In this document: positions 1 to 64,000 of the stretch, piece after piece | How positions within the stretch are numbered: position 1 is the stretch's first letter | Layout: each line of letters begins with the position of its first letter | Source of the DNA: Escherichia coli | GTDB taxonomy: Bacteria > Pseudomonadota > Gammaproteobacteria > Enterobacterales > Enterobacteriaceae | Reading direction: 5' to 3' (one strand) | Assembly: GCF_045037415.1 (NCBI RefSeq) | Contig: NZ_CP173440.1 | Length of the DNA: 64,000 bases | The notes under the pieces: model-generated | Database searches by the model: none | What the model was told of the DNA's origin: nothing | What the model saw: only the letters and a program-made list of their open reading frames with translations | Translations under genes and position numbers: made by a program

Positions 1-667
1 ATCGATTAGCTTGCTGGCGTTTTTCTTGCACAGCAGATTCTAATCGCTCCCGTTCCTTCATCATCAGCTCATATTCTACGGCTTGGTGTTGTCGCTCTTC
101 TTCTTTTTGACGCAAGTAATCCGAGTAACCACCCCAATATTCCGTAATTTTACCGTCTTTTAACTCCCATATCTTGTCTACAACCATATCAAGAAAATAT
201 CGGTCATGACTGATAACAAGTAATGCTCCATCAAATGCTTTAAGTTGACCAATAAGTAGATCTATTCCATTGAGATCAAGGTGGCTGGTTGGTTCATCCG
301 CTAGAATGCCATGTACTTGTTGGGAAAATGCGGCAGCAATTTTTGCACGAGTTTCCTCTCCGCCACTCATTGTGTCGTTTTGTACATTGGAAACACCAAG
401 GCGAGATAACATTGCCCGGTCTTCGACCGTTTCTATTTCGATTCCGCCCAGTTGGCTGATATGTGCAAAATCACCAAAACGCTGTAATGTCGCTTCGGCT
501 AAAACAATTTCGCCATTAAGTACTTTGAGTAAACTACTCTTTCCTGCTCCGTTATCACCCACAAGACCAATACGGTCATAAGAGTGAATTTCCAATTCAT
601 CAATATCCAAAACATCACGCCCAGCATAATCCAAGCGTATGTTTCTCGCTTTAATAATTAAACTCAT
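1..667 (-). CDS. msr(E): Msr(E) ABC-F ribosomal protection protein, N-terminal ~222 codons (3' end lies beyond the window edge)
   Basis: Minus-strand translation from the ATG at 667-665 reads [50 protein letters not shown]..., with Walker A GDNGAGKS and an MSGGE signature. I recognise it as msr(E). It is missing from the ORF track because it is open at the window edge. Confidence 0.85.
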
Positions 668-1030
668 TTTTATTTACTCCTGTTTAGCTCTTGAAATTTT
701 TTATGCAGCAAACAGGATTTAGGTGAAAACAAAAGCTAGCATCACAGTGTCCTCCCAAAAAAAAAGCTATTCATCCACAGGGTGGACAAATAGCTAGTCA
801 ATTAAGTTATAACTGGAAACTATGCACTAAAAGCATACTTATAAATTAAGCATACTTTTACTTTATATATCCGCATATATTCTTAAAGACACAACAAAAG
901 CCCACCATTATAAAATAGTGTCACTATGCAAATAGTTGTGTCTTAACGAATGCGGATAGAATGCATAAACTTACCTAAAAAATAAAATTCAGTTTTATGA
1001 TAACTTTACTGTTAAAAGAAGTCTAGACAA

Positions 1031-2357
1031 CCTGAGGGATCCCCACAAAATTTCCATTCATACAATCAGCTATCAGCCTGTTTGATTACTGCCCAGTCCC
1101 ACTGAACCACCCACTGTAGTATTTGTTTAAGTCCCTGCTGATAATATTGCCTGCGTATTCGCTGTTTGGGTTCTTTGCAAAGTAATATCCCAAGGAAATT
1201 CAGGGCCAATACCCGCCTATTTTTAACGGTGTTAGCTTGATAACGCAGGTGCAAACCCGCTTTCTCCGCTGCGCTACCTAGCAGGTAATGAAACCAATTA
1301 ACCAATGCGGCCAGTAGTAGCAGTATCTCTAAGCGAGATTTCTTCTTGGTACCATGCAAATCGCTACCCAGGCCATAGCGGTGACTTTTCTGATCACGGA
1401 AGCTTTCTTCAATTTGCATTCGGCTACTGTAGCACTTAGCAATTTTATCCGCATACCCATGGCAGTCAGCTAAGGATGACACCAACAACCATGGTTCCTT
1501 ATACGTCTTATTTTTATCGCGTTTCAATAGCTTATAACCTTTGCCAACCAGGACGGCCTGCGTTTCATAGTGTTGTGTTTGGGCAAGCATGATTTTTCCT
1601 ACACTTTTTGGATCCTTCTTCGCTTGCCGATAAAGCTGATTAACACTGATAAACTTGTCCTGCTCTGCCAATTTAAGCTTCACATTGCCTCGAACTCTAG
1701 CTACATAATGCCATCCCAGCTTACGCACTTGTTTCAGCCATGGAACTTTAAACCCCGCGTCAGTGACAATTACGGGCTTACAGTCCTTGGGTAGCATGGC
1801 TTTAAGCTGCTTTAAAAACGCCCCGTGTAGGTGTGGGCAGGTATAATCTTCTGCGGCGGCAATCTTCTGTAGCAGAGTCAACGCTCTACCGTCAGCGGCA
1901 ATGCTGGCACGCAGGATAAAGTGTCGCTTGGCAGTATCGGCATTGCTCCAGTCAACCAAAATCATCGGCTTAGTTTTATGGCCAACAATAGAAGCCGTCA
2001 GCGCAGCATAAATCAATGGCAGCTCTCGTTGCAGGTTAGGATTATTGAGTAGACGATCTGCCCGTTTGATACTGACCTTATCTGAAGAGCCAGGCATCGC
2101 CCGGCCAATCGCAGTAACGGTGCAACACGCATCCTTTGCCAGGGCGGTTACCGCATCTAGCAAAACCGAAAATCGGGCTTTATGCATTGATTTTGGCGTG
2201 ACAAAGGTGAGGAAATCAGCGAGCATAGCTTTTACATTCATGGTGAGCATCCGCGGTGTGGGAGTTTTGGCGAATGATCAGATCAGGAACCGCCATGAAT
2301 GTTCCCCAATCAACTAACATTTTATTTTAACTACAGAATTTCTGGGGATACCTCAGG
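1031..2357 (-). mobile_element. IS4-family insertion sequence, ISEc29-like
   Basis: Imperfect terminal inverted repeats (CCTGAGGGATCCCCACAAAATT at 1031, complement of CCTGAGGTATCCCCAGAAATTC ending at 2357) bracket a 394-aa transposase ORF. Its position between msr(E) and armA matches the Tn1548-type module as I remember it. Confidence 0.75.
1066..2250 (-). CDS. IS4-family DDE transposase
   Basis: 394-aa ORF inside the IR-bounded element, with IS4-like motifs (e.g. YSSRMQIEESFRDQK). Confidence 0.9.
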   Translation of the reverse strand: MLTMNVKAMLADFLTFVTPKSMHKARFSVLLDAVTALAKDACCTVTAIGRAMPGSSDKVSIKRADRLLNNPNLQRELPLIYAALTASIVGHKTKPMILVDWSNADTAKRHFILRASIAADGRALTLLQKIAAAEDYTCPHLHGAFLKQLKAMLPKDCKPVIVTDAGFKVPWLKQVRKLGWHYVARVRGNVKLKLAEQDKFISVNQLYRQAKKDPKSVGKIMLAQTQHYETQAVLVGKGYKLLKRDKNKTYKEPWLLVSSLADCHGYADKIAKCYSSRMQIEESFRDQKSHRYGLGSDLHGTKKKSRLEILLLLAALVNWFHYLLGSAAEKAGLHLRYQANTVKNRRVLALNFLGILLCKEPKQRIRRQYYQQGLKQILQWVVQWDWAVIKQADS

Positions 2358-2484
2358 TGGTTTGCAACTCTTTGGTTTAATTGGTTTGATTTATGGGCCA
2401 ATTATTTTTGCGTTAACCATGGTGCTGTTACGGCTTTATACTATTGAGTTTAAAGATTTTCTGGAACGCCAAGACAATAGCTAA
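2358..2484 (+). pseudogene. C-terminal fragment of an AI-2E/PerM-type permease, cut by the IS
   Basis: The ORF at 2299-2484 starts inside the IS. Only the part after 2357 (GLQLFGLIGLIYGPIIFALTMVLLRLYTIEFKDFLERQDNS) looks like a membrane-protein C-terminus. Confidence 0.45.
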
Positions 2485-2526
2485 CAATAAGATTGTTGTA
2501 CTTTAGCGCTTCGCCCTGCCCATATC

Positions 2527-2629
2527 GGTATACAGTGCATTTACGGGAGAAAAAACGGCTCAAACAGGAAAAAATGAAATGACTGAGTCAGCCGAGAAGA
2601 ATTTCCCCGCTTATTCGCACCTTCCCTAG
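2527..2629 (-). mobile_element. IS5-family terminal remnant (IR GGAAGGTGCGAATAAG plus ~90 bp)
   Basis: The reverse complement of 2610-2625 is GGAAGGTGCGAATAAG, the IS5 terminal IR as I recall it, followed by CTAG at 2626-2629. No transposase is attached. Confidence 0.45.
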
Positions 2630-2769
2630 ATTGCTTTTGAGCCATGCATGCATTTGTTTTTAACCTTCTAAACTGTAGTTGAAACCTATCTTTTCCTCAA
2701 AATATCCTCTATGTTGTCCAAGGAAAAGATAATCCAAAACTTTGGAAAAACATAGTAAGTGTTTCAGAA

Positions 2770-2985
2770 TTGCACTTGATAAACGAAACTTCATTACTTA
2801 ATAATAACTATACAGCATCTATCCGTTATAGAAGTCAGGATACACCAGTAAAAGTAACCCAGAATGAAAATGGATATATATTTGAATTTTCTGCACCACA
2901 ATGGGCTCCAGCCGTTGGACAGAGTTTAGTACTTTTCCAAGAAAATGAGTGCCTTGGAGGCGGAGTTATTTCTGAAATCCACTAG
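2770..2985 (+). pseudogene. 3' fragment of tRNA 2-thiouridylase (MnmA/TrmU-like)
   Basis: The 71-aa ORF ends ...APQWAPAVGQSLVLFQENECLGGGVISEIH, typical of an MnmA C-terminus. No N-terminal catalytic part is present, and it overlaps the armA 3' end. Confidence 0.55.
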
Positions 2986-3739
2986 TAATATATACTAACT
3001 CATTCCCTATAACCTTCGAATCAAGGATTTTTATCCAACCTTTTGTAAAAGATTCAAACCATAGCTGGTAATTCTCTTCCATTCCCTTCTCCTTTCCAGA
3101 TAAAGACTTTATTGGAAAAGATATTACAAAGTTTTGAGTATGAAAAAGCTGTAGGAAATCCAAGATATTTACATCTTGCTGTTTTAGCACAGGAAGCATC
3201 TTTAAAAGGAATACTACATCATAAGTACCTTTGTAGACATCACTCTCTTTATTCAAAAACCTATACTTTATCGTCGTCTTTAACTTCCCAATAATGCTAC
3301 TCAAAAAAGCTATCTCAGCTCTATCAATATCGTATGCATGATATATTATTTTTTCATTTTCATTCCATTGGTATAAAGCTAATGGATTGAAGCCACAACC
3401 AAAATCTAAAATAGATGAGACATGTTTGATATTTCCAAATACATAAGTGTAAAAGTCATTTAATGTTGCGACTCTTTCATTCGTCGAAGAATGAATCTTT
3501 AGTAAATCTTCTATTGATAACTGCCCCTGATTGTACTTTTTTAATAATTTATCCCAATTAGGATAGGCAGAATAGTAAGACCCCCATATTTGATGCAATT
3601 TCTTTTTAGAATAATTCTCAACTTCCTTTAATTTATATTTCTTCTCAGAAATGGAAACAACCTTTTCAACAATATCTGAATCAAGGTTTTCGTACTTTTT
3701 TGATTCAAGTATCTTCTTAACAACATCATTCTTATCCAT
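2966..3739 (-). CDS. armA: 16S rRNA (G1405-N7) methyltransferase ArmA (aminoglycoside resistance)
   Basis: Taken from the internal Met, the ORF reads MDKNDVVKKILESKKYENLDSDIVEKVVSISEKKYKLKEV...ELVYITSGFQK (257 aa). I recognise it as ArmA. The ORF-track start at 3808 is probably an upstream extension. Confidence 0.93.
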   Translation of the reverse strand: MDKNDVVKKILESKKYENLDSDIVEKVVSISEKKYKLKEVENYSKKKLHQIWGSYYSAYPNWDKLLKKYNQGQLSIEDLLKIHSSTNERVATLNDFYTYVFGNIKHVSSILDFGCGFNPLALYQWNENEKIIYHAYDIDRAEIAFLSSIIGKLKTTIKYRFLNKESDVYKGTYDVVFLLKMLPVLKQQDVNILDFLQLFHTQNFVISFPIKSLSGKEKGMEENYQLWFESFTKGWIKILDSKVIGNELVYITSGFQK

Positions 3740-3952
3740 TTGAAAGAACCTACAAGTTAAGTATTTGATAGGAACTGTCATTTCGGGTTTTTTGCGGTTT
3801 CGGGTCAAAATTCGGTTTTTCCCCCAAACTACGACTGTTTTCGCACCCCGAACAACTAATCCAATCAGAATTTTCCGGCAACGCCGACTCTAAGAAGTGT
3901 AATTCCAGTCCATTTCTGCCGTCAACCCCTGATTCGCGTTAATGCGACAAAG

Positions 3953-4772
3953 GGCACTGTTGCAAATAGTCGGTGGTGATAAACTTATCATCCCCTTTTG
4001 CTGATGGAGCTGCACATGAACCCATTCAAAGGCCGGCATTTTCAGCGTGACATCATTCTGTGGGCCGTACGCTGGTACTGCAAATACGGCATCAGTTACC
4101 GTGAGCTGCAGGAGATGCTGGCTGAACGCGGAGTGAATGTCGATCACTCCACGATTTACCGCTGGGTTCAGCGTTATGCGCCTGAAATGGAAAAACGGCT
4201 GCGCTGGTACTGGCGTAACCCTTCCGATCTTTGCCCGTGGCACATGGATGAAACCTACGTGAAGGTCAATGGCCGCTGGGCGTATCTGTACCGGGCCGTC
4301 GACAGCCGGGGCCGCACTGTCGATTTTTATCTCTCCTCCCGTCGTAACAGCAAAGCTGCATACCGGTTTCTGGGTAAAATCCTCAACAACGTGAAGAAGT
4401 GGCAGATCCCGCGATTCATCAACACGGATAAAGCGCCCGCCTATGGTCGCGCGCTTGCTCTGCTCAAACGCGAAGGCCGGTGCCCGTCTGACGTTGAACA
4501 CCGACAGATTAAGTACCGGAACAACGTGATTGAATGCGATCATGGCAAACTGAAACGGATAATCGGCGCCACGCTGGGATTTAAATCCATGAAGACGGCT
4601 TACGCCACCATCAAAGGTATTGAGGTGATGCGTGCACTACGCAAAGGCCAGGCCTCAGCATTTTATTATGGTGATCCCCTGGGCGAAATGCGCCTGGTAA
4701 GCAGAGTTTTTGAAATGTAAGGCCTTTGAATAAGACAAAAGGCTGCCTCATCGCTAACTTTGCAACAGTGCC
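3953..4772 (+). mobile_element. IS26 (copy 1)
   Basis: An 820-bp unit bounded by GGCACTGTTGCAAA (3953) and TTTGCAACAGTGCC (ending at 4772). Confidence 0.97.
4016..4720 (+). CDS. tnpA: IS26 transposase Tnp26
   Basis: [60 protein letters not shown]..., 234 aa from the conventional start. Confidence 0.95.
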   Translation: MNPFKGRHFQRDIILWAVRWYCKYGISYRELQEMLAERGVNVDHSTIYRWVQRYAPEMEKRLRWYWRNPSDLCPWHMDETYVKVNGRWAYLYRAVDSRGRTVDFYLSSRRNSKAAYRFLGKILNNVKKWQIPRFINTDKAPAYGRALALLKREGRCPSDVEHRQIKYRNNVIECDHGKLKRIIGATLGFKSMKTAYATIKGIEVMRALRKGQASAFYYGDPLGEMRLVSRVFEM

Positions 4773-5533
4773 GTTAAAAGCAACAAAAATGACTTCGTTG
4801 ATGCTGAAGCTATCTGTGAAGCAGCATCACGTCCATCTATGCGTTTCGTGCAGCCCAGAACCGAATCTCAGCAGGCAATGCGAGCTCTGCTCTGCATCGT
4901 GTCCGTGAATCCCTGGTTCAGGATAAGGTGAAAACAACTAATCAGATGCATGCTTTTCTGCTGGAATTTGGTATCAGCGTTCCGCGAGGTGCTGCCGTTA
5001 TTAGTCGACTGAGTACCCTTCTTGAGGACAGTAGTTTGCCTCTTTATCTCAGCCAGTTACTGCTGAAATTACAACAGCATTATCACTATCTTGTTGAGCA
5101 GATTAAAGATCTGGAATCTCAGTTGAAACGAAAGTTGGACGAAGATGAGGTTGGACAGCGCTTGCTGAGTATTCCCTGCGTTGGAACGCTGACTGCCAGT
5201 ACTATTTCAACTGAGATTGGCGACGGGAAGCAGTACGCCAGCAGCCGTGACTTTGCGGCGGCAACAGGGCTGGTACCCCGACAGTACAGCACGGGAGGTC
5301 GGACGACATTGTTAGGGATTAGCAAGCGGGGCAACAAAAAGATCCGAACTTTGTTGGTTCAGTGTGCCAGGGTATTCATACAAAAACTGGAACACCAGTC
5401 TGGCAAGTTGGCCGACTGGGTCAGGGAGTTGTTGTGTCGGAAAAGCAACTTTGTCGTCACCTGTGCTCTGGCAAACAAGCTGGCCAGAATAGCCTGGGCA
5501 CTGACGGCGCGACAGCAAACTTACGAAGCATAA
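4773..5533 (+). pseudogene. IS110-family transposase, N-terminally truncated and frameshifted
   Basis: The frame from 4773 reads VKSNKNDFVDAEAICEAASRPSMRFVQPRTESQQAMRAL and then breaks. The ORF at 4928-5533 continues the family pattern. A tandem CTCTG CTCTG at 4885-4894 causes the shift. Confidence 0.75.
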
Positions 5534-5788
5534 AGGCAGAAATACACCAGTTTAAACAATCATTCATCTGGTTTTGCGAATACTGATATTGATGATACTA
5601 ACGGCCCACCGGCCTGTTGAGGAACCTGTAAAACGGAAAGGCTCATTGAAGCCGTATATTTTCTGGAGGTTCATCAGGCGCGGAACTCATCGAGGCGCGG
5701 GAATAAAATCCCATTCAGACGCCGGATAGATTCAAGCAAGCCAACTTGTCGTCAAAATCGGTGTTGCAAAAACGGGAGTGACCATAGA
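4773..5788 (+). mobile_element. IS1111/IS110-family element (IS5075/IS4321-like), 5' part deleted by IS26
   Basis: It starts abruptly at the IS26 end. It carries the C-terminal two-thirds of an IS110-family transposase and ends inside a Tn21-type IR (see 5789-5810), the known target of this IS group. Confidence 0.7.
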
Positions 5789-5810
5789 TTCCGTTTTCTG
5801 AGGCGACCCC
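5789..5810 (-). repeat. Outer 22 bp of a Tn21/Tn501-family 38-bp terminal IR
   Basis: The reverse complement reads GGGGTCGCCTCAGAAAACGGAA, which matches the start of the Tn21-family IR. It is interrupted by the IS5075-like element. Confidence 0.6.
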
Positions 5811-5891
5811 CACATAGAGACCTTCCCGGTCATTCACTTTGTAGAGTTTGTCCCTGGGCTTGAGATTGCGCAGCTTGGTATCGGTCAGCAT
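5811..5891 (-). pseudogene. First ~27 codons of a P4-type (DUF4102-like) tyrosine integrase
   Basis: Minus-strand reading is ATG...MLTDTKLRNLKPRDKLYKVNDREGLYV, a typical integrase N-terminus. The reading then runs into the transposon IR. Confidence 0.5.
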
Positions 5892-6220
5892 GTACCTTGT
5901 CCTTCTTCGTCTCCGATACCCACTCTATTGTAAACAAGACATTTTTATCTTTTATATTCAATGGCTTATTTTTCTGCTAATTGGTAATACCATGAAAAAT
6001 ACCATGCTCAGAAAAGGCTTAACAATATTTTGAAAAATTGCCTACTGAGCGCTGCCGCACAGCTCCATAGGCCGCTTTCCTGGCTTTGCTTCCAGATGTA
6101 TGCTATTCTGCTCCTGCAGCTAATGGATCACCGCAAACAGGTTACTCGCCTGGGGATTCCCTTTCGACCCGAGCATCCGTATGAGACTCATGCTCGATTA
6201 TTATTATTATAGAAGCCCCC

Positions 6221-7036
6221 ATGAATAAATCGCTCATCATTTTCGGCATCGTCAACATAACCTCGGACAGTTTCTCCGATGGAGGCCGGTATCTGGCGCC
6301 AGACGCAGCCATTGCGCAGGCGCGTAAGCTGATGGCCGAGGGGGCAGATGTGATCGACCTCGGTCCGGCATCCAGCAATCCCGACGCCGCGCCTGTTTCG
6401 TCCGACACAGAAATCGCGCGTATCGCGCCGGTGCTGGACGCGCTCAAGGCAGATGGCATTCCCGTCTCGCTCGACAGTTATCAACCCGCGACGCAAGCCT
6501 ATGCCTTGTCGCGTGGTGTGGCCTATCTCAATGATATTCGCGGTTTTCCAGACGCTGCGTTCTATCCGCAATTGGCGAAATCATCTGCCAAACTCGTCGT
6601 TATGCATTCGGTGCAAGACGGGCAGGCAGATCGGCGCGAGGCACCCGCTGGCGACATCATGGATCACATTGCGGCGTTCTTTGACGCGCGCATCGCGGCG
6701 CTGACGGGTGCCGGTATCAAACGCAACCGCCTTGTCCTTGATCCCGGCATGGGGTTTTTTCTGGGGGCTGCTCCCGAAACCTCGCTCTCGGTGCTGGCGC
6801 GGTTCGATGAATTGCGGCTGCGCTTCGATTTGCCGGTGCTTCTGTCTGTTTCGCGCAAATCCTTTCTGCGCGCGCTCACAGGCCGTGGTCCGGGGGATGT
6901 CGGGGCCGCGACACTCGCTGCAGAGCTTGCCGCCGCCGCAGGTGGAGCTGACTTCATCCGCACACACGAGCCGCGCCCCTTGCGCGACGGGCTGGCGGTA
7001 TTGGCGGCGCTGAAAGAAACCGCAAGAATTCGTTAA
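6221..7036 (+). CDS. sul2: Sulfonamide-resistant dihydropteroate synthase Sul2
   Basis: 271 aa, MNKSLIIFGIVNITSDSFSDGGRYLAPDAAIAQARKLMAEGADVIDLGPASSNP... I recognise it as Sul2. Confidence 0.96.
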   Translation: MNKSLIIFGIVNITSDSFSDGGRYLAPDAAIAQARKLMAEGADVIDLGPASSNPDAAPVSSDTEIARIAPVLDALKADGIPVSLDSYQPATQAYALSRGVAYLNDIRGFPDAAFYPQLAKSSAKLVVMHSVQDGQADRREAPAGDIMDHIAAFFDARIAALTGAGIKRNRLVLDPGMGFFLGAAPETSLSVLARFDELRLRFDLPVLLSVSRKSFLRALTGRGPGDVGAATLAAELAAAAGGADFIRTHEPRPLRDGLAVLAALKETARIR

Positions 7037-7122
7037 CTGCACATTCGGGATATTTCTCTATATTCGCGGTTCAGCAGGCATGTCCCCTTTGAGGGCGACC
7101 CGACGACAGGATAATCGACCTT

Positions 7123-7365
7123 ATGGTGCGCAAATATTTCGGCACAGACGGTATTCGTGGCAAAGCCAACGAAGGCGCGATGACGGCGGAAACCGCCTTG
7201 CGCGTCGGCATGGCGGCTGGCCGTGTCTTTCGTCGCGGTGACCACCGCCATCGTGTCGTGATCGGCAAGGATACGCGCCTGTCGGGCTATATGCTTGAAC
7301 CCGCGCTCACAGCCGGTTTCACCTCGATGGGCATGGACGTATTCCTTTTTGGCCCGCTGCCGACA
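7123..7365 (+). pseudogene. glmM: 5' fragment of phosphoglucosamine mutase (glmM')
   Basis: [36 protein letters not shown]...[12 protein letters not shown], after which homology is lost. This is the classical sul2-glmM'-ISCR2 junction. Confidence 0.8.
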
Positions 7366-7369
7366 ACGT

Positions 7370-9230
7370 ATAGGAAGAATAAACGCCCTTTTCACCCAAG
7401 TCCAACAGCTTTGGACCGCAGTTGACTCTTTCGACACCCCTGCGATGCAACCCAATCCGGCTGACGGGGAGCCAGCAACGCTGAAAATTTACCCTCCTCT
7501 TTCCCACTAGCGGCTCCTTTTCCGACAACCAGCACGGCGGATCCCTGCCGCGGCGCTGTGAACGCAGCATTTTGATTGGTATCGTTGGCCTTCAGGCTCG
7601 TCAGTCAAACAGACCCAGGAGCAGCTCAGCCGGTGGCGCCCGGCTTTCGGGTAACGCCCTGGTCCCGCTGGTTTCGGCTTTGTGCTTCAGGTGATCAAGG
7701 ATCTGCTTGATCACTATAGGGTCTTCAATGCAGGCGATGACTTTCATGGCGCCGCCGCAGCCGCTGCAGGTCTCGATGTCGATATTGAAAACACGCTTGA
7801 GCCGTTGCGCCCATGTCATCGACGCTCGCCGTTGTGCTGGTGTTGCCGGTTCATCAGCCACCCTGACCTTGTTGCCCCTGCCCCGTTTTGCCGGCGTGAC
7901 CAACGCCCGGTGCCGACTGTTGGGTGCGAACACCCCGTGGAAGCGGGTTAGGTTGACTCTGGGCTTCGGTACCAGGGCGGCCAGCCTTGCAATGAAATCC
8001 AATGGTTCGAAAATGACGTGCGTGGTGCCGTCCCGGTACGGCGTCTTGAGCTGGTAGCGCACGTTGCCGCCTCGTGTTAACGACAGCCGCTTCTCGGATA
8101 CCGCCGGGCGGCTGATGTACCGGCACAGCCGTTCGAGCTTCTTGCGTTCATCGGCCCTGGCCGCCACGCCGGCGTGCAGGCTGGACCCGGCTACCTTGCC
8201 AATCCCGTCACCGAACGGATCACCACTGGTCGGCAGAGTTTGCAAAGTGAACACCTTTCGCCCCGCCTGTGAACCGACAGCGATACGGTAAGTGATCGAG
8301 TGCCCCAGCAGGGGTGTCATCGGGTCGTCATCCACCGCATCCGAGGCCAGATAGCTGTTTTCGACATCCCGTTCCAGCAGGCCTTGCCGTTCCAGATAGC
8401 GACCCACCCGGTGGGCGATGGTGTGCGTCAGCTGGGTGAGCTCTGGGCTGGTCGGCGCCTTGACCCAGCGGAAACGCGCTGAGCCGTGGGATTGCTCGAC
8501 ATACACACCGTCGAGAAACAGCATGTGGAAGTGAACATTCAGATTGAGCGCCGATCCAAAACGCTGGATCAGGGTGACCGCGCCCGTCTTGGCCACTTGG
8601 TGGGTATGGCCCGCTTTCTTGACCAGGTGCGTGGCAATGACGCGGTAAACGATGCCCAGCACCCACCCCATGATCTCGGGCCGGCTGGCAAACAGGAAAC
8701 GCAGCTGAAACGGGAAGCTCAACACCCACTGACGCATGGGTTGTTCAGGCAGTACTTCATCAACCAGCAAGGCGGCACTTTCGGCCATCCGCCGCGCCCC
8801 ACAGCTCGGGCAGAAACCGCGACGCTTACAGCTGAAAGCGACCAGGTGCTCGGCGTGGCAAGACTCGCAGCGAACCCGTAGAAAGCCATGCTCCAGCCGC
8901 CCGCATTGGAGAAATTCTTCAAATTCCCGTTGCACATAGCCCGGCAATTCCTTTCCCTGCTCTGCCATAAGCGCAGCGAATGCCGGGTAATACTCGTCAA
9001 CGATCTGATAGAGAAGGGTTTGCTCGGGTCGGTGGCTCTGGTAACGACCAGTATCCCGATCCCGGCTGGCCGTCCTGGCCGCCACATGAGGCATGTTCCG
9101 CGTCCTTGCAATACTGTGTTTACATACAGTCTATCGCTTAGCGGAAAGTTCTTTTACCCTCAGCCGAAATGCCTGCCGTTGCTAGACATTGCCAGCCAGT
9201 GCCCGTCACTCCCACTCGATTGTAAACAAG
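7370..9230 (-). mobile_element. ISCR2 (IS91-like rolling-circle element); boundaries approximate
   Basis: It contains the 497-aa IS91-family transposase. The ends are inferred only from loss of glmM homology and from the conserved box at 9211-9230. Confidence 0.45.
7601..9094 (-). CDS. ISCR2 / IS91-family (HUH Y2) transposase
   Basis: 497-aa ORF with a zinc-ribbon region (CESCHAEHLVAFSCKRRGFCPSCGARR) and IS91-like core motifs. Confidence 0.9.
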   Translation of the reverse strand: MPHVAARTASRDRDTGRYQSHRPEQTLLYQIVDEYYPAFAALMAEQGKELPGYVQREFEEFLQCGRLEHGFLRVRCESCHAEHLVAFSCKRRGFCPSCGARRMAESAALLVDEVLPEQPMRQWVLSFPFQLRFLFASRPEIMGWVLGIVYRVIATHLVKKAGHTHQVAKTGAVTLIQRFGSALNLNVHFHMLFLDGVYVEQSHGSARFRWVKAPTSPELTQLTHTIAHRVGRYLERQGLLERDVENSYLASDAVDDDPMTPLLGHSITYRIAVGSQAGRKVFTLQTLPTSGDPFGDGIGKVAGSSLHAGVAARADERKKLERLCRYISRPAVSEKRLSLTRGGNVRYQLKTPYRDGTTHVIFEPLDFIARLAALVPKPRVNLTRFHGVFAPNSRHRALVTPAKRGRGNKVRVADEPATPAQRRASMTWAQRLKRVFNIDIETCSGCGGAMKVIACIEDPIVIKQILDHLKHKAETSGTRALPESRAPPAELLLGLFD

Positions 9231-9304
9231 CACACAAAACCCTTTAGTGACAACAATTTGCAAGAACTATCAGGCTCAGTGCCATGAAAAATACCATGAC
9301 CAGA

Positions 9305-9529
9305 TCATGAGGTTGAACACGGCTTGCGCCGGCAGCGTTCACGCTCCTGGTCGGCGATCTCGCCCGGCTGCAATGCTAGCTCAGCATCGGTCATGCGCTC
9401 CAGCACGTCGCGTAGGCGGATGGTGCAAGGAATGGGCGGCAGCTCGAACTCATAGCCGCCGGCGATCATTTCGGCCGCAATCTCCTCGGTGATGAAAAAC
9501 GGCTCGTCGTCTTGGTTCGGCTTCTTCAT
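9305..9529 (-). CDS. Hypothetical 74-aa protein downstream of the resolvase
   Basis: ORF overlapping the resolvase stop by 4 nt. No recognisable motif. Confidence 0.35.
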   Translation of the reverse strand: MKKPNQDDEPFFITEEIAAEMIAGGYEFELPPIPCTIRLRDVLERMTDAELALQPGEIADQERERCRRKPCSTS

Positions 9530-10263
9530 GCCCTTTCCTCCTGGCGCTCATCCTGGCCGACAGCGGCCAGGGCATCGGCTTCCGTCAATGCGTCCTCCAC
9601 GAACGCGCCGTGCTGCTTCGCTTCGGCCTGGCTGACCTCGGCCCATATCCGTTTCACCTGGGCCGCACTGTACCCGGCCAGCTCGGCGGTCTTGTTGATG
9701 CTGTAGCCGGACTTGCGCAGCGCGACAACTTGGGCGCGGCGCTTCGGATCAGCACGGCGGCCCTTGTACCGCCCGGCCTGGCGGGCCAACTCAATGCCTT
9801 GGCGCTGGCGTTCGCGCCTGTCCTCGTAGTCGTCGCGGGCCATCTGCAAGGCCAGGCGAAAAAGCATGATCTGCACGGCTTCCAGCACGATCTTGGCGAC
9901 GCCCTGGGCCTCGGCCGCCAGGTCGGATAGATCGACCACGCCAGGGACGGCCAGGCTTGCGCCTTTGGCCTGTATCGAGGCCACCAGGCGCTCGGCCTCG
10001 GGCAAAGGTAGGCGGCTGATGCGGTCGATCTTCTCGGCAATGACCACCTCGCCGGGCTGTAGGTCGCCGATCATGCGCAGCAGCTCAGGCCGGTCGGCGC
10101 GTGCGCCGGATGCCTTCTCACGGTAGATGCCGGCGACGTAGTAGCCGGCGGCCTTCGCGGCCGTAGTGATCGCCTCTTGGCGTTCCAAGTCCTGCGCGTC
10201 GGTGCTGACGCGCAGATAGACCCGCGCCACCATCGGCGCGGCTACTGGCTTCGTCCTGCGCAT
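9526..10263 (-). CDS. Serine recombinase / resolvase
   Basis: N-terminal VYLRVSTDAQDLERQ catalytic-serine motif and a C-terminal HTH. The real start may be the internal Met (MVARVYLRVST, ~10233). Confidence 0.85.
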   Translation of the reverse strand: MRRTKPVAAPMVARVYLRVSTDAQDLERQEAITTAAKAAGYYVAGIYREKASGARADRPELLRMIGDLQPGEVVIAEKIDRISRLPLPEAERLVASIQAKGASLAVPGVVDLSDLAAEAQGVAKIVLEAVQIMLFRLALQMARDDYEDRRERQRQGIELARQAGRYKGRRADPKRRAQVVALRKSGYSINKTAELAGYSAAQVKRIWAEVSQAEAKQHGAFVEDALTEADALAAVGQDERQEERA

Positions 10264-10388
10264 ACTTGCGGGCTCCTTTGGGCATACGCAAAGTGTCCGG
10301 TCATGCTACCCCCGGCCAAAAAGGCCGTCATGCGATTTATCTTGGCCGGGTCGTTATTGGCGGGTCTAAATGGCCGCTCCGTGGATCT

Positions 10389-10600
10389 CATCGCCAGAAA
10401 TGGCGATGCGAGATCCAGGGCAGGGCGGCCGCCATCGTCAGACCTGGCGATGGTCGACGCCGGCGCGCATCGTCGGATGTGGCGATGCGAGCTCGAGGTC
10501 GGTGGCCACCGCCGGCGACCTGGTGCCATCGTCGGCAATGGCGATGCTGCAGCTCGACGTGCGCGGCCTGGTCGTCTCGGCATCGTCGGATGCGGCGATG
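10389..10600. promoter_or_regulatory. Five 20-bp palindromic boxes CATCGYC-N6-GGCGATG upstream of the resolvase gene
   Basis: The boxes lie at 10389-10408, 10433-10452, 10468-10487, 10527-10546 and 10581-10600. Confidence 0.5.
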
Positions 10601-10842
10601 CTCGAGCGAGGCGAAAAAAAACCGCCTCGGGGTGTCCGAGGCGGCAAGTCTGCATGCGGTTCAGGGAGGAAGAAACCGCGCCGGCGATCAGGGAGGAAAA
10701 CCGCGCGGCCTGATGTGCAGCTCGGCCACTTTAGCCGGATTTTTCGACTTATCCGATGCGAGCGGCCCGCCGTGGGCGCTGCTCGATCTGCTGTTGCTTT
10801 TTCTCGACGTGCTTCTGCTCCTGGTGCTGCTGCTCGTCGCGC

Positions 10843-11662
10843 GGCACTGTTGCAAAGTTAGCGATGAGGCAGCCTTTTGTCTTATTCAAAGGCCTTACAT
10901 TTCAAAAACTCTGCTTACCAGGCGCATTTCGCCCAGGGGATCACCATAATAAAATGCTGAGGCCTGGCCTTTGCGTAGTGCACGCATCACCTCAATACCT
11001 TTGATGGTGGCGTAAGCCGTCTTCATGGATTTAAATCCCAGCGTGGCGCCGATTATCCGTTTCAGTTTGCCATGATCGCATTCAATCACGTTGTTCCGGT
11101 ACTTAATCTGTCGGTGTTCAACGTCAGACGGGCACCGGCCTTCGCGTTTGAGCAGAGCAAGCGCGCGACCATAGGCGGGCGCTTTATCCGTGTTGATGAA
11201 TCGCGGGATCTGCCACTTCTTCACGTTGTTGAGGATTTTACCCAGAAACCGGTATGCAGCTTTGCTGTTACGACGGGAGGAGAGATAAAAATCGACAGTG
11301 CGGCCCCGGCTGTCGACGGCCCGGTACAGATACGCCCAGCGGCCATTGACCTTCACGTAGGTTTCATCCATGTGCCACGGGCAAAGATCGGAAGGGTTAC
11401 GCCAGTACCAGCGCAGCCGTTTTTCCATTTCAGGCGCATAACGCTGAACCCAGCGGTAAATCGTGGAGTGATCGACATTCACTCCGCGTTCAGCCAGCAT
11501 CTCCTGCAGCTCACGGTAACTGATGCCGTATTTGCAGTACCAGCGTACGGCCCACAGAATGATGTCACGCTGAAAATGCCGGCCTTTGAATGGGTTCATG
11601 TGCAGCTCCATCAGCAAAAGGGGATGATAAGTTTATCACCACCGACTATTTGCAACAGTGCC
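10843..11662 (-). mobile_element. IS26 (copy 2, inverted relative to copy 1)
   Basis: GGCACTGTTGCAAA at 10843 and TTTGCAACAGTGCC ending at 11662. Its transposase protein is identical to copy 1's in the ORF track, so it appears to be the same IS. Confidence 0.97.
10895..11599 (-). CDS. tnpA: IS26 transposase Tnp26
   Basis: Same protein as at 4016-4720. Confidence 0.95.
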
Positions 11663-13180
11663 CTTTCGACTACCTCCCCTCAAAGCCATATCACGTACGT
11701 TAATCCTGACTTCATTAAAATCAGTGGTTTCACTGAGGAAGAACTATTAGGCCAGCCTCACAACATCGTAAGACACCCAGATATGCCGCCTGCTGCATTT
11801 GAGCATATGTGGAGTACATTAAAATCTGGCCGCTCATGGATGGGGCTAGTAAAAAATCGCTGTAAAAATGGCGACCACTATTGGGTAAGTGCTTATGTAA
11901 CGCCAATAGCTAAGAATGGTTCGATTGTTGAATACCAGTCTGTAAGGACCAAGCCTGAACCTGAGCAGGTTTTGGCTGCGGAAAAATTATATGCTCAATT
12001 GAGAAGCGGGAAGGCCGCGAGGCCGAAATTGGCTGCTAGCTTTTCCGTGAAAATACTCTTGCTCATATGGGGTAGTATTATATCAAGCGCAATGGCTGCC
12101 GGCATGCTTACTGATACATCAATAAGCAGCTTATTGTTAGCCACTTTAATGTCAGGAAGCTTAAGCTCTGTTAGTGTTTTGGCTATTCTCTCTCCTCTTG
12201 GAAGACTGGTTGAAAGAGCCAGGAATATTTCCAATAACCCATTAAGTCAATCCCTCTACACTGGGCGCACCGATGAGTTTGGCCAAATAGAGTTTGCTTT
12301 ACGAATGATGCAAGCTGAAACAGGCGCCATAGTAGGTCGCATAGGTGATGCATCAAATCGGCTTAGCGAACACACCCGAGGCCTACTAAAGGATATTGAG
12401 TCAAGCAATGTACTTACAGTTGAGCAGCAGGCAGAGACAGATCAAATAGCAACGGCAGTAAACCAAATGGTGGCAAGCATTCAAGAGGTTGCGAGCAATG
12501 CACAGCATGCTGCAGATGCGGCCGGAAGAGCAGACACTGAGACGGCATCTGGCCAGCGTCTGGTAGCCCACACAAGCCAGTCAATCACTGCCCTTGAAGG
12601 TGAAATTAGGCAAGCCACTCAGGTTATTCATGAGCTTGAAGGTCAAAGTAACGAGATATCAAAAGTTCTTGACGTTATACGAGGGATCGCCGAGCAAACG
12701 AATTTGTTGGCACTCAACGCAGCAATTGAGGCCGCGCGTGCTGGTGAGCAGGGGCGTGGTTTTGCTGTTGTCGCCGATGAGGTTCGCAGTCTTGCTGCTC
12801 GCACACAGCAATCGACAACGGATATTCAAAGCATGATCAGCGCTCTACAAGAGCGAGCGCAATCCGCTGTTACAGTCATGGAGCAAAGTAGTCGGCAAGC
12901 GCACACGAGTGTAGCTCACGCAGAGGAAGCAGCTACAGCTCTTGATGGAATTGGCCAACGCGTTAACGAAATTACCGACATGAACGCGCAAATAGCGACT
13001 GCGGTCGAGCAGCAGGGAGCAGTAAGTGAAGACATAAACCGCAGTATTATCAATATACGCGATGCTGCTGATACCAATGTACAGACCGGGCAGAATAATT
13101 TGCAAAGTGCGAAATCTGTCGCTCAGTTAACTAGCGCTCTGAGCGAACTGGCAAAACAGTTTTGGGAAAAACGAGGATAA
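11663..13180 (+). pseudogene. PAS-domain methyl-accepting chemotaxis protein, 5' end removed by IS26
   Basis: After the IS26 end the frame reads ...[41 protein letters not shown] (PAS). Two TM segments, a HAMP region and an MCP signalling domain ([31 protein letters not shown]) follow. The ORF-track N-terminus (11072-11662) is antisense IS26. Confidence 0.85.
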
Positions 13181-13200
13181 CGCTTTTCAGTATCTCGACA

Positions 13201-13234
13201 GGGATAACTTACTTTACCATCGGTTATCCCTTTT
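13201..13234 (+). terminator. Rho-independent terminator after the MCP gene
   Basis: GGGATAAC (13201-08) pairs with GTTATCCC (13223-30), followed by TTTT. Confidence 0.55.
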
Positions 13235-13450
13235 AGCCGCACAAATTTTAGCCATGGCTTTTCAGGAAGTCAGGGCTATCAGAATGGCCTTAGAAAGCCT
13301 AGTCAAAGAGCTGTCACGAGAACACCGTTAGCTTAGCGTACGATTTTTTCCGAATTCTGCGGTTCCCCCTTTCATGGCTTTTCAGCTGAGTAATTCTCTC
13401 AATAAGCCATCTGAAATTACTGTATGACATTCTATCCTCTACAAGACATT

Positions 13451-14446
13451 TTAATCATTTGTGTTTGGTAATAAATTTAAAAGTTCGCCAGGTAATGTCT
13501 CGTCTTCTAGTAGCATAAAGTTCCCATCCAGAAACTCTAAGTTAATATATTCTCTGTATAGTTGAATATACTGATTAATGGTGTAACATAAGTTATTACA
13601 GATGATGCTACAGTTTTCTCCCCATAAGTCGTGCTCTTTCTGAAGGTTTTCATGCATTTCATAGGGTTCATTTTTTTTCCAGCTTTTTAAAACCATATAT
13701 CCTCTTCGCCCCATTTCCATATATCTAAACTCCATGAAATGTTTTTCAAGAGCAAGAATCCATGGGTACATTGCTTCAATTGCTTCTTTAAAACCCGGAA
13801 TATCATACGTTTGTTGATTACAAATGCCGACAATTTTCCTCAAATCCCTTAAAGTATCAGCTTCAATATAATTGGCAGACAAATTAGTGACAAAGAGGCC
13901 TGGCTGATCTAAAGGTAAATGCCTGACTAGGTAGTTATGTATAACCATTTCTTTCTTATATGAGGGCGTCTCGACATTCAAAAATGTTTTTAACTTTGAT
14001 GCTGGTAATTTCATTGCTAAACGGTGAAGGCTCGAAGAGCTGAAAACATCTGCGTGTTCTAACTTATAATCTTCTTTAATTTTCGCAAGAGTGGTATATA
14101 TCTCTTTTGGAAACCCCTGTTCTTTATCATTGATAACCGCATAAAAAACTTTAAACTCGCAAGACTCATTCCATGATTCTTTTATTTTTTCAACATCTGC
14201 TTTCATTTTTTTTATTGCAAATTTTATTGTTTCGCGATTTAATTCCTCCGGAGCGTATACTTGATAATATTCCCCTCGCTCTGGAATATAACCATCGTTA
14301 CCGCCATCACCTTTTCTTCCCCAAGGTTTGACCTTCCTGAATTTTTCAGGGTAAGATAACTCCATTACGGTTTCAAATAGTCTTTGATATTCTACACCGT
14401 TGCTACGGAGTATTTCTAAACGCATACGTGCCCAAAAATCTGACAT
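13451..14446 (-). CDS. Hypothetical 331-aa protein (possible nuclease-like N-terminus)
   Basis: Long AT-rich ORF. The N-terminal segment KGDGGNDGYIPERGEYYQVYAPEE resembles the glycine-aspartate loop of Mrr-type PD-(D/E)xK cores but lacks the lysine. No firm family call. Confidence 0.5.
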   Translation of the reverse strand: MSDFWARMRLEILRSNGVEYQRLFETVMELSYPEKFRKVKPWGRKGDGGNDGYIPERGEYYQVYAPEELNRETIKFAIKKMKADVEKIKESWNESCEFKVFYAVINDKEQGFPKEIYTTLAKIKEDYKLEHADVFSSSSLHRLAMKLPASKLKTFLNVETPSYKKEMVIHNYLVRHLPLDQPGLFVTNLSANYIEADTLRDLRKIVGICNQQTYDIPGFKEAIEAMYPWILALEKHFMEFRYMEMGRRGYMVLKSWKKNEPYEMHENLQKEHDLWGENCSIICNNLCYTINQYIQLYREYINLEFLDGNFMLLEDETLPGELLNLLPNTND

Positions 14447-14707
14447 ATAAAAATTTCCTCGAAAATAGCAGATCTCTAATGTTTATCTATTCCTTATCAT
14501 CTTTTATTGGGAAAAACAACCTCAACGCATTAACTACCGAAAGTAAGCTTAAACGGGTGTGAAGGCCGTAACCATTTCCATCCAGATATAGCGAGACCAT
14601 TGTTCACATCCCACAACTGAACGAGGCCCAATTTAGCAATCCACCACGCAGAGAAAGTAAAGGAATCTTATGGCATAGATGCACGTAAGTGGTAAGGTAC
14701 TGGGCAT

Positions 14708-15625
14708 CTACAAAACCTTATTTCTAAGCCATCGAGCCAGTCCGGTGTCCAGTATGAGTTCGGCAAGCCTGATGGGGCCAATCATAGTGACTCCTTCAGC
14801 ACGAAGGTCCTCACTCAATGTCCCTCGATGCCAGACAAAGAACATTCGAGCATAGCTGTCACTGGTCTGGAACAGTGACAGATACTCAGAGAATACAGAC
14901 GGGTCAGCAACAGACTTCACTTGCACAAATGCCCGTTCGCCGGTAGTGGGCAGTTCAAGCTCAATGTCTACGGTCTTCTGTGTCCTCCCAAGGCACCCGG
15001 TTCTTCTCCATCCGCTGGCGGAAAAAATCAGATCTACCAGCAATTCAAAGTCCTGCCAGGTAAGTAAACTACACAGCCTCGTAATAGCCTTAAGGTACTG
15101 AGCTTCAGCAATATCCGCGTCTTTGATTTCCGGCGATTGCTCGTCGTTAATTTTCCGCAGGGCGTAATCGGCCAAACGCACATCGCAGATGGTACCCCGG
15201 TAACTCTGTGTAGCGAGCAAAGCACCGCTAAGGACGCTGTGGGAGAGAAGGTTTCCGGCCAGACTATGGTTGTGCCATCCGTTCACAGTGGGGCGGATCC
15301 TGCTGCCATCATCCAGTTCTGTGACTTCCCCGGAAGGCTGACACCAATACAATAATCCCTGGCTGAAAGTTATGAACAGCATATCGGGGGTGGCTGTGTA
15401 AAATGTCCTTATCTGCCTGACATCACTGGTGGCAGTGGACTGGTTATATTTCCTCTCTTCTAACCAGACTTTATTGACTTCTTCCCACTTTCCCTCAAGA
15501 CACATCTGATGGGGTGTTTTGTCGTAACCAAACCTAATAATGCCAGATGTCAGGCACTCACGTTCCCATTCGCCTCCCTCTCCCAGCTTGATGTATTTAA
15601 CTGCAGTAGCCCGAATCTTTTCCAA
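14708..15625 (-). CDS. Restriction-endonuclease-fold (Mrr_cat-like) protein with an unknown N-terminal domain
   Basis: C-terminal region WQDFELLVDLIFSASGWRR...QKTVDIELELPTTGERAFVQVK fits the Mrr-type D...(E/Q)xK nuclease pattern. Confidence 0.55.
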   Translation of the reverse strand: MEKIRATAVKYIKLGEGGEWERECLTSGIIRFGYDKTPHQMCLEGKWEEVNKVWLEERKYNQSTATSDVRQIRTFYTATPDMLFITFSQGLLYWCQPSGEVTELDDGSRIRPTVNGWHNHSLAGNLLSHSVLSGALLATQSYRGTICDVRLADYALRKINDEQSPEIKDADIAEAQYLKAITRLCSLLTWQDFELLVDLIFSASGWRRTGCLGRTQKTVDIELELPTTGERAFVQVKSVADPSVFSEYLSLFQTSDSYARMFFVWHRGTLSEDLRAEGVTMIGPIRLAELILDTGLARWLRNKVL

Positions 15626-15713
15626 AATACAATCACTCCGTTAAACGAATATCCAGACAGAATAGGAGGTTCTGTCCAGCGCCCACAAAAAAGCCACTTT
15701 CGCGGGGTGTGTC

Positions 15714-16046
15714 TTATTTTTTCGCGACCAGATGAACACCTTCCGCTTTATCGGCGGCCAGCTGAATAAGCCCATCATACTCTTCAATCACATGATCATG
15801 ACCATGTACGGACCACTCACAGCTCTGACATTTAATCCCAAACCGCACCTCTCCGGAGTCGCAGCTCACTACTATAACCTTTGACAGACACCCACTGGGT
15901 TTCACGTTGTACTGAAGCTCGGCGTTCATATCAAACCAAACTTTATCGATACGAGTCTGTAGCTTCGCCTGAAAATCCGGGCGTGTTTCCGCCATCCTGA
16001 CGGCTTCAACAGATAATACCTTATATTTGCCCTGCTGAAGTGGCAC
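15714..16046 (-). CDS. Hypothetical 110-aa protein
   Basis: ORF only. It contains CxxC...H-rich segments (IKCQSCEWSVHGHDH). Confidence 0.35.
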   Translation of the reverse strand: MPLQQGKYKVLSVEAVRMAETRPDFQAKLQTRIDKVWFDMNAELQYNVKPSGCLSKVIVVSCDSGEVRFGIKCQSCEWSVHGHDHVIEEYDGLIQLAADKAEGVHLVAKK

Positions 16047-16407
16047 GCCAGGCCAGCGGCGTATGGCGGTGTCTGTCCAGAGACGGGAGTTCTTAAGTTG
16101 GTAGACGGTGATCCATTTTTCTGACCATTCATAAAATTTCTGGCATAGCAGCTTCTACAGCAAACTTTCGGTCACCAATTAAATCCCCTGGATTTTACCC
16201 ATACCTGCTCTTCCCTGGAATGTCGTTAATATCCACGGTATCAGGTCAGAGCTGTAACGACCAGCAGCGCCAGTGGAAATAGTCCGGCCAGTACCGGCTC
16301 CTTACCCCGGATTGATGTCTACTGTATGCGATAAATTTGGGAAAAACTGGCGATGGCCATTCTTCTGATTCTGATCGCCGGCAAGCGTGTCAGGTAGCAA
16401 AAGAGCG

Positions 16408-16606
16408 AACGTAAGACAACATACCCTTGAGGGTCCTGACCTTCAACGTGCCCGACCCGGCCCCCGCCGCGCGGACGAAAAAAAGAGAAAAAATAAAAAA
16501 AAAGAAAAAAAGAATATGCCGAAAATGTGCACAGTCGCGACCCACGCAGAGCGTGGCGCTCCGGGGCAAAGGCTTTGCAGGACTATAAGGCATGTTGTCT
16601 TACGTT
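16408..16606. repeat. 15-bp perfect inverted repeat enclosing a GC-rich hairpin and a ~38-nt polypurine tract
   Basis: AACGTAAGACAACAT (16408-16422) and ATGTTGTCTTACGTT (16592-16606). The A/G-only run at 16477-16514 has a single T. Confidence 0.7.
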
Positions 16607-17109
16607 TTGAGTGTGATGGTTACGAGCCCACCAGCTTTCATGAATTGTCCCGCCGGGTGGACTGCTATAAAGTGCATACCAGCACTGCAGCCCCTGCCGG
16701 TGATGAAGAATAATTCCGTTCAGGCGAGTATTGAGCAAGACCTTTACTACGTATTAAAACCTGGTACTCCGGGATGACGATGCCTGAGGTGCTTACCACC
16801 GGGAGAAGCAATTCGTTTATGGCGCCAGCAGCTGGTACCTGGCAGAGTTAAGTTCTTATCGCAAAGGATGATAAAAATGAGCCATGGCAAATGTGAGCCG
16901 ACAAACACGAATGCCGCCGATTACAAGCTGTACGCGCGATTCGATGCTGGTGAAACGCTTGAAAGCGTTTTAGCCTCTCCTCCGACCACGAAGCACAATA
17001 AAGTAACTTCTGAAGGAAACATCAGGACTGAACACAGAATGTGGATAGCGTGGAGAAAGAAGCATCCCAGACCACTCTGATTATCAGTGACGATTAATAA
17101 GGATAAAAC

Positions 17110-17424
17110 ATGCGAACGACAAGTATCACCCTGTGTCTGGTTTTGGCGAGTTTTGGTGTATCCGCTAAAATCCTTGCAGACCCAGACCTTACTTACCAGG
17201 CAAATAAAACGTGTGCTAAACGAGATGAACTGGAACTGAAAGTCCCTTTAGAAGCCAATAATCCCTACTCTCCCACATGGGGTTTGGACAAGGGCATGGT
17301 GCAGGCCACAATTGACGCACTGAAAGAAAATCCAGACATCGCCCCGACTGACTCTGTAGCCTGCCAACAGGCTGCAATAAAACAGTATCGGGCTGGGCAA
17401 AAACACTACAGTAAGCTCAGGTAG
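17110..17424 (+). CDS. Small secreted protein (104 aa)
   Basis: N-terminal signal peptide MRTTSITLCLVLASFGVSAKILA, with an AAGGA-like RBS upstream. Confidence 0.5.
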   Translation: MRTTSITLCLVLASFGVSAKILADPDLTYQANKTCAKRDELELKVPLEANNPYSPTWGLDKGMVQATIDALKENPDIAPTDSVACQQAAIKQYRAGQKHYSKLR

Positions 17425-17629
17425 CTGCCGTGATGCCCACCAGCTGAAACCTGTGTGTGGTATAAAAACCCCGTAGCGCTGGTGCAAAACAGACCAGCGC
17501 ATTCCAGTTCTCAATCCCCTTCTGTGATGTAGGCCCCTGTCGCATTCAGACCTGAATAACCGTGCAGGGAAACATGTCAGTAAGCCATCTGGATACAAAA
17601 ACTGGTGGTATAGCCACTTTAGCTTAAAG

Positions 17630-17649
17630 CTAATGTATGCGTACATTAG
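17630..17649. promoter_or_regulatory. 20-bp hairpin palindrome CTAATGTA-TGCG-TACATTAG
   Basis: 8-bp perfect arms, just downstream of the 160-aa gene. It is a twin of 18171-18190. Confidence 0.6.
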
Positions 17650-17666
17650 TTTTAAGTTTATGTTAT

Positions 17667-18149
17667 TTACCCTTCTCCCTTCCTGGATGCCTTAACCTGG
17701 GTCTGATAGTTGCGCTTTACCCGCTCAATTTCCGCCAGAGTTGCCGCCCAGTGCAGCCCTGCGGCGTGACGATATCTGGTTGCCATTTTTTCAACGGCCT
17801 CCGGAGTGCTGTCATCGCTGCGGTGCTGCCGTCCCTTCACCCCGAAAATTTCCACTATAAGCCACTGGCTACCGGTTCTGCCGAACAAGGCCTGACACAG
17901 CCGCCTCACGGCAAGCGGGGTCAGATCCGGGTCGGGATCATACGCGATGGTGGCAAAAATAAAACGCAGCATCTCAGAGGTTTTGTAGCGTTTTACCGCT
18001 GCCGCCAGCCGGGCAGCTCTTTGCGGCGCTTCCCAGCGGTCGTCGCTGTAACCTGCCACTTCAGAGAGATAGTCCTTCTCGAGTTGTTTAGCCGTGTAGC
18101 AACGTCCCCCCAAAAACATCCGCATAGCTTCTTTCGTTTCAGCTCTCAC
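17667..18149 (-). CDS. Hypothetical 160-aa protein bracketed by twin palindromes
   Basis: GC-richer ORF with no family recognised. Confidence 0.5.
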   Translation of the reverse strand: MRAETKEAMRMFLGGRCYTAKQLEKDYLSEVAGYSDDRWEAPQRAARLAAAVKRYKTSEMLRFIFATIAYDPDPDLTPLAVRRLCQALFGRTGSQWLIVEIFGVKGRQHRSDDSTPEAVEKMATRYRHAAGLHWAATLAEIERVKRNYQTQVKASRKGEG

Positions 18150-18170
18150 GAATCTTGTCCTCAGCCAAAG

Positions 18171-18190
18171 CTAATGTACGCATACATTAG
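18171..18190. promoter_or_regulatory. 20-bp hairpin palindrome CTAATGTA-CGCA-TACATTAG
   Basis: Same arms as 17630-17649 but with the 4-nt centre inverted. It lies 22 bp upstream of the 160-aa gene start. Confidence 0.6.
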
Positions 18191-19095
18191 CATTAAGTAT
18201 CCGGTTCAACAAAAATCAGGAAACCGATCTGATTTAGTGCATGTGGCTGTCTCTTTTGGATTATCGCTTTTGCGTTATGGTATACAGGTTACCCCTCCCC
18301 CTCTTTTCCCGCTGGTCTACTGTAGTCGACACAAAAGACAGGAACTGCGGTATGTCCTGATAATATTGTTTGAGTTTTAATCACGAAGCAGAGGGTATCG
18401 CATACAGTAGACACAACGCAGCCAGAATAACGCTCGATGTAAAATTTAGATCGTTGTCGCCTGCAGTAGACATTCCTGGTATCGACTCTGGTGCATCCAA
18501 TACTGACCCGTTCCCGGATCATGGCAGAGCATCCAGTAGACACGGTATGGAAGGACGTCAGTCCTCACCTTTCCGTCTGTTTTGACTGTGTCGGAGACGA
18601 CGGTTGCGGTTATTGTTGATGCCTTTGGCCGTCAGGTGAATACCTGTCAGTCAGGTAACTCTGTCGTTACATTTGATGCCCGAAAATCATAATTACCACA
18701 TATTAATCCGGGCATTCCGGAAAATTGTACCTGCCTGAAGAGTATCAAACGATACCTGTCTCCCCTCCTCTGAATTATCTGCTCAGTCGAGAACCTTGAC
18801 GATCGGGTGATTCAGTTTCGGCAAATGGCAGCATGATAATGTCAGCCAACAGCGTGCTGGTGAATTTATTGTCGGGCCAGACGAATTCTGTTTGTCACTG
18901 CATACTGCATGCCGGGCAGAGGAGTGAACAACGATCGAACTGAAACAGTTGCAGCGTCGTATGGAGAAAGAATGGGTTGGTTTCAGGCGGTGCTTCGGTC
19001 GGTTTCAAACAGTGTCTGACCGACTTCTGGTAAGTTTCTCCCTTGCTGTCTGGTGATTCTGTCTTGCCCGGATTGTTGACTATTGATGATGGTGT

Positions 19096-19345
19096 TTATC
19101 CACAGCTTAGAATAATAACAGAAGCTTAACTAAAGCTAAGAAAAGGACAAAAAAGACTAATAAAAGAATAACGTTTTAGTGAGGCCTTGAACTACGGGGC
19201 TCTCAGGCCATCTCTGTCAACGCTGGCGGGTATTCTATCATTGCTGGCGGGTGAACCATCATCGCCAGAGGGTATACCATCAACGCTAACGGGGCAATTA
19301 TCATCGCCAGAGGGTAGATTTTATCAACGCCAGCGGGTAATCTGG
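19096..19345. other. oriV-like region: DnaA box, AT-rich tract and six 21-bp iterons
   Basis: A perfect TTATCCACA sits at 19096-19104, followed by an AT-rich stretch at ~19105-19180. Iterons with core TCAaCGCyrGcGGG start at 19217, 19238, 19259, 19280, 19301 and 19324. A near DnaA box (ATATCCACA) lies at ~19351. Confidence 0.75.
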
Positions 19346-19375
19346 TAAAAATATCCACATCCGGGATTTTATAAA

Positions 19376-20260
19376 ATGGCCAATGATAACAATCAGTTAG
19401 CGCTAATTATCACTGAGCAAGATAAAAGTTCTGGTGAAGTTATACATTTGGTTCCTAACTCAAAACAGAGTATTCAACCTAAATCGCTACTGCGATTGGG
19501 GGTCTTTGTTCCGACAGTCAAGGATGGCAGCGACCCTATGGCACGAGGTCATGTCATCGATGCAACGACTGAGTTGTGTCGTCTTTCTTCTATCGCTGGA
19601 GAGGGGTACGAAAAGATTAGTATTTTTGGGCCCAGGCTTGATATGGATACGGATTTCAAAGTCTGGCTAGGGATCGTGGACACACTCGCCAACACGTTTC
19701 TTGAGCCTGATGGGACTGTTAGGGTCAATTTTATTGATTTTGCTTTCAGTTGTGGGCTTGCTACAAAACGAGTTGATTCAAGGTTAAGGAAACGTTTTAG
19801 CGACTCACTGACACGGATCCAGCACACCCATTTCCAGTTCATCAAAAACTCAACAGTAGAAGGGAAAAAAGTAAAGATCGACATGAGCCTGGTGTCTACT
19901 TCTTACTATGATGAGGGAACCGATGAGGTCATTATCAGGCCAAATCCGGATTTGAATACTCTGTATCGTGTCGACGGGAAGACCCGACTTTACTTAAAAA
20001 TATTGAAGACCCTGTCTCGAAAAGAATCAGCCCAGGCACTGTATCTTTATCTAGTTGAATTACCTGACCATTTTTATCGCATTGGATTCGACCGCTTAAG
20101 AGAACGGTTGCAGCTGACTTCACACAAAGGTGCTCAGAATGCGACGATAAAAAAAGCGTTAGAGCAACTGGATGAAGCTGGTTTTTTAAAATACACGATA
20201 GAAAAAAATCGTGGGGATTATGTACTGGTCATTCTTAGTCGAAACAAAAAAGTTACCTGA
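19376..20260 (+). CDS. repA: Iteron-type replication initiator RepA (IncHI-like replicon)
   Basis: 294-aa ORF flanked on both sides by iterons that share the CAACGCTGGCGGG core. The IncHI assignment is inferred from the neighbouring trh genes. Confidence 0.75.
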   Translation: MANDNNQLALIITEQDKSSGEVIHLVPNSKQSIQPKSLLRLGVFVPTVKDGSDPMARGHVIDATTELCRLSSIAGEGYEKISIFGPRLDMDTDFKVWLGIVDTLANTFLEPDGTVRVNFIDFAFSCGLATKRVDSRLRKRFSDSLTRIQHTHFQFIKNSTVEGKKVKIDMSLVSTSYYDEGTDEVIIRPNPDLNTLYRVDGKTRLYLKILKTLSRKESAQALYLYLVELPDHFYRIGFDRLRERLQLTSHKGAQNATIKKALEQLDEAGFLKYTIEKNRGDYVLVILSRNKKVT

Positions 20261-20402
20261 GTTATTTAGGTAAAATCAGTCATTTACATTACACACTGAC
20301 TCCAGAGTGTAGTTTCAAGAGTTCGGGTTTTTAGCTAACGCAGCAAACCGCACCAGGTAATTACCCTCCAGGGATGAGGCTTTACACCAGCAGCACCCTG
20401 TT

Positions 20403-21536
20403 TACCCGCCAGCGTTGAGGATGACCACCAGCAGCGACCACGCTTACCCGTCAGCGTTGAGGATGGTCACTGGTATCGCCCCTGTTTACCCGCCAGCGTT
20501 GACGGTGACCACCGACAGCGGCCACGCTTACCCGCCAGCGTTGAGGATGACTACCGGCAGCGGTCCCGTTTACCCGCCAGCGTTGAGGATGACTACCGGC
20601 AGCGGTCCCGTTTACCCGCCAGCGTTGAGGATAGCCACCGTCAGCGGCCACGTTTACCCGCCAGCGTTGAGGATAGCCACCGTCAGCGGCCCCGTTTGCC
20701 CGCCAGCGTTGAGGATGAGCACCGGCAGCGGCCACGTTTACCCGCCAGCGTTGAGGATAGCCACCGTCAGCGGCCACGCTTACCCGCCAGCGTTGAGGAT
20801 AGCTACCGTCAGCGGCCACGCTTACCCGCCAGCGTTGAGGATAGCCACCGTCAGCGGCCACGTTTACCCGCCAGCGTTGAGGATAGCCACCTTCAGCGGC
20901 CACGTTTACCCGCCAGCGTTGAGGATGAGCACCGTCAGCAGCCCCGCTTACCCGCCAGCGTTGAGGATAGCCACCGTCAGCGGCCCCGTTTGCCCGCCAG
21001 CGTTGAGGATGAGCACCTGCAGCGGCCCCGCTTACCCGCCAGCGTTGAGGATGAGCACCGTCAGCAGCCCCGCTTACCCGCCAACGTTGAGGATAAGCAC
21101 CGTCAGCGCCCCCGTTTGCCCGCCAGCGTTGAGGATGAGCACCGGTAGCGGATCCGTTCACCCGCCAGCGTTGAGGATAAGCACCGTCAGCGGTCACGTT
21201 TACCCGCCAGCGTTGAGGATAAGCACCGTCAGCGGTCACGTTTACCCGCCAGCGTTGAGGATGAGCGCCGTCAGTGGATCCGTTTACCCGCCAGCGTTGA
21301 GGATAAGCACCGTCAGCGGTCACGTTTAACCGCCAGCGTTGAGGATGAGCGCCGTCAGTGGATCCGTTTACCCGCCAGCGTTGAGGATAAGCACCGTCAG
21401 CGGTCACGTTTAACCGCCAGCGTTGAGGATGAGCACCGGCAGCGGCCCTGTTTGCCCGCCAGCGTTGAGGATGAGCACCGGTAGCGGATCCGTTTACCCG
21501 CCAGCGTTGAGAATGATTCCCCTCCACCGACCCCGG
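20403..21536. repeat. 27 tandem 42-bp iteron-containing repeats (copy-control/incompatibility array)
   Basis: Unit ~GTTTACCCGCCAGCGTTGAGGATRAGCACCGTCAGCGGYCAC. I counted 27 copies of the CCAGCGTTGA core (three with a one-base variant). The core is the inverted complement of the upstream 21-bp iterons. Confidence 0.9.
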
Positions 21537-21702
21537 TTACACGCCAGCTTTGACACTACCAGCGACTACAGTCGACATTAAAATCGCCGTGACCTGCTGC
21601 AGCGCGATATACGCCCGGCTGGCATCAAAAGAATTTTAACCAAACAGCACACATCCAGCGGTACAGGAGGCCAGGTTTAACCCGGGGCAGAAACAGATTG
21701 AT

Positions 21703-22770
21703 CTATAGCGACTTGTTAGGATCATTTAGCAAAAACCAATCCCGAAAGGCCTGCTTGCTATCGAAGGTGGGAAGGTTATGTATGGACAAGTTCCAGTTAA
21801 TGATTTTCACTATAAAAGACAAAAATTCAATTTCAGCCTCATTCAGTACACCCTCTCCTTTTTTCCGTATATAGAAGTCATACCATCGTTCGTAGGCGGC
21901 AACATTGATAGATTCAGATGCTTCCAGAAGCCGGGGGATATAATAAACCAGTTCTTCAAAGGCAATACTGCCTTGAGGGATATCAGAACGGCTCAGGCGA
22001 CAAAGAAGGTTAATCGTGGCTCGAAGGTGATGCCACTGCTGTGCCGGGGAGGATGGGAGGGCGTTCATGCTTATCGGAAGTTCATGAGGAATTAAAGCAA
22101 GGATCTGATTTCCACTGGTAGACAGCTCACGCCGGTACTGGTGTAGAGTATGGTGTTTAACCTTCTTCATCATAGGATGGTAGATCCATTTTTTCGCTTC
22201 CTCAGAAACGAAAAGTAACTTTTCTATCGCATCCATCATCTTTATGCCTTCTCCACTCTCACGATATGGAGCGATGATACTTTCAATCCGAACGGCATCG
22301 ATCTCCACCAGCGCCAGCTGGTCTGTTTGCGCTAACAGGTCTGGATTGGGCTGGATATCCTCCGACGTATCATTAATAAATATCCCGATTGTCGTATCGT
22401 TACATATCCCTGTGAGGTCAGCATTAAGGCCACAAACAATCCCACCACCAGCGAGATTTTTGAGGTTAACTATCCCTTTCTCCTTACCCTGCAGAAGATG
22501 AGGGAGAGCAAGGTATTTTTTTTCCTGTATTTTCACCTTTATGTATTTTTTTATATGTTGTAGTGTGAGCTCACTACAAACCCCTTTTACTTCTGTGCTG
22601 TGGCTAAAATGCCATTTTTTATTTTGACCCTGTTTGGCAATCAGGGAGGTCCCACAGATGAGGCAGATACAGTTACACGAAAGCCCATTTTCAACGCTGG
22701 CGATATCAACAATTTTATTTGAATCCGTATCAAATCCAAACGGGATCCATTTTTGTGCATTACGTCGCAT
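21703..22770 (-). CDS. Hypothetical 355-aa protein with a CoiA-like zinc-ribbon N-terminus
   Basis: N-terminus GLSCNCICLICGTSLIAKQGQNKKWHFSHS resembles the CoiA-type Cys/His cluster. The rest is unassigned. Confidence 0.45.
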   Translation of the reverse strand: MRRNAQKWIPFGFDTDSNKIVDIASVENGLSCNCICLICGTSLIAKQGQNKKWHFSHSTEVKGVCSELTLQHIKKYIKVKIQEKKYLALPHLLQGKEKGIVNLKNLAGGGIVCGLNADLTGICNDTTIGIFINDTSEDIQPNPDLLAQTDQLALVEIDAVRIESIIAPYRESGEGIKMMDAIEKLLFVSEEAKKWIYHPMMKKVKHHTLHQYRRELSTSGNQILALIPHELPISMNALPSSPAQQWHHLRATINLLCRLSRSDIPQGSIAFEELVYYIPRLLEASESINVAAYERWYDFYIRKKGEGVLNEAEIEFLSFIVKIINWNLSIHNLPTFDSKQAFRDWFLLNDPNKSL

Positions 22771-22855
22771 GTATATTCCTCGTTAAAAATGAGTAAAGGA
22801 ATTCTACATCATCCGTTTTTATCAAACCTGGAATAACAGCGTCTAATTACATTAT

Positions 22856-23110
22856 TCATATCTCATCGGGGATGAGATGCCACATGGAAGCAGGTATTTT
22901 GTCATAGTTTTTTTTCATGTAGATCTCAGCCCTGCGGTGATCATAAGCTCCGTTCAGGCTGGTTATCTTATTCATATCCCCACCTTCATCATTTAATTTA
23001 TCCAGGATACGCTCAAACACTCGGTCAAGGGTTTCAGTCGTACTGCACTTTCTGAACTTCAGGAGATAGGTTTCTCTCAGGCTACTGTGCGCATTTGGGC
23101 TTTTCAACAA
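22856..23110 (-). CDS. hha: Hha/YmoA-family modulator (H-NS co-regulator)
   Basis: TYLLKFRKCSTTETLDRVFER...AYDHRRAEIYMKKNYDKIPASMWHLI aligns by eye with E. coli Hha ([21 protein letters not shown]...[26 protein letters not shown]). Confidence 0.85.
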   Translation of the reverse strand: MLKSPNAHSSLRETYLLKFRKCSTTETLDRVFERILDKLNDEGGDMNKITSLNGAYDHRRAEIYMKKNYDKIPASMWHLIPDEI

Positions 23111-23259
23111 CGACGCTCCGGGGCATGTTCAAAAACACTGGCTATTTTCGAAAACAGTAAACGAAGTTCCACGCACAGGCAAGAGAAGCCATTTGATTAA
23201 TTCACGTTCTGCCTGGATTTGAAAAAAAACAATGTTACTATACTGGCTATAAAAACAGT

Positions 23260-25170
23260 GTGCGCCGGGGAACCGGTTAGAGATCAAGGGGTGAAAGTCC
23301 CCGACCATTGAAGGACCAGCAATCCACAAGGTCCCCGAGTCATGCGTTGCATACCGCGAGGTATGGGGCGAAGCGTTGACAGGGGTGTTGACAGGCCAGC
23401 CATTGAGCCACGAAATGTATATTAAATTACCGGGTGCCGACGTTGTACTGTTAACGGAAGGCAACATCATAGGGTGCGATACTGCGAGTGCCACATGGAC
23501 CCGGCGGGGTCTGAGACCCTGGCATGTCAATACGATCTCTACGCGGGAACCGGGAGATCTCCCCTCTGACCATCTGCCAGTGTCGGAGATGGCCCGCACC
23601 GGGAAGACGAGGAGTCATAGCCGGTGATGTACGGAGAGGAGAAGTCGGACTCGCTCATAGTAGCGGCGAAGCAGGCGAACAACCCGAAAGGAGCGGAGTC
23701 AGTGGAGCGAAGGAGCGGGGCCAAGGGGAACGCGGAACAGCCACACATGCGCCGGACACAGAGCCGGGAAAGCATGTCACAGAGGCTGTCACGCGTGCGG
23801 GAAGCTGCGAAGCAGCGGAAGAAAGAACGGTTTACAGCATTGTTCCACCTGCTGACAGTCGAAGCACTGGAAGCCGCATTCCTCTCCCTGAGCAGGAAAG
23901 CGGCCGCCGGAGTGGATGGCATCAGGTGGATGGACTACGCCGGAAACATGAAGAACAACATAACAGATCTGCACCGGAGGCTACATCAGGGCAGCTACAG
24001 GGCGCAGCCCGGCAGGCGTCACTACATCCCAAAAGCGGATGGAAAACAACGCCCGCTCGGCATCGCCTCGCTGGAGGACAAGATCGTCCAGTATGCGCTG
24101 GTGAAAATCCTGAACGCAGTCTATGAAAACGACTTTATGGGGTTCTCATACGGGTTCAGACCCGGGCGAAGCCAGCACGATGCACTGGACGCACTGGCCA
24201 CAGGGCTGGTACGCACTAACGTAAACTGGGTACTGGATGCCGACATCAGTCAGTTCTTCGACAGGGTGAGCCACGAATGGCTGATCAGGTTCACAGAGCA
24301 TCGGATCGGCGACCGGAGGGTAATCAGGCTCATACGTAAGTGGCTCACAGCCGGGACGTCGGAGGAGGGTCAATGGCGAGCAACGGAGGAAGGCACCCCA
24401 CAGGGTGCGGTCATCTCACCGCTGCTGGCAAACATATACCTCCACTACGTCTTCGATCTGTGGGCGCATCAGTGGCGACGTCGCTATGCCACAGGCAATG
24501 TGGTAATGGTCAGATACGCCGATGACATCGTCATCGGGTTCGACAAACGATACGATGCCCGGCGCTTCCGTATAGCCATGCAGCGCAAACTGAGGGAGTT
24601 CGGACTCACGGTTCACCCGGAGAAAACCCGTCTGATGGAGTTCGGCCGCTTCGCTGCCGAAAACCGTGCCATCAGGGGAAAAGGCAAACCAGAAACGTTC
24701 AACTTCCTCGGGTTCACGCACATCAGCGGGAAAGATCGCAACGGCAGGTTCATGCTGATACGAAAGACCCGCCGGGATCGGATGACGGCAACTCTGAAAG
24801 CCATCAAAGACGGTCTGCGAAGGCGCTGGCATTACTCAATCCCCGAACAGGGAAAATGGCTCAGGAGAGTGGTTCAGGGATACCTGAACTATCACTCGGT
24901 ACCGGGCAACTTCCCCACCATGCAGAAGTTCAGGACACACGTAACAAACCTCTGGCGCCGGGCGCTCAGGCGCAGGAGCCAGAAGGATGATACGACCTGG
25001 ACGAAAGCAAACAAACTGGCAGCCGCATGGCTACCAAGGGTTCGGGTTCTTCATCCATGGCCTGTGGAGCGGTTCACCGCCAGACACCCGAGGCAGGAGC
25101 CCGGTGCGTAAATCGCGCACGCCGGGATCTGTGCGGGGGGTATCCGGTAACGGGTATCCCTACCGCGACA
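23260..25170 (+). mobile_element. Bacterial group II intron (ribozyme plus intron-encoded protein); 3' end approximate
   Basis: 5' GTGCG at 23260. The RT/maturase ORF sits in the middle. A domain V-like hairpin GAGCCCGGTGCG...CGCACGCCGGGATC lies at ~25097-25129 and has a 2-nt bulge. A domain VI-like stem has a bulged A at ~25162, 7-8 nt before a ...GAC end. Confidence 0.75.
23624..25111 (+). CDS. ltrA: Group II intron reverse transcriptase/maturase
   Basis: 495 aa with RT motifs, including MVRYADDIVIGF (YADD), and a C-terminal maturase region. Confidence 0.9.
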   Translation: MMYGEEKSDSLIVAAKQANNPKGAESVERRSGAKGNAEQPHMRRTQSRESMSQRLSRVREAAKQRKKERFTALFHLLTVEALEAAFLSLSRKAAAGVDGIRWMDYAGNMKNNITDLHRRLHQGSYRAQPGRRHYIPKADGKQRPLGIASLEDKIVQYALVKILNAVYENDFMGFSYGFRPGRSQHDALDALATGLVRTNVNWVLDADISQFFDRVSHEWLIRFTEHRIGDRRVIRLIRKWLTAGTSEEGQWRATEEGTPQGAVISPLLANIYLHYVFDLWAHQWRRRYATGNVVMVRYADDIVIGFDKRYDARRFRIAMQRKLREFGLTVHPEKTRLMEFGRFAAENRAIRGKGKPETFNFLGFTHISGKDRNGRFMLIRKTRRDRMTATLKAIKDGLRRRWHYSIPEQGKWLRRVVQGYLNYHSVPGNFPTMQKFRTHVTNLWRRALRRRSQKDDTTWTKANKLAAAWLPRVRVLHPWPVERFTARHPRQEPGA

Positions 25171-25196
25171 TCAGTGAAAAGACATGAGATCTTCCC

Positions 25197-26333
25197 ATGA
25201 CAGATAAAACCAAACTGGTTGCTATCTCACGAACCGATGACATAAGTGCTCTGGATGCACTCAAGCTGTTGCGGTTTCGCCGGTACAATACGGCCAGAAG
25301 TCAGTTAAGGGTCACGAGTGTCTGGTCTGCATGGTGCGCCAGGCACGGTCTGACCCCCTTCCCGGTCACAGCGGTTGATGTCGAGCGCTATATTAATGGG
25401 CTGAATGGATCCGTTAAAATGGCGACTATCTCTCATTTTATTGCATGCCTTTCAAGCGTTAACAGCAGCCTGGGTTTTCCAGACTTCCGCAACGTTCTGA
25501 TAAAAGCACTGGTTCAGGTATGGCGGGCGCGGGAGAATGAGAAAAAAATCGTCACCGGTCAGGCCCTTCCATTTCTTATATCCGATCTCAATATTCTTCG
25601 CCGGTCGCTGCATAAAAGCGACGACCTGAGAGACATACGGGACCTTGCAATGATATGGGTTGGGTTTGAAACCCTGCTGCGTAACGTGGAAATTCGAAGG
25701 ATTAAAACCGGCGACCTGAAATGGCAAAATGACACGTCCTGTTACCTTCTGGATGTCATGCGGACCAAGACAAGCCTTTCAAGTAACCTGACATTTCAGC
25801 TCTCACCACAATGCAGTCAGCATGTCAGACGGTTGATTGAGACGGTGGAATACACCGATACCGAAACCTTCGGGCACCGTTTTCTTTTTCAGCCTGTAAA
25901 CATCCATACGAACCGATATTTCCCGTCCACCAGCAGTAAGCTATCCCGGGGTAAATCCATAGACAGGATGCTGGTCAAAGCAGGATTCAGTGAGGGGTTA
26001 CTGACGCAGTTACAGAATGAATCAAAGGTATCACGGGAAGATGTTGGAATGCTGTCCTCTAATTCACTGAACCAGGCATTTGCACGCCTCTGGGGGATTG
26101 CCGGGAAGGTCAGCGACAGTAACCGACAGTCCGGGCGGTACCGGACATGGACAGGACACAGTGTGCGTGTGGGGGGAGCCATAGAGCTGTTTAAGGCCGG
26201 GTACTCACTGGAAAAGATTACCGAGATGGGGAACTGGTCTGATCCAAAGATGGTCTTCCGTTATATCCGTGGATATCTTGCCAGTGAAAAAGCCATGGTA
26301 AGCTTTATGCGTAATCATCTGGACGACATATAG
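25197..26333 (+). CDS. Tyrosine site-specific recombinase
   Basis: C-terminal catalytic pattern ...WTGHSVRVGGAIELFKAGYSLEKITEMGNWSDPKMVFRYIR (HxxR...Y). Confidence 0.8.
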   Translation: MTDKTKLVAISRTDDISALDALKLLRFRRYNTARSQLRVTSVWSAWCARHGLTPFPVTAVDVERYINGLNGSVKMATISHFIACLSSVNSSLGFPDFRNVLIKALVQVWRARENEKKIVTGQALPFLISDLNILRRSLHKSDDLRDIRDLAMIWVGFETLLRNVEIRRIKTGDLKWQNDTSCYLLDVMRTKTSLSSNLTFQLSPQCSQHVRRLIETVEYTDTETFGHRFLFQPVNIHTNRYFPSTSSKLSRGKSIDRMLVKAGFSEGLLTQLQNESKVSREDVGMLSSNSLNQAFARLWGIAGKVSDSNRQSGRYRTWTGHSVRVGGAIELFKAGYSLEKITEMGNWSDPKMVFRYIRGYLASEKAMVSFMRNHLDDI

Positions 26334-26351
26334 ATTTTACTGAGAGAAACG

Positions 26352-26383
26352 CCAGCACTCAGCAACATGTTTCTGAGCGCTGG
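26352..26383. terminator. Hairpin between convergent genes
   Basis: CCAGCACTCAG pairs with CTGAGCGCTGG (one mismatch) between the stops at 26333 (+) and 26399 (-). Confidence 0.45.
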
Positions 26384-26398
26384 TCACTTATGAACTTT

Positions 26399-26716
26399 TC
26401 AGATATTCAGTTCTTTCAAATCTGTCACAACAAAATCCCCTTTTCCTGAAAGACTGTCAAAATCATCGAGTGTAAATTCATGGGTGTGATACCAAATGAC
26501 CCTGCATGTGGGGCAGGTAACAGGTAACAAATCTTCCGCTAACTTTTCGCTGTTATGGATAACCTCACCCATCTCGTTATGTTCGACAATATAACCACTT
26601 ATGCAAAGGGTTTCGTACCCATGAGCACCGGTAACAATATGGGTTGCTGTTCTCTCACGAATTTCCCCATTAATTTTAATCTGCTCTCGAGTGGTAATCG
26701 TTCTTTTATTATTCAT
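26399..26716 (-). CDS. Hypothetical 105-aa protein
   Basis: ORF only. Contains a CPTC motif. Confidence 0.4.
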   Translation of the reverse strand: MNNKRTITTREQIKINGEIRERTATHIVTGAHGYETLCISGYIVEHNEMGEVIHNSEKLAEDLLPVTCPTCRVIWYHTHEFTLDDFDSLSGKGDFVVTDLKELNI

Positions 26717-26867
26717 GAAAACTCCGGATGATATTTAAAAACGGCTGACATTGCTCCCTGCTTCGGAATAATTGTGAAGGCAGCCAGGAAACCTGAAAAT
26801 ATGTTACCCTGTGCCTGAATCAGTTCTGGTGCGTCTCACGAATGAAAATGAGAGGCGATATCATGGA

Positions 26868-27191
26868 TTATCCTTTTTGAGCAGCTTTTTCTTCTTTTCT
26901 TTGTTTTTTTAATCTCCGTTTTGCCCGGAAATTTGCAACGGTATAGAGAGTGACAGATGCAATGAAATTCACCAGTGCAGCAAACTCTACTGCCAGATTG
27001 ATCACGGCAGGTTTGACAGGAAGCCAGAGTGAGACAAGGAGAAGGAGGAACGATGTGATACACCGTAAGGCGTGTACATTAGAGCCTCCACTCTGGTTAA
27101 TCATACCCGTACCGGAACAGATTTTGTTTGTCAGATAATTTAATCCGAATGCACAAACAGCAGTTACTAACAAGAAAATAGCGTAAGTCAT
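26868..27191 (-). CDS. Small membrane protein (107 aa, ~3 TM, basic tail)
   Basis: Hydrophobic segments and a KRRLKKQRKEEK tail. The start overlaps the upstream stop (ATGA-type coupling). Confidence 0.5.
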   Translation of the reverse strand: MTYAIFLLVTAVCAFGLNYLTNKICSGTGMINQSGGSNVHALRCITSFLLLLVSLWLPVKPAVINLAVEFAALVNFIASVTLYTVANFRAKRRLKKQRKEEKAAQKG

Positions 27192-27946
27192 TTTTCCTCC
27201 AGAGGCTTTAATCTTAATTTGACCACGTTAACCAGTTTCATTACTCCCGCCTCATCCGGTACGAAAATGTAACGACATCTCGGCCATGTCGCGTGTGTAA
27301 ATATCTTACCAGCGGTGTTGATATTCAGAGGCATAAGCCTTTCAGTCTTACTCAACGGCATTTTCTCTATCGGGATCAACCCTGACTTAAAACTTTTTAT
27401 CATTAAGTCGAGAGGGGTTTTACAATCTTTATTGCTCATCGTTTCTGTGTAACGGATCATCCCGGCAATCGTTACCTGTATCGTTCCTATATCAGATTCG
27501 AATTTCGGCAGCACCGGCCAGTAAGGAATTTCAAAATCCACACTGGTAAGCGCCTGTTCGTAACCCTGCTCATTTGTTTCTGCAACCGTTTTAAGGCCTG
27601 GAAACCGGGCGTGCATAAATTTGATAATCTTTACCACATTGGGCGTGCTGGCCTGACGCTGATATATCTCTGGCAGCCATGTGGACGTGGTGGCCCATGT
27701 CGTGGTGCATGCATAAGTTTTTTGCTCCATATGCCATAAAATAGAGGTGTCAGCCAGGAAGTGATGAACAGTCAACAGCTCGGCCAGCAGCCGATCTTCA
27801 TCTGGATGTGTTATGGCATTTTTGAAACAGACCTGTACACGAAAACGTTCTTTTGCAGACAGAAAAGTGTTTCCCCTACTGACGGCCACTTTGTATAACC
27901 TCCTGGCCGGATCAGCTTCACAAATCCCGGTTAAAATCCGGCTCAT
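27188..27946 (-). CDS. Hypothetical 252-aa protein, translationally coupled to the Tus-like gene
   Basis: 4-nt overlap with the upstream gene. No family recognised. Confidence 0.5.
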   Translation of the reverse strand: MSRILTGICEADPARRLYKVAVSRGNTFLSAKERFRVQVCFKNAITHPDEDRLLAELLTVHHFLADTSILWHMEQKTYACTTTWATTSTWLPEIYQRQASTPNVVKIIKFMHARFPGLKTVAETNEQGYEQALTSVDFEIPYWPVLPKFESDIGTIQVTIAGMIRYTETMSNKDCKTPLDLMIKSFKSGLIPIEKMPLSKTERLMPLNINTAGKIFTHATWPRCRYIFVPDEAGVMKLVNVVKLRLKPLEEK

Positions 27947-28902
27947 TTTGACTCCCTGATGACTTCCACCAGCCCTATACGGGGCAGGACAGAACGATAT
28001 TTTTCATTAAAATCGCCGCGCTTCTGCCTTTCACCTTTTACGTAATTTTTTAACGGATTAAACCGGCCCGGTTCGCTGAACAAAATTAATGGTAAAGGCG
28101 CGCGAAAGTTGAGTTTGTACGGCCCATGAACATCATCTGGATCTTCAGGACTGGTGTACCGGATATTGACGTTAACAGCCGGAAAGTTACTTTCCCGGAT
28201 AAGCCGAAATTTTCTCAAATTTTCATCGTCATGACTCACTTCATCATTGAGCAACGACAGCATCATGATTTCTTCGGTTCGTTCCTGTTTCAGCCGTTTA
28301 ACATCCTGTTTTGTCAGACTGATATCCGGCTGGAGCTCAGTTATCTCCCTGCGTAAGCGGTCGATAACCGTTTCCAGCCGGGTAAATTTATGAATGACAG
28401 GGATTTGCCAGGTGAACCCCAGGGAGCGAATTTGCTCAGTAACGATCCGGATATTACGGGACACCTGTAAAGTCACCAGCCACGGGTAAACCTGGTGCAG
28501 AATTTCTGACCGGGAGTCCTGGTAATGAGTGATAGCTTTTACAGCATCAGCAAATTTGTCACGAAGCCGGTTGATTTCACCCACCAGCGACATCACCTGA
28601 TCATGATTGTTTCTGACCACAACGAACCCGGGGTATTTTCGGGTGATTTTGGTTGAATAATGCTCATCCCTGACATGGACTTTATCAACCCGCTGCTGCC
28701 GGTAAATATCCACCAGGGTGTCGACGTCGGGTACCGAATGAGTCACATTGATTTCCTGTGGCGGATTCAACTCCTCAACACTACGGGGCTCCGGGAGCGA
28801 GGCAAGGTAAGATGAGCCGATATCGCTGTGACGGAGTAAACTGTGCAGCTCACCGAGTTTGCGTAGTTGCTCTTCGTTGTAATGGGCAAAGTCAGTATTC
28901 AT
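27943..28902 (-). CDS. Tus-like DNA replication terminus-binding protein homologue
   Basis: The 319-aa length is close to E. coli Tus. By-eye colinear matches: GFVVVRNNHDQ../GVLCYQVDNLSQ, VYPWLVTLQVSRNIRIV/HLPGLITLNAYRTLTVL, SLGFTWQIPVIHK/LRFGWANKHIIKN, PLPLILF/PTPLIAL, LPRIGLVEV/IPRLHLYVA. Confidence 0.65.
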   Translation of the reverse strand: MNTDFAHYNEEQLRKLGELHSLLRHSDIGSSYLASLPEPRSVEELNPPQEINVTHSVPDVDTLVDIYRQQRVDKVHVRDEHYSTKITRKYPGFVVVRNNHDQVMSLVGEINRLRDKFADAVKAITHYQDSRSEILHQVYPWLVTLQVSRNIRIVTEQIRSLGFTWQIPVIHKFTRLETVIDRLRREITELQPDISLTKQDVKRLKQERTEEIMMLSLLNDEVSHDDENLRKFRLIRESNFPAVNVNIRYTSPEDPDDVHGPYKLNFRAPLPLILFSEPGRFNPLKNYVKGERQKRGDFNEKYRSVLPRIGLVEVIRESK

Positions 28903-28944
28903 ATCGTCTCCCGTATCGTATTCCTGAACGTGCGACGGTAATCG

Positions 28945-29352
28945 TTAAACAAACTCTGGTAAAGACTTAAACGTCAGCCATACAGGCTGGCGTCGCCCGT
29001 CCCTGCATACTCTGACGAGGCGATAACGGTTTTTCTCCATCGTGACCAGCCAGTACCCATCGGAGACAGGGCGATCGAGAGTGAACAGTTTTAACCCGTA
29101 AAAACCCATCGAGGTAAACAGACGCCCTTCCCGCTCCCGGAAAGAGACCGTAAAGGACGGGAACAGAAGCCAGAATGCAGTGAAGAAAACATACCAGGTA
29201 TACGGAACAGTCAGTTGTAGAATTTCATAGTTCCTGACGGTAGCTGTGACCAGGCCAAGGCTGAATACAGCAGCAATGCTGGCATATACTTTGAAAGACG
29301 CGCTATCGGAGTTTTTCCAGGTAATACCACTAATACAATGCACTTTGCTCAT
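28945..29352 (-). CDS. Membrane protein (135 aa, 2 TM)
   Basis: ORF with two hydrophobic helices. Confidence 0.45.
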   Translation of the reverse strand: MSKVHCISGITWKNSDSASFKVYASIAAVFSLGLVTATVRNYEILQLTVPYTWYVFFTAFWLLFPSFTVSFREREGRLFTSMGFYGLKLFTLDRPVSDGYWLVTMEKNRYRLVRVCRDGRRQPVWLTFKSLPEFV

Positions 29353-29361
29353 CGCCTTGCC

Positions 29362-29826
29362 TCAATGTAGTTGTCTGCGCACTTTCATCCGGGGAAGAAT
29401 TTCTTTCTCCCACAGAGACCTTGCATTCCCATGCCCCCCCAGGAGTTGCATAGCACAAACCCTGTTAAACACAGTTACTTCTTTCCTGATTGCCTGGGTT
29501 TGGCTGTCTGTGAGCTCAATGCATTCCGGTACCAACTGCATAACACCGTTCATCATTTCGGCCTTTATGAGGCCTGGACCGTCTTTTGGGTCGGCCTCAC
29601 AGGATTCCTTTACATTAAACCCGAATGAACAAAGAAGCTGGCCCTGTGCCTTAGGCCCCATCTGGACCCCCCGGCTATCGACGGTAAAGCGGACGATCGC
29701 GTAATCCCCTCCCTGATCGCTGGTTATGTTTCTTACCAGCATGCTGACCGGAGTCATATGAAGCCAGCTGTAGATACCCAAAACAATTTCTTCTTTTAAA
29801 ATCATATTCAATTTACTGGTTCTCAT
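29362..29826 (-). CDS. Hypothetical 154-aa protein
   Basis: ORF only. Confidence 0.45.
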   Translation of the reverse strand: MRTSKLNMILKEEIVLGIYSWLHMTPVSMLVRNITSDQGGDYAIVRFTVDSRGVQMGPKAQGQLLCSFGFNVKESCEADPKDGPGLIKAEMMNGVMQLVPECIELTDSQTQAIRKEVTVFNRVCAMQLLGGHGNARSLWEKEILPRMKVRRQLH

Positions 29827-29873
29827 TTTCTAATTTATGAATATGAAAACATAAAAAAAAGCTCTGTAAAGCC

Positions 29874-30116
29874 CTAATCTGTAGAAAGCAAAGGTTTGGT
29901 GGCTTTTAACTTGTACTCAATAAAAATTCCGGCTGCATCTGCAGCTGTTATTTCAGACAATATGGCATCAATGATTTCCGGCTCCGTGATGTTATTGAAC
30001 CCCTGCTTACGAACCATCTCTTTAACGCACTCAAAACGTCGGGCTGTTGCCGGGTCGATGACAAATGTATTTAGATGCACATCTTCGCATACGCCAGACG
30101 TCTCATTTAGTTTCAT
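29874..30116 (-). CDS. Hypothetical ~80-aa protein
   Basis: I prefer the internal Met (MKLNETSG), which limits the overlap with the upstream gene to 14 nt. Confidence 0.4.
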   Translation of the reverse strand: MKLNETSGVCEDVHLNTFVIDPATARRFECVKEMVRKQGFNNITEPEIIDAILSEITAADAAGIFIEYKLKATKPLLSTD

Positions 30117-30711
30117 GTTCACTCTCCAGATCAGGGATGAAGTCAAAGTTGTACGCAATCGCTTTTTCAGGTGATTCACCCGCGATGAGTTTTAACCAGG
30201 AGTAAGAGTCTTGCTGGTTAAGAAAAATAACGAGATACCCTTCATCTGCACTGTTTCGCTGTTTAATGAATTCAATCTCATTATCCATTACGAAACCAAA
30301 TGGCCCATGTATAACACGCGACTGCTCTGGAAGCATTGAGCTGAACATTGATACCACGACTTCCCTCAGCTCCAAATTTTGGTGCGCAATAAAAGCCACT
30401 CTTTTACCTTCCTTAACGGAAGCTACAATTCGTTTAACACTCGACTTCACGTTATAGCGATACACAATCAACCGGAGCCGGGTCATGCAGAGGAAAATAA
30501 TACATACGCAACTGACAAGAGCCCCATAAGCTGAGCCTTCAATGAACCAGTTAAGGAATCCCAAAACAACCAGTCCCAAAAAAGTGAATATACTCAACAG
30601 GAAAATATAAAAGTTAATTTTACGGTCTTTTGGATACCAGGTTGATGCAACGGCTATGATAGCCATTACGCCGACTAATGCATACATTGAAAGATCAAAC
30701 GGGTTACTCAT
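30103..30711 (-). CDS. Membrane-anchored 202-aa protein (3 N-terminal TM plus a soluble domain)
   Basis: ORF with a hydrophobic N-terminal half. Confidence 0.5.
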   Translation of the reverse strand: MSNPFDLSMYALVGVMAIIAVASTWYPKDRKINFYIFLLSIFTFLGLVVLGFLNWFIEGSAYGALVSCVCIIFLCMTRLRLIVYRYNVKSSVKRIVASVKEGKRVAFIAHQNLELREVVVSMFSSMLPEQSRVIHGPFGFVMDNEIEFIKQRNSADEGYLVIFLNQQDSYSWLKLIAGESPEKAIAYNFDFIPDLESEHETK

Positions 30712-30925
30712 CGATAGTCTCGCAATCGTGCCCAGGGCAGCCCTTGACAGGTGAAAATTCAGGGCATTCTTGAGTAGTTATAAGTCGCTCACCGGCGTTA
30801 AAACGTATTTGTAAGTCACTACGTAAAGCTTCTGCATTCTCCCCCCCCAAAAGGTAGAGCAGAAACTCATCATCAGCCAAAAGTAACTTTTCCAGGTCAT
30901 AGCACTCGTGTTTGTAGTCCATCAT
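30704..30925 (-). CDS. Hypothetical 73-aa protein
   Basis: ORF overlapping the downstream gene by 8 nt. Confidence 0.4.
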   Translation of the reverse strand: MMDYKHECYDLEKLLLADDEFLLYLLGGENAEALRSDLQIRFNAGERLITTQECPEFSPVKGCPGHDCETIDE

Positions 30926-31066
30926 TCCTCCTTGAGACTATTAAATCACAGAGGAAAGACAAATTTTCTGTACTAAAGGGCTAAATCTGGAAGATCAAGT
31001 AAATTTTTTGGCAAAAAAAAAGCGCATAAAATATGCGCTCTTTTTTTAATAGACAACAATGGGTAA

Positions 31067-31327
31067 TTAGTTCATACGGAGCATATGGTTCTCAACTCTT
31101 GCTATGAAGTTACTCATTGAGGGAAGGTTTAACTCGTCTCCTATGCGTTTACAGTCAAAAAGTGACTTTGCAGGGGAAAAGTTAAAGCCTTTATTATTAA
31201 CAAACTCTAAAATCTCTTTCAGATAGGAGTTTTTACTTCCGGCACTGAAGGAGTTGAGTAAAGGCCCACGATCTAAAAGTTCACCTGCTGCTTTTTTGGT
31301 CAACTTAATACCTTGTTTACTTATCAT
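31067..31327 (-). CDS. Hypothetical 86-aa protein
   Basis: ORF only. Confidence 0.35.
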   Translation of the reverse strand: MISKQGIKLTKKAAGELLDRGPLLNSFSAGSKNSYLKEILEFVNNKGFNFSPAKSLFDCKRIGDELNLPSMSNFIARVENHMLRMN

Positions 31328-31368
31328 CTTACAATGATAGTACTCAAAGCTTTCACTACCTTCCCAGT

Positions 31369-31605
31369 CTAGAACCTGGAGGAGTGAAACTCAGAAAGCA
31401 AAAGCAACATTGTGCCATGATCACGAACAACATATAAAAATTCAAAATTACCATTTATCAACGCTTGCTTAACTAAGCGCAAATCTATCTCTATGTCGTA
31501 GTCATACCAGGGGCTATTAACGAGAGAAGCGGAATGCTTCAGAATGAAGTGTTCCTTAACCCAGTTAAAAACCGATTCGATATCATAATCATAATAAACG
31601 TTCAT
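31369..31605 (-). CDS. Hypothetical 78-aa protein
   Basis: ORF only. Confidence 0.35.
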   Translation of the reverse strand: MNVYYDYDIESVFNWVKEHFILKHSASLVNSPWYDYDIEIDLRLVKQALINGNFEFLYVVRDHGTMLLLLSEFHSSRF

Positions 31606-31620
31606 AATTAGCTCTCCTAA

Positions 31621-31657
31621 AGTAAAAAAGGGAGAGCCCCACAGGGAGCACTCTCCC
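31621..31657 (-). terminator. Rho-independent terminator/attenuator after the Toprim gene
   Basis: On the minus strand GGGAGAG...CTCTCCC is followed by TTTTTT. An alternative CAGGGAG-AGTG-CTCCCTG hairpin overlaps it. Confidence 0.55.
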
Positions 31658-31673
31658 TGTATGGGTTATGAAA

Positions 31674-32918
31674 TTATTTAATCAAGTCAAAAAATCTTTC
31701 TTCCAGTTTGCCTGGGAAAGCTTCATGACCCTTGAGCATTAATACATCATTCCAATCGACACCTTTCGCACCATCAGGTATATCCAGTTCAGGCAAATGA
31801 ATCTCAACCCGGACTGTTGCTTCAGGATAGCGTTCAGCAAGTAAGGGCTCCATACGGCTCTTGAGAACACGTGCAGCAGACTCACCAGCTGAATTACCGG
31901 TGTTTGGATTTACCCGATCTTTATCTGCCCAAATCGACAATTCAATAAATTGGCAATCAGAAGGTGGCATTAAATACTCAGGTATTTCCAGCATTTCCAT
32001 AAATGTTGAACTTGAAGATGCCCAGCAAGGAATTGAAGTCGCCTCAGTTACTGATAGCGCATTCTCAATACCTTCACTAACCCCCAAAAACCATGATTTA
32101 GTTTCATCACAGTAAGTTGGTTTAAATAACTGCATCGAACCACCATTCATCTGGTAGACCGGTTTCATCATTAACTTTGGGTTTTCAACATCAGCTTTTT
32201 TAAGTCCATCATCAGTAAGATGAGTTTTATGGATAGTGCAATTGCGACCGAATTTATCGTTAAAAATAGCAACCATCGTTGGATGAAAACTGGCTGGCTT
32301 ATTAGAACCGGGCCAGTATCTCATCTTAGCATTAAACCCCAGACTAGCTGGAATTTTTGTGAGCATCCGTTTTATACCGCGCCCTGATAGATATCGAGCA
32401 ACCAATGAATCGGGTGTCACAAATTTTGTGTATTTATACACGGCTTCTAACTTATTTATACGACTAAGTCTCTCTTCCTCACCAATATCTGAAAAAGATT
32501 GAGCTTTTTTGTCATAAAGAACAATATTAACACGGTCGGCTTCAGTTAACTTTCTATCCTTGGAAACACCAAGCATTTCAAGAATGTTTTTTGCAGCCTG
32601 CGTTTTACTAATGCTTTTTAGTTCAGCAATTAAATCAATGCCATCAATAAAAGTATTATGGGGATAATCCTCATGAATAGCATGAACACTTTCTAGCGTC
32701 CTATCTTTAAATCTGAATTTCGTTTTGCCACTACCAGTAAACGGGCATTTGACAGAACGTGGAGCTTTTTCTAAAGCCTCCTGAAACTCAGGATAGTACG
32801 TTAATACATTACGCCATCCACCCAGCTGCTGCACATGAGATTTGACAAGGTCAAAAGTTTCTTGAGCGTACTGCATAGGGGTTTTAGCCGGTGAATTATA
32901 ATTTGTAGAATGACTCAT
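31674..32918 (-). CDS. Toprim-domain primase-like protein with a degenerate N-terminal zinc-ribbon-like segment
   Basis: VKCPFTGSGKTKFRFKD sits where primase Zn-ribbons read CPxCGGKDRFRF. RYLSGRGI is DnaG-like. Toprim motifs are VSEGIENALSV and WADKD (DxD). Confidence 0.6.
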   Translation of the reverse strand: MSHSTNYNSPAKTPMQYAQETFDLVKSHVQQLGGWRNVLTYYPEFQEALEKAPRSVKCPFTGSGKTKFRFKDRTLESVHAIHEDYPHNTFIDGIDLIAELKSISKTQAAKNILEMLGVSKDRKLTEADRVNIVLYDKKAQSFSDIGEEERLSRINKLEAVYKYTKFVTPDSLVARYLSGRGIKRMLTKIPASLGFNAKMRYWPGSNKPASFHPTMVAIFNDKFGRNCTIHKTHLTDDGLKKADVENPKLMMKPVYQMNGGSMQLFKPTYCDETKSWFLGVSEGIENALSVTEATSIPCWASSSSTFMEMLEIPEYLMPPSDCQFIELSIWADKDRVNPNTGNSAGESAARVLKSRMEPLLAERYPEATVRVEIHLPELDIPDGAKGVDWNDVLMLKGHEAFPGKLEERFFDLIK

Positions 32919-33028
32919 AATACTCTCCTAGCTGACATTGTGGGTTTCACAATGCCTACTGCAATGCAGATAACATTGAGAAACCCACAACGCAGAATGA
33001 AAGAAGTGCCACGAAGTGGCACAATCAT

Positions 33029-33259
33029 TTATAAGACTTCGAAACCATTAGCAATATATTTCGCCACCAGTCTTTCAACTGCTGAATCCATTGCTTCGGA
33101 ATTGTCTTCGGAAAATGTGGCATCACGAACTAATCGTTCAACCGGCATAATTCCATTAACAACTTCCCCTTCTGTGACGTATACCTTGGTTCCAATCATC
33201 CCACTGTCTAATTGACGAGAGTCAACGCGAACACGTTTAATATACTTATTACCTTTCAT
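33029..33259 (-). CDS. Hypothetical 76-aa protein
   Basis: ORF whose start codon abuts a 10-bp-stem hairpin (33260-33288). Confidence 0.4.
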   Translation of the reverse strand: MKGNKYIKRVRVDSRQLDSGMIGTKVYVTEGEVVNGIMPVERLVRDATFSEDNSEAMDSAVERLVAKYIANGFEVL

Positions 33260-33330
33260 ATGTTTGCTCCTTAAAGGCGAGCAAACATACCCATGCGGGT
33301 ATATAAGCCCGCTTGGGAAGATAATAGAAG

Positions 33331-35295
33331 TTAAACTAGGCTTCTGATTAAATCTTTATACAAAGAATTTAATTCAGAGATATCGTTTATTTTTTTAAAA
33401 TAAACACCATCAAAGCCTAGAGGTTTATCAATGCCATAACCGACACAAACAATATCTATGCCATGTTTTTTAGCATTTTTAACTGCTGAGCATACATCAT
33501 CTATTGATTCAGATGGGTCACCATCAGTCGCAATAAAGATAACTTTACGTGAGAAATTCAAACGTGAGAAATATTCCACGCATGAATTAATCGCTGTCGC
33601 AGTTGGGGTATGTAATCCGCTAGAAACATTTTCATAATTTGAAAAGCAACTAGATACAGATTTATTAAAAAACTTAAGTATATCTATATAACCTTCTTTT
33701 TGAACTGGATAAACAAGATCAGCAACATCAATATTGTTCACCGATTCACAAGCAAGGGTAAATGCAAGATTTGCTTTTAAGGCTAAAACTGATACGTCAT
33801 GCATTGATACAGAGATATCACGCAGGTTTATTACACCTACATCAGACCTTTTGTATCCCTCCCCGTTTTTCTTAAACACAGAAGTTGCACCCATAGGTAC
33901 TTCAACAAGCTTTCTACTATGAATACGAGATCCACGATCAGTTAGCCTGTTGTTACGCCGTACAGTTTGCTTATTTAAAGAAGAAAGTAACTTTCTTAGC
34001 TCACGAGAGTGAGCTAGAGCATTATTATAGTCCTCCTCGGTCAGAGTGATAAAACCAAAACGAAAACCAAAGTTTTGAATTTCAGCATCACTGAAAGAAG
34101 ATGCCATTTGAGATATGGATTTTTTTATAGCTTCATGAAAATCATGAGAATTATCCTGTTCAGCCTCTGTGTCTAGGTATTCATCAAGATCTTCAATCGC
34201 CTTTCTTAATTGCGCTGGTGAGAAACTTTGTGTTGTACGTGCAGAAGTTACAGAACCATCAGAGCCGTCAGAGCCGTCAGAGTCATCAGAGCCGTCAGAG
34301 TCATCAGAGCTGTCAGAGTCATCAGAGCCGTCAGAGCCGTCAGAGTCATCAGAGCCGTCAGAGTCATCAGAGCCGTCAGAGTCATCAGAGCCGTCAGAGT
34401 CATCAGAGTCATCAGAGCCGTCAGAGTCATCAGAGCCGTCAGAGTCATCAGAGCCGTCAGAGCCGTCAGAGTCATCAGAGCCGTCAGAGTCATCAGAGCC
34501 GTCAGAGTCATCAGAGTCATCTAATCGGTTTTGTTCTTCTTTATCTTTTAGATCATCACGTAACTTTTCTAGTTCTTCATATAGTTTCAATCCTAACTCA
34601 CATGCCATAAGAGTTGAATTAACCCCTGTGGCTTCGAGAATCAAAGAATCAAAACGGTCTTTCATGTCGAATAGAACAGTATCAGCAAGAGCAAAAAAAT
34701 CATTCAATATTTCAGGAACGCCTTCTTGCCCAAGCTGATTTACACGAAGCTTGTTTAAAATATACATTTCAATGTAGGAAACGATATTAGAACCGTCACC
34801 AGTCATGTTTCCATCACTAACCATAAACGAATACATTTCAGCAAGCATTACTTTTGAAAGCGGAAACTGATTACCAGTTTTCTCTTCCATCTGAATGTCT
34901 TCGAAGAGGTTAATAGAACGATGAAGCCTCTTAAGTTTTATTTCCGCTTTTTTCTCCTCTTCTTTAGAGGAAAAACTAGCGGTTCCGTCAGGCATTATAC
35001 ATTCGAAGCCAGGTTGTTTTGATAAATATTCATTTTCAAAATCAACAGTAGTTTCGATTTCTGTATAACGATTATGACCACCTTCATGACATATCCAGCC
35101 GCTACATAGCTTCCAGTATTTGTCATTACTAAAGTCACCGTTTGGTAAAAAAATAGTTTTAGATCTCATGTTAATGCATGGTGTTGCATGTGGCCCCAAA
35201 AAAAGAACATTGAGTTCAGGATCAGCACCAATCACACGAGCAAGATTATCTACAGCCAACTTACTACGAATAGAATTGTTTAGCTTAATAGTCAT
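33331..35295 (-). CDS. CobT-like vWA protein with an N-terminal HExxH motif and a central acidic repeat
   Basis: WICHEGGHNRY (HExxH), an 88-residue D/S/G tract, and a C-terminal vWA domain with the MIDAS motif DISVS plus FIATDGDPSE. Confidence 0.7.
   Translation of the reverse strand: MTIKLNNSIRSKLAVDNLARVIGADPELNVLFLGPHATPCINMRSKTIFLPNGDFSNDKYWKLCSGWICHEGGHNRYTEIETTVDFENEYLSKQPGFECIMPDGTASFSSKEEEKKAEIKLKRLHRSINLFEDIQMEEKTGNQFPLSKVMLAEMYSFMVSDGNMTGDGSNIVSYIEMYILNKLRVNQLGQEGVPEILNDFFALADTVLFDMKDRFDSLILEATGVNSTLMACELGLKLYEELEKLRDDLKDKEEQNRLDDSDDSDGSDDSDGSDDSDGSDGSDDSDGSDDSDGSDDSDDSDGSDDSDGSDDSDGSDDSDGSDGSDDSDSSDDSDGSDDSDGSDGSDGSVTSARTTQSFSPAQLRKAIEDLDEYLDTEAEQDNSHDFHEAIKKSISQMASSFSDAEIQNFGFRFGFITLTEEDYNNALAHSRELRKLLSSLNKQTVRRNNRLTDRGSRIHSRKLVEVPMGATSVFKKNGEGYKRSDVGVINLRDISVSMHDVSVLALKANLAFTLACESVNNIDVADLVYPVQKEGYIDILKFFNKSVSSCFSNYENVSSGLHTPTATAINSCVEYFSRLNFSRKVIFIATDGDPSESIDDVCSAVKNAKKHGIDIVCVGYGIDKPLGFDGVYFKKINDISELNSLYKDLIRSLV
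34257..34520. repeat. In-frame tandem repeat (9/18-bp units) encoding (DSDGSD)n
   Basis: GAGCCGTCAGAGTCATCA-type units are repeated across 264 bp and generate four spurious repeat ORFs in other frames. Confidence 0.9.
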
Positions 35296-35358
35296 ATAGC
35301 ACCCATAAAGTTAAATGGGCGCACCCATGTGGGTTTGCCCACAAGGGATTAGAAGATA

Positions 35359-36435
35359 TCAAAAATTAAATGGAGTCGAGAAAGTTACTTTTTTCTGGAC
35401 TACATCATTATTTGAGACCGGAGTTATCGAAGAATTAGATGTCTTAGCAGGAATACCATTTCCAGTAAAAGGATCAACGAAAATGGAACCAGTATTATTA
35501 GCCAAATTATCATCTAAATCGTTAAAACGATTTTTAATTTCGGCAATAAAACCTGTTACAAGATCGTCACCATCCATAATTCTGTTCAAACGATTCGTAT
35601 CACTTAGCAGTAATAACCATTCGCGAAACAAACTCATGTGAAGGGGGGAATCCAAATTACCAGAAGGAAGATGGTTTAGTACGCTTTGGATAGAGTCAGC
35701 AATTTTAGTTGCACGATCATCCAAAAACATAAAACTTACAACCTTATCTTTTAAATTTGACAGTTTTTCTACGAAAGTCTGGTCAATTTTAGGTTTTGTG
35801 CAGGAAGCATAGATAGATTCAGCAGTCAGAGCAATATCCTGTATTAAACCAACTGAATAGCGGTCTCCTAAATCCTCTCCATCAATTGACATTGGTGTGA
35901 AAGGGATTGGATGGCTAATCTGGAAAAGAAACGATTTTTCGAAGTCATCTTTAGTCATTCTTAATTTTTCAATTAATTCTGCCAATTTAGGACTTCTGTC
36001 TTTTTCCATCTGAATGTATTCTTCATAACGCTCTAGAGCATTCTGAATGCCTTCCTTGAAATATTCTCGGACGGCCTCTACTTCAATCAAATACTCTTCC
36101 AACTTAGAGGTTGGCAGTATATTCATGGAGCTGAAAGGAATGCAGTATTTACGTTTGAGATTACTCAATCTTGTATGAACAGCGCTTTTAAAGTTCAAAG
36201 CCTTAGTAGAAATCCATTGAACTTCAACCTTACTCACACTCGATTGGTCCGATACTTCATCTTCATCAAGAAACTGTCGAATTTCATTCGTTCTACGGCG
36301 ACCCTGACATCCTTCGACATCTACCTTAATAATAACGGCACCATCTTGTAATTCAGGATTGCGGTCGATGAAACTTTTTACAGTGTTACTGATTTGAGTG
36401 GTATCAGCAATAGCAGCGATTTTGATATTAGCCAT
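35359..36435 (-). CDS. 358-aa protein between the AAA+ and vWA genes (possibly DUF3150-like)
   Basis: Conserved-looking ORF. The family assignment comes from my memory of CobS-like/vWA neighbourhoods, not from a visible motif. Confidence 0.5.
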   Translation of the reverse strand: MANIKIAAIADTTQISNTVKSFIDRNPELQDGAVIIKVDVEGCQGRRRTNEIRQFLDEDEVSDQSSVSKVEVQWISTKALNFKSAVHTRLSNLKRKYCIPFSSMNILPTSKLEEYLIEVEAVREYFKEGIQNALERYEEYIQMEKDRSPKLAELIEKLRMTKDDFEKSFLFQISHPIPFTPMSIDGEDLGDRYSVGLIQDIALTAESIYASCTKPKIDQTFVEKLSNLKDKVVSFMFLDDRATKIADSIQSVLNHLPSGNLDSPLHMSLFREWLLLLSDTNRLNRIMDGDDLVTGFIAEIKNRFNDLDDNLANNTGSIFVDPFTGNGIPAKTSNSSITPVSNNDVVQKKVTFSTPFNF

Positions 36436-36526
36436 GATATTTCTCCAGTATGCACCGGAAAAATATCTCCCAAAGGGAAAATATTTCCCGGTGGGGGGGT
36501 AGGTAAAATTTAAATAAACGTATCAA

Positions 36527-37579
36527 TTACAATTGTGAAATTGAACGTGATACTTCTTCCGGGAAAAGTTGCTCAAGCAAAATTTCAGCTTTACTACATG
36601 CTTCAGAAGATAACTTAGACGTGAATGCAATTTTAAACCCAACAGAAATTTCTTCATCAAGGACTTTGGAGGTAGAAATCCATGAAATCAATTCACGAAT
36701 ATCCATCACCAGTTCGTCATCTTTCAGATTGTTAAGTTCAAAAGCAACTTTTGCAAACATTCTTAAACATGAAGGTTTCAAATCAGGAAAATGAGCCTCA
36801 GCTGCACAATACATAGCTTGTTCATCAGGTCGAATCATCGGCAATATTAAAAAACGCTTAATAAATGCAGAGTCTTGGGACTGTGATGAAGCGAAACGCA
36901 TATCCTCTCCACTCATGTTAGTGTTAGCTGTACCAATAAAGCGGGTGTAGCGATTTGCATAAATCAACTCGCCACCTTCTTTACCGGTTGCCCACGGTTT
37001 ACGCTCAAGCGGCATATGAAGCTTAGCTGCCGTATCTGGGTTTATTTTATCTATCTCATCAAGAAGAATGATATGCCCATCACGATAGCCTTGCACAAGG
37101 TCACTATAAACATACCGTGTATTTCCATTTTCTAGCGTTCTCATACCTTCAAGATCATCAATCGATAACTCATTGTTGATTTGTTTGATGGTGATAGGCC
37201 AGTTCAGCATATGGCTGATATATAATGCTAACTCCGTTTTACCAGATCCAGATTCTCCTTGCAGGCAGATGCCAGCAGTTACTTCATTATTTAAAAGTAA
37301 CTTCACCATACGGCGTAGAGTGATCGGATTTGGACGATATTTACTGTTTAACGGAGCACGAAAAGGAGTAACTCTTTTGAAAATAGGTATAACGTCATTT
37401 TCTCCAAAACAGTCAACATTAAAGTGCTCGTTTGCACGGACAATAATGTATTCCTCTTCATCTTGATATTCTATAGCCTTGGTTAACTCATGAGGTTCGA
37501 AATATTTAATTTCTAAATCAGAGTTAACATTCAAAGTTAGAATATTTGCATTGTTGTTAGCAGTAGTAGCGGGTGTCAT
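36527..37579 (-). CDS. AAA+ ATPase, CobS/MoxR (AAA_5)-like
   Basis: Walker A LQGESGSGKTELAL and Walker B IILLDEIDK. Size and layout resemble CobS-like ATPases that pair with vWA proteins. Confidence 0.75.
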   Translation of the reverse strand: MTPATTANNNANILTLNVNSDLEIKYFEPHELTKAIEYQDEEEYIIVRANEHFNVDCFGENDVIPIFKRVTPFRAPLNSKYRPNPITLRRMVKLLLNNEVTAGICLQGESGSGKTELALYISHMLNWPITIKQINNELSIDDLEGMRTLENGNTRYVYSDLVQGYRDGHIILLDEIDKINPDTAAKLHMPLERKPWATGKEGGELIYANRYTRFIGTANTNMSGEDMRFASSQSQDSAFIKRFLILPMIRPDEQAMYCAAEAHFPDLKPSCLRMFAKVAFELNNLKDDELVMDIRELISWISTSKVLDEEISVGFKIAFTSKLSSEACSKAEILLEQLFPEEVSRSISQL

Positions 37580-37606
37580 ATATAACTCCGTTGGATATTT
37601 ATGAAA

Positions 37607-38443
37607 TTAAAGGTTTTTGATAATGGCTTTCGAAGTGCTGAAAAGTAATCCGTAATCAAAACCGTATACATGAGATATTACCTTACATGCATCGGAATAT
37701 AACCACTCAACATAATCCACAGCTTCGGTTTTAAGAACATAAGAATCGGTATTCTGATCCAAAGTCCAGGCACCATTTTCACTTAGATTTTCAAGGATAA
37801 TCATTTGCTCATCGAAAATCTTTTTAAAGAGTTTCAATCTGTCAGCTATTGACCATTTAATGATCAATGATCTCCTTGTATAACAATATCTATCATCTAA
37901 GAAATCTGACCATTTAATCGGGCCTATAATAGGATGAGAAAATGTTAAGTTGTCAGTTTCTAAAGATTTAATAAGATCTTGCCTTGACTCTCTTGAACGT
38001 ATTGCAAGAAGAAGTCTTGACTTAATAAAATCAATAATTTCATCTGGGTCATATCCGAAGCGATGACACACAATTTGAAATTGTTTAGTACAATACCAAT
38101 CTAACTCCAATTTTAATTTCGGTGTTAGATATCGAAACCCATTGGCATCAATTTTATAGACCATCGATTGGTCTATATGGTACTGAACGGTTACAAAAGA
38201 TGACTCCATTATTTTATAGAAGAACGTACATATATGTTCATCTGTCCAAATGAAATCATCTAGCTCTTGATAATCATGGTTCGGTACTTTGTTACCATGA
38301 TCTTCAACGATTGAGTTTGATTCCACAGGTATATATACCTTTTCTTTAATTCCCTCATCCTCAAAGAAGAATCTGAAACTAAGTTGGTTTTCATTCTCAA
38401 TCTTTCTCAATTTACTACTTAAATGCATGATAGGTTTCTCCAT
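37607..38443 (-). CDS. Hypothetical 278-aa protein (alternative start at 38428)
   Basis: ORF only. A GGAG 9 nt upstream of the second ATG (38428) suggests the shorter form. Confidence 0.45.
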   Translation of the reverse strand: MEKPIMHLSSKLRKIENENQLSFRFFFEDEGIKEKVYIPVESNSIVEDHGNKVPNHDYQELDDFIWTDEHICTFFYKIMESSFVTVQYHIDQSMVYKIDANGFRYLTPKLKLELDWYCTKQFQIVCHRFGYDPDEIIDFIKSRLLLAIRSRESRQDLIKSLETDNLTFSHPIIGPIKWSDFLDDRYCYTRRSLIIKWSIADRLKLFKKIFDEQMIILENLSENGAWTLDQNTDSYVLKTEAVDYVEWLYSDACKVISHVYGFDYGLLFSTSKAIIKNL

Positions 38444-38489
38444 AGGAGAAACCCAAATGGGATTTCTCCCAATAGGGGTTAAAAAATTA

Positions 38490-38843
38490 TTAACGTGTTA
38501 AGAACCTTGAACCGCCGAAACCTTCAATAGGCTTAGGAGCTCGGTGAATCAATTTCTGGGCCTGGACTCTAACAACCGTCAATTCACCAGAGTGAACTTT
38601 ATCAGTCACCAGACAACCAGTTATCATCAGGTTATCGCCTCGAATAATCTCTTTAAACTCCTTATCATACAGGTCTTGAGGTATTTTCACTTGGATCGAT
38701 GAAACTACCATTTCTATTTTACCATTTCTTTCCATTTCCTGTTTGTTATCCAGTATTAGCATAATAGTGTCATATTCATTACGAACAATAACCTTATTAA
38801 CCTCGCCGGAAACGCAAACAGTATTTATGTGATTTGTAAACAT
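38490..38843 (-). CDS. Small OB-fold-like protein (SSB/PriB-like, tentative)
   Basis: 117 aa with an alternating beta-strand pattern (NTVCVSGEVNKVIVRNEYDTIMLIL...). No acidic SSB tail. Confidence 0.3.
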   Translation of the reverse strand: MFTNHINTVCVSGEVNKVIVRNEYDTIMLILDNKQEMERNGKIEMVVSSIQVKIPQDLYDKEFKEIIRGDNLMITGCLVTDKVHSGELTVVRVQAQKLIHRAPKPIEGFGGSRFLTR

Positions 38844-38987
38844 GTTAGGCCTCTTTTAAAAAATAAAAAGAAACCCAAAAGGAGTCTCTTTTTCTCCTTG
38901 TGGATGTATGATTAAACAAAATTTAGAAGATGATACCTTTTTATAAAGGACAACTTTTATAGTTGGACTCCATGAATAAGATAGGTA

Positions 38988-39974
38988 TCAATTATAGCCA
39001 ATGAAGTTCATAATGGTTGAGATTCCGAAATAGAGAATGGCAACACAGGCAGCACCTTTCAGTACTCTTGATACCGTATTATCATATCCCTTTACAAAAC
39101 TATTATTTTCTACAGCTTTAATTTCTTGAGCTTGATTTGTTTCCATAGCTGCTTTAGCTTTCATTTCATCATCTTTCAATGATGCTTCAAGTTTAAGCAG
39201 TCGTGGCATTAAATCTGCAACTACAAAATCAAAACCATTTACTTTGTGAATCATCATCTCGTTAAACGATAAGTCATAGTATTTGTCTTGAAGCCCGAAT
39301 TCACTCATCAAAGGCTTCAATTTACCATAAAGGTCATTGAGGTCCTCATGACGAGATTCAACGGTCTCAACAAAGTGCTGACGTTTATAAAAAACATGCA
39401 CCTCATCAATAACCATATCAAGCCATTGACTTACTTTAACAGCACCCAGCTTGGTCAGTTTATCTTTACCGAAGTGAAGAGACTCTGAAGTAACAATGGA
39501 GCTGATATTCAACTCAACAAGCTTTTCATCAAGAGATGATAAAAAAGCTTCGAGCGTTTTTTCACGTGGGATGTCGGGAAATTCTTCAAGAAGTTGTTCA
39601 GCCTCATCGAGATTGATCTCATTAATGAAGACATCACCAACATTCACGCTGTAAATTACAGAACGTTCACAACCAACTAAATGCTTCAGTTTAGAACTTT
39701 CTTCAAGCGCCTTTAACTCAATTACACGGCTGACAGATTCTGTCATATACCAGATGTAACTCTTATCGTCATCGGTGCCTTTTTCTATTTTACAAATATC
39801 ACTGCCAGTATTCGATGGTGGAATTTCTTCACCATAAAACGCTTTGGAATAAGCCATCAAAATTGAATCTTTCTCAATTTTGTCAGCTGCCGGGCGTGAT
39901 GGTTTAGCACTGGTGGCGGTTTTAGCACGTGTTGGGGTTTTAGCTTTGGGTTTAGCAGTAGTAGCAGTAGTCAT
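38988..39974 (-). CDS. Tail-anchored protein with a basic Ala/Lys/Thr/Pro-rich N-terminus
   Basis: From the internal Met it reads MTTATTAKPKAKTPTRAKTATSAKPSRPA... The C-terminal TM segment is GAACVAILYFGISTIMNFIGY. Confidence 0.45.
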   Translation of the reverse strand: MTTATTAKPKAKTPTRAKTATSAKPSRPAADKIEKDSILMAYSKAFYGEEIPPSNTGSDICKIEKGTDDDKSYIWYMTESVSRVIELKALEESSKLKHLVGCERSVIYSVNVGDVFINEINLDEAEQLLEEFPDIPREKTLEAFLSSLDEKLVELNISSIVTSESLHFGKDKLTKLGAVKVSQWLDMVIDEVHVFYKRQHFVETVESRHEDLNDLYGKLKPLMSEFGLQDKYYDLSFNEMMIHKVNGFDFVVADLMPRLLKLEASLKDDEMKAKAAMETNQAQEIKAVENNSFVKGYDNTVSRVLKGAACVAILYFGISTIMNFIGYN

Positions 39975-40115
39975 TTTATATACCTTTAAGTTTAGAATTA
40001 AATCCGGAAAAACCATTTACGTAGTTTATTTAGAAATTGGCGAAAGCCGTCGTTTATCACCCTGAAGCAACAAACCGCCTGAGTTTATACTTTTCTGGCA
40101 TTAGAAAGTCCGTAG

Positions 40116-40128
40116 AAAGTTACTTTTT
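40116..40128. promoter_or_regulatory. Intergenic copy of the backbone palindrome (AAAGTTACTTTTT)
   Basis: Lies in the 290-bp gap between the helicase and the next gene. Confidence 0.5.
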
Positions 40129-40307
40129 GAGAGCAATTTAGCTACGAGTTGTGGTAAGACAGATGTGAGTTATCGCACCAGCGCCATTCTTTTGGAAAGA
40201 GGCTCTGGTGTCGAAACTCAAAATTGAGCTACCCATTTATGGATATCTTAGAAGGGATAAAGGTATTAAAAGTAAAACTATTGAGAAATTTATACATCAA
40301 CCCTGTA

Positions 40308-42107
40308 TCATTGTAAACACATATCTTCACTTCCCTCAATAATTGGTATTTCTTCAGCTAACTCAACTACTTTCGGGAACGACTCAGTGATAAACTCTGA
40401 CGGTTTTCCATGCCAGGTAATGTAAAGCTCAAGCTCTGCCCTTGTCATCCCAACAAAAAATAAACGACGCTCCTCTTCTATCCCTTCATCACCGATAACC
40501 TTCGGTGAGGGTATTTGGTCATGGTTACAGTTAATGATTAGTACTTTTTTCCATTCTAGCCCCTTGGAGCCATGGAGCGTGCAGAGACATATGCCGCTTT
40601 GCTCTGTTTCACTAGATCCCTTCTTGTTACCCATGGTCATGCCAGCTGCAATATTTAGCATCTTAAGCCACCCATCTTTTATTGCCCAACGGTAACATGA
40701 CATTAAAGAAATCCGGGTTACTGACGGATCACCTTTCGTATTGGACATCTTGTACCCGGCCATCTCTAACCATTCCTTGATTTTTTTGAAACGGTTTTCT
40801 ATCTCTTCCTTACTTTGCGTGTCTGCCAACATTAGGGTCATATGCTTATGCAGCATTTTAGTGAGCACAGAAGATTCATTGGGTAATTCCGTTTGCTGAA
40901 AAGTAACTTTTCTGACACTCATCTGTTTCCACAACACATCAAGGATTAGCTCATCTTCATTTAGAAACGAAAGCACTCGTTTCATCAGACCTACGTTACC
41001 AGGTTGCCTGAAGAAGGTGAACAGGTGTAGGATATTACTAGGCTCAAGCCCTTCCCAGAAGGATTTCCCCCCTATCCTCGTAACCGGAACTTCAAGATAA
41101 CTTTCCATTTTGTCGAGTGTCGTGTTGTTTCGGCTTAAAATCGCCCAATCATGAGGGTTTTTCTCCACCAGCTCCTTGATCACATCAAATTGGTCTTCTG
41201 CCTTATCCGATCTTATAAAAGTTACTTTTCCTTTGTCCCCTTTTCTGCCTGACACGAGACTCTTTTCATAGCGGGCTTTGTTCTTTCTGATCACTGTATC
41301 AGCAAATTTAAGGATCAAGGGTGCACACCTGAAACATTTGGTGAGGTGAAAAACGTTAGGATTATATGCTTTATCAAACTGACGAAAGATCTTAACTCCA
41401 CCTGCATCTCTGAAACTGTATATTGTCTGGTCATCATCGCCAACGATTGTGGTGTTTATGCCCCTCTTTGCGTGCTCAGATATCCAGGTGAATTGAATAC
41501 CATCTGTGTCCTGAACTTCATCAACAATCAGATGAGTAATACTTAAAGGCCTCATCTTATCGGCACTTAACATGCCCACTACATACTTTGAAAGTGAGTT
41601 AAAATCTGCAACATTATCCTTTTTGCAAAAGCTCATGTACTCGTTGTAGAACGCCACCTGGTCGCGTGTATATTTTATCCTGATAATGTCCGGGTTAAGC
41701 TCCCGGCCAATGCCGTCGATGAATGGCATTATGTCGTTCACACTTTCATGGTAGTTAAGATGTTTTTGTACACGGGATACCATCGCCATTTGTTTGTGTC
41801 CGATTAGAAGCCCTCCTTTCCAACCGGTCTGGTTTACCATTTTTTTTATAAAACCGTGAAAGGTATCGACCTCTATACGGTTGAGAAACCTCGGCTCTAT
41901 CATTTTCTGGAGGCTATTTTTTAAAGAGTCTGTGGCCGCACGGGTAAAGGTTACCAGGGATACCCGGGCCAATGGATGACGTTGAAAAATGGCTTTTGTT
42001 CCCTCCTTCATGGTGAAGGATTTGCCACTCCCTGGACAGGCAATGACCATCGTGTTTTTATCCATATTTTGTATAACACGCTCTTGTTCTTCTGTACTCG
42101 ATGACAT
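40308..42107 (-). CDS. UvrD/Rep-family superfamily-1 helicase
   Basis: Motifs VIACPGSGKSFTM (Walker A), LIVDEVQDTD and GDDDQTIYSFRDAG. I prefer the start at 42107 (AAGGAG 5 nt upstream) to the ORF-track start at 42131. Confidence 0.8.
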   Translation of the reverse strand: MSSSTEEQERVIQNMDKNTMVIACPGSGKSFTMKEGTKAIFQRHPLARVSLVTFTRAATDSLKNSLQKMIEPRFLNRIEVDTFHGFIKKMVNQTGWKGGLLIGHKQMAMVSRVQKHLNYHESVNDIMPFIDGIGRELNPDIIRIKYTRDQVAFYNEYMSFCKKDNVADFNSLSKYVVGMLSADKMRPLSITHLIVDEVQDTDGIQFTWISEHAKRGINTTIVGDDDQTIYSFRDAGGVKIFRQFDKAYNPNVFHLTKCFRCAPLILKFADTVIRKNKARYEKSLVSGRKGDKGKVTFIRSDKAEDQFDVIKELVEKNPHDWAILSRNNTTLDKMESYLEVPVTRIGGKSFWEGLEPSNILHLFTFFRQPGNVGLMKRVLSFLNEDELILDVLWKQMSVRKVTFQQTELPNESSVLTKMLHKHMTLMLADTQSKEEIENRFKKIKEWLEMAGYKMSNTKGDPSVTRISLMSCYRWAIKDGWLKMLNIAAGMTMGNKKGSSETEQSGICLCTLHGSKGLEWKKVLIINCNHDQIPSPKVIGDEGIEEERRLFFVGMTRAELELYITWHGKPSEFITESFPKVVELAEEIPIIEGSEDMCLQ

Positions 42108-42365
42108 CTTAGCTCCTTCCTGTTCCGGCATAAATCATGTCACATTCAGGAAAGAATTTTCTGAAATAGAGGCTGTTTTTCGTTTTTTATTCAGTATTTT
42201 GTATCATTGACTGCTCCCCGCCCAGAATGTACTGCACCTTTACTCAGTTGGAGTCCAACTTTTGGGATGCAGTTCAAAACAGGGCGAGGATTCCAACCCG
42301 CACGGGACGAGATTTCTAGGGAGCCTAACTGATAAAAGCACCTTTAAAAGCACTCTTTAGTGTGC

Positions 42366-42390
42366 TATAATTTAGGCTCTAAATAGGAGG
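42366..42390 (+). promoter_or_regulatory. Probable -10 box and RBS of the toxin-antitoxin operon
   Basis: TATAAT at 42366-42371 and AGGAGG at 42385-42390, with the ATG at 42398. Confidence 0.45.
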
Positions 42391-42397
42391 TTTTTTT

Positions 42398-42646
42398 ATG
42401 GCATTTCAGGTACTAACCACTACTGCAGCAAGCATCACAGAGCTTAAACGTGATCCTATGGGCACCTTCAATGCAGGAGAAGGTGCCCCGGTAGCCATAC
42501 TGAATCGCAACGAACCCGCTTTTTACTGTGTACCGCCTGCTCTGTATGCTCAACTGATGGAGCTTCTTGAAGATCAGGAGCTGGGTCATATTGCTGATGA
42601 GCGAATTGGTGAGGCGGTAATCGAGGTCAGTCTAGATGACCTATAA
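42398..42646 (+). CDS. stbD: Phd/YefM/StbD-family antitoxin
   Basis: 82 aa with an N-terminus typical of Phd/YefM (ASITELKRDPMGT...VAILNRNEPAFYCV). Overlaps the toxin gene by 11 nt. Confidence 0.8.
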   Translation: MAFQVLTTTAASITELKRDPMGTFNAGEGAPVAILNRNEPAFYCVPPALYAQLMELLEDQELGHIADERIGEAVIEVSLDDL

Positions 42647-42920
42647 GCTGGCCTTTAATGAATCAGCTCTGAAAGAATGGAAAAAATTGGGCCATACCAT
42701 TCGGGAACAATTCAAAAAGAAGCTCGCTGAGCGCCTGTTGAACCCACGGGTGCCCGCATCGCAACTCCATGGACGCAAAGACCAGTACAAAATAAAGCTC
42801 CGTGGCGCAGGCTACCGACTGGTTTACAGTGTCAACGATGATGTTGTAACGGTCACCGTAATTGGCGTCGGTAAACGTGAGAATGATGATATTTACAATT
42901 TGACCAAACACAGAAATTAA
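42636..42920 (+). CDS. stbE: RelE/ParE/StbE-family toxin
   Basis: 94 aa, LAFNESALKEWKKLGHTIREQFKKKLAERL...YRLVYSVNDDVVTVTVIGVGKRE. Confidence 0.8.
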   Translation: MTYKLAFNESALKEWKKLGHTIREQFKKKLAERLLNPRVPASQLHGRKDQYKIKLRGAGYRLVYSVNDDVVTVTVIGVGKRENDDIYNLTKHRN

Positions 42921-43033
42921 GAGCGTATTCGTTCAGGTCTTTAGTTATTGGTAATCAGGGCGTTCAAATCGACTTCAACCCCAGCAGTTAATGCTTTGAT
43001 ACCTTCCCAGAGTACGACCGGCACAGGTGCTAT

Positions 43034-44427
43034 GTTCTGCGGGTTTTAATAGGCGGAATACCGACTTCTATTTATTTCCTGCACCTGTTGATTCCGTGCT
43101 GTATATATGGTTATTTATACAGGTTATCTCAATACACACTGAATGCAAAATGCTAATCCAGAAAGCGTATAAATACAGACTCAACCCAACAGATGCACAG
43201 GCGCAACGACTGCGTCAGATGTGCGGCTGCGCCCGTTTTGTCTGGAATTACGCCCTGGCAGAGACCCAGCGCATTCTTGAGACCGGACAAAAACTCCCTT
43301 CCGCCTTTGAGCTGAATAAAATGCTGACAGGATGGAAGAAATTACCTGACCTGGCGTTTTTATCTGATGCCTACACCGACAACCTTCAGCAGAAACTGAA
43401 AGACCTGCATGGGGCCTGGAAACGGTGCTTTGATAAAAAGCTGGCAGCGAAAGCGCCCGTGTTCAAACGTAAAAGCCACGGCAATGACTCTGTTCGTTTC
43501 GTCAATTTTGACAAATACTGCCAGCTTGAGTACAGACGCGTTAAGTTACCCTCGGGGCTGGGCTGGGTGACATTCCGGCAGTCCCGCGCCGTTGTGGGGA
43601 AAATCAAAAACGCAACGGTCAGCCAGCACGCTGGCGGCTGGTATATCTCATTTCAGGTAGAAATGGTTGTCGAACAGCCCGCGCACCCGTCTACGTCTGC
43701 TGTCGGTCTGGATACCGGTGTCAGCAAGCTGGCAACGCTGTCAGACGGCACGGTGTTTGAACCTGTCAACAGCTTTAAGCAGAACCAGAGCAGGCTGGCA
43801 AGGTTACAGCGCCAGCTTGCCCGTAAAGTGAAATTCAGCGCGAACTGGAAGAAGCAGAAAGCAAGAATTTCCCGCTTACATTCGCATATCGCCAACATCC
43901 GCCGCGATTACCTTCACAAAGTCACAACAACAGTCAGCAAAAACCACGCGATGATCGTTATTGAGGACTTGAAGGTTTCCAACATGTCAAAATCGGCAGC
44001 GGGTACGGTAGATGAGCCGGGGCGCAACGTTGCGTCAAAATCAGGTCTTAACCGGGCGATACTGGATCAGGGCTGGTACGAAATGCGCCGCCAGCTCGAA
44101 TATAAGCAACGATGGCGCGGCGGTGAGGTGCTGGCAGTAAATCCGGCATATACCAGCCAGAAATGCGCCTGTTGTGGTCATACAGCGAAGGAAAATCGAC
44201 AATCGCAGGCAAAATTTGTTTGCACGGTATGTGGGTACGAAGCGAACGCTGATGCAAACGGTGCGCGTAATATTTTAGCGGCAGGACATGCCGTGCTTGC
44301 CTGTGGAGGGAAGGTGCAGTCAGACCACCCAACGAAGCAGGAACCTGACACTGAGCGATCAGCGGTCACCCACTAATGGGAATCCCCTATCTGAATCACG
44401 AAGTGTAAAGGCGGGGGAGGATGTCAA
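43034..44427 (+). mobile_element. IS200/IS605-family element carrying tnpB only (IS1341-like derivative)
   Basis: The left boundary is the point where it diverges from its twin's flank (after ...GGCACAGGTGCTAT). The right end shares GGGAATCCCC...GGGGGAGGATGTCAA with the second copy. Confidence 0.65.
43150..44376 (+). CDS. tnpB: TnpB (RuvC-like RNA-guided nuclease, OrfB_IS605 plus zinc ribbon)
   Basis: [36 protein letters not shown]..., IEDLKVSNM, and a C-terminal CxxC...CxxC (QKCACCGH...[20 protein letters not shown]). 408 aa from the ATG at 43150. Confidence 0.85.
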
Positions 44428-44661
44428 TACCACCAGAGATGTAAACTGGAACAATTTAATTCTAAATTATCCATTTGGAGTGGTCGCTTTCTGATTATTA
44501 GTTATCGGTAAGCGGCGCGTCTAAATCGACTTCAACCCCAGCAGTTAATGCTTTGATACCTTCCCAGAACACGACCGGCACAGGTGCTATCGGTTTTCCA
44601 AAGGGTGCTCCCTCCGATGAAGGAGGGAGGGGAATTTGGACGGGGTTGAAAACCCGTGATT

Positions 44662-45087
44662 TTAGCCCCGCTGGTTTTGAATATACTTCTTCACAACTTC
44701 CAGTGGGGCGCCACCGCACGAGCCAGCAAAGTAACTGCGCGACCAAAGTACAGGTTTGCTATAGGCGGCTCGTAGATCGATATATTCATTCCTTAGCCGC
44801 CTGCTGGTGACTGCTTTGAGTGAGTTGACCAGCTTAGATAGTTGCACGGTAGGCGGGTATTCAATCAGCATATGAAGGTGATCAGCATCACCGTCACACT
44901 CCTTTAATTCTGCGCCAAAATCACCACACACCTCAGATACATACTGACGGGCGCTGTTGATATGTAATTCACCAAAAACTTTGCGGCGATACTTGGTCAC
45001 AAACACAATGTGAACATGCAAAAGAAATGCTGCATGGCGGATGCGATTGAATTCACTCTTCACTTGACTACCTGTTGTTTTATACAT
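44662..45087 (-). CDS. tnpA: IS200/IS605 Y1 (HUH) transposase TnpA
   Basis: 141 aa with an HUH motif (HVHIVFVTKYRR) and a C-terminal catalytic Tyr region (LWSRSYFAGSCGGAPLEVVKKYI). Confidence 0.85.
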   Translation of the reverse strand: MYKTTGSQVKSEFNRIRHAAFLLHVHIVFVTKYRRKVFGELHINSARQYVSEVCGDFGAELKECDGDADHLHMLIEYPPTVQLSKLVNSLKAVTSRRLRNEYIDLRAAYSKPVLWSRSYFAGSCGGAPLEVVKKYIQNQRG

Positions 45088-45123
45088 TACATTGGCATCA
45101 ATTTTACTACATACTGAATATAA

Positions 45124-46351
45124 ATGTTAATCCAGAAAGCCTATAAATTCAGACTTAATCCAACCGATGTTCAGGCGCAGAGATTGCGCCAGTTGTGCGG
45201 TTGCGCCCGTTTTGTCTGGAATTATGGCCTGGCAGAGACGCAGCGTATTCTTGAGAACCGGACAAAAACTCCCTTCCGCCTTTGAGCTGAATAAAATGCT
45301 GACAGGATGGAAGAAATTACCTGACCTGGCGTTTTTATCTGATGCCTACACCGACAACCTTCAGCAGAAACTGAAAGACCTGCATGGGGCCTGGAAACGG
45401 TGCTTTGATAAAAAGCTGGCAGCGAAAGCGCCCGTGTTCAAACGTAAAAGCCACGGCAATGACTCTGTTCGTTTCGTCAATTTTGACAAATACTGCCAGC
45501 TTGAGTACAGACGCGTTAAGTTACCCTCGGGGCTGGGCTGGGTGACATTCCGTCAGTCCCGCGACATTGTGGGCAAAATCAAAAACGCAACAGTCAGCCA
45601 GCACGCTGGTAGCTGGTATATCTCGTTTCAGGTAGAAATGGAGGTCGATCAGCCCGCGCACCCGTCTACGTCTGCTGTCGGTCTGGATGCCGGTGTCAGC
45701 AAGCTGGCAACGCTGTCAGACGGCACGGTGTTTGAACCTGTCAACAGCTTTAAGCAGAACCAGAGCAGGCTGGCACGGTTACAGCGCCAGCTTGCCCGTA
45801 AAGTGAAATTCAGTGCGAACTGGAAGAAGCAGAAAGCAAGAATTTCCCGCTTGCATTCTCACATCGCCAATATCCGGCTCGATTACCTTCATAAAGTCAC
45901 AACAACAGTCAGCAAAAACCACGCGATGATCGTTATTGAGGACTTGAAGGTTTCCAGCATGTCAAAATCAGCGGCAGGCGCAGCAGACATGCCGGGGCGC
46001 AATGTTGCGGCTAAATCAGGTCTGAATAAGGCGATATTAGATCAGGGCTGGTACGAGCTTCGCCGCCAGCTTGAGTATAAGCAATCATGGTTGGGTGGGC
46101 AGGTACTGGCTGTCAATCCGGCTTACACCAGCCAGAAATGTGCATGTTGTGGTCATAGGTCAAAGGAAAACCGCAAATCACAAGCGAATTTTGTTTGTCT
46201 TGAATGTGGCTACAAAGAGAACGCCGACATAAACGGCGCTCGTAATATTTTAGCGGCAGGACATGCCGTTTTAGCCTGTGAAGTGAACGGTGCATCAATG
46301 CCGTCAGCAGCAGGAACCAAGCGACTGAGCAATCAGTTAGCCACCCAGTAA
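45124..46351 (+). pseudogene. tnpB: tnpB with a +1 frameshift
   Basis: The ATG at 45124 gives [44 protein letters not shown] and then stops. Compared with copy 1 (CTTGAGACCGG), the extra A in CTTGAGAACCGG (45256/7) shifts the frame. The total length is 1228 nt, against 1227 in copy 1. Confidence 0.75.
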
Positions 46352-46398
46352 TGGGAATCCCCCACCTGAATCACGTAGTGTGAAGGTGGGGGAGGATG

Positions 46399-47543
46399 TC
46401 AAGTAGCTGAACATTTCCAGGAAAGAATTTCCAGGAAAGATATTGCAGCGCCTGAAATGTTCAGCCAGAGTTGCCCCTGACTGACCATGGCGTTGGTTCG
46501 TTTCATGCTCGCCTCGAAAAGCTGGTAGTCAGCCGCTATACCCAACGACTTGCGATACTGCAGCACACCTTTATCTATTTGGTTGAGGGCAAAAGCCCCG
46601 GTGGTGATATTGTGAGCCTGACCAGCTCTTCCAAAAAGCATGGTCGCCACACCTTGCAGAAAGTCACTTTCTTGTCCGGATTCTTCTTTAGCCGGTTCAA
46701 CAATCTGATTCATCTGCCCTATATGTTTCATGATCGATACGCCCTGCGGAGATGCGAACGAAGCCTTCATCGCCGCCCAGGCGTCTGTACAGGATGCATA
46801 CTGCAGACCGGTTGATGTCACCATGGGGACGCTGGCCGTCCTCAGGCTATTCGTCGTCATTGAATCCATCACCGTTTCTATTGACCCAAGGTCTGTAGCA
46901 TATATTTCATTTAATGCCCCCCTCCCAGTGGCGTCTGAACTTCTGAGTACTGGGTCGTTTTAATACAGTCGCGTGCAATAGACTGGATGATTCTGCAGAC
47001 ATCAAAAGTGACAGGTTTTTCGCTCCCGCTCATCGTATTCGGGAAAGCCTGACAGAACCCACTGGATTCCCCGCCCCACTCCATATATTTGACCATTTTT
47101 GTCATTGGCCCCAGCGTCAGGCTGTCATCGAGCGTGTCAGTGACCTGACCCACCGGCGTAAGCGGGTCAAATGCTGCTCACCAGTCCGTAATTAGCCCGT
47201 GCAGTAATCCGGTTGTCAGTTCACCGGTTGACGCAATAAATAACGGTACATCGTCTATGTTCCTGATCTCCCCCGTTTTAACCGATTCCAGTGTGACATC
47301 GGCTTTAATGACGGCAATTGAATAGAACAACAACCCCATTATCAAGGAGAATATAGGGACATCGTTTTATGTGGGGGCAAGGACCCACCGCAGGGATTTA
47401 TAAAACAGGCCAATTGTTGCAGCATATGAAGCAAGCCTGAGCCACTCATTTGAACCATGACTGGAAAAGATCAACGCGATCCCGTTAATAGCTTTATAGA
47501 CGAAATCTATGTCACCAATAGTATAGATAGTAAAATTGCTCAT
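46399..47543 (-). pseudogene. Decayed TraG_N-like (mating-pair stabilisation/pilus assembly) gene
   Basis: From the ATG at 47543 (strong GGAGGTGG RBS) it reads MSNFTIYTIGDIDFVYKAINGIALIF...; further on, ...IDDVPLFIASTGELTTGLLHGL resembles F TraG (DNVPVGLAMPLSLTTRIGHAM). It is interrupted by in-frame TAA, TGA, TAA and TAG codons and by a frameshift before the 157-aa ORF. Confidence 0.5.
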
Positions 47544-47668
47544 TCCACCTCCACTCCATTTATTGAGGGAAACTGACCTCCTTAAGATACGTGGAATGTT
47601 TGGCTAAAATGATGTCAGTTATTGAGTTTGTCAGGTGCATTAAAGCGACTCCTGGCAGCACTACTGAG

Positions 47669-47699
47669 AAAAGTAACTTTCCTGAGCAAGTTACTTTTT
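47669..47699. promoter_or_regulatory. Inverted pair of the backbone palindrome (AAAAGTAACTTT-N6-CAAGTTACTTTTT)
   Basis: The two sites are centred at 47675 and 47692 in a 490-bp intergenic region. Confidence 0.55.
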
Positions 47700-48048
47700 G
47701 GTAGTTTCCCATCGAAGGTTTCTAGGCATTGTGTAAATCACTTATACCGCCTGGTAGAGCGTTCACTTTTTTCGCGTTATAAATAAAATCAACTTCGCTG
47801 AGTAACTTTCTATGTCTTATCATCTTTTCAGCCCATTGGTGTAATCTATATATTTTCACATAGTTAAATTTTATTTTTTCCAAATAAGAGTAGGGGGGCT
47901 CAAAAAGTTAGATATTTTTTTTGCTTGTTCTTTTCAACTTTAACGACTGTTTTTGAGTTTGGTAGCTCGGTACTCCAGGCGAAAAATAGTATCTTGAACG
48001 AGCTTAATTTTGTGAAATAATGATGAAAACAACCACTGGGACACTTCA

Positions 48049-48897
48049 ATGAAAAGAACAATGTCAGCTGTACTGACCTGCACTCTCCTTGCAGGATGCG
48101 CGACACAACCATCGAGTCCAGAAAACCGTATGTTCACAAAAGAACACGGTGTTTACTGGCATGCCGATCCTCAAAAGTCAGTTGCAACGAACGCATACGC
48201 ACTTGCAGGTGTACCAGTAAATGTAGATGAGGCAGAGAATTCAGGAGGGGGAGTTGATGAAGGTCTTGCTTCAAAAATGCTCCTGAACACCGCCACCGGT
48301 GTAATAACAGGCGGGCTTAAAGCTGGAATTGGGATGTTTACGGCATCACTATACAGCGAGGCTGATGCTGAATTTCTAATGGTTCCACAGAGTGTGGTTT
48401 TCGTTTCTAATCCTCGCAATCTTGCTTATGACGACCCATCACTTATAAAAGAAGGGGCTAGAATTGTTATCGAGTCAATAAAGGACCAACCTAAAATTTT
48501 GGGTGCAACTTATGAAGGCCAAATCAACGCCTTGAATGCATGCACAATCACAAAATCTATAATGGGACCTTGGGATAGTTGCGAACTTAAATCAAAGGTG
48601 GAAAATTCAGGGGATGTAGGAAGTGAGTTCTTCAAATACCAGGTTATCCGGCCAGCAACTGGTGATGAATTAGCTCAGCTTTCGTTGCCAAAAGGTAATT
48701 ACTCGATAATTCGATATACTAATATTTTTAGTAAGAATGCTACATTTATGACTAATAACTTTCCAGGTTTTATTCTACAGCCTCAATCAAAGAAAACAGC
48801 ACCTGGATTTCCTAGTGTGACAATTAATAATCTTGAATACTATTTTGTTAAAGGTGATCTTGGTAAAAAAGGATTTCCTCATAAGAAAGTAATTTAA
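48049..48897 (+). CDS. Lipoprotein (282 aa)
   Basis: Signal peptide with a lipobox, MKRTMSAVLTCTLLAGC. Confidence 0.65.
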   Translation: MKRTMSAVLTCTLLAGCATQPSSPENRMFTKEHGVYWHADPQKSVATNAYALAGVPVNVDEAENSGGGVDEGLASKMLLNTATGVITGGLKAGIGMFTASLYSEADAEFLMVPQSVVFVSNPRNLAYDDPSLIKEGARIVIESIKDQPKILGATYEGQINALNACTITKSIMGPWDSCELKSKVENSGDVGSEFFKYQVIRPATGDELAQLSLPKGNYSIIRYTNIFSKNATFMTNNFPGFILQPQSKKTAPGFPSVTINNLEYYFVKGDLGKKGFPHKKVI

Positions 48898-48920
48898 TCC
48901 GAATATGTCAGTAAACGGAA

Positions 48921-48938
48921 AGGCCGGGTCTCCGGCCT
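48921..48938. terminator. Bidirectional terminator hairpin
   Basis: AGGCCGG-GTCT-CCGGCCT sits between the convergent stops at 48897 (+) and 48946 (-). T-runs flank it on both strands. Confidence 0.6.
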
Positions 48939-48945
48939 TCTGCTT

Positions 48946-51900
48946 TTAATTAATTGAATTACCAGTTACAGGATCAACGTAGACAGAGCCTACCTCACAT
49001 ACACTTGGTCTCGGAAGGTATGAACAATCTACATTGCTGCCATTAATTGCCTGCACATTCTCTTCTCTCGCTTTGGTCATATTGATACTACCCCCCATCG
49101 ACTCCAGTGTTCGCTCCGAGGATAATTGCGCTTCGTTATTTTTATATGGCCCCATATTAGCTACAGTACTCTCTGTGAATGCTGCGTATTCATCCGGGAC
49201 TTCCCCCGCTACAACAGCTGATTCAATATACTCAGTCATATCTATTTTATCCCAGTCAAGTTGTTGCACCTGTGAGATAGTTAATCCCACACAACCACTT
49301 TCTACTGGTTTAATTCCCAATTGCGGATATGCCTGCTGCATTATTACTCTTGATAATAAAGAGTTATAACAGCACATGTCGGTAGCTTTTTTAATGCACT
49401 TCTTAGTGAAGCCAACGTTTAGATATTTAACACAACGATCGGTATCAATGACAAAACATGCCCCTTGGTTTTTGTGAATTGACGCTTCCATCTCTTTTTG
49501 GTCACAAGCCAGAAGCATTTCGAGAAGCATTTTTGTGATTTGATAGGCAGTATATATCCAACCAACTATGTTTAAAGCTAACATAAAATTCTGAACAGCA
49601 CTGGAGAAAACTGCCTGTCCAAGTTGTGTGGTGGCCGTCTTATCAAACACAAAGTCCCTGATTGCATCGGGCAACATGTCGTAAGCTTTATTCATCAACT
49701 GCTGTTTTATTGCAGCAAGGCCGCCGGTCTGTAAGCCGTCTTTGGTGAGTTCTGTTGTAACAGCGGAACCTCCCCCTTCAACTGTTGAAGAGCCAATAAG
49801 TCTCGAGACGTTTCCTGCAATTGATTCATAAGCAGAAGTTAGCGGTTCAGTCACACGTTGCCACATTTGGCCCACGCTTGAAGATACACCTGAGGTCCAT
49901 TGTCCGACAGAGTTCGTCATCGATGCCCACGTACCTGACTCACCACCAGTCCAGGTTGTCAGCTTTGCTGAAATTTTTTCCCAGTTTGTATTTCTGAGCA
50001 TTGTACCGGCTAATATAATTGCCTCTAGTTTCCCAGCTGCACCTTGAGGAGCTTCACAACAATCCGTTTTTGCCAACCCGTTTACAAAGCCTACAGAACG
50101 GCCACACCATTGCTTCTCTCCGGAGAACACAATGCAACTGTTGGGGTCGTTAGGGTCACTACACATAGCATCACCCTGCATGTTCTGAACCATGCTGCTA
50201 TAGGCTGCGACCTTACCGAAATCACTGTTTTGTTCATTCGCACCGGTATTACAAGTACCTCCTGAACATGGGATCATACCAACGCAGGTGTTTGCTTCGT
50301 TTGTTACTGTCACAGTCTTTGTGATTCCTTCATCACAGGTCCATTTTTGTTCGTACATGTAACACTGATTAGTAGCAGAATCGAACCATCCCTCAGCGCA
50401 TGTTTGGCTGGACATAGTGCATGCAGAGTTTGTCGAGTATTTTGAACATGCATCAGGCATATTCTTTATCTGGTCATAGTTGTAACAAGCTTCATTGCCA
50501 TTCTCATCTTTAAGAATATTTCCTGATGCATCATACTGGCATAATTTTTCTTTCCCTAAAGGATCACAAAAATATCCTTCAAGATTAGTTTTCCATGTTA
50601 AGACACCTTTATCACCATCATATAATGGTGAAGCATATTGCAATATAGACTGTGGCAAACGTTTTGTGCCAACATCTAAGTCTGAATACCGATCGAACCT
50701 GCAAAATGAACCAGCTTGCTTGACAACGTCATAACAACCTGGAGGATCCTGTATATGCTTGTCTTCAAGCTTAATATTGTCAAAAATAAGCTCTACTTCA
50801 AAGTATCCTTCCCCACCACCTCCGACCCATACCGTAGAAGACATCTCAACTTCATGATCAGTTTCTTTATAAACGGAGTTTGCAACCTGGCTTGTTATAT
50901 CAATAGGTTCCTTTAATTTATTCGATTTATTTCTCTCCATGCCATTACGTGGTGGGCCATAACCAGGTTCGCGATATTCACCATCGATATGAGCAAAAAT
51001 CTGCTTACCATCAAGATTGACTTGCATGTGGTCATCCCACTCAGCATTTACTATGCTTGCTGATTTTAAGATAGCGTCTTGGTGGAAATGAAGGGTCATG
51101 CTGTTGTCATAAACACCAGTAGACCAGTAATCATTACCACGCTTTCCGAACCATACACGTATGCAATTATCGCCACATACGCTTAGGTCACCATTCCCGC
51201 CTGAGATGTACACTGGAACACTGAAGTCGCGAGTAATAGTGCAACTACCATAATTATCTTTTTTAGGTGCATTGCAGTAATATTCCTTATAATCAGGAAT
51301 ATGTTTTTCTTTTGTTGTGGTAGTTGTCTGTGTTGAACAGTTTTGCAGCCATTGACCCGTTCCAGCTGCAGCGTTCGCTATTTCATTTCTGCCACTTGTA
51401 AACATTGGGTCATTTGGCGAAATATTAGGGGCTGGATTGGATTTTGTTGCAGCCACCAGCGAACGATATGCTTGCCCATCATAACTATTAGCAGTGAATA
51501 ACTGACTCTTACGAGTTTTTATATCGTTAATGAATCCTTTCTCGTCACCATAACTATCACCAGCATTAAACTGAACATCAGCATTATTTTGCTCTGAACT
51601 ATACATTTCAGCTGTATTAGTACTAGTGATCGCGCCTCCAGGATTGGGGTTGTTACTTATAGATATACTTCCATCTTGGTTACGTGAAAGTAACTTTCCA
51701 CCGTTTTCTGAACCTTTTATGTTTATATTATTACCGTTCATGTTGGGTAGCATTACCGTACCAGCGATGTCCGAACCATCAGTTTTGGCATAATTCAAAA
51801 CATCATCATTTGTGAATGTTTTCCCACCATATTTCTTCAGGTCCATTGACGAACTGTTAGTACTATCAAAACCATTTATTTTGTCGGTATAAGAAGGATT

Positions 51901-52131
51901 TTCACTATTCTTATATTTTTCTAAAATGTCCTCTGTAGTTACTGTTGAAGTTCTGTTCGCTGCAGGATTAGAAAGATCAAAATTGTTTTCCAGTTGTTCA
52001 TAAATTTCGTTTGCCGCATAGACTTTCGGTGCCATCACTATATTGATAAGCGTGACATAATACGCCCAACTGAGCGTATTAGTTACGATTGACACAGCTA
52101 CGGCTAAGGAAACTGCCCTTTTAAATTGCAT
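48946..52131 (-). CDS. trhN: TraN/TrhN-like outer-membrane mating-pair stabilisation protein
   Basis: 1061 aa with a signal peptide and a very Cys-rich C-terminal half. Its position after traU/traW matches the IncHI Tra2 order. Confidence 0.75.
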   Translation of the reverse strand: MQFKRAVSLAVAVSIVTNTLSWAYYVTLINIVMAPKVYAANEIYEQLENNFDLSNPAANRTSTVTTEDILEKYKNSENPSYTDKINGFDSTNSSSMDLKKYGGKTFTNDDVLNYAKTDGSDIAGTVMLPNMNGNNINIKGSENGGKLLSRNQDGSISISNNPNPGGAITSTNTAEMYSSEQNNADVQFNAGDSYGDEKGFINDIKTRKSQLFTANSYDGQAYRSLVAATKSNPAPNISPNDPMFTSGRNEIANAAAGTGQWLQNCSTQTTTTTKEKHIPDYKEYYCNAPKKDNYGSCTITRDFSVPVYISGGNGDLSVCGDNCIRVWFGKRGNDYWSTGVYDNSMTLHFHQDAILKSASIVNAEWDDHMQVNLDGKQIFAHIDGEYREPGYGPPRNGMERNKSNKLKEPIDITSQVANSVYKETDHEVEMSSTVWVGGGGEGYFEVELIFDNIKLEDKHIQDPPGCYDVVKQAGSFCRFDRYSDLDVGTKRLPQSILQYASPLYDGDKGVLTWKTNLEGYFCDPLGKEKLCQYDASGNILKDENGNEACYNYDQIKNMPDACSKYSTNSACTMSSQTCAEGWFDSATNQCYMYEQKWTCDEGITKTVTVTNEANTCVGMIPCSGGTCNTGANEQNSDFGKVAAYSSMVQNMQGDAMCSDPNDPNSCIVFSGEKQWCGRSVGFVNGLAKTDCCEAPQGAAGKLEAIILAGTMLRNTNWEKISAKLTTWTGGESGTWASMTNSVGQWTSGVSSSVGQMWQRVTEPLTSAYESIAGNVSRLIGSSTVEGGGSAVTTELTKDGLQTGGLAAIKQQLMNKAYDMLPDAIRDFVFDKTATTQLGQAVFSSAVQNFMLALNIVGWIYTAYQITKMLLEMLLACDQKEMEASIHKNQGACFVIDTDRCVKYLNVGFTKKCIKKATDMCCYNSLLSRVIMQQAYPQLGIKPVESGCVGLTISQVQQLDWDKIDMTEYIESAVVAGEVPDEYAAFTESTVANMGPYKNNEAQLSSERTLESMGGSINMTKAREENVQAINGSNVDCSYLPRPSVCEVGSVYVDPVTGNSIN

Positions 52132-52140
52132 CTCGACTCC

Positions 52141-53178
52141 TTAACCCAGCCACCTTACGCAGCAATCGTTATAACGCCAAAGCATGTATACATAGTTATT
52201 TACACCTATACGTTTTCGTCCGCCCTTCCGTGTCGACCAGTCATGAACAGAATCTCCAAGTCTATGACAACATTCCGGTCCTTCTGCTTCCGGTACGGGA
52301 TACAGCATCGATAGCCTGTACTGTGATCTAGGCATGAAATAACTGAACCTGCGTTCGCACATAGCGTCCTGGCCCATGGTTTTCATCAACATTCCTTGCC
52401 TGTGCAACTTGGTAATCATTCGTTGAGTTAATAATGAGGAAACCCGGACTGAATCGTCATTCGCAAAAACATGGCCGGTTAGCGGATAGAGGTTACCATC
52501 ACAACCTGCACAAAAATGGGCACTCAGATTGTCAGCCCCAGCTGTAACCTTCACACAGTCAGCCGCGCACCACATTGAAGCAATAGGATTTGCGAAAACA
52601 ACTGCCTCAGGATTTAATACGAGCGTAAGCAGGTCATTTTCCCAGAGCGGGTCTACTTCACTAATGTAGGTAAGAGATGGGTCAATATAAGGCTCAGCGG
52701 TACAATCCCCCATAATGAGGAGCTTAAGCATCACCAGGATCGGAAACTCCCATAAGTGAACATCATAAAACCCTGCCTCATTACCCCCTTTGGGCCTGTT
52801 AGTTGCTCCTTTCCCCATATCGAAGCTGGAAGACTGAAGACTCACCCCTTCAAGGAATGGCGAACACCATGGGGACTGTACAACCTCTACTATTTTTACT
52901 GGTTGGAAAAACGACAGTTGCCATCCTACCTCTGGGACCCCATTTTGATCTGTGCAATAACATACTGGCTGAGATGGTGCAGCCCCTTCTGGTGATGAGC
53001 CTACTCCCATAATGCGCATTGGAAAAATACAGCTCCAACAGATGTTTTTAATCAAACCTTTCCAAACACCAGCCGATTGACAGATTCCGCTACCCGTCTC
53101 AGCCCCAATCGCCATTCCTGGTAAAGCCAGGCTGAGCATGACAGCAGTGAATGCTGACAAAAGTAACTTTCGAATCAT
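52141..53178 (-). CDS. trhU: TraU/TrhU T4SS pilus-assembly protein
   Basis: By-eye alignment with F TraU: ICWSCIFP, LNPEAVVFANPIA, KLHRQGMLM and YMLWRYNDCC. Confidence 0.9.
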   Translation of the reverse strand: MIRKLLLSAFTAVMLSLALPGMAIGAETGSGICQSAGVWKGLIKNICWSCIFPMRIMGVGSSPEGAAPSQPVCYCTDQNGVPEVGWQLSFFQPVKIVEVVQSPWCSPFLEGVSLQSSSFDMGKGATNRPKGGNEAGFYDVHLWEFPILVMLKLLIMGDCTAEPYIDPSLTYISEVDPLWENDLLTLVLNPEAVVFANPIASMWCAADCVKVTAGADNLSAHFCAGCDGNLYPLTGHVFANDDSVRVSSLLTQRMITKLHRQGMLMKTMGQDAMCERRFSYFMPRSQYRLSMLYPVPEAEGPECCHRLGDSVHDWSTRKGGRKRIGVNNYVYMLWRYNDCCVRWLG

Positions 53179-54536
53179 TGAGCGGCCTCTTTTTCTGATT
53201 GCTGATTTATACGCGTATACTCGCGTACATCTGCCTGAGCAAACTGCTGTACTTTGAAGTAGGTTCCTTCAACCGATATGATCGTAGGAGTGGACTTAAT
53301 CAGGAACCGGCTAATTATTTCAGGATTGATTTTGTACATCTGCCCATAGAACTGGCCGCGCAACTCCTCTAAATGCTTCCAGCCATCATCACGTTTGATC
53401 CGCGTAAAAATGGGCATCACTTTTCCTTCGCCAAAACGGTGACGAAACTGTATTTTGGCCCATGTCAGCTGCTCGGAATTCATTGGGTCAAAAACGATCA
53501 TTGTCAGTTTCTGTGGAAATTGAGCAAGAGGATTTCCCTTCTGCCCAGCGGCAGCAATGAGGTTACCCTGGTTATCTCTAATATCTTGGTTTACCTGAAT
53601 TGTTGGGTCGATATACCAGATTTTATTCTCGTCAGATACGGGAAGGGACGCCATCCACTGATTTTGCCAAGTTGATTTTATTGCGTTCTTTTTGGCCGCC
53701 TCCCAGTCATATTTATTACTTCTCTCCTCAAGTTCCTGTACAATACTTTTCTCTTTTATAGGGAATGTTTGGGCTGAAACCGGGAAGGTTGTTTTTTCTG
53801 GGTTTTCCTCGATCTGTTTCATGAAATACTTTATGTTAATCGACCCACTAATCTTGTAGGTTTTATCATCTTTTCTGTACACCATCGTTGGAACTTCTTT
53901 TACGCTATACTGGGTAAAACTTTCCGGATCGAGGGTGACTAAAGGTTCTTTTTTTATTTTTGCTTTAGATATATAATCACGCAGCACTACCTGCATCTGA
54001 ATAAGGTTTTCTACACCTTCCTTAAGCCCCCTGAACACCACGCGCGCATTGTTTTCCGATGCTGTTTTAATCAGGTCTATCAATACATAGTCTGGCATGC
54101 TGAATGATGCAAATATTGTCAAGCCATTATCAGTCGATAGTTCTTCATTTTTGTTGTTATCTAATTTACGTTCGAAGTCCTGTGCAGTAATCCCCGACCT
54201 CCCAAACATTTTTTCAACGTTGGAAGACTGGGTTCGCATTGACTCGTTTTTTGACTTGTTAATTGTGTCTGCCTCTTCAGAGAAGGCCTCTGTAGACTGA
54301 TTCTTTTTTATGTCCTGCGCAATATCACTCATCGCTTCCGCTTCTCGCAGCTTACCTGTGTGTTCTATCACCGCACGCACACTGTCGGAGACAGAGCTGG
54401 GATTGTACCGGGGTGTGCCGACAATCGACTCTATGCTTTGAGTCTTTGCATGATCAATAGAGTCATCGGCATATGACAGAGAAGTAGCTAACAGGCAGCT
54501 AAAAAGTAACTTTTTAATACATTCAGAAGATGGCAT
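53175..54536 (-). CDS. trhW: TraW/TrhW-like T4SS protein (long IncH-type form)
   Basis: Taken from the Met at 54536, the signal peptide reads MPSSECIKKLLFSCLLATSLSYA. Gene order is peptidase-W-U-N. The ORF-track start at 54611 is probably too far upstream. Confidence 0.7.
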   Translation of the reverse strand: MPSSECIKKLLFSCLLATSLSYADDSIDHAKTQSIESIVGTPRYNPSSVSDSVRAVIEHTGKLREAEAMSDIAQDIKKNQSTEAFSEEADTINKSKNESMRTQSSNVEKMFGRSGITAQDFERKLDNNKNEELSTDNGLTIFASFSMPDYVLIDLIKTASENNARVVFRGLKEGVENLIQMQVVLRDYISKAKIKKEPLVTLDPESFTQYSVKEVPTMVYRKDDKTYKISGSINIKYFMKQIEENPEKTTFPVSAQTFPIKEKSIVQELEERSNKYDWEAAKKNAIKSTWQNQWMASLPVSDENKIWYIDPTIQVNQDIRDNQGNLIAAAGQKGNPLAQFPQKLTMIVFDPMNSEQLTWAKIQFRHRFGEGKVMPIFTRIKRDDGWKHLEELRGQFYGQMYKINPEIISRFLIKSTPTIISVEGTYFKVQQFAQADVREYTRINQQSEKEAAQ

Positions 54537-55047
54537 ATGCTTTTCCTGTGATTGTCGTTTCTGGTATTGTTCCCCAAAAACGGGAATCCCATGAGTAATC
54601 GGTCTGGCCAACTACGAAAATGTGTCCAGCTGGAACCGTGATTTCACGGTTCAGAATTTGCGGTTCAATATGGTATTTTTTAGCAATACGCCTTCCGTCA
54701 ACCCGGAAAATACGGTCGCCATTTTTAACGTATGTTTCTGTAATCTGGATTTTGTCCCCACTCTTACCAGCAACGATTTTTATAACCTTCTCACCAGGTT
54801 TAATGAATCGAACATCTCTGTCCATGGTGAAGTTAATCATATCCCCAATTTCATAGCCCTTATCATATTTATCCACCATGTAATAATCAGCTGGAATACA
54901 GCCGTGCAGGAGTCCATGCCCCAGAGTGAAGCGGGAAAAGAACAGATGCATTAATACCGAGATGATCACCAGGTGCAGAATCAGTGATTTATCAACTCGT
55001 AAAACACCTCTTCTGTGCGGAGAAAGATATCTAAGGGACATCAACAT
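54523..55047 (-). CDS. trhP: Conjugative TraF/S26-type signal-peptidase-like protein (TrhP-like)
   Basis: S26 box D-like VVGQTDYSWDSRFWG and a Lys-box IVAGKSGDKIQI. The expected nucleophile motif SxP reads CIP (see findings). Confidence 0.6.
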   Translation of the reverse strand: MLMSLRYLSPHRRGVLRVDKSLILHLVIISVLMHLFFSRFTLGHGLLHGCIPADYYMVDKYDKGYEIGDMINFTMDRDVRFIKPGEKVIKIVAGKSGDKIQITETYVKNGDRIFRVDGRRIAKKYHIEPQILNREITVPAGHIFVVGQTDYSWDSRFWGTIPETTITGKAYAIF

Positions 55048-55184
55048 GAGATGGGTCCTGAATGATTATTTCAGGATATTATGCCCGAAAGGAAGAGACC
55101 ATTTGCTGAATAACAAGATGATTTTAATCATTTACCAAAAAAAATAGCCCCTGACTCAGGGGCTACTCAAGAGAATGACTTATG

Positions 55185-58100
55185 TCAGTTATTCAATGTA
55201 ATGAAACTTGTCGCTGAATCACCGCTGTCATCGTAAGCCGTTATAGACACCACCAGCTTACCCTTATTTTGAGCTTTGGACAGTGTTGCAGTACTTCCGA
55301 ACACACCACGAACCTGATCATTCACCTTCCAAACATAACTGGAAATCTTGCCGTCAGGATCACTGCATTTTGCAGTAAATGCCCAGCTCAGTTGCGTTTC
55401 AGTGTATGTCAGGTTACATGTAGGAGGCGTGTTCGGTATCACGTCAAAATCAACCACAACAACCCCTCTCTGACCCTGCGTACTGACAACGTCCATTTCC
55501 AGTTTATAACTACCTTCCATGATGTTCTCAAACGTCTGTGACCAGTAATTTTTGCCACCATCGACAGGCTTACCATTCAGCTTAAACGTTACATTGTCAA
55601 TTGAGTCTGCCGAGTGGGCAAGCTTAACACTGGACCTCAAGGACAGGTCCAGCGGGGCCCTCATGAACTTGTTAGAGTATTTGGGAGTAACGCTAATTTC
55701 CATCGGACTCTGTTCGTTCACGATAAAAGTGTAATCAACCCGGGCTTCATTGTTCCTGTTATCCTTCAGGACATACGTCAACGTATGTGTACCCGATTTT
55801 GTTACCTGGAACACTTTCGTCCCGTTATTGTCGCTGGACAGCGTCATCACATTTTTGTCGTATTGCCAGTCCTGGGTGAACACAACTCCAGGATAAGAAA
55901 CATCCACACCAGAGACTGATACGGTGAGTTCCGAAGGTATCATGGTGTATTTCAGTTTTGTATTCAGGCGTGGCTCCGGGAATTTGTATACCCAGGATTT
56001 TACGCTGATTTTCCGTTTTGCTATGGTTCTGTCTTTTGCCTCCGGCATGTAGGCCTGATACGTAAACGTTGCATACCCACGTTCATCTAACATGTCTTCG
56101 GTCAGGACGGTATCCAGCAGCCCCCCCTGTTTTACGCTTCCATCAGGGAGCACCCACTCCTGGACAACTTTAGCATCAGATGAGTACTCGATATTAGGGT
56201 TCGTGTAGGTACCCTGCAAAGTAACTTTTTTACCTACCTCTACCTGCGAGTTCCCCTCAACCTTAACCGACAATTTCTTATGCTTAATGACAGTGACACG
56301 AGCACGAGTTTCTTTCCATGCCGATTTCCCGGCCATCTCGTCGGTTTCGGTGTACCGTACTTTTGCAAAGATATACTTTGGCACCTCCGAGGACGTAATC
56401 ATGTATTTAACCCCCCCCTCAGTCCATTCCTCTCCATCCTCTGACCACTGGACTTCAACTGCACTACCTTGTACATCTTCATTGTTATCAGTCAGTGTCA
56501 CCGGGATGCTATGCCCCTCAAGAACCTTTCCAACCGAGATAACAGGTTTAGGTTCCCGGTAAGCAACCACCGTGAGATTATCGGTATATGAGACCTTACC
56601 TGTGTATTTGTTGGTCAGTTTGGCGCGGTAAAGCCACTTACCTACTTCTTTTTGTTTGATGCTTACGCTTCGAAGTCCGGTCATATCTTCAAGCGTATTC
56701 CAGGTTGATCCATTGTTACTGGACATCTGCCATTCAGTCGGACTCAGGGAATCATAATCATCGGTACTTTTCGTTCTGAATGAGACCATTGCTGACAGAG
56801 GAACTCGGCCTACAATAAGCGATTTAGACAGCCCACCTTCGAGGTTGGCCCCTTTATACACCCTGATACTTGTTGTTGATGTCTCACGTTTGAGTACAAA
56901 ATCTTTAAACGGACTGCGTACCGTAGCTACTGCGATGATGCGGTGACTACCCAGAGTCAGATCGTCCATGTTGAGCTCACCGGTCGCAATCCCCTCAGAG
57001 TTAACGGGCAGATCACCGGTCAGAGGAGTTCGCTCAGTTACCGAAACATCTTTACCGGTTTCTTCATCCGTAACCCATTTAGAGGTAACTTTGTAAACCA
57101 CCACATCCCACTGCCCCATTGTGGAGGCATCGTACAATGTACAGTTACAGCTGTTATTCCATTGGCCGATGTTTACCGATACCGGTACTTTCAAACTCGT
57201 TGCTGATTTACGCTCTGCAACTTTCATATAGGCACGAATACTGAAGTTTGGAACAGTATAAACTTTGAGCACACTGGATGACTTTATACTGGCTTCATTT
57301 TCGTAGGAAGCTTCGATGTTTACATTCGTTTGCGTCCACAATGGCGCTGCAGGTACTTTTATACGCTCAGAATAAGTTACCGGCGTATCACCACCTGATT
57401 TATTCTTGTAGGTTTTAGTTTCAGCGTCCTGGCCTTCAACCTTAGTTGTAAGGACAACGTTAGCCGGTACTGATTTTGCAAGCACCTTAGCTGCGTCCCC
57501 ACCAGTGATATAAACCAGTGCTGTATCCTTACCAAGAGTCTCTACCGTTTTACTCATCTTGTATGAAATTTCAGGTGCAAACGGTTCAACGGCTTTAACG
57601 GTTTTACGGTTATGAGTGGCAATGGCTTTAGAGCCTTTTGTATTAATCACATAGACGTTGTAGTCAAGGACGTTATCGCCAACTTTAGAGAAGTAACCCG
57701 TCAGGCCAGGAACTTTAGACTTCGAGTAAAATTCGAGACCAGATGGAACGTTGTTCCACTGAACATAACAGGCCGTTCCATAAACCGCAGTTCCGAACTG
57801 GCTAAGAAACGCCTGAGCGTCTTCTTCAGTAGAGAAAATCTTACAGGTATTCCCTGATTGCTGAGTAACCAGCGAAGTGTAAGGACGGACGTAACCGTAA
57901 ATCGTAGACGCTGATTCGATGGACTTCAGAGTGAAAGTCATCGGCATATAGGTAAAATCGATTGAATAGGTTTTGGATATACCGTTAACATTCTCAGCAA
58001 CAACCGTCAAAGTATGGACTTTGTTTGTTTCGAGTGACGGCATCGGCTTTAACCGGTAGATCCCTTTGACGTTTGTGGGAGTGTATGAAGCCATGACGTT

Positions 58101-59426
58101 ATCAATGACAACGCTCTTGATGTCGGCAACACCCTCTTCGCCCTGGAATGCAGCAATAACGATCTCATTCAGGAAGTACACCTGGTCCCGCTTAACAAGC
58201 TCTGAGCCGTCCTTGAAAACGGAAACAGATGGTTCATCAGACAGTATAAGTTTAGATTCCGGTTCGGTATAACTGGAATCATTGCCCGCTGTATTAGACA
58301 CAGAATATGTTGCAACGTAAGAAGCGCTGGCCAGATCGCTTATATCAAAAAAATAAACAAATTTACCCGCAACTTCCTGATATCCGGCGACAGGTTGAAG
58401 AGTTCGACGGGACGGAGTTGACCAAATTTTGTTAAAATTAAGCTCCGTACCATCATCTAAAGTAACTTTTGTCATTGGAGAGAAGCTACCATCAGGAGCA
58501 AGTGTGAGCGACATTGCAGCAGGTTTCCACCAGTCATTGGTATCTGACCGGGCAGGAACCGAGACAGCTACAGCGATCGTCTGCGGAGCAACGTAGATAT
58601 CTTTATCTCCGATCTTGAATGACCGAGCTTCTTTAGAGACGTTCCAGAAGGTATTGTCTATCGCTGGAGCGCGGTAATCCCAGCTTAATCTCACCTTAGA
58701 GGTTACTGGTGGGGAGAAGTAATTATTGAACGAGTTTAAGGTTACGCCTACATCCCTGCTTCCGAAATCGGAACTCCCATCACTGATGCCTACGCTTCCG
58801 GTCGTTATAGAACATTTTGAGGCTCCTGCAGCAATGGCGCAGGATGTCCCAGAACCGACAGACGCGACCATATCGTAGTCTCGGGGTTCAACGGTTATAT
58901 CAATATTTGAGAGTGTCTCGTTTTTAATGTATGACGTCAGTGTTGAACCGGAAGAACCGTTGCTCATTGAACCTTTTATAGAAGTAATCACAGGAGCTAC
59001 AGGCGCAACAGTCTTGAAGTTGTACTCCCCTTCCTTGACTATGACTTTTTCACGTTCTGAGCCCGAGTAGTAAACGATTTGCCATGGAAGTTTGATATCC
59101 CCAGCGATGGCAGGGATGCCCTTCAGTGAGAACCCATTAGCAATCGGCATACCGGAATTATTAGGTAACCATTCAAACACACATTTCAGGCTACCAGCCG
59201 TACTTTTGACATTAGGATCAGAGGACACCTCGCATCCCTCAGATACCGGAATAGCTGTAACCGTACTTTCTTTCACGAAGGCCGTATTTACTTGTGAACT
59301 GGTAGAAAATTTGACATCTGGTAATGACGTTTCCAGGGTACCGGAAACCATTATCGATTCTGCGTTTGAAAAAGCACTGAACACAGAACAGAACATCAGG
59401 AAAGAGATTTTATTAATTTTAGTCAT
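55185..59426 (-). CDS. Very large secreted beta-rich surface protein, probably with bacterial Ig-like repeats (resembles the IncHI RSP-type protein)
   Basis: 1413 aa. It has the signal peptide MTKINKISFLMFCSVFSAFSNA and a repetitive T/V/S/K-rich beta-strand composition, and sits just upstream of trhP. The Ig-like call comes from recalled IncHI literature, not a computed domain hit. Confidence 0.55.
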   Translation of the reverse strand: MTKINKISFLMFCSVFSAFSNAESIMVSGTLETSLPDVKFSTSSQVNTAFVKESTVTAIPVSEGCEVSSDPNVKSTAGSLKCVFEWLPNNSGMPIANGFSLKGIPAIAGDIKLPWQIVYYSGSEREKVIVKEGEYNFKTVAPVAPVITSIKGSMSNGSSGSTLTSYIKNETLSNIDITVEPRDYDMVASVGSGTSCAIAAGASKCSITTGSVGISDGSSDFGSRDVGVTLNSFNNYFSPPVTSKVRLSWDYRAPAIDNTFWNVSKEARSFKIGDKDIYVAPQTIAVAVSVPARSDTNDWWKPAAMSLTLAPDGSFSPMTKVTLDDGTELNFNKIWSTPSRRTLQPVAGYQEVAGKFVYFFDISDLASASYVATYSVSNTAGNDSSYTEPESKLILSDEPSVSVFKDGSELVKRDQVYFLNEIVIAAFQGEEGVADIKSVVIDNVMASYTPTNVKGIYRLKPMPSLETNKVHTLTVVAENVNGISKTYSIDFTYMPMTFTLKSIESASTIYGYVRPYTSLVTQQSGNTCKIFSTEEDAQAFLSQFGTAVYGTACYVQWNNVPSGLEFYSKSKVPGLTGYFSKVGDNVLDYNVYVINTKGSKAIATHNRKTVKAVEPFAPEISYKMSKTVETLGKDTALVYITGGDAAKVLAKSVPANVVLTTKVEGQDAETKTYKNKSGGDTPVTYSERIKVPAAPLWTQTNVNIEASYENEASIKSSSVLKVYTVPNFSIRAYMKVAERKSATSLKVPVSVNIGQWNNSCNCTLYDASTMGQWDVVVYKVTSKWVTDEETGKDVSVTERTPLTGDLPVNSEGIATGELNMDDLTLGSHRIIAVATVRSPFKDFVLKRETSTTSIRVYKGANLEGGLSKSLIVGRVPLSAMVSFRTKSTDDYDSLSPTEWQMSSNNGSTWNTLEDMTGLRSVSIKQKEVGKWLYRAKLTNKYTGKVSYTDNLTVVAYREPKPVISVGKVLEGHSIPVTLTDNNEDVQGSAVEVQWSEDGEEWTEGGVKYMITSSEVPKYIFAKVRYTETDEMAGKSAWKETRARVTVIKHKKLSVKVEGNSQVEVGKKVTLQGTYTNPNIEYSSDAKVVQEWVLPDGSVKQGGLLDTVLTEDMLDERGYATFTYQAYMPEAKDRTIAKRKISVKSWVYKFPEPRLNTKLKYTMIPSELTVSVSGVDVSYPGVVFTQDWQYDKNVMTLSSDNNGTKVFQVTKSGTHTLTYVLKDNRNNEARVDYTFIVNEQSPMEISVTPKYSNKFMRAPLDLSLRSSVKLAHSADSIDNVTFKLNGKPVDGGKNYWSQTFENIMEGSYKLEMDVVSTQGQRGVVVVDFDVIPNTPPTCNLTYTETQLSWAFTAKCSDPDGKISSYVWKVNDQVRGVFGSTATLSKAQNKGKLVVSITAYDDSGDSATSFITLNN

Positions 59427-59553
59427 GGAACGCTCTGATCGTAGTTATGCCATAGTTACATCTAATGTATCCTATGAACAGAGCGTATTTTTCCCATTAA
59501 GGGAAGTATCTTCATTGAAATTCCCGTAAAACGGGAATGGCTGGACAGAAAAG

Positions 59554-60093
59554 TTACTTTTGTAGTTGAGCATTTGCATTAAGACGCATGCACGTTAGAA
59601 CCGCGTCAGATGGAACCCCTGGATTTCGGGCCAGTATGACGGATAAGAGGAAAAGACCTAAGCGAAGGCAGGCGGCAGGATCAATACTAATTTTATGTAT
59701 AAAGTTAATGTCTCGCTCGTCTTTGTTGATAGCTACAACGCCCCCCTCCAACATTGCTGTGGATTTACCATCAAAAGTAACTTTTACGTTTTTGTAGACT
59801 TGCTTATTATGGTGCTTTGTTTTTTTATCTTTCAGAACAGCCTCACGAGTAAGGCGAAGAAACGCCATACACAAAGCGATCACTTCATCATCACTCAGCT
59901 TTGTTGAAAAGGCCTTTTGCCCAGTCCAGTCAAACGCGCCCGGCTTAGATGCTAAAGGCCCAGCAAGGATAAGATTCACACTGCCATTTGTCTCAGAATA
60001 ATTGAGCTCAAGTGCTGTCTTACCGGAATTAAATACCTTTTCATTTCGGTAAGGTTGATGCTGTGGAACATCATTATTTATATTTTCCACCAA
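59554..60093 (-). CDS. Hypothetical 179-aa protein (non-ATG start, TTG/GTG)
   Basis: The ORF begins TTG GTG, preceded by AAGGTGAAGGA. Its stop codon lies inside a copy of the backbone palindrome. Confidence 0.45.
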   Translation of the reverse strand: MVENINNDVPQHQPYRNEKVFNSGKTALELNYSETNGSVNLILAGPLASKPGAFDWTGQKAFSTKLSDDEVIALCMAFLRLTREAVLKDKKTKHHNKQVYKNVKVTFDGKSTAMLEGGVVAINKDERDINFIHKISIDPAACLRLGLFLLSVILARNPGVPSDAVLTCMRLNANAQLQK

Positions 60094-60482
60094 ATATGTC
60101 CTTCACCTTCGTTGATTAAATCCTTCACCAGACCAATGTAGGTATTCCCTCCAGATTGCTTCATCGCAAAAATATAAGCACTGGTCTCTAGCATTAGATA
60201 GTCTCCCGATGGAGCACCAGGTGGAACCTCTGTAGAGCTAAGACTTTTAATGTACTCCTTTTTAACAATAGAAGGAATGTTGTTTATCATTATTGTTTTT
60301 TCATCAACGATCTTAAAATTCATACTGGTTTCAGCGCCCGCCAGACTTACGGCATGAACCGAGTTTTGCTTAAAGCTCGACAGGCTTGGTTTATTCATAG
60401 TTAGAGAATAAATACCTAGCAGGGTAATAAGTGGAACTATGAAGAAACTAACTTTTTTAATACTCACTATCTTCATCGTCAT
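60078..60482 (-). CDS. Small exported/membrane-anchored protein
   Basis: From the Met at 60482 (AAGGGGGA RBS) it reads MTMKIVSIKKVSFFIVPLITLLGIYSL... Confidence 0.45.
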   Translation of the reverse strand: MTMKIVSIKKVSFFIVPLITLLGIYSLTMNKPSLSSFKQNSVHAVSLAGAETSMNFKIVDEKTIMINNIPSIVKKEYIKSLSSTEVPPGAPSGDYLMLETSAYIFAMKQSGGNTYIGLVKDLINEGEGHIWWKI

Positions 60483-60915
60483 CAAATCCCCCTTGGGTCT
60501 GGCATGCAGTAATGTAAAGAATTCTAAGTTGATGTAGGAAATTTTCTGCTGTAGCACCACCTACAAATGTTATCATTCTGTTAATTCTGATGCCTGCATC
60601 TTCAAGTTCAAACTCAGCTATTCCACAATCCGACATTATTGTCATCGTGTTTTCATCTGGGTCTTCATCAAGCGAAGGGGGTATAATAATGGATAAGATA
60701 ACAGTATCTACTGGAGCTATTTCCCAATTGTGTTCCTCTCGGGCCATAGGAATTATCTGAATAAAATACCCATCCAGGATCAAAGAAAGTGGATTGCGGG
60801 TGTTGTCAGCAAACCCAAAATTACTGGTTGCTTCTTCGAAGTTTAAGCCAGAGCGCTCAATAATCTTGAGAAGTTCCTGCTTTCGTACCCCATGGTAAAT
60901 CATGCCATCTGTCAT
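60457..60915 (-). CDS. Acidic 152-aa protein (YbjN/secretion-chaperone-like, tentative)
   Basis: Size, composition and the acidic tail DDDEDSEY. No firm motif. Confidence 0.35.
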   Translation of the reverse strand: MTDGMIYHGVRKQELLKIIERSGLNFEEATSNFGFADNTRNPLSLILDGYFIQIIPMAREEHNWEIAPVDTVILSIIIPPSLDEDPDENTMTIMSDCGIAEFELEDAGIRINRMITFVGGATAENFLHQLRILYITACQTQGGFDDDEDSEY

Positions 60916-61153
60916 CTGTAGTTACTCATGTGCTTTGATGGATAGTGTGTCGCTAAAAATCATACCAAAAACAAAGTATTCCTACCTCAGCCAGAGTGAG
61001 AAAAAGTTAACTTTCGCTCTGAACCTGTAGGTTTATCTAATCTTAGCTTAACATGTAAGCTACCGATATCTGCACCGCTCATAATTCTAAGGGCTCGTAT
61101 TATTCACTTGTTGAACTAGATCATCAATCGAAAGGAACACATTACAACGCGCC

Positions 61154-61166
61154 AAAAGTTACTTTT
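61154..61166. promoter_or_regulatory. Intergenic perfect copy of the backbone palindrome AAAAGTTACTTTT
   Basis: One of three related sites in the non-coding region 60916-61598. The others are at 61001-61015 and 61477-61490. Confidence 0.55.
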
Positions 61167-61598
61167 ATCAGAATGCACACAATTTAGCTCGAATAAGAAT
61201 CTGGATTGTGATTTGGTAACAGGATCTTTAACTTTAGCAATCAGAGTATGCCTTGCTTTTACATTGCAGTATCACCATTTAAAACAATAAGTTATAACGA
61301 AACGCCAAGTGTTTGATAACATGCCTTTTCACTGGATCTGCGCTTACGAATGTGGCACTGAGGCAATTCTTTAACTTTGTAAAGAATGAGTGAGCCCGCG
61401 CTGGAGGTCAGACCTTTGGTTGCATTTAAACCACGTGTGTTACATGCCTACATGGGAATGATTCTCATCAACTATTAAAAAGTCACTTTTACATAAATCT
61501 AACAATGTACTGAAAAAAAATATTGTAAAAATAGCTTTTTTCCTCTCTGGCGACGTCATCACATCCCTCATAAATGTATGATCACACAGAGGTGATAA

Positions 61599-62402
61599 AT
61601 GACTATTCTTTCAAATCTAAGTATTGACCTTACTGATTTTTCAGGACGAATTCTTATCGTCAGTGACCTTTATGGACATTTTGAACTGTTACTCAAGGGC
61701 CTTTCAAAACTGACCCAGTCCGGTGATGAAGTGGTTGTTATAACTACTGGTAATTTGTTTGACTGGGGCCCTTCCCCCTGTCAGCTGCTTGGGGCAGTGG
61801 TTTACAAAAAATTTGGTGACAGGAAAGTTCATTTTTTCACTGTGGTAGGTTTTCATGAATTACTTATGACTGATGCTATTACTCAAAAGTACCTTAAAAC
61901 CTTCAGGTACTTTCCGGATACACATACTCGTAAACACTGGAGAAGTTTAGGTGGAAGCTGGCATGACTCTTACGACCAGATTTTGCTTGAACGTGATATT
62001 TATAAAATCGATTACCCACTGGTAATAAATCTCAAAACAAAACTAGGAACATACATAATTGGTTCGTCAGATATCCCCCACGATGGTGGTAACTGGAACA
62101 CTCTCATGGCAACCTTGAACAAGTTGGATAACCAAAACTTACGCATTATGGCGAGTAATATAACCAGAACTAGGTATTTTCTAGAATCAGGAAAGACAAT
62201 AGATGATATATCGCTTGTAGTATTAGGGGTGCATCAACCTGATCAATTAAAACGAATTCTCACAGGGCAAACTGAACTAGCTAAATCAACCTTGTGTCTG
62301 TTCCCTAACAACTGGGATGGACTCTCAAATGCACCACTGGATTTCAAAATTCGATTTCTTGACATCACTGAAAGTGAATATGGGAGTTGCTATGAGTTTT
62401 AA
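61599..62402 (+). CDS. Lambda/PrpA-type PPP phosphatase homologue with substituted catalytic residues (pseudophosphatase)
   Basis: Colinear with lambda phosphatase motifs, but GDLHG reads SDLYG, GDLVDRG reads GNLFDWG, GNHE reads GFHE, and CHAD reads GSSD. Confidence 0.6.
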   Translation: MTILSNLSIDLTDFSGRILIVSDLYGHFELLLKGLSKLTQSGDEVVVITTGNLFDWGPSPCQLLGAVVYKKFGDRKVHFFTVVGFHELLMTDAITQKYLKTFRYFPDTHTRKHWRSLGGSWHDSYDQILLERDIYKIDYPLVINLKTKLGTYIIGSSDIPHDGGNWNTLMATLNKLDNQNLRIMASNITRTRYFLESGKTIDDISLVVLGVHQPDQLKRILTGQTELAKSTLCLFPNNWDGLSNAPLDFKIRFLDITESEYGSCYEF

Positions 62403-63108
62403 GAATTTAGCTTGTGTTATCTTATTGTTTCCAAAAGCAAGCTACGTAATGGCAGGCTCTCAGCTCCAGCTAAGTTCTGATGTTATGGTTGACCAGAAAA
62501 TGAAAAACATTGTTGTCCAAACAAGTTATTTTAAAAACAAAATTGACAACACAAAATTTATTCGAATTAGCAATCACACAAGATCATTCCCATTAATCCT
62601 CTCCTTACCGGAAATTAAATACTCTGTCATCATAAAAAATGGACACAGTACGCTTCTCTCAGAAGATGATGGCATGATTTGGGTAGAACCTGGGAGTAAC
62701 GTCATACTAAAAATTAAAGAAGCTGAAAAACTCTACGATTTCATTCCAATAGTCTACATTACAGGGAAAAAGAAACCAAATGTACTTACTGTTTTACCCG
62801 GTAAAGCAATTAGTGCTGCAAAAGAGACAAAGCTAATTGAATATAAAGTTTCTCCAAATCAAAAAAGAATGTCTCATAATGATAAGGTTGTTAAGTTATC
62901 AGGCTTTGGTAACATAAATAAACTGAAGAAAGGTTTTTATGAAGTACAGGTCGACAAATTTACTTCTGTGAGCTTTGATAAGGAGGCTTTTATAATTACC
63001 CGAAATAATATGCTTGCGGGATCACAATATTACACTAAAAATCTTGTTGCCTATCCACATGAAAAAATAATAATGAATATTAGCGGAGAAACTCATGTTG
63101 AAAAATAG
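62392..63108 (+). CDS. Secreted 238-aa protein
   Basis: I prefer the Met at 62392 (GGGAG RBS; overlaps the upstream stop). Signal peptide MSFKNLACVILLFPKASYVMA. Confidence 0.5.
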   Translation: MSFKNLACVILLFPKASYVMAGSQLQLSSDVMVDQKMKNIVVQTSYFKNKIDNTKFIRISNHTRSFPLILSLPEIKYSVIIKNGHSTLLSEDDGMIWVEPGSNVILKIKEAEKLYDFIPIVYITGKKKPNVLTVLPGKAISAAKETKLIEYKVSPNQKRMSHNDKVVKLSGFGNINKLKKGFYEVQVDKFTSVSFDKEAFIITRNNMLAGSQYYTKNLVAYPHEKIIMNISGETHVEK

Positions 63109-63595
63109 TCTGATGTTCCTTGTAATAATTTTACTAACAGCTTGTCACCACACACCCGGATGGCATAAAACGCTACCTGCGATTAACTTTAGCCCTGTTA
63201 AAACAGTTGAAATGCCAGGGAAGGTTACAGGGAAATATTCTGTTCGCGTAGTCAATGCAGGTATCGACGTATATATTATAATTGACAATGGTTATAATGA
63301 GTTTATGACTGTAGATAAACTTTCCTTATACGGAAATCGTTGCGGATATGAGTCTCAGGGGGAGTTGCTCATTCCTCCCGCTGCAGTCAGTACATATATG
63401 GTTCCTAATGTAGCATTATTAGGTCTGTGCTATACAGATGATATAAAGTTGATTTTCATTAACAATACATTCAATGGTTTGTCCAAGGATAAGAAGGATA
63501 CAACTGTCCCTATTGAAGTGATGATGCAGTTTAAGCTTACTTCTGCTAAAGAAAAAGAGGAATTTAATGATGTTATTTATAGCTCGTGGAATTAA
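63095..63595 (+). CDS. Lipoprotein (166 aa)
   Basis: MLKNSLMFLVIILLTAC lipobox. The start overlaps the upstream gene. Confidence 0.6.
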   Translation: MLKNSLMFLVIILLTACHHTPGWHKTLPAINFSPVKTVEMPGKVTGKYSVRVVNAGIDVYIIIDNGYNEFMTVDKLSLYGNRCGYESQGELLIPPAAVSTYMVPNVALLGLCYTDDIKLIFINNTFNGLSKDKKDTTVPIEVMMQFKLTSAKEKEEFNDVIYSSWN

Positions 63596-63983
63596 AAAAG
63601 TTTGCTTAGCTGGATTCGCTATTGTTCTGACAACAAGTGCATCATGGGCCTTTACCTATACGATTGACTCAAATCCCCAAGGAGCTGTAGTCATTAATGT
63701 GATCACAAAGGAAAGAATGGGTTTGACACCAATTAAAGTGGATATACCAGATACACAGGAAGGAAAAACATTTGGTATCCTTTACAAAGACTACCGAAAT
63801 GTTGCCCTCATGATATACAAACCAGCACCAACCGCAGAGAGAGCTTTTACTAATAGTCCACCCGTTGTGGTCACTAGCGCTCTTCCTGGTGAATATCCCT
63901 TAAGTGTAAATATTGATGAAGTACGGGATAAAGTTGTTGTGGATTTGCGTCCAGTCATGTCACAACCTGTTACTTTACAATAA
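63567..63983 (+). CDS. Secreted PEGA-like domain protein (138 aa)
   Basis: Signal peptide, then TIDSNPQGAVVINVITKERMGLTPIKVDI, which resembles a PEGA motif. Confidence 0.45.
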   Translation: MMLFIARGIKKVCLAGFAIVLTTSASWAFTYTIDSNPQGAVVINVITKERMGLTPIKVDIPDTQEGKTFGILYKDYRNVALMIYKPAPTAERAFTNSPPVVVTSALPGEYPLSVNIDEVRDKVVVDLRPVMSQPVTLQ

Positions 63984-64000
63984 AAAAGGGGCTTATGCCC

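Follow-up and report, generated by a model that had tools for sequence, protein, structure and literature searches.

A 13-bp palindrome dispersed over IncHI plasmid backbones and its candidate ParB/KorB-fold binders

Dispersed operators in related systems

Several DNA-binding proteins act through short operators scattered over a whole replicon. On the IncP plasmid RK2, KorB has 12 OB sites in 60 kb. The operator (TTTAGCSGCTAAA) is palindromic and 13 bp long: two 6-bp arms flank a single free centre base. Its copies are perfect or nearly perfect, dispersed over a conjugative backbone, and lie near promoters, distal to promoters and within genes. KorB belongs to the ParB family, serves as ParB in the IncC/KorB partition system and has KorA as its partner. 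Noc of Bacillus subtilis, a ParB paralog without a ParA partner, has about 70 dispersed palindromic NBS sites on the chromosome, tethers the DNA to the membrane and blocks cell division. In phages, the L5 stoperators and the P1 C1 operators are dispersed genome-wide, between and inside transcription units, and allow one repressor to silence the whole genome. VirB, acting at virS on the Shigella virulence plasmid, and BisD, acting at bisS on ICEclc, belong to the ParB family; both regulate genes of mobile elements in a CTP-dependent way and load at palindromes with a single centre base. VirB has been described as counteracting H-NS silencing, and BisD slides about 50 kb and activates transfer promoters (PMC12409273). 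In IncC (IncA/C) plasmids, a sister family of IncHI that is also MOBH/MPF_F, ParB binds 14 scattered palindromes, mostly intergenic with four in ORFs, as seen by EMSA (PMC10954446).

IncHI plasmids, whose backbones are known H-NS/Hha targets (PMC7366339), carry a palindrome of the same build as OB: RAAAGT-N-ACTTTY, 13 bp, with 6-bp arms and one centre base. Like OB, it is found near promoters, distal to them and within genes, in dispersed, near-perfect copies, and its candidate binder is likewise ParB-family. Its sequence, however, is unrelated to OB, it is present in 50–92 copies per plasmid rather than 12, and the candidates are two or three orphan paralogs rather than a partition protein. 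The 12–14 IncC palindromes (core TTTCACATGTGAAA) are mostly intergenic, like the IncHI sites, and five of them emerged independently in our own analysis of IncC plasmid DNA, each in a short intergenic gap. They differ from the IncHI palindrome in sequence and arm geometry, the IncHI copy number is four to seven times theirs, and they are bound by the ParB that the parAB053 operon encodes, with one site in the parA promoter, whereas the region upstream of IncHI parA is motif-free. The IncHI candidates resemble Noc in their lack of a partner, but the IncHI system is plasmid-borne and its sites favour gene 5' ends. VirB (P1-ParB-like) and BisD (which has an additional activator domain and works with BisC) use one to few loading sites, in contrast to the 50–92 of IncHI, and the L5 and P1 operators are asymmetric and orientation-dependent, are bound by repressors outside the ParB family and belong to phages rather than a conjugative plasmid. 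We did not find a description of the motif in the published literature, and a global binding protein for it seems not to have been described before.

Copy number in the window and across IncHI plasmids

In the window, the whole 64-kb stretch of DNA analysed here, AAGTWACTT occurs 20 times, at exactly the centres that a sequence-only reading had given, compared to 0.68 expected (maximum 3) from dinucleotide shuffles. The 11-mer AAAGTNACTTT also occurs 20 times, with W at the centre in 17 copies and S in three. Its chance expectation, which had been guessed to lie far below one copy, is 0.15 by dinucleotide shuffles and 0.4–0.6 by Markov models of order 3 and 5. Eight sites are the full-length AAAAGTWACTTTT, as the sequence-only reading had counted. 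It had listed two G/C-centre sites, at 31164 and 61484; both are present, and a third at 46665 (GAAAGTCACTTTC) had been missed. The 2-nt-centre variant it had pointed out (AAAGTTAACTTT) occurs once, at 61003..61014 in the divergent htdA-like/trhO-like intergenic region; alone it is not significant, and it is possibly a decayed or alternative site. A motif scan found zero sites in the window below 17001 and zero in the toxin-antitoxin/IS200-IS605/TnpB block at 42.4–46.35 kb.

Whole plasmids show the same enrichment, on a larger scale than the sequence-only reading had described: pNDM-MAR holds 92 cores and 87 perfect 11-mers (AAAGTNACTTT), and R27 holds 50 and 46, where only about 0.1–1 perfect 11-mers would be expected in either plasmid or in the window. 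Each IncHI-type resistance megaplasmid examined carries about 50–92 copies, scattered over the backbone. For k = 9–12 no other k-mer is as frequent on whole IncHI plasmids, and the motif tops the ranking in every lineage sampled (pNDM-MAR, two Raoultella plasmids, two IncHI1-type loci, IncHI2 and R27). It also occurs on two contigs, one from Photorhabdus and one metagenomic and IncHI-like, and pB19293_1 retains 13 sites over a stretch that holds 14 in pNDM-MAR. One-mismatch variants hardly exceed expectation, so the sites are close to all-or-none. The proposal that the motif tracks the old backbone is borne out by the motif-free stretches of R27 and by the accessory regions of pNDM-MAR, which hold no sites or almost none. 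Those regions and 40 kb of an IncC plasmid, in which we found one 9-mer core, served as the unrelated DNA against which comparison had been suggested.

A slowly evolving host (Enterobacterales) DNA-binding protein, for whose recruitment IncHI plasmids accumulated sites, would easily explain why the motif is identical across lineages whose backbone proteins are 30–60% identical, and why it is also found on a Photorhabdus plasmid. We consider such a protein very unlikely, because neither co-resident accessory DNA nor the IncC plasmid of the same hosts carries the sites, and because 50–90 near-perfect, all-or-none copies are typical of dedicated partners such as KorB-OB and ParB-parS. Nor do we know of any enterobacterial regulator with this consensus.

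Selection on the DNA and placement of the sites

The sequence-only reading had placed the constraint on DNA and not on peptide, and had proposed codon-preserving shuffles and alignment of related plasmids. Shuffles of the 48 annotated window genes gave a mean of 0.80 in-gene sites (maximum 4 in 300), compared to 14 observed. In the alignments the sites are positionally conserved: the arms diverge between lineages by about 1–2% (1.2–1.9%), their flanks by 20–22% (p about 1e-13), while the centre base drifts freely at 19–24%. Five in-gene sites keep their codon position in IncHI1, IncHI2 or both, at local protein identities of 43–59%. Selection thus keeps the palindrome intact even within genes, and a constraint on DNA rather than peptide is supported. 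The shuffles, the alignments and the unrelated DNA, all named as possible refutations by the sequence-only reading, leave its observation standing.

A weak site with the 9-mer core only (TAAAGTAACTTCT, 16999..17011) lies within a hypothetical gene (16200–17195, minus strand). The perfect site AAAAGTAACTTTT is found 91 nt into the RepB-family replication initiator gene (22211..22223; gene 22126–23010, plus) and again in a small hypothetical gene, 37 nt from its start (30879..30891; 30704–30922, minus). Within the Tus-like gene (27943–28902, minus), GAAAGTTACTTTC at 28182..28194 is kept in Raoultella pRpNDM-1; the G-centre site AAAAGTGACTTTG at 31158..31170, within a hypothetical gene (31067–31606, minus), showed no conservation in that plasmid. 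Both Raoultella plasmids keep GAAAGTAACTTTC at 33983..33995 in the vWA-domain gene (33332–35296, minus) and GAAAGTTACTTTT at 35380..35392 in the DUF3150 gene (35360–36436, minus), 26 nt from its 3' end. Another 9-mer core, the weak site AAAAGTAACTTCA, lies in the AAA ATPase gene (37293..37305; 36528–37580, minus). Past the trhI helicase stop, an intergenic GAAAGTTACTTTT at 40115..40127 stands 146 nt upstream of the next gene's start (39975), and the equivalent gap in R27 holds two sites.

Two perfect sites lie within trhI itself (40309–42108, minus). The one at 40899..40911 has an identical codon position in all five related loci compared, IncHI1 and IncHI2 included, where local protein identity is 43–48%; the one at 41217..41229 is kept in the Raoultella plasmids and degenerate at the IncHI1/IncHI2 loci. 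The C-centre site GAAAGTCACTTTC occupies 46659..46671, in unannotated DNA adjoining the IS200/IS605 block. A pair of sites 17 bp apart follows: AAAAGTAACTTTC at 47669..47681, in unannotated DNA ~370 nt upstream of the gene at 48049, and the 9-mer core GCAAGTTACTTTT at 47686..47698, which reads GAAAGTTACTTTT in plasmid p24150. Within trhN/traN (48946–52131, minus), GAAAGTAACTTTC at 51686..51698 keeps its codon position in two IncHI1-type loci at 52–54% local identity. Sites are found 13 nt from the start of trhU (AAAAGTAACTTTC, 53159..53171, kept in IncHI2; gene 52141–53178, minus) and 28 nt from the start of trhW/TrbC (perfect, 54502..54514; 53175–54536, minus). The Ig-like rsp gene (55185–59426, minus) contains CAAAGTAACTTTT at 56217..56229, at an identical position in IncHI1 and IncHI2 (local identity 46–48%), and TAAAGTAACTTTT at 58458..58470, kept in both with a varying centre base. 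The perfect site at 59549..59561, 129 nt upstream of the rsp start, spans the stop codon of an htdK-like gene (59554–60090, minus) that contains a further perfect site (59773..59785). A perfect intergenic site (61154..61166) is centred 33 nt upstream of a -35 hexamer that is predicted on the minus strand and faces the htdA-like operon, and the intergenic C-centre site AAAAGTCACTTTT (61478..61490) lies 115 nt upstream of the trhO-like metallophosphoesterase gene (61599–62402, plus).

About half of the sites are intergenic, in short gaps, or at gene 5' ends, and the rest lie inside genes. Intergenic positions account for 49/92 (53%) compared to 20% expected (p = 1.5e-12), and 39 sites fall between -150 and +50 of a start codon compared to 17.7 expected. 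Relative to predicted promoters, the position of the sites varies, by predictions that here performed near chance level; this counts against the binder favoured below. The bias to gene 5' ends points to transcription, and this bears on a reading in which the palindrome is the target of a modification or defence enzyme, as a methylation self mark or an epigenetic switch. Several orphan methyltransferases are indeed encoded on IncHI backbones (Dam-family, cytosine-C5, DUF4942 and a further one with a site-specific annotation). The pNDM-MAR and R27 versions of the cytosine methyltransferase share 71% identity, and the GTNAC core offers one C and several A per strand. Restriction-modification targets are usually avoided rather than enriched, however, and the methyltransferase specificities known to us are far shorter than twelve specified bases, so we regard this as most improbable. 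Modification, self-recognition and matS-like compaction had all been raised by the sequence-only reading, and gained no specific support.

Candidate binding proteins

A global DNA-binding protein encoded by the plasmid most likely docks at the palindrome. We favour one or more orphan ParB/KorB-fold proteins as the probable binder, and give about an even chance to the whole proposal of a symmetric IncHI-encoded protein of this kind at RAAAGT-N-ACTTTY. IncHI plasmids carry genes for two or three ParB-family orphans, with no adjacent ParA: A- and B-types in pNDM-MAR, and a- (R0042), b- and c-types in R27. They match Pfam HTH_ParB and TIGR00180, and a profile of the family finds ParB/Spo0J and Noc structures at 3e-9. 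An AlphaFold model of the B-type protein (pLDDT around 90 over residues 15–253) finds RK2 KorB (8qa9, 8qa8) as its best PDB match (E = 3.6e-8), with Noc structures also among the matches; the c-type protein scores against the Noc family model as well. The two pNDM-MAR paralog genes lie just downstream of the two densest site clusters, and in pNDM-MAR, R27 and two IncHI2 plasmids a site precedes the start codon of the B-type gene by 96–116 nt. The likeness to KorB that had been drawn from sequence gains real support from fold and from gene position near clusters, and is backed by the EMSA-proven scattered ParB-parS palindromes of the sister IncC family (PMC10954446); the candidate genes, however, lie outside the window. 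A ParB-like binder in the form of the plasmid's own Par1 ParB is not supported: that protein is P1-type, and its promoter region, upstream of parA, holds zero motif copies.

Several observations count against the orphan proteins. A/a and B/b orthologues are merely 33–36% identical and their predicted recognition helices differ, although the motif is invariant; no site precedes the a-type gene in R27 or IncHI2; the B-type gene seems to be missing from pB19293_1, whose sites are nonetheless kept; and only one palindrome is enriched despite two or three paralogs per plasmid. Their nucleotide-binding box is G-H-C-R-x-R-A instead of G-E-R-R-x-R-A, and CTP binding is therefore uncertain. The link between the B-type gene and its site is also not unique, because mobI, an Ig-like gene and the DUF4942 gene also keep upstream sites in pNDM-MAR and R27. 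This leaves room for another plasmid-encoded global repressor, such as a small HTH or ribbon-helix-helix protein, with the ParB-like genes as members of its regulon. Statistics and placement would fit it equally, and many backbone genes have no assignable function. Still, none of the other proteins scanned beside the clusters has a DNA-binding domain, and the ParB-like proteins are the only conserved sequence-specific DNA-binding folds found near the densest clusters; we judge such a repressor unlikely.

R27 has a plasmid-wide co-regulated gene set (PMC7366339), a precedent for the favoured explanation, and the exceptions to it (parAB, parM, Tn10, IS elements and cit) map to motif-free stretches. 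The palindrome could also be the DNA box of the TrhR/TrhY activator pair, antagonised by HtdA: 139 of 181 expressed R27 genes are up in an htdA mutant at 25 °C, and the exceptions are HtdA-independent (PMC7366339 and our site map). R0002, directly after two tandem sites, is up 61-fold, the H and AC promoter regions contain sites, and at several promoters the site centre lies 28–33 nt upstream of the -35 hexamer, an activator-like position. The correlation is confounded, however, because motif-free and HtdA-independent DNA both coincide with accessory DNA. Moreover, of the TrhR/TrhY-dependent R27 promoter regions, Z has zero matches and F at best a two-mismatch copy, while a perfect site precedes the first gene of the HtdA-independent R operon by 81 nt. 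About half of the sites are intragenic, neither protein has a recognisable DNA-binding domain (TrhY has a weak zinc-ribbon match only), and the orthologues are 31–34% identical between lineages. We hold a TrhR/TrhY box to be quite unlikely.

Under the favoured explanation, a dimeric backbone-encoded protein would occupy the 50–90 near-perfect palindromes of each plasmid. A ParB/KorB-like protein would load at each of them, as KorB does at OB or IncC ParB at parS, and NTP-dependent clamping and sliding may then act on nearby promoters. Such a binder would govern transcription, nucleoprotein organisation or both, and its reach would be nearly the whole backbone, accessory DNA excepted. Were the palindrome the TrhR/TrhY box instead, it would supply the cis-element so far lacking for the HtdA-dependent regulon that spans IncHI plasmids.

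A 13-bp palindrome along the IncHI backbone

The window matches pNDM-MAR-like IncHI1B/IncFIB megaplasmids of Klebsiella pneumoniae at 100% identity. Its gene annotation, taken from NZ_CP072809.1, includes a RepB-family replicon, Hha, a tyrosine recombinase, a Tus-like gene, a toprim/vWA/DUF3150/AAA block, the trhI helicase, a toxin-antitoxin pair, IS200/IS605-TnpB copies, trhN, trhU and trhW, a signal peptidase, an Ig-like RSP gene, htdK/F/A-like genes and the trhO-trhZ operon. The sequence-only reading had found in this DNA 20 copies of the 9-mer AAGTWACTT, the core of the palindrome RAAAGT-N-ACTTTY (site AAAAGTAACTTTT; counting pattern RAAAGTNACTTTY). Our recount returned the same 20 copies at exactly the same centres, against 0.68 (maximum 3) in dinucleotide shuffles, and its eight full palindromes (AAAAGTWACTTTT) were recovered as well. 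The form AAAGTNACTTT occurs 20 times, 17 times with a W centre and three times with an S centre, where dinucleotide shuffles predict 0.15 copies and Markov models of order 3 and 5 predict 0.4–0.6; a C-centre site at 46665 had been overlooked. All window sites lie within 17.0–61.5 kb. The variant with a 2-nt centre is present at 61003–61014, as one copy that is not significant.

Chance or codon usage was rejected as the source of these sites, as dinucleotide, Markov-3/5 and codon shuffles predict at most ~1 copy. A repeat-element artefact was also rejected, since the sequences flanking the sites are unrelated to one another. Close pairs of sites, 17 bp or 14 bp from centre to centre, are found repeatedly (47669–47698 in the window, 213377/213394 in pNDM-MAR and 2020/2034 in R27), a spacing that hints at two dimers binding side by side or cooperatively. 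Among the matches listed in a contig scan for two copies 5–35 bp apart were unrelated taxa with single chance pairs.

For counting beyond the window, pNDM-MAR was assembled whole (267 kb). It holds 92 cores, nearly all of them RAAAGT-N-ACTTTY, and the palindrome is its commonest k-mer at k = 9–12. Among gapped palindromes it is the only one strongly enriched, with 87 copies against seven for the runner-up. The sites are confined to the backbone, with none in the resistance and transposon regions, which bears out the earlier proposal that the motif tracks the old backbone. The motif is also the top k-mer in complete R27 (50 cores; 46 perfect 11-mers, compared with 87 on pNDM-MAR) and in syntenic 37–49 kb regions of five further plasmids, namely two from Raoultella (79–82% nucleotide identity), one from Citrobacter with a replicon assigned to IncHI1B, an R27-like IncHI1 plasmid and an IncHI2 plasmid. 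It was found in a Photorhabdus contig and a metagenomic IncHI-like contig too. A 40-kb region of IncC contains a single 9-mer core.

Other repeated words are present on pNDM-MAR. Chi (GCTGGTGG) is among the commonest 9-mers, behind the palindrome (CCACCAGCA, 31 copies; GCTGGTGGA, 24 copies), and the 12-mers GACTGCGAACAA (14–18 copies) and CAGTCGGATACC (13 copies) are probably units of repeat arrays, for instance iterons, CRISPR or Ig-like repeats.

Conservation and shape of the site

The claim that the constraint acts on DNA and not on peptide is supported. Codon-preserving shuffles of the window genes remove the sites (mean 0.80, maximum 4 in 300 shuffles, versus 14 observed), and the arms are conserved while the centre is neutral. 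Aligned with the two Raoultella plasmids, the sites have diverged by 1.2% and 1.9% over their ten arm positions, compared with 20–22% in the flanks (p ~1e-13); divergence at the centre base is 19–24%, the neutral rate. The sites are kept in related plasmids, both in these alignments and in codon-guided mapping to IncHI1 and IncHI2. By the latter, five in-gene sites (40905 in trhI, 51692 in trhN, 53165 in trhU, and 56223 and 58464 in rsp) have a counterpart in identical position in IncHI1 or IncHI2 or in both, at local protein identities of 43–59%. The motif is a clear example of DNA-level selection overriding synonymous, and even amino-acid, drift within genes.

The weight matrix reads R (A 66, G 27), AAAGT, a centre of T 39, A 37, G 9 or C 7, ACTTT and Y (T 70, C 26), with random flanks. 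The centre base is A in 37 and T in 39 sites overall; in-gene sites, read on the sense strand, favour T (26 T versus 10 A). Perfect sites are ~100-fold above expectation and one-mismatch variants barely in excess (35 observed versus 13–27 expected), so the sites are close to all-or-none, as are parS and OB.

Several explanations do not agree with this pattern. Coding of signal peptides (M-K-K-L-L) is rejected because the sites fall in all three frames and in non-coding DNA and are abolished by codon shuffles. An RNA or hairpin function is rejected because a 6-bp stem with a 1-nt loop is unable to fold. An oriented architecture motif of the Chi, KOPS or uptake-sequence type would be asymmetric, with a strand or orientation bias, and this one is a perfect palindrome. 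Tus/Ter fares no better: Ter is an asymmetric sequence of ~23 bp in few oriented copies, in contrast to a symmetric 13-bp motif with random flanks in 50–92 copies. The plasmid Tus-like proteins share just 23% identity between lineages. The palindrome does occur within the Tus-like gene of both, once in the window (gene at 27943–28902) and twice in R27 (162022–162981), at differing within-gene positions.

Placement near promoters and the TrhR/TrhY-HtdA regulon

Placement statistics were computed on the pNDM-MAR backbone (205.6 kb, of which 80% is coding). Site centres are intergenic in 49 of 92 cases (53% versus 20% expected, p = 1.5e-12) and intragenic in the other 43, and 39 sites lie between −150 and +50 of a start codon, where 17.7 are expected. 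Many in-gene sites are ≤40 nt into genes at operon junctions, in the window in trhU, trhW and the gene at 30704–30922. At several promoters the site centre is 28–33 nt upstream of the −35 hexamer (pNDM-MAR 23086, 206882, 252509 and 257924; window 61160), and at other places the site is 5–50 nt from the start codon, so the site geometry is not uniform. Promoter scans around the window sites gave weak predictions, near chance level, and no uniform site-promoter spacing. A common module was seen at the same four pNDM-MAR positions and at 61154–61166 in the window: the palindrome, 21–25 nt, GGGG(n)TTGA (the −35 element), 17 nt, TATCCT or TAACCT, and then GG. The site centre in this module is near −63 to −68.

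In an htdA mutant of R27 at 25 °C, transcript levels go up for 139 of the 181 expressed genes; parAB, parM, Tn10, IS elements and cit are the exceptions (PMC7366339). In a qualitative comparison, these exception genes map to motif-free stretches. One reading of the palindrome is that it is the box of the TrhR/TrhY-HtdA regulon and, with operons defined as in PMC7366339, sites are present in the TrhR/TrhY-dependent H and AC promoter regions of R27. However, the F and Z promoter regions, which are also TrhR/TrhY-dependent, contain nothing closer to the motif than a two-mismatch copy, the HtdA-independent R operon carries a perfect copy, and no DNA-binding domain was detected in TrhR, TrhY or HtdA. 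We therefore regard a TrhR/TrhY box as the weaker reading. HtdA (window 60457–60915; R27 17061–17513) was rejected as the binder itself: it is 30% identical between lineages, has an acidic C-terminus and no detectable domain, and its reported action is on the TrhR/TrhY proteins themselves. It resembles an anti-activator that targets proteins more than it resembles a DNA binder.

Orphan ParB-like proteins as candidate binders

The densest site clusters of pNDM-MAR, at 72.7–75.4 kb and 252.5–253.3 kb, each lie directly upstream of an orphan ParB-like gene. The first gene (71462–72640) encodes protein A, of 392 aa, and the second (251152–252393) protein B, of 413 aa; the two proteins share 31% identity. 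Both genes are outside the window. In R27 their orthologues are a (45191–46348) and b (92336–93541), and there is one further paralog, c (40890–41966); the a-type protein is R0042, annotated as a partition protein, and its gene is among the most highly expressed of R27 (PMC7366339). The A/B-type family matches HTH_ParB and TIGR00180, and its profile, at 3e-9 to 1e-5, matches structures of ParB/Spo0J (6sdk, 4umk) and of Noc. For B as modelled by AlphaFold (pLDDT ~90 over residues 15–253), RK2 KorB is the best match (8qa9; E = 3.6e-8; TM-score 0.66, target-normalised), and ParB and Noc come next. A site is found 96–116 nt upstream of the start codon of the B-type gene in pNDM-MAR, R27 and two IncHI2 plasmids, with a second ~220 nt upstream in IncHI1 and IncHI2, and 110–114 nt upstream of the A-type gene in the pNDM-MAR and Raoultella lineages. 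From this we infer that the orphan ParB-like proteins are candidate binders of the palindrome.

Other observations call for caution about this assignment. The a-type gene has no upstream site in R27 or IncHI2, and A/a and B/b are only 33–36% identical, with differing recognition helices. Plasmid pB19293_1 (NZ_CP142972.1), 89% identical to pNDM-MAR, gave only an A-type ParB-like match, yet it retains 13 sites where the pNDM-MAR stretch has 14, despite the apparent absence of the B-type gene. ParB-CTPase clamps carry GERRxRA (Box II) and ENxxR (Box III) for CTP binding; the IncHI family has an invariant R-Q-G-x-C-R-x-R-A, in which G-H-C-R-x-R-A aligns to Box II with the key second Arg kept and the Glu and first Arg replaced. 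A search for ParB-like homologues outside IncHI, for protein-site co-variation, returned mostly further IncHI plasmids, and an MvaT-type element from that search had no enriched palindrome.

None of the A-, B- and c-type genes has a neighbouring parA. The sole ParA pairs with a P1-type ParB (PF08775, P1 ParB family), which was rejected as the binder because it is of this type, the motif is absent near parA and a separate repeat array is present there. Upstream of parA, pNDM-MAR 64170–66550 has no motif and R27 25339–28464 nothing with fewer than two mismatches. This gene-free gap of 2.4–3.8 kb (R27 25339–28464; 38301–40662 and 37947–41784 in L010 and L012, two of the sequences compared) is full of CTGGCGATTAAGGGGG-type repeats (~20–27 copies in R27), contains zero palindromes and is probably the Par1 centromere. 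Separately, the oriT region of R27 (108441–108571) has four copies of AAAAGTGACCCTA / TAGGGTCACTTTT within 130 bp, each consisting of one motif arm and the centre fused to CCCTA; this element may represent a related half-site, recognised by a relaxosome protein or by one of the paralogs.

The likeness to KorB and its OB operators suggested by the sequence-only reading holds in part. Both systems have many dispersed, perfect, backbone-restricted palindromes (87 perfect 11-mers on pNDM-MAR and 46 on R27), with sites beside promoters, far from them and in genes. In both, the plasmid codes for a member of the ParB family that combines an N-terminal nucleotide-binding domain with an HTH domain, for IncHI by profile and AlphaFold matches. 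What the IncHI candidates lack is the adjacent ParA partner, which in RK2 is IncC. The IncC plasmids, a sister MOBH family, have 12–14 scattered palindromes (core TTTCACATGTGAAA) bound by ParB in EMSA (PMC10954446). Palindrome counting blindly found five perfect ACTTTCACATGTGAAAGT in short intergenic gaps of IncC NC_021815.1 (261–12995), and these are the scattered parS that ParB binds in EMSA according to PMC10954446. Unlike IncC, IncHI has no palindrome in the parA promoter bound by the partition ParB; adjacent ParA and parA-promoter site are the two features of KorB-OB and IncC parS that it misses. ParB-family regulators of mobile elements such as KorB, VirB, BisD and HerB make the kind an established one. 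The palindrome is real, deeply conserved and specific to this plasmid family, a putative protein-binding site. By analogy it would work, through a candidate binder, like KorB-OB or IncC ParB-parS; its sites are 4–7 times denser.

We found no relevant literature containing the 11-mers AAAGTAACTTT or AAAGTTACTTT, and no relevant paper on an IncHI palindrome, ParB, ChIP-seq or regulon; the R27 dimer-resolution paper covers only KOPS, matS and xrs. A more far-reaching proposal, which we make tentatively and consider rather doubtful, is that the palindrome may be where orphan KorB-like proteins of the ParB fold load, as parts of a plasmid-wide system not recognised before, with 50–90 loading sites per replicon, many fixed in coding sequence before the IncHI lineages split. 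Such a system would supply the missing cis/trans layer of the global silencing and derepression that IncHI megaplasmids undergo with temperature, and would work together with H-NS/Hha and TrhR/TrhY-HtdA or in opposition to them.

Typhoid multidrug resistance, mcr-1, NDM and hybrid virulence-resistance loads are all carried by IncHI-type megaplasmids (R27, other IncHI1, IncHI2 and pNDM-MAR-like plasmids). Plasmid-wide co-regulation and temperature dependence of gene expression are known for these plasmids, and the literature we reached describes no cis-element for this control. The 13-bp site marks nearly every backbone operon, and the named candidate binders make plasmid-wide control experimentally approachable. 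The hijacking of IncC parS by SGI1 offers an analogy for decoy or titration of the IncHI site, and the motif provides a simple signature for spotting IncHI backbone DNA in assemblies.

Follow-up and report, generated by a model that had tools for sequence, protein, structure and literature searches.

What does a conjugative plasmid do with a CobS-like ATPase and a CobT-like protein encoded amid genes for DNA metabolism? The question is raised by a block of nine genes in a 64,000-nucleotide stretch of Escherichia coli DNA (contig NZ_CP173440.1; here called the window), which belongs to a large resistance plasmid, an IncHI1B/IncFIB, MOBH (Klebsiella) megaplasmid. The initial annotation had described the genes as co-oriented and tightly packed, and we found all nine ORFs on the minus strand at the coordinates it gave, with intergenic gaps of 27-291 nt; a script verified every motif that it had cited in the block. 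Since the gene set is conserved across ~2000 plasmids, the arrangement is not due to chance. Our analysis suggests that the most likely job of the central trio, an AAA_5 ATPase, a DUF3150 protein and a HExxH-vWA protein, is to let the plasmid survive host restriction after conjugative entry into a new cell. The block would be the counterpart of an IncC locus that helps escape host restriction enzymes.

The ATPase gene (36527-37579, minus strand) encodes a 350-aa protein that matched Pfam AAA_5 (1.4e-28) and the CobS-type family phrog_249 in PHROG (8.5e-28). Its Walker A motif, GESGSGKT, was located by script at residues 108-115 (37235-37258) and its Walker B motif, IILLDEI, at 37052-37072. In the PDB it matched midasin (3e-13), CbbQ, NorQ and, over residues 101-332, CobS (8e-5). 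These searches bear out the original assignment to the CobS/MoxR-like AAA_5 ATPases; the score against the CobS equivalog TIGR01650 was 32 bits versus a cut-off of 558. PHROG clamp-loader matches (~1e-7) were far weaker than that to phrog_249 and reflect generic AAA+ similarity. BLASTP against the IncC Vcrx089 orthologue gave 25% identity over 216 aa (E 2e-19), suggesting that Vcrx089 is the closest characterised, albeit distant, relative. Pfam detected AAA_5 and CbbQ_C in the IncC orthologue, as published for Vcrx089, and no CbbQ_C in the window protein; this and the low identity count against the reading that we prefer. Homologues of the ATPase were found by tblastn on 3022 plasmids.

The 654-aa protein (33331-35295, minus strand) consists of an N-domain (34531-35295) with HEGGH at residues 70-74 (35074-35088) and NLFEDIQME at 34885-34911, an acidic linker, and a vWA domain (33334-33858; Pfam VWA 3e-6) whose MIDAS comprises DISVS at residues 493-497 (33805-33819) plus T563 and D591. 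HExxH, acidic repeat and intact MIDAS were thus present as first described, but the repeat, an unbroken D/S/G run at residues 259-348 (34252-34521), is 90 residues long and not 88. It is coded by a DNA tandem repeat and is polymorphic in length. Far from being an odd fusion, the combination is the standard CobT architecture: a family profile matched Brucella CobT (9uka_G) end to end (E 4e-43), and Pfam CobT and CobT_C were found in 47 and 53, respectively, of 66 relatives. The same layout of M48C-like N-domain, ~90-residue disordered linker and MIDAS-vWA has been published for CobT (bioRxiv 10.64898/2026.07.21.739949). By these matches, the protein is a divergent member of the CobT superfamily with an M48-like N-domain.

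In an alignment of 124 relatives (~20% identity), H70, E71, H74, D133 and D493 were invariant, and E137, S495, S497, T563 and D591 were at least 90% conserved, so that HExxH, D133 and E137 are as strictly conserved as the MIDAS site. Of 123 mobile-element relatives, 117 kept HExxH. Genuine CobT reads S-M-A-L-R here, which makes it a pseudo-peptidase. Judged by the alignment, what sets the mobile-element branch apart is its retention of a zinc motif that real CobT lost, the reverse of what the initial annotation implied. The CobT-like phage and phage-plasmid proteins that we examined (CRP-810, Cyrano) also carry HExxH, (E/D)DxxxE and DxSxS. An AF2 model of the N-domain had a pLDDT of 80, and Foldseek ranked minigluzincins on top with a probability of 0.9-0.97 but an E value of ~0.1.

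The gene between these two (35359-36435, minus strand) encodes a 358-aa DUF3150 protein (Pfam 4.7e-15; 56 bits, cut-off 24.9), which starts with a small alpha/beta portion, continues into helical bundles and ends in a disordered tail (residues 314-358); fold comparison was uninformative. On plasmids and ICEs, DUF3150 is always co-encoded with the AAA/CobT-like pair, of which it is a candidate third subunit or client. PLSDB plasmids matched by DUF3150 numbered 1977 and those matched by the vWA protein 1982, with agreeing genus counts. The trio thus recurs outside the window plasmid, on MOBH-type conjugative elements including IncC/SXT-type backbones, where the initial annotation had placed conserved CobS-like genes. 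It adjoins tra and DNA-handling genes on IncHI1, IncHI2, IncC, IncT, Shewanella and Pseudomonas plasmids, and its place next to traN/TraU and genes for DNA handling is syntenic across the IncHI1B, IncHI1, IncHI2, Shewanella, IncC and IncT plasmids. On Pseudomonas megaplasmids it occurs with Toprim and a PD-(D/E)XK nuclease, and the IncC backbone has its DUF3150 and vWA genes immediately after ssb-bet-exo and co-oriented with it. Some copies of genes in the region are disrupted by insertion sequences: the vWA gene is split by IS2 in Rts1, and vWA or helicase genes are interrupted in clinical plasmids.

The remaining genes of the block flank the trio. The most upstream (40308-42131, minus strand; 607-aa ORF, 599 aa in RefSeq, which starts eight codons later) matched Pfam UvrD-helicase (1.5e-33) and UvrD_C (2.9e-29), confirming a UvrD/Rep-type SF1 helicase. 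Its best equivalog scores (rep, uvrD, pcrA) were 154-172 bits, far under the cut-offs of 911-1144. By phmmer it matched the TrhI genes of IncHI1 (E 3e-192) and IncHI2 (E 9e-191) and a Shewanella plasmid helicase (E 2e-68), and it is the orthologue of the gene that IncHI1 and IncHI2 annotations call 'IncHI-type conjugal transfer helicase TrhI'. One natural plasmid carries an IS1-disrupted copy. The following 342-aa ORF (38988-40016, minus strand) has the basic N-terminus reported earlier, rich in Lys/Ala/Pro/Thr, and a C-terminal hydrophobic segment that gives it a tail-anchored look; its start required correction, the probable true start being Met15 at 39974 (328 aa), as in RefSeq. Orthologues were found in IncHI1 and IncHI2 (E 1e-21) and, after iteration, a relative on a Shewanella plasmid; Pfam, PHROG and PADLOC searches returned no family.

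The 117-aa protein (38490-38843, minus strand) had been called OB-fold-like. Its matches were all below threshold (Pfam tRNA_anti-codon OB, 0.084; PDB SSB 1se8, E 0.23 over 98 residues; Pfam SSB for the IncHI1 orthologue, 0.094), and its gene stands where the Shewanella plasmid has a bona fide ssb; on this basis, it is possibly a divergent OB-fold/SSB-like protein. The 278-aa protein (37607-38443, minus strand), directly upstream of the ATPase gene, is IncHI-specific, with orthologues in IncHI1 and IncHI2 only (E 1e-16), no match in Pfam, PHROG, PADLOC or PDB, and no similarity to IncC Vcrx090 that we could detect. A gene for a 76-aa protein (33029-33259, minus strand) separates the vWA gene from the Toprim gene, kept as a small ORF at the equivalent position in IncHI1 and IncHI2 (E 2e-6) and matching no family in Pfam, equivalog, PHROG or PADLOC searches. 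The last gene (31674-32918, minus strand) encodes a 414-aa primase-like protein with DUF7146 (1.4e-16) and Toprim_3 (2.4e-8) by Pfam and a match to phrog_510, 'DNA primase' (6e-30); the PDB gave no sequence match. Its Toprim acidic residues are intact (EGIE, 32061-32078; DKD, 31917-31934), and orthologues are present in IncHI1, IncHI2, Shewanella and Pseudomonas megaplasmids. The Toprim assignment stands, but the reported loss of zinc-ribbon cysteines needs a correction: the N-terminal motif CPFTGSGKTKFRF (by script, residues 58-70; 32709-32747) is a conserved single-Cys motif, and C58, P59, G62, G64, F68 and R69 are invariant across families, as are E282, E285, D332, D388 and D391 across the orthologues. 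We therefore rejected a randomly decayed zinc ribbon.

Was the module, as first noted, without an established role? For the ATPase family it was not, as Vcrx089-090 is a published anti-restriction system, catalogued by AntiDefenseFinder as 'vcrx089_090' (PMC11724313). Vcrx089 and Vcrx090 act in the recipient, where they enable the plasmid to evade type I restriction (PMC7498323; PMC11602122). [quoted passage not shown] In E. coli, the deletion raised restriction by EcoKI 906-fold and by EcoBI 424-fold (PMC11602122). The defect was absent with an hsdR mutant recipient (PMC7498323), which argues for a host restriction enzyme rather than a general replication defect. Of the three roles suggested originally, anti-defence and establishment in the recipient thus have experimental backing for the IncC ATPase homologue. 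In addition, cDNA primed from vcrx094, which marks the DUF3150 position, included vcrx087, vcrx089 and bet, so vcrx089 and the IncC DUF3150 gene share a transcript. TnSeq in IncC highlighted vcrx089-093 only, which counts against our preferred reading, although it compared Cas+ with Cas- recipients, a design not suited to reveal anti-restriction genes.

Together, these data lead us to lean, at slightly better than an even chance, towards the trio being a form of the CobS-CobT motor-adaptor machine that mobile elements carry, set in an IncHI1B DNA-entry/establishment operon; with the same modest confidence, we regard it as a remodelling or proteolytic machine for evading host defence at plasmid entry. 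Gene content, motifs, homologies, synteny and co-occurrence are direct results of this analysis; the recipient anti-restriction phenotype comes from the work of others on the IncC homologue only. By analogy, the IncHI module would play the same role as that of IncC, with the DUF3150 and CobT-like proteins taking part in the anti-restriction activity; we infer a catalytic zinc site in the latter, and likewise the identity of the target. The architecture of CobT and its way of engaging CobS are known from structures, and the steps proposed here take the solved complexes CobSTN and NorQD as their template. The CobS-like ATPase would form a hexameric ring, on whose lid the N-domain of the CobT-like protein would dock, with the pre-vWA segment inserted into the pore and the acidic linker tethering the two halves. 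A client held by the MIDAS face of the vWA domain would be remodelled by ATP hydrolysis, and, because the HExxH...E zinc site is intact, unlike that of real CobT, remodelling may be coupled to cleavage. DUF3150 may serve as third subunit or specificity adaptor, in the place of CobN within the chelatase, while the helicase, SSB-like and Toprim primase-like proteins would process and convert the incoming single strand. The module genes are dispensable for laboratory conjugation and maintenance, as expected for a host-range function; in Rts1, the trio is not among the 32 genes needed for transfer from E. coli to E. coli.

Could the machine instead serve the plasmid's own DNA-processing proteins, as a chaperone or remodeller of the Toprim primase-like protein, the TrhI helicase, the SSB-like protein or, in other elements, Bet/Exo, building or recycling primosomes or recombination complexes on DNA that is entering or being replicated, without attacking host defence proteins? 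Across differing plasmid families the trio always sits amid helicase, SSB/OB-fold, Toprim, RecT/Bet, Exo and PD-(D/E)XK nuclease genes, and in the phage-plasmid Cyrano the pair adjoins DNA polymerase III alpha and DNA ligase. Deletion of the neighbouring RecT and exo genes in Rts1 lowered transfer 10-100-fold, and when CRISPR evasion was lost upon deletion of vcrx089-090, this was ascribed partly to effects on ssb/bet/exo expression (PMC7498323). However, the hsdR result, the weakness of the clamp-loader matches and the dispensability of the trio in the laboratory make such an accessory unlikely. Somewhat less probable still is a plasmid-carried MoxR-vWA 'ternary' NTP-dependent system against phages or competing mobile elements, with the zincin domain as effector and DUF3150 as sensor. 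MoxR-vWA ternary systems with a third protein and peptidase effectors have been described as conflict systems (PMC7159879), and the strictly conserved HExxH and MIDAS, together with the length-polymorphic linker, would be compatible with such logic. Yet PADLOC gave no meaningful match for the three proteins, apart from weak P-loop matches of partial length to DolB and IetA; the locus belongs to the fixed backbone, beside tra genes, and does not lie in a variable defence island, and the sole phenotype known for a homologue is counter-defence in the recipient.

In all MOBH elements the module lies right next to traN/trhU/trbC, and its helicase bears the name TrhI. This might suggest that the pair helps to assemble T4SS, pilus or relaxosome components as a chaperone, or processes them as a protease, akin to the assembly and proteolytic processing proposed for the phage metallopeptidase-vWA/MoxR pair (Aravind and colleagues; PMC7824862). 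We consider this very unlikely: when all Rts1 genes were deleted systematically, the list of needed genes, as described, did not include the ATPase, DUF3150 or vWA genes, Rts1 transfers although its vWA gene is naturally split, clinical conjugative plasmids hold the IS-disrupted genes mentioned above, and transfer of IncC vcrx089-090 mutants is normal when the recipient does not restrict (PMC7498323). Finally, full-length homology to CobT and CobS, and database and phage annotations such as cobS, cobT or 'porphyrin biosynthesis', would fit cargo genes for a true aerobic cobaltochelatase or for some other metal-cofactor insertase (CobNST-, NorQD- or CbbQO-type). This explanation is effectively refuted. 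No CobN/ChlH-like or cobalamin gene was found in the block or its 48 kb of annotated flanks, the CobS equivalog score was far below its cut-off, the N-domain retains HExxH, the MIDAS has its canonical Thr where CobT has Asn, and the distribution is confined to mobile-element backbones.

How does the module compare with known systems? MoxR-clade ATPases paired with vWA proteins bearing an N-terminal metallopeptidase, like the window pair by description, were noted earlier in group 2.2 jumbo phages (Iyer et al. 2021, PMC7824862). The phage 'cobS/cobT' pairs examined lack DUF3150 and have been given a virion-assembly role, which counts against our preferred reading; assembly or processing of virions is inapplicable to a plasmid. 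NorQ-NorD, CbbQ-CbbO and RavA-ViaA also combine an AAA_5 ring with a MIDAS-vWA adaptor through which force reaches a client protein, and NorD and NorQ were among the best PDB matches of the window proteins. Their clients are metabolic enzymes (NO reductase, Rubisco), and they have neither a HExxH zincin N-domain nor a DUF3150 partner. Closer in context is the hde locus of IncC/SXT-R391 (Roy et al. 2020, PMC7498323; Dimitriu et al. 2024, PMC11602122). The published system is the Vcrx089-090 pair, excluding DUF3150 and vWA, and the measured phenotype is that of the IncC copy. The window differs in its divergent ATPase (25% identity, Pfam CbbQ_C undetected), in having no detectable Vcrx090 homologue, which likewise weakens our preferred reading, and an unrelated 278-aa gene before the ATPase gene, and in carrying helicase, SSB-like and Toprim genes instead of bet or exo. 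Both loci nevertheless share a homologous AAA_5 protein (E 2e-19), the traN-proximal side of a MOBH/MPF_F conjugative backbone, downstream co-oriented DUF3150 and CobT-like vWA genes, and an association with ssDNA-handling genes. Relative to CobS-CobT (Brucella CobSTN, 9uka), the window has DUF3150 as third gene instead of CobN and a cobalamin context, an ATPase scoring far under the CobS cut-off, HExxH, D133 and E137 where CobT has S-M-A-L-R and Q, and the canonical MIDAS Thr in place of Asn518. The window pair shares with CobS-CobT the logic and domain layout of an AAA_5 hexamer with a ~640-aa adaptor, whose M48C-like N-domain is joined, as in the window protein, through a disordered acidic linker of ~90 residues to a MIDAS-vWA domain.

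The window is 100% identical to IncHI1B/IncFIB(K) MOBH/MPF_F Klebsiella pneumoniae megaplasmids such as phvKpST395_NDM1_1657, and the 10.5-kb block within it (31674-42131) matched 575 PLSDB records, 562 of them with coverage of at least 80%. All nine minus-strand ORFs of the initial annotation were present at their coordinates, separated by gaps of 27-291 nt, and every motif quoted there was found as well (GESGSGKT, HEGGH, DISVS and the Toprim sequence CPFTGSGKTKFRF). Pfam called the domains AAA_5, VWA, DUF7146 plus Toprim_3, and UvrD, and identified the 358-aa protein as DUF3150. A replication region encoding RepB, Hha, a tyrosine recombinase and Tus borders the block on one side. On the other is an IncHI-type tra block (traN, trhU, trbC), from which the nine genes are set apart by a Phd/RelE pair and IS200/IS605 elements. 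Terminator-like hairpins were in weak excess (18 versus 10.5 ± 3.5 by chance), and promoter-like sites showed no excess (25 versus 35.6 ± 6.9 expected by chance).

The Phd/YefM-RelE/ParE toxin-antitoxin pair lies directly upstream of the helicase promoter region and is followed by the IS200/IS605 elements (a TnpB ORF of 449 aa and TnpA of 141 aa), which stand between the module and traN/trhU; together these features cover 42398-42920 and 43027-45087 (+/-). Seven more small co-oriented ORFs of 73-202 aa (28945-31605, minus strand) continue past the Toprim gene towards the Tus-like gene, which encodes a terminus-binding protein. The first of them, of 78 aa (31369-31605), has matches directly after the Toprim gene in IncHI1 and IncHI2, and one in the Shewanella plasmid in an ORF lying further downstream; no homologues of the other six were detected in the other plasmid families compared. 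The stretch at 6001-12000 is a GC-rich island (56-61% GC, compared with about 37-45% for the module) and was presumably acquired as cargo.

The 654-aa vWA protein (33331-35295) carries HEGGH at residues 70-74, an uninterrupted acidic run of D, S and G over 90 residues (259-348), and DISVS at residues 493-497. A HMMER search for its N-domain, run exhaustively, gave 639 clusters at 50% identity with E ≤ 1e-3, and 123 of the best 148 of these were 500-785 aa long. Among 66 sampled relatives, 47 matched the Pfam CobT (N-domain) family and 53 matched CobT_C, and the family profile aligned with Brucella CobT (9uka_G) over its full length (E 4e-43). These profile comparisons place the 654-aa protein in the CobT superfamily as a divergent member. 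According to a 2026 preprint on CobSTN, CobT has an M48C-like peptidase-fold N-domain joined through a disordered linker (about 90 residues) to a vWA domain that carries the MIDAS; the N-domain contacts the CobS lid, a 'shaft' before the vWA domain goes into the CobS pore, and CobN is on the MIDAS side (bioRxiv 10.64898/2026.07.21.739949). HExxH, acidic repeat and vWA thus form the ordinary CobT layout, and the unusual combination that had been read into them gives way to a standard CobT architecture. The idea that the acidic linker mimics DNA specifically for anti-restriction was rejected, because the linker of genuine CobT is equally acidic. At the DNA level the linker (34251-34521) is a near-perfect tandem repeat of an 18-nt unit in 14.8 copies, or alternatively of a 63-nt unit in 4.1 copies (97% identity). 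Since the vWA gene spans 1836-2124 nt among plasmid copies that are at least 99% identical, linker length is polymorphic in frame.

In an alignment of 124 relatives with about 20% identity, H70, E71, H74 and D133 were invariant and E137 was at least 90% conserved, D133 and E137 being candidate acidic third ligands 63 residues downstream of HExxH. The MIDAS residues D493, S495, S497, T563 and D591 were invariant or at least 90% conserved in the same alignment, so that the zinc motif is conserved as strictly as the MIDAS. The zinc motif is likewise kept across seven plasmid families and in the phage and phage-plasmid copies examined, and HExxH is retained in 117 of 123 full-length relatives. The remaining six (P0076, P0101, P0144, P0175, P0176 and P0178) have HExxxH instead (for example HETLGH or HEGAGH), which may mean a different geometry of the metal site or a lost function. 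Genuine chelatase CobT has S-M-A-L-R at the HExxH positions and Q at D133. Because of this difference, the mobile-element branch keeps a putative gluzincin site that looks like a working one, and real CobT is a pseudo-peptidase. The fold search returned weak matches to a peptidase fold for the N-domain. One evolutionary reading suggested by the analysis is that the cobaltochelatase subunit CobT descends, with loss of catalysis, from a peptidase-vWA adaptor whose active-looking form survives on mobile elements.

The 350-aa ATPase (36527-37579) matched Pfam AAA_5 (E 1.4e-28) with intact Walker motifs (GESGSGKT and IILLDE), and matched phrog_249 (E 8.5e-28). Its sequence matches in the PDB were midasin AAA modules, CbbQ and NorQ, together with CobS over residues 101-332, and against the TIGR01650 CobS equivalog it scored 32.4 bits (E 5e-8), which does not reach the cut-off of 558 bits. 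From its sequence, the protein is a member of the MoxR/CobS clade. Among characterised single-domain AAA proteins its best match was the orthologue of Vcrx089 in IncC plasmids (25% identity, E 2e-19), where Vcrx089 and Vcrx090 form the anti-restriction pair of the hde locus. Pfam confirmed AAA_5 plus CbbQ_C in the IncC protein, as stated for Vcrx089, and did not detect CbbQ_C in the window protein. A jackhmmer search with Vcrx090 found no counterpart among the window ORFs, and the 278-aa protein beside the ATPase showed no sequence relation to Vcrx090. In PADLOC-DB v2, no trio protein had a full-length significant match to a defence model; the ATPase gave partial P-loop matches only (DolB 2e-6, IetA 9e-5).

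Between these two genes lies the DUF3150 gene (35359-36435), whose product scored 56.0 bits against PF11348 (gathering threshold 24.9). Its AlphaFold model was of moderate confidence (pLDDT 68), with a small α/β unit, helical bundles and a disordered tail, and the fold search returned generic four-helix bundles only. Word-indexed searches gave few homologues (8 sequences with the DUF3150 protein, 25 with the seed alignment and 7 with the vWA N-domain), so the AlphaFold alignments were shallow. The DUF3150 tail is long and acidic with an aromatic or hydrophobic end in the IncC (15647-16924), IncT (17524-18957) and Shewanella (8800-10224) plasmid copies, which end in …DDDGDYFF, …EDDGLFLF and …DDDFGFGF, respectively. 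Such tails are reminiscent of the C-terminal tail of SSB or of a MIDAS/pore ligand; that of the window protein is shorter, non-acidic and ends in FNF. We found no functional study of DUF3150 in the literature searched.

The Toprim protein matched Toprim_3 (34.7 bits, cut-off 27.2) and DUF7146 (61 bits, cut-off 27), and its acidic residues E282, E285, D332, D388 and D391 are invariant. Its CxxC...CxxC zinc ribbon had been described as lost; the ribbon is indeed absent, and one cysteine, C58, is retained within a conserved CPx(n)GxGKxxFRF motif. In IncHI1 and IncHI2 plasmids the helicase carries the label 'IncHI-type conjugal transfer helicase TrhI', and no phenotype of R27 trhI was found in the literature searched. 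PADLOC hits of the helicase to GajB and DRT reflect generic UvrD similarity and there is no GajA partner, so Gabija was rejected. The 342-aa ORF (38988-40016, minus strand; RefSeq start at Met15) has a histone-H1/AlgP-like basic N-terminus rich in Lys, Ala, Pro and Thr and a C-terminal transmembrane segment, a composition that suggests a membrane-anchored DNA-binding protein. It has relatives in the IncHI1, IncHI2 and Shewanella plasmids, and an IncC ORF downstream of the vWA gene matches it weakly (E 7e-4).

The distribution of the module was surveyed in PLSDB, in a collection of phages and in a small number of metagenomic contigs. A tblastn search of PLSDB found DUF3150 on 1977 plasmids and the vWA protein on 1982, with matching counts by genus (Klebsiella 622/622, Escherichia 509/508 and Salmonella 415/415, for DUF3150 and vWA respectively), and the more conserved AAA protein on 3022. 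All nine block genes occur in identical order in IncHI1 and IncHI2 plasmids. The Shewanella plasmid has the helicase, SSB, AAA, DUF3150, vWA and Toprim genes; IncC plasmids have the order traN, AAA, a 302-aa gene, ssb, bet, exo, DUF3150, vWA; and IncT Rts1 has SSB, RecT, Exo, a MoxR ATPase, DUF3150 and a vWA gene interrupted by IS2. In Pseudomonas megaplasmids and related metagenomic contigs, ParAB, Toprim and PD-(D/E)XK nuclease genes accompany AAA_5 and DUF3150, along with a gene of about 270 aa and a CobT-like gene of about 680 aa. The trio therefore co-occurs in several plasmid families beyond the one in which the initial annotation described it. Insertion sequences disrupt the vWA or helicase gene in Rts1 and in clinical Klebsiella plasmids: IS2 interrupts the vWA gene of Rts1 (19030-22192), IS903 that of p51015_NDM_1 (NZ_CP050380.1, 1958-4988) and IS1 the helicase gene of the KP101 ST147 plasmid (NZ_CP137418.1, 8935-11511). 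The N-terminal fragment is 223 aa in both split vWA genes and ends just before the linker.

In phages a CobS-like gene adjoins a CobT-like gene, and DUF3150 is absent. The pairs of Escherichia phage Cyrano (OV696614.1, 7001-10440) and Roseobacter phage CRP-810 (1827-5645) lie in early or replication regions with HExxH and MIDAS present, and the 617-aa CobS-like protein of CRP-810 has an N-terminal extension of about 350 residues. The Cyrano genes are labelled 'dimethylbenzimidazole phosphoribosyltransferase' and 'cobalamin synthetase', apparently a collision with the unrelated CobT and CobS names of the anaerobic pathway. Labels such as 'cobS', 'cobT', 'porphyrin biosynthesis' and 'DMB phosphoribosyltransferase' on phage and plasmid genes are misleading.

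Functional data come from the IncC relative. [quoted passage not shown] 2020, PMC7498323). In pKAZ3, the same deletion increased restriction by EcoKI 906-fold and by EcoBI 424-fold (Dimitriu et al. 2024, PMC11602122), and 'vcrx089_090' is listed as a two-gene system in AntiDefenseFinder (PMC11724313). vcrx087, vcrx089 and bet were present in cDNA primed from the 3' end of vcrx094 (PMC7498323). Since the IncC gene after exo is DUF3150 and the vcrx094-primed cDNA contains vcrx089, DUF3150 is co-transcribed with the anti-restriction ATPase. The published IncC anti-restriction papers do not discuss vcrx094 or the vWA gene. In a genome-wide deletion study of Rts1, 32 genes were needed for transfer from E. 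coli to E. coli; these included the neighbouring RecT, exo and S063-like genes and not the ATPase, DUF3150 and vWA genes. This absence, together with the IS-disrupted vWA and helicase genes found in nature, fits a host-range rather than a core function.

On balance we lean slightly towards a CobS/CobT-type machine for restriction evasion at plasmid entry. By homology with CobST and NorQD, the ATPase would form a hexameric ring, with the N-domain of the CobT-like adaptor on the ring lid and its pre-vWA segment in the pore. A client protein would be held by the MIDAS face and remodelled by the motor. Conservation of the zincin site means that the client might also be cleaved; this protease step, like the choice of target, is purely inferred. 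DUF3150 is the obvious candidate for a third subunit or specificity factor, and the incoming strand would be dealt with by the helicase, the SSB-like protein (117 aa) and the Toprim protein. What the plasmid most likely gains from the machine is escape from restriction on entering a new host. The low identity to Vcrx089, the lack of a Vcrx090 homologue in the window and the weak fold-search match to a peptidase count against this reading. A stronger version, which we consider unlikely, holds that the trio is an ATP-driven, MIDAS-targeted metalloprotease that takes apart or destroys host restriction complexes, such as HsdR of type I enzymes, on newly arrived DNA, as a plasmid counterpart of restriction alleviation by ClpXP; 'vcrx089_090' would then be only a partial system, and the activity would account for the widespread 'cobS/cobT' genes of phages, at present annotated as auxiliary metabolic genes for cobalamin.

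Other functions were considered with lower confidence than restriction evasion. The module may act as a chaperone for the replication or recombination proteins of the plasmid itself, or may be a plasmid-borne conflict system. A role as a T4SS assembly factor is contradicted by the published deletion data. A genuine cobaltochelatase was rejected: the CobS score is far under the cut-off (32 versus 558 bits), HExxH is kept where CobT has S-M-A-L-R, and no CobN-type domain or cobalamin gene was present in the nine proteins or, in the identical plasmid, over 48 kb of annotated flanking sequence.

In Enterobacteriaceae, the main large plasmids for multidrug resistance and hypervirulence carry the module as a fixed part of their backbone. 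BLAST detects it on about 2000 IncHI-type plasmids, and more distant relatives occur in IncC, IncT and SXT/R391-type elements and in Pseudomonas megaplasmids. If it is a device for evading host defences, it helps to set the host range of these elements and offers a target for limiting their spread. In IncC, overlooked candidate CobT-like and DUF3150 partners share the operon of the anti-restriction ATPase. What is new, as judged from the sequences compared, is that this published ATPase has an unrecognised, universally co-encoded candidate partner in DUF3150 and another in a putative CobT-like zincin-vWA adaptor, and that mobile-element CobT-like proteins keep a predicted zinc site lost by metabolic CobT. 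It is also new that the IncHI plasmid family carries the module.

By analogy, the module would work like CobS-CobT or a MoxR-vWA remodeller. It shares with cobaltochelatase CobNST the layout of N-domain, acidic linker and MIDAS-vWA, whereas the solved Brucella CobT lacks the zinc-binding HExxH that the window protein has as HEGGH. An AAA_5 ATPase with Walker A and B beside a complete-MIDAS vWA protein is common to the window and MoxR-vWA remodellers, and a MoxR and metallopeptidase-vWA pair has already been noted in jumbo phages, with a proposed role in virion assembly (PMC7824862). Like gluzincins of the M48/M56 type, the window protein has HExxH and a downstream acidic ligand candidate, forming a putative site. 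The Toprim protein shares Toprim Glu and DxD with DnaG, TraC and P4-alpha primases, and the CxxC...CxxC ribbon is only theirs. The IncC hde locus is defined by Vcrx090, a partner without a homologue in the window, but it is homologous and syntenic, with a traN-proximal position and DUF3150 and vWA genes downstream in both.

Follow-up and report, generated by a model that had tools for sequence, protein, structure and literature searches.

A palindromic box, RAAAGTWACTTTY, 11-13 bp long, occurs in 40-85 copies over the backbone of all IncH plasmids checked. Two of these copies lie side by side at positions 47670-47697 of the window (the whole stretch of 64,000 nucleotides analysed), where, as alignment of four lineages shows, they form a phylogenetic footprint that is under selection, with a free spacer. 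On balance we favour reading this pair as a double IncH box for a dimeric plasmid-encoded binder with a KorB-like plasmid-wide regulon, the leading candidates for the binder being two orphan ParB-like proteins, here called A and B.

IncH plasmids are among the clinically most important large resistance and virulence plasmids; IncHI1, IncHI2 and IncHI1B are major carriers of typhoid multidrug resistance, mcr-1, NDM and hypervirulence hybrids. In IncH plasmids conjugation is under temperature control by a circuit of H-NS/Hha, TrhR/TrhY and HtdA, which influences most of the genes on the plasmid; the literature searched yielded no DNA target sequence of this circuit. The conserved box offers a concrete handle on the IncH control circuit that is directly testable in the R27 model, and also a simple sequence marker of IncH backbone DNA in mosaic plasmids. 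Should a ParB-like clamp prove to be the binder, the long-range silencing known from KorB would extend to a second major plasmid group with much denser sites.

The paired boxes and their neighbouring genes

The features of the region are as follows; the boxes carry no strand assignment.

47670-47680: left box AAAGTAACTTT, a perfect 11-mer and the copy nearer the start of the TraG_N-paralogue gene on the minus strand
47687-47697: right box cAAGTTACTTT, with one mismatch, at its first base
47670-47697: 28-bp composite (11 + 6 + 11) with the spacer CCTGAG, which varies among lineages
47799-47809: the so-called third copy TGAGTAACTTT, with two mismatches to the 11-mer, judged a chance match outside the element
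46399-47543, minus strand: TraG_N-paralogue gene, decayed and in fragments, with Pfam TraG_N on the fragments, divergent from orf4
48049-48897, plus strand: orf4, a lipoprotein gene, homologue of the R27 lipoprotein beside trhN
47994-48021, plus strand: sigma-70-like promoter candidate for orf4, TTGAAC-16-AATAAT with an upstream TG, a consensus match only
47638-47643, minus strand: -35-like hexamer TTAATG, starting 32 bp from the left-box centre, a weak lead

Read directly from the window, positions 47669-47680 are AAAAGTAACTTT and positions 47687-47699 are CAAGTTACTTTTT. The box centres, 47675 and 47692, are 17 bp apart, and the original prediction of two palindromes at this spacing is borne out in coordinates, letters and distance. 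The pair can be described as a perfect 11-nt inverted repeat with an 8-nt loop or, equally, as a composite of 11 + 6 + 11 = 28 bp. Its central bases in the window are A and then T, as predicted; this opposition is not a conserved property, for the related lineage CP034054 has A at both centres. The 11 + 6 + 11 geometry recurs at 273832/273849 (273832-273859) of pKpvST147B, a fully sequenced relative and pNDM-MAR-type hybrid, where a second pair, identical in four lineages, is located at the trhF/trhH junction.

The gap that holds the pair was correctly placed between a decayed traG_N-like gene and a lipoprotein gene, and measures 505 bp rather than the 490 bp first given. Open reading frame fragments at 47367-47543 and 47178-47345 match positions 1-48 and 66-117 of Pfam TraG_N. 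The paralogue is intact, with 1310-1313 amino acids, in CP034054 and pKP18-2110-2-1, and is decayed in pKP29 as it is in the window. On the other side, orf4 begins MKRTMSAVLTCTLLAGC, a lipobox, and the homologous R27 protein carries a lipoprotein annotation. The pair is upstream of both genes, by 109-149 bp from the start codon of the TraG_N paralogue and by about 350 bp from orf4.

A promoter scan of the gap revealed no convincing promoter overlapping the pair. The candidate at 47994-48021 falls within the best-conserved block of the gap and is the sole well-conserved sigma-70-like promoter there, close to orf4 and about 320 bp from the pair. The TTAATG hexamer has the same offset as the -35 hexamers at three other box-associated promoters, but no convincing -10 was seen after it. 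Plasmid-wide, a preferred spacing between box and -35 is only weakly apparent, with 4 of 20 candidates in pKpvST147B and one in R27 conforming to it, and no fixed promoter architecture emerged; sites oriented by their downstream gene have no flanking information content. The pair is better placed for the minus-strand TraG_N paralogue, which in the window is a pseudogene. With this adjacent gene dead, the pair of the window may be a relic without present function.

Conservation of the pair

The footprint was defined from four lineages, namely the window, CP034054, pKP18-2110-2-1 and pKP29, at 75-83% identity. Among these four, 19 of the 22 box columns are invariant, against 243 of the 498 other columns (49%; Fisher P=4e-4), while only one of the six spacer columns is. 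The left box is invariant in three of the four, with a single T>C in pKP29, and the right box matches AAAGTWACTTT perfectly in each of the three related lineages. Two perfect boxes persist in both lineages whose TraG_N paralogue is intact (CP034054 and pKP18-2110-2-1), and one mismatch each is seen in the two where it has decayed (the window and pKP29).

The imperfect third copy suggested at about 47806 does not withstand the same comparison. It carries two mismatches, and sites with exactly two mismatches to the 11-mer number 32 against about 23 expected, which is near chance; its position reads GAGTATCTTTC, GGCTGCTATTC and GAGTCTCTTAC in the three related lineages.

Copy number and distribution of the box

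The core AAGTWACTT is found 20 times in the window where 0.68 copies are expected, a count reached by none of 100 dinucleotide-preserving shuffles of the window, and the 11-mer with at most one mismatch is found 27 times against 1.88 expected. Copies in the window besides the pair, listed without strand, are:

17000-17010: AAAGTAACTTc, intergenic, 105 bp upstream of a start codon
22212-22222: intragenic, in a hypothetical gene
28183-28193: within a Tus-like gene
30880-30890: at the 5' end of a small gene
33984-33994: within a VWA-domain gene
35381-35391: at a gene junction, 27 nt before the stop codon of a DUF3150 gene and 91 bp upstream of the VWA-domain gene that is the upstream neighbour of the DUF3150 gene
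37294-37304: AAAGTAACTTc, within an AAA ATPase gene
40116-40126: intergenic, downstream of trhI, in a gap that has a 14-bp-spaced pair in R27 and one copy in R478
40900-40910: in the trhI helicase gene, codon position shared with R27
41218-41228: in trhI
51687-51697: in trhN, position shared with R27 and with the relatives of 75-83% identity
53160-53170: at the 5' end of trhU (+13), at the same place in R27 and R478
54503-54513: at the trhF/trhW junction
56218-56228: in an rsp-like Ig-domain gene, codon position shared with R27
58459-58469: in an rsp-like gene, at the same codon position in R27
59550-59560: providing the stop codon, TAA, with which the gene upstream of rsp ends
59774-59784: intragenic
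61155-61165: in a divergent gap, 245 bp upstream of htdA

In pKpvST147B there are 84 copies of AAGTWACTT, all of them in the IncH-type backbone and none in about 122 kb of resistance and virulence DNA. The count is 44 in R27 (IncHI1), and 50 kb of R478 (IncHI2) contain 14. The box is the commonest 8- to 11-mer of the backbone, and the logo RAAAGTWACTTTY, built from 84 aligned copies, has no information content outside positions -6 to +6 (13 bp). Most copies plasmid-wide are solitary and lie in intergenic DNA or at gene boundaries: 43 of 76 backbone sites are intergenic, though 24% of the backbone is non-coding (P=9e-10), and about 12 further backbone sites are at most 30 nt from a start or stop codon. 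The central base, taken relative to the sense strand, is A in 12 cases and T in 21, a bias that is not significant. Many sites lie deep in long operons, and a simple promoter-operator model does not account for them.

Nucleotide BLAST of the site flanks against R27 spanned only 7 of the 84 sites, and protein-guided mapping was used instead. By this means six of 17 mappable intragenic sites were found exactly at the same codon position in R27, in proteins of 49-71% identity; the trhU site common to R27 is a further positional case, found by DNA alignment only. Taken together, sequence comparison shows the box to be confined to the IncH backbone, common to IncHI1, IncHI2 and IncHI1B, and under purifying selection. 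No description of the motif in IncH plasmids was found in the literature searched. A scan of one genome per species for AAGTWACTT-N8-AAGTWACTT returned at least 120 matches, almost all of which were fortuitous or came from 17-bp tandem repeats of another kind in unrelated taxa; among the matches listed only a Klebsiella grimontii contig was relevant, and for this reason the scan is uninformative on distribution.

Putative function of the box

The dyad symmetry of the box, its length of at most 13 bp, its intergenic enrichment and its clusters before regulator-like genes support the view that the family behaves like a protein-binding site. Most likely the box is a putative binding site of a plasmid protein that controls plasmid genes; protein binding, regulatory effect and the identity of the binder are all inferred. 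On this model a dimeric plasmid protein would bind the dyad-symmetric, double-stranded box at about 40-85 backbone sites, and the paired boxes, set in the control region from which the TraG_N paralogue and orf4 diverge, would serve as a high-occupancy operator or loading site. The promoter of the TraG_N paralogue would be the most likely target of the pair, with orf4 possibly controlled at a distance. In the window, where the paralogue is decayed, one of the two boxes would be starting to degenerate.

The pair had been predicted to fit an operator or nucleation site better than the solitary intragenic copies do. The first half of this claim agrees with the conservation of the pair under selection, with its place in a divergent gap of promoter size and with the recurrence of the 17-bp geometry. 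The contrast with the solitary copies was wrong, having been drawn from this window alone: several intragenic copies are positionally conserved with respect to R27, so that solitary copies are no less real.

Two plasmid proteins are circumstantially indicated as the leading binder candidates by their domain matches and by the placing of boxes before their genes. ParB-like A (392 amino acids; pKpvST147B 40081-41259) and ParB-like B (413 amino acids; pKpvST147B 309990-311231) both match PHROG 1033, 'ParB-like partition protein', with E=3e-23 and E=1e-23, respectively. Their R27 homologues, encoded at 45191-46348 and 92336-93541, respectively, reach or exceed the Pfam HTH_ParB cut-off, and an alignment to a Spo0J-like N-domain plus HTH was obtained. 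Neither has a ParA partner, and both possess G(N/H)CRxRA instead of the canonical GERRxRA box. The top 800-bp site cluster of pKpvST147B, with six sites, lies upstream of B, and one of the three next-ranked clusters, with three sites each, lies upstream of A. In R27, too, two perfect sites lie before B, at -100 and -218; an IncHI2 plasmid has them at -96 and -222, with no other copy in that 7.1-kb locus.

Other observations on A and B are less favourable or neutral. Conservation of A's recognition helix is poor when this plasmid type is compared with R27, despite the identical motif. In pKpvST147B as well as in R27, the B promoter includes the unique inverted repeat TTCAC-N6-GTGAA, which could be B's true operator. 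An AlphaFold2 model of A built from 13 close homologues was too poor (pLDDT 49) and was left unused, and distant relatives of A and B at four loci of viral contigs (22-29% identity) showed no over-represented palindrome.

The canonical IncH ParB is a different protein. It is of the P1/SopB type, is partnered by ParA, and is encoded in a parAB operon flanked by its own 66-bp repeat arrays; on these grounds it was rejected, by inference, as the binder. A role of the box as the canonical parABS centromere was rejected as well, there being only one box within 3 kb of parAB besides those arrays.

In R27, 139 of 181 expressed genes are up in an htdA mutant and no DNA-binding motif has been reported (PMC7366339). 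The rsp-trhP intergenic region of R27, which has a demonstrated internal promoter (PMC7366339), contains a box. An orphan ParB-family clamp loading at the 40-85 boxes, pairs included, as at a plasmid-wide parS-like array, could be the missing DNA-binding component of this HtdA-dependent, temperature-controlled regulon and could govern IncHI1, IncHI2 and IncHI1B, a proposal that goes far and that we regard as rather unlikely.

Alternative explanations

A protein-binding box whose binder is not ParB-like is possible, though we think it appreciably less probable than the reading preferred here. The binder would then be the DNA-binding arm of the thermoregulatory TrhR/TrhY-HtdA circuit, another conserved IncH protein or a recruited host protein of Enterobacterales. 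The plasmid-wide HtdA-dependent regulon of R27, with no cis element reported for it (PMC7366339), speaks for such a binder, as does the separate inverted repeat at the B promoter. Moreover, IncHI1, IncHI2 and IncHI1B have an identical box even though their proteins have fallen to 25-50% identity; a very conserved binder, for example a host factor, would be consistent with this. This last argument is weakened by the fact that invariant sites beside divergent binders are normal where sites are many, as in parS/ParB. We know of no enterobacterial regulator whose consensus matches AAAGTWACTTT, which also counts against a binder of this kind, and the small proteins at the expected trhR/trhY position are signal-peptide- or membrane-like at their N-termini and have no DNA-binding domain match.

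Another explanation takes the pair for a hairpin rather than two protein sites: an intrinsic terminator or attenuator in RNA, or a cruciform in DNA. Its 11-nt arms are 100% complementary around an 8-nt loop and are followed by TTTTT on the plus strand, and the RNA fold has -16.5 kcal/mol (z=-2.6). We nevertheless consider it very improbable. The terminator scan was empty at the pair, the arms are A+T-rich and no Rfam match was obtained; no gene runs into the pair on either strand, in the window or in its relatives. CP034054, with A at both centres, breaks the central base pair without compensation. An intrinsic terminator was rejected on the empty scan, the composition of the arms, the lack of an upstream gene and this broken base pair. 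The arms, furthermore, are copies of a box found more than 80 times as solitary sites, which cannot fold since the loop would be 1 nt.

Still less credence is due to the proposal that the 11 + 6 + 11 composite is the core site of a tyrosine recombinase, such as a plasmid Y-recombinase for dimer resolution. Xer-type core sites have two 11-bp arms and a centre of 6-8 bp (PMC11724359), a geometry matched here and at pKpvST147B 273832-273859, and IncH plasmids encode a Y-recombinase without a defined site. However, the Y-recombinase system of R27 works although the only close box pair there is spaced by 14 bp, and its xrs, AGTACATATACCAAAGATTATGTTAAAT, is unrelated to the box. A distance of 21 kb separates the composite from the recombinase gene, every arm is a palindrome in its own right with about 80 solitary copies, and two composites on one plasmid would risk large rearrangement between them. 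The arms and uniqueness expected of a Xer site are thus lacking, with xrs unrelated, no 17-bp pair in R27 and some 80 solitary arms.

A non-functional motif, produced by composition or chance, by a REP/MITE miniature mobile repeat or as a restriction-modification target, is hardly credible: both backbone and motif are A+T-rich, and the plasmid carries a C5-methyltransferase with a type II endonuclease adjoining, but none of 100 shuffles reached the observed count, the absence of conservation past 13 bp in the 84 aligned copies means that the box is not a mobile element, restriction targets are normally avoided and not 30-fold enriched, copies are positionally conserved between IncHI1 and IncHI1B, and an IncC plasmid of similar ecology has one copy in 40 kb. 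E. coli Ter sites share GTAACT with the box and IncH plasmids encode a Tus homologue; a Tus/Ter-like reading was nonetheless rejected, a palindromic box at 40-85 copies being incompatible with polar fork arrest.

Comparison with known systems

The nearest known counterpart of the proposed double operator is the KorB/OB system of IncP-1 RK2, together with the KorB system of IncU RA3. The core of OB is TTTAGC(G/C)GCTAAA (PMC11790492), which, like the box AAAGT(A/T)ACTTT, is a short palindrome of odd length with a degenerate central base. OB sites likewise occur in many copies across one backbone, some adjacent to promoters and some far from them or intragenic. Two of the features expected of such a system, a dispersed, dyad-symmetric site in many copies and a ParB-family protein on the same replicon, were found in IncH, which has two orphans and the canonical ParB. 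KorB acts at a distance, sliding up to 1.5 kb, and sliding of this kind would account for boxes away from promoters. The differences are that RK2 has about a dozen OB sites whereas IncH has 44-84, that the IncH candidates are orphans without a ParA partner, and that the IncH binder is a predicted one.

Noc/NBS, chromosomal parS and matS are represented by tens of palindromes of 13-16 bp per replicon, many of them intragenic and selected, with a dimeric HTH binder, which for Noc sites and parS belongs to the ParB family. These systems organise chromosomes, through division-site control and segregation, whereas the IncH box is plasmid-borne; its preference for intergenic DNA and gene boundaries and its clusters before particular genes make it look more regulatory than they are.

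IncC plasmids, a related MOBH/MPF_F family, possess a dispersed 18-bp palindrome of their own, ACTTTCACATGTGAAAGT (NZ_CP132611.1). Seven copies were identified in 40 kb, six intergenic, one of these seven upstream of parA-korB, and one at the 3' end of a gene. It differs from the IncH box in sequence, in its even length and in its fewer copies. Besides a true KorB-domain ParB next to ParA, the same IncC plasmid encodes an orphan ParB that is a homologue of IncH A and B.

A further orphan is YfjB/HerB of the F plasmid, a ParB-like protein of the leading region with a CTP-binding domain and an HTH and no partition role (PMC13370423). For HerB, which binds the chromosome of the host, a parS-like motif was not found (PMC13370423). 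In IncH, by contrast, there is a clear candidate motif on the plasmid itself, and A and B have about 400 amino acids where HerB is a protein of 71.5 kDa.

The paired boxes and their surroundings

The window comes from the backbone of a large hybrid plasmid of Klebsiella, IncHI1B (pNDM-MAR-type)/IncFIB. Its segment 46400-49000 matches many plasmids of this kind at 100% identity, pKpvST147B_virulence (NZ_CP040726.1) among them. The first ~11.6 kb form a resistance island, and the IncH-type backbone starts near 13 kb. The paired boxes, two copies of the short palindrome AAAGTWACTTT, lie in the gap between a decayed TraG_N paralogue and orf4:

46399-47543, minus strand, broken TraG_N-relative gene, with Pfam matches on two fragments
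48049-48897, plus strand, orf4, carrying a lipobox
48946-52131, minus strand, trhN, adjoining the locus of orf4 and the pair

Both palindromes were located exactly where the original prediction had placed them (AAAGTAACTTT at 47670-47680 and cAAGTTACTTT at 47687-47697), with centres 17 bp apart as it had stated. They form a perfect 11-nt inverted repeat with an 8-nt loop, or equally an arrangement of 11 + 6 + 11 bp. The opposite central bases that it noted, A and T, are present in the window but not conserved, since the right box of CP034054 has a central A; a perfect hairpin is therefore not the conserved property. The third, imperfect copy that it had reported in the same gap (47799-47809, TGAGTAACTTT) fared worse: it has two mismatches, a class near chance expectation (32 observed versus ~23 expected), and its position is not conserved in relatives. 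It is treated here as a chance match.

The pair was aligned across four lineages of 75-83% identity (the window, pKP29-tmexCD1, CP034054 and pKP18-2110-2-1). Invariant columns make up 19/22 of the boxes versus 243/498 of the other intergenic positions (Fisher P=4e-4), and the 17-bp spacing is kept in all four lineages, with 1 of the 6 spacer columns invariant. The paralogue beside the pair is intact in CP034054 (1313 aa) and pKP18-2110-2-1 (1310 aa), where the box centres lie 109/126 and 118/135 bp, respectively, upstream of its start codon; in the window they are 132 and 149 bp upstream of the decayed start and ~350 bp from orf4. Both intact-paralogue lineages have two perfect boxes, and the decayed-paralogue lineages (window and pKP29) each show one mismatch in one box. 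This pattern, from only four lineages, fits a pair that once served the paralogue promoter and is now relaxing.

An operator or nucleation-site reading of the pair, as originally proposed, is reasonable and in part supported: the site is conserved, selected and dyad-symmetric within a divergent control region, and the third copy falls away. The pair is a double copy within a box set common to IncH plasmids, whose members are putative operator or loading sites.

The 5' end of the decayed paralogue (window 47350-47557) shares 78-84% DNA identity with that of the genuine trhG (TraG_N) gene that related plasmids carry in Tra1, so the paralogue derives from a trhG duplication. An IS200/IS605-family element, with tnpA between two TnpB genes (window 43027-46351), adjoins the decayed paralogue; as the latter is intact in lineages without such an element at that position, the insertion may have caused the decay. 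The window also has a ~2-kb insertion relative to pKpvST147B (~23129-25111, between hha-like and tyrosine recombinase genes), within which a 495-aa ORF is as long as the ltrA gene (group II intron) found elsewhere in these plasmids.

Distribution and placement of the box family

The window has 20 occurrences of the core AAGTWACTT, where 0.68 would be expected, and 27 of the 11-mer with at most one mismatch, where the expectation is 1.88. On the whole assembled pKpvST147B (339 kb) 84 copies were counted, all within IncH-type backbone or backbone-derived segments; the box is the commonest 8- to 11-mer of the backbone, and the resistance islands and virulence-plasmid DNA, ~122 kb together, contain none. 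R27 (IncHI1 prototype, Salmonella Typhi) has 44 copies and R478 (IncHI2, Serratia) 14 in its first 50 kb, versus one in 40 kb of an IncC plasmid. By these counts the box marks the IncH group as a whole. Variants with a central G or C (AAAGTSACTTT) are found at 31159, 46660 and 61479 of the window and at 38321, 38533, 46272, 117797, 119600 and 162626 of R27; they are rarer than A/T-centred boxes, yet probably above chance. Alignment of the 84 copies gave RAAAGTWACTTTY, and no information lies beyond those 13 positions, which argues for a short site and rules out a mobile repeat. No earlier description of the box was found in the searchable literature, outside which most subscription-journal papers lie; the set resembles a dispersed plasmid operator or loading-site system, a kind already known.

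Annotated intergenic positions account for 43 of 76 backbone copies, non-coding DNA being only 24% of the backbone (binomial P=9e-10), and for a further ~12 copies a start or stop codon is no more than 30 nt away. At least four genes take their TAA stop codon from the box (window 59550-59560; pKpvST147B 2777, 10388 and 11064), and at these stops box positions coincide exactly with gene ends. In eight or nine cases a start codon follows the box at a distance of 105-117 bp; the genes concerned include mobI, the first gene at the R27 R-operon position and both orphan parB-like genes. No significant sense-strand bias is seen at the central base, so that recognition looks symmetric, at the level of double-stranded DNA.

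Seventeen intragenic copies were placed onto R27 by protein-guided mapping. An exact box is present at the same codon position in six (trhN, rsp twice, trhI, trhH and the C5-methyltransferase gene) at 49-71% protein identity; the odds of an exact 9-mer surviving such divergence by chance are roughly estimated at ~1 in 100. An additional R27-shared copy, in trhU, is visible by DNA alignment only. Intergenic placements common to R27 and R478 are 3' of repHI1B, 3' of trhI, at rsp/trhF and in the oriT/mobI region.

Box pairs are rare, nearly all boxes being solitary. A second 11 + 6 + 11 pair occurs at the trhF/trhH junction (pKpvST147B 273832/273849), where R27 has one box. Across four lineages of 81-100% identity it differs in the spacer only, a conservation less telling because this pair lies within coding sequence.

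Promoters and RNA structure at the pair

A consensus scan found neither promoter nor terminator at the pair. The most strongly conserved block of the gap contains a sigma-70-like promoter, at 47994-48021 beside orf4. The minus strand has a -35-like TTAATG whose first base is 32 bp from the proximal box centre, and clearer -35/-10 pairs are found at the 32-bp offset downstream of boxes before parB-like A, parB-like B and a DUF4942 gene. The pair has a poor -10, and the histogram of box-to-(-35) offsets over all boxes is weak; a fixed offset is a lead only. Promoters upstream of 311231 (parB-like B) and 325340 (DUF4942 gene) in pKpvST147B have in common GGGG(C/G)TTGATG-N16-TATCCTGG, at equal distance from a box at both genes, which suggests a duplicated promoter module.

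The pair folds as RNA (-16.5 kcal/mol, z=-2.6), but an RNA hairpin or terminator is an unlikely reading of it: no gene runs into it, its arms are A+T-rich, the centre pair of the stem is uncompensated in CP034054, and an Rfam search of the pair gave no match. With a Xer-type core site, only the geometry of the pair agrees.

Candidate binding proteins

If the boxes are operators, candidate binders are A and B, two orphan ParB-like proteins of IncH plasmids. Their genes and the tandem arrays of the partition operon are (pKpvST147B coordinates):

40081-41259, parB-like A, 392 aa; R27 homologue 45191-46348, annotated 'DNA-binding protein'
309990-311231, parB-like B, 413 aa; R27 homologue 92336-93541
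33574-36256, 66-bp tandem array upstream of parA
30082-30303, 66-bp tandem array downstream of parB

A and B both match PHROG 1033 ('ParB-like partition protein', E about 1e-23), align with Spo0J across the N-domain and HTH, and share 31% identity over these regions; their R27 homologues score at or above the HTH_ParB cut-off. Both have box-II-like RQG(N/H)CRxRA replacing GERRxRA. The paralogues are kept in IncHI1, IncHI2 and IncHI1B, mostly annotated 'hypothetical' or 'DNA-binding protein'. Immediately upstream of B is the plasmid's densest box cluster, six within 750 bp, and A is preceded by one of the three 3-site clusters that rank next; in both R27 and an IncHI2 plasmid, two perfect boxes precede B, at about -100 and -220. 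The recognition helix of B keeps the pattern (S/T)xxH(V/L)R in three lineages, and that of A is unconserved, which counts against A. TTCAC-N6-GTGAA occurs exactly once per plasmid (pKpvST147B 311325 and R27 92155), in both just upstream of B and beside AAAGTWACTTT boxes, and could be B's real operator. Given the unconserved helix of A and this unique repeat at the B promoter, a ParB-like box binder is a lead, not a result.

The ParA-partnered ParB is of the P1/SopB type (PF08775). On either side of its parAB operon lies a 66-bp tandem array, with 41 copies before parA and 3.4 after parB, and these arrays are probably the centromere of this system; this canonical ParB, with arrays of its own, is unlikely to bind the boxes. 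Each 66-bp unit contains the inverted repeat GAACAAC-GGGG-TTGTTTTC, and R27 has a comparable repeat array at 25.3-28.5 kb.

An htdA mutant of R27 shows raised expression of 139 of the 181 genes expressed, both tra and non-tra; the activators are TrhR/TrhY, whose action HtdA counteracts at the protein level (PMC7366339). No cis element was found reported for this plasmid-wide control in the searchable literature. The expected trhR/trhY position is occupied by small proteins that look membrane-associated and gave no DNA-binding domain match, so a separate DNA-binding component is plausible. The R27 box at 11570 falls between rsp and trhP, in an intergenic region where an internal promoter has been demonstrated (PMC7366339).

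Comparison with known dispersed operators

The closest paradigm for the box system is KorB on RK2. This CTPase clamp of the ParB family loads at dispersed odd palindromes of 13 bp, TTTAGC(G/C)GCTAAA, and its repression reaches promoters as far as 1.5 kb away (PMC11790492). The IncH box shares the architecture of those palindromes, and in both systems some copies are at promoters and others at a distance. IncH boxes outnumber the KorB sites several-fold, and the candidate proteins are orphans whose arginine box is altered. HerB, an orphan ParB-like protein of the F plasmid, has no recognisable motif (PMC13370423). IncC plasmids, of the same MOBH/MPF_F group, likewise have a dispersed palindrome of their own: in NZ_CP132611.1, ACTTTCACATGTGAAAGT, a perfect 18-bp palindrome, is present in 7 copies in 40 kb (288, 3872, 4331, 9646, 12982, 24026 and 27441). 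Six of them fall between genes, the seventh overlaps a gene's 3' end, and one copy is found upstream of parA-korB. These copies look like analogous dispersed operators in a related plasmid family. The half-sites of TTCAC-N6-GTGAA resemble this IncC palindrome.
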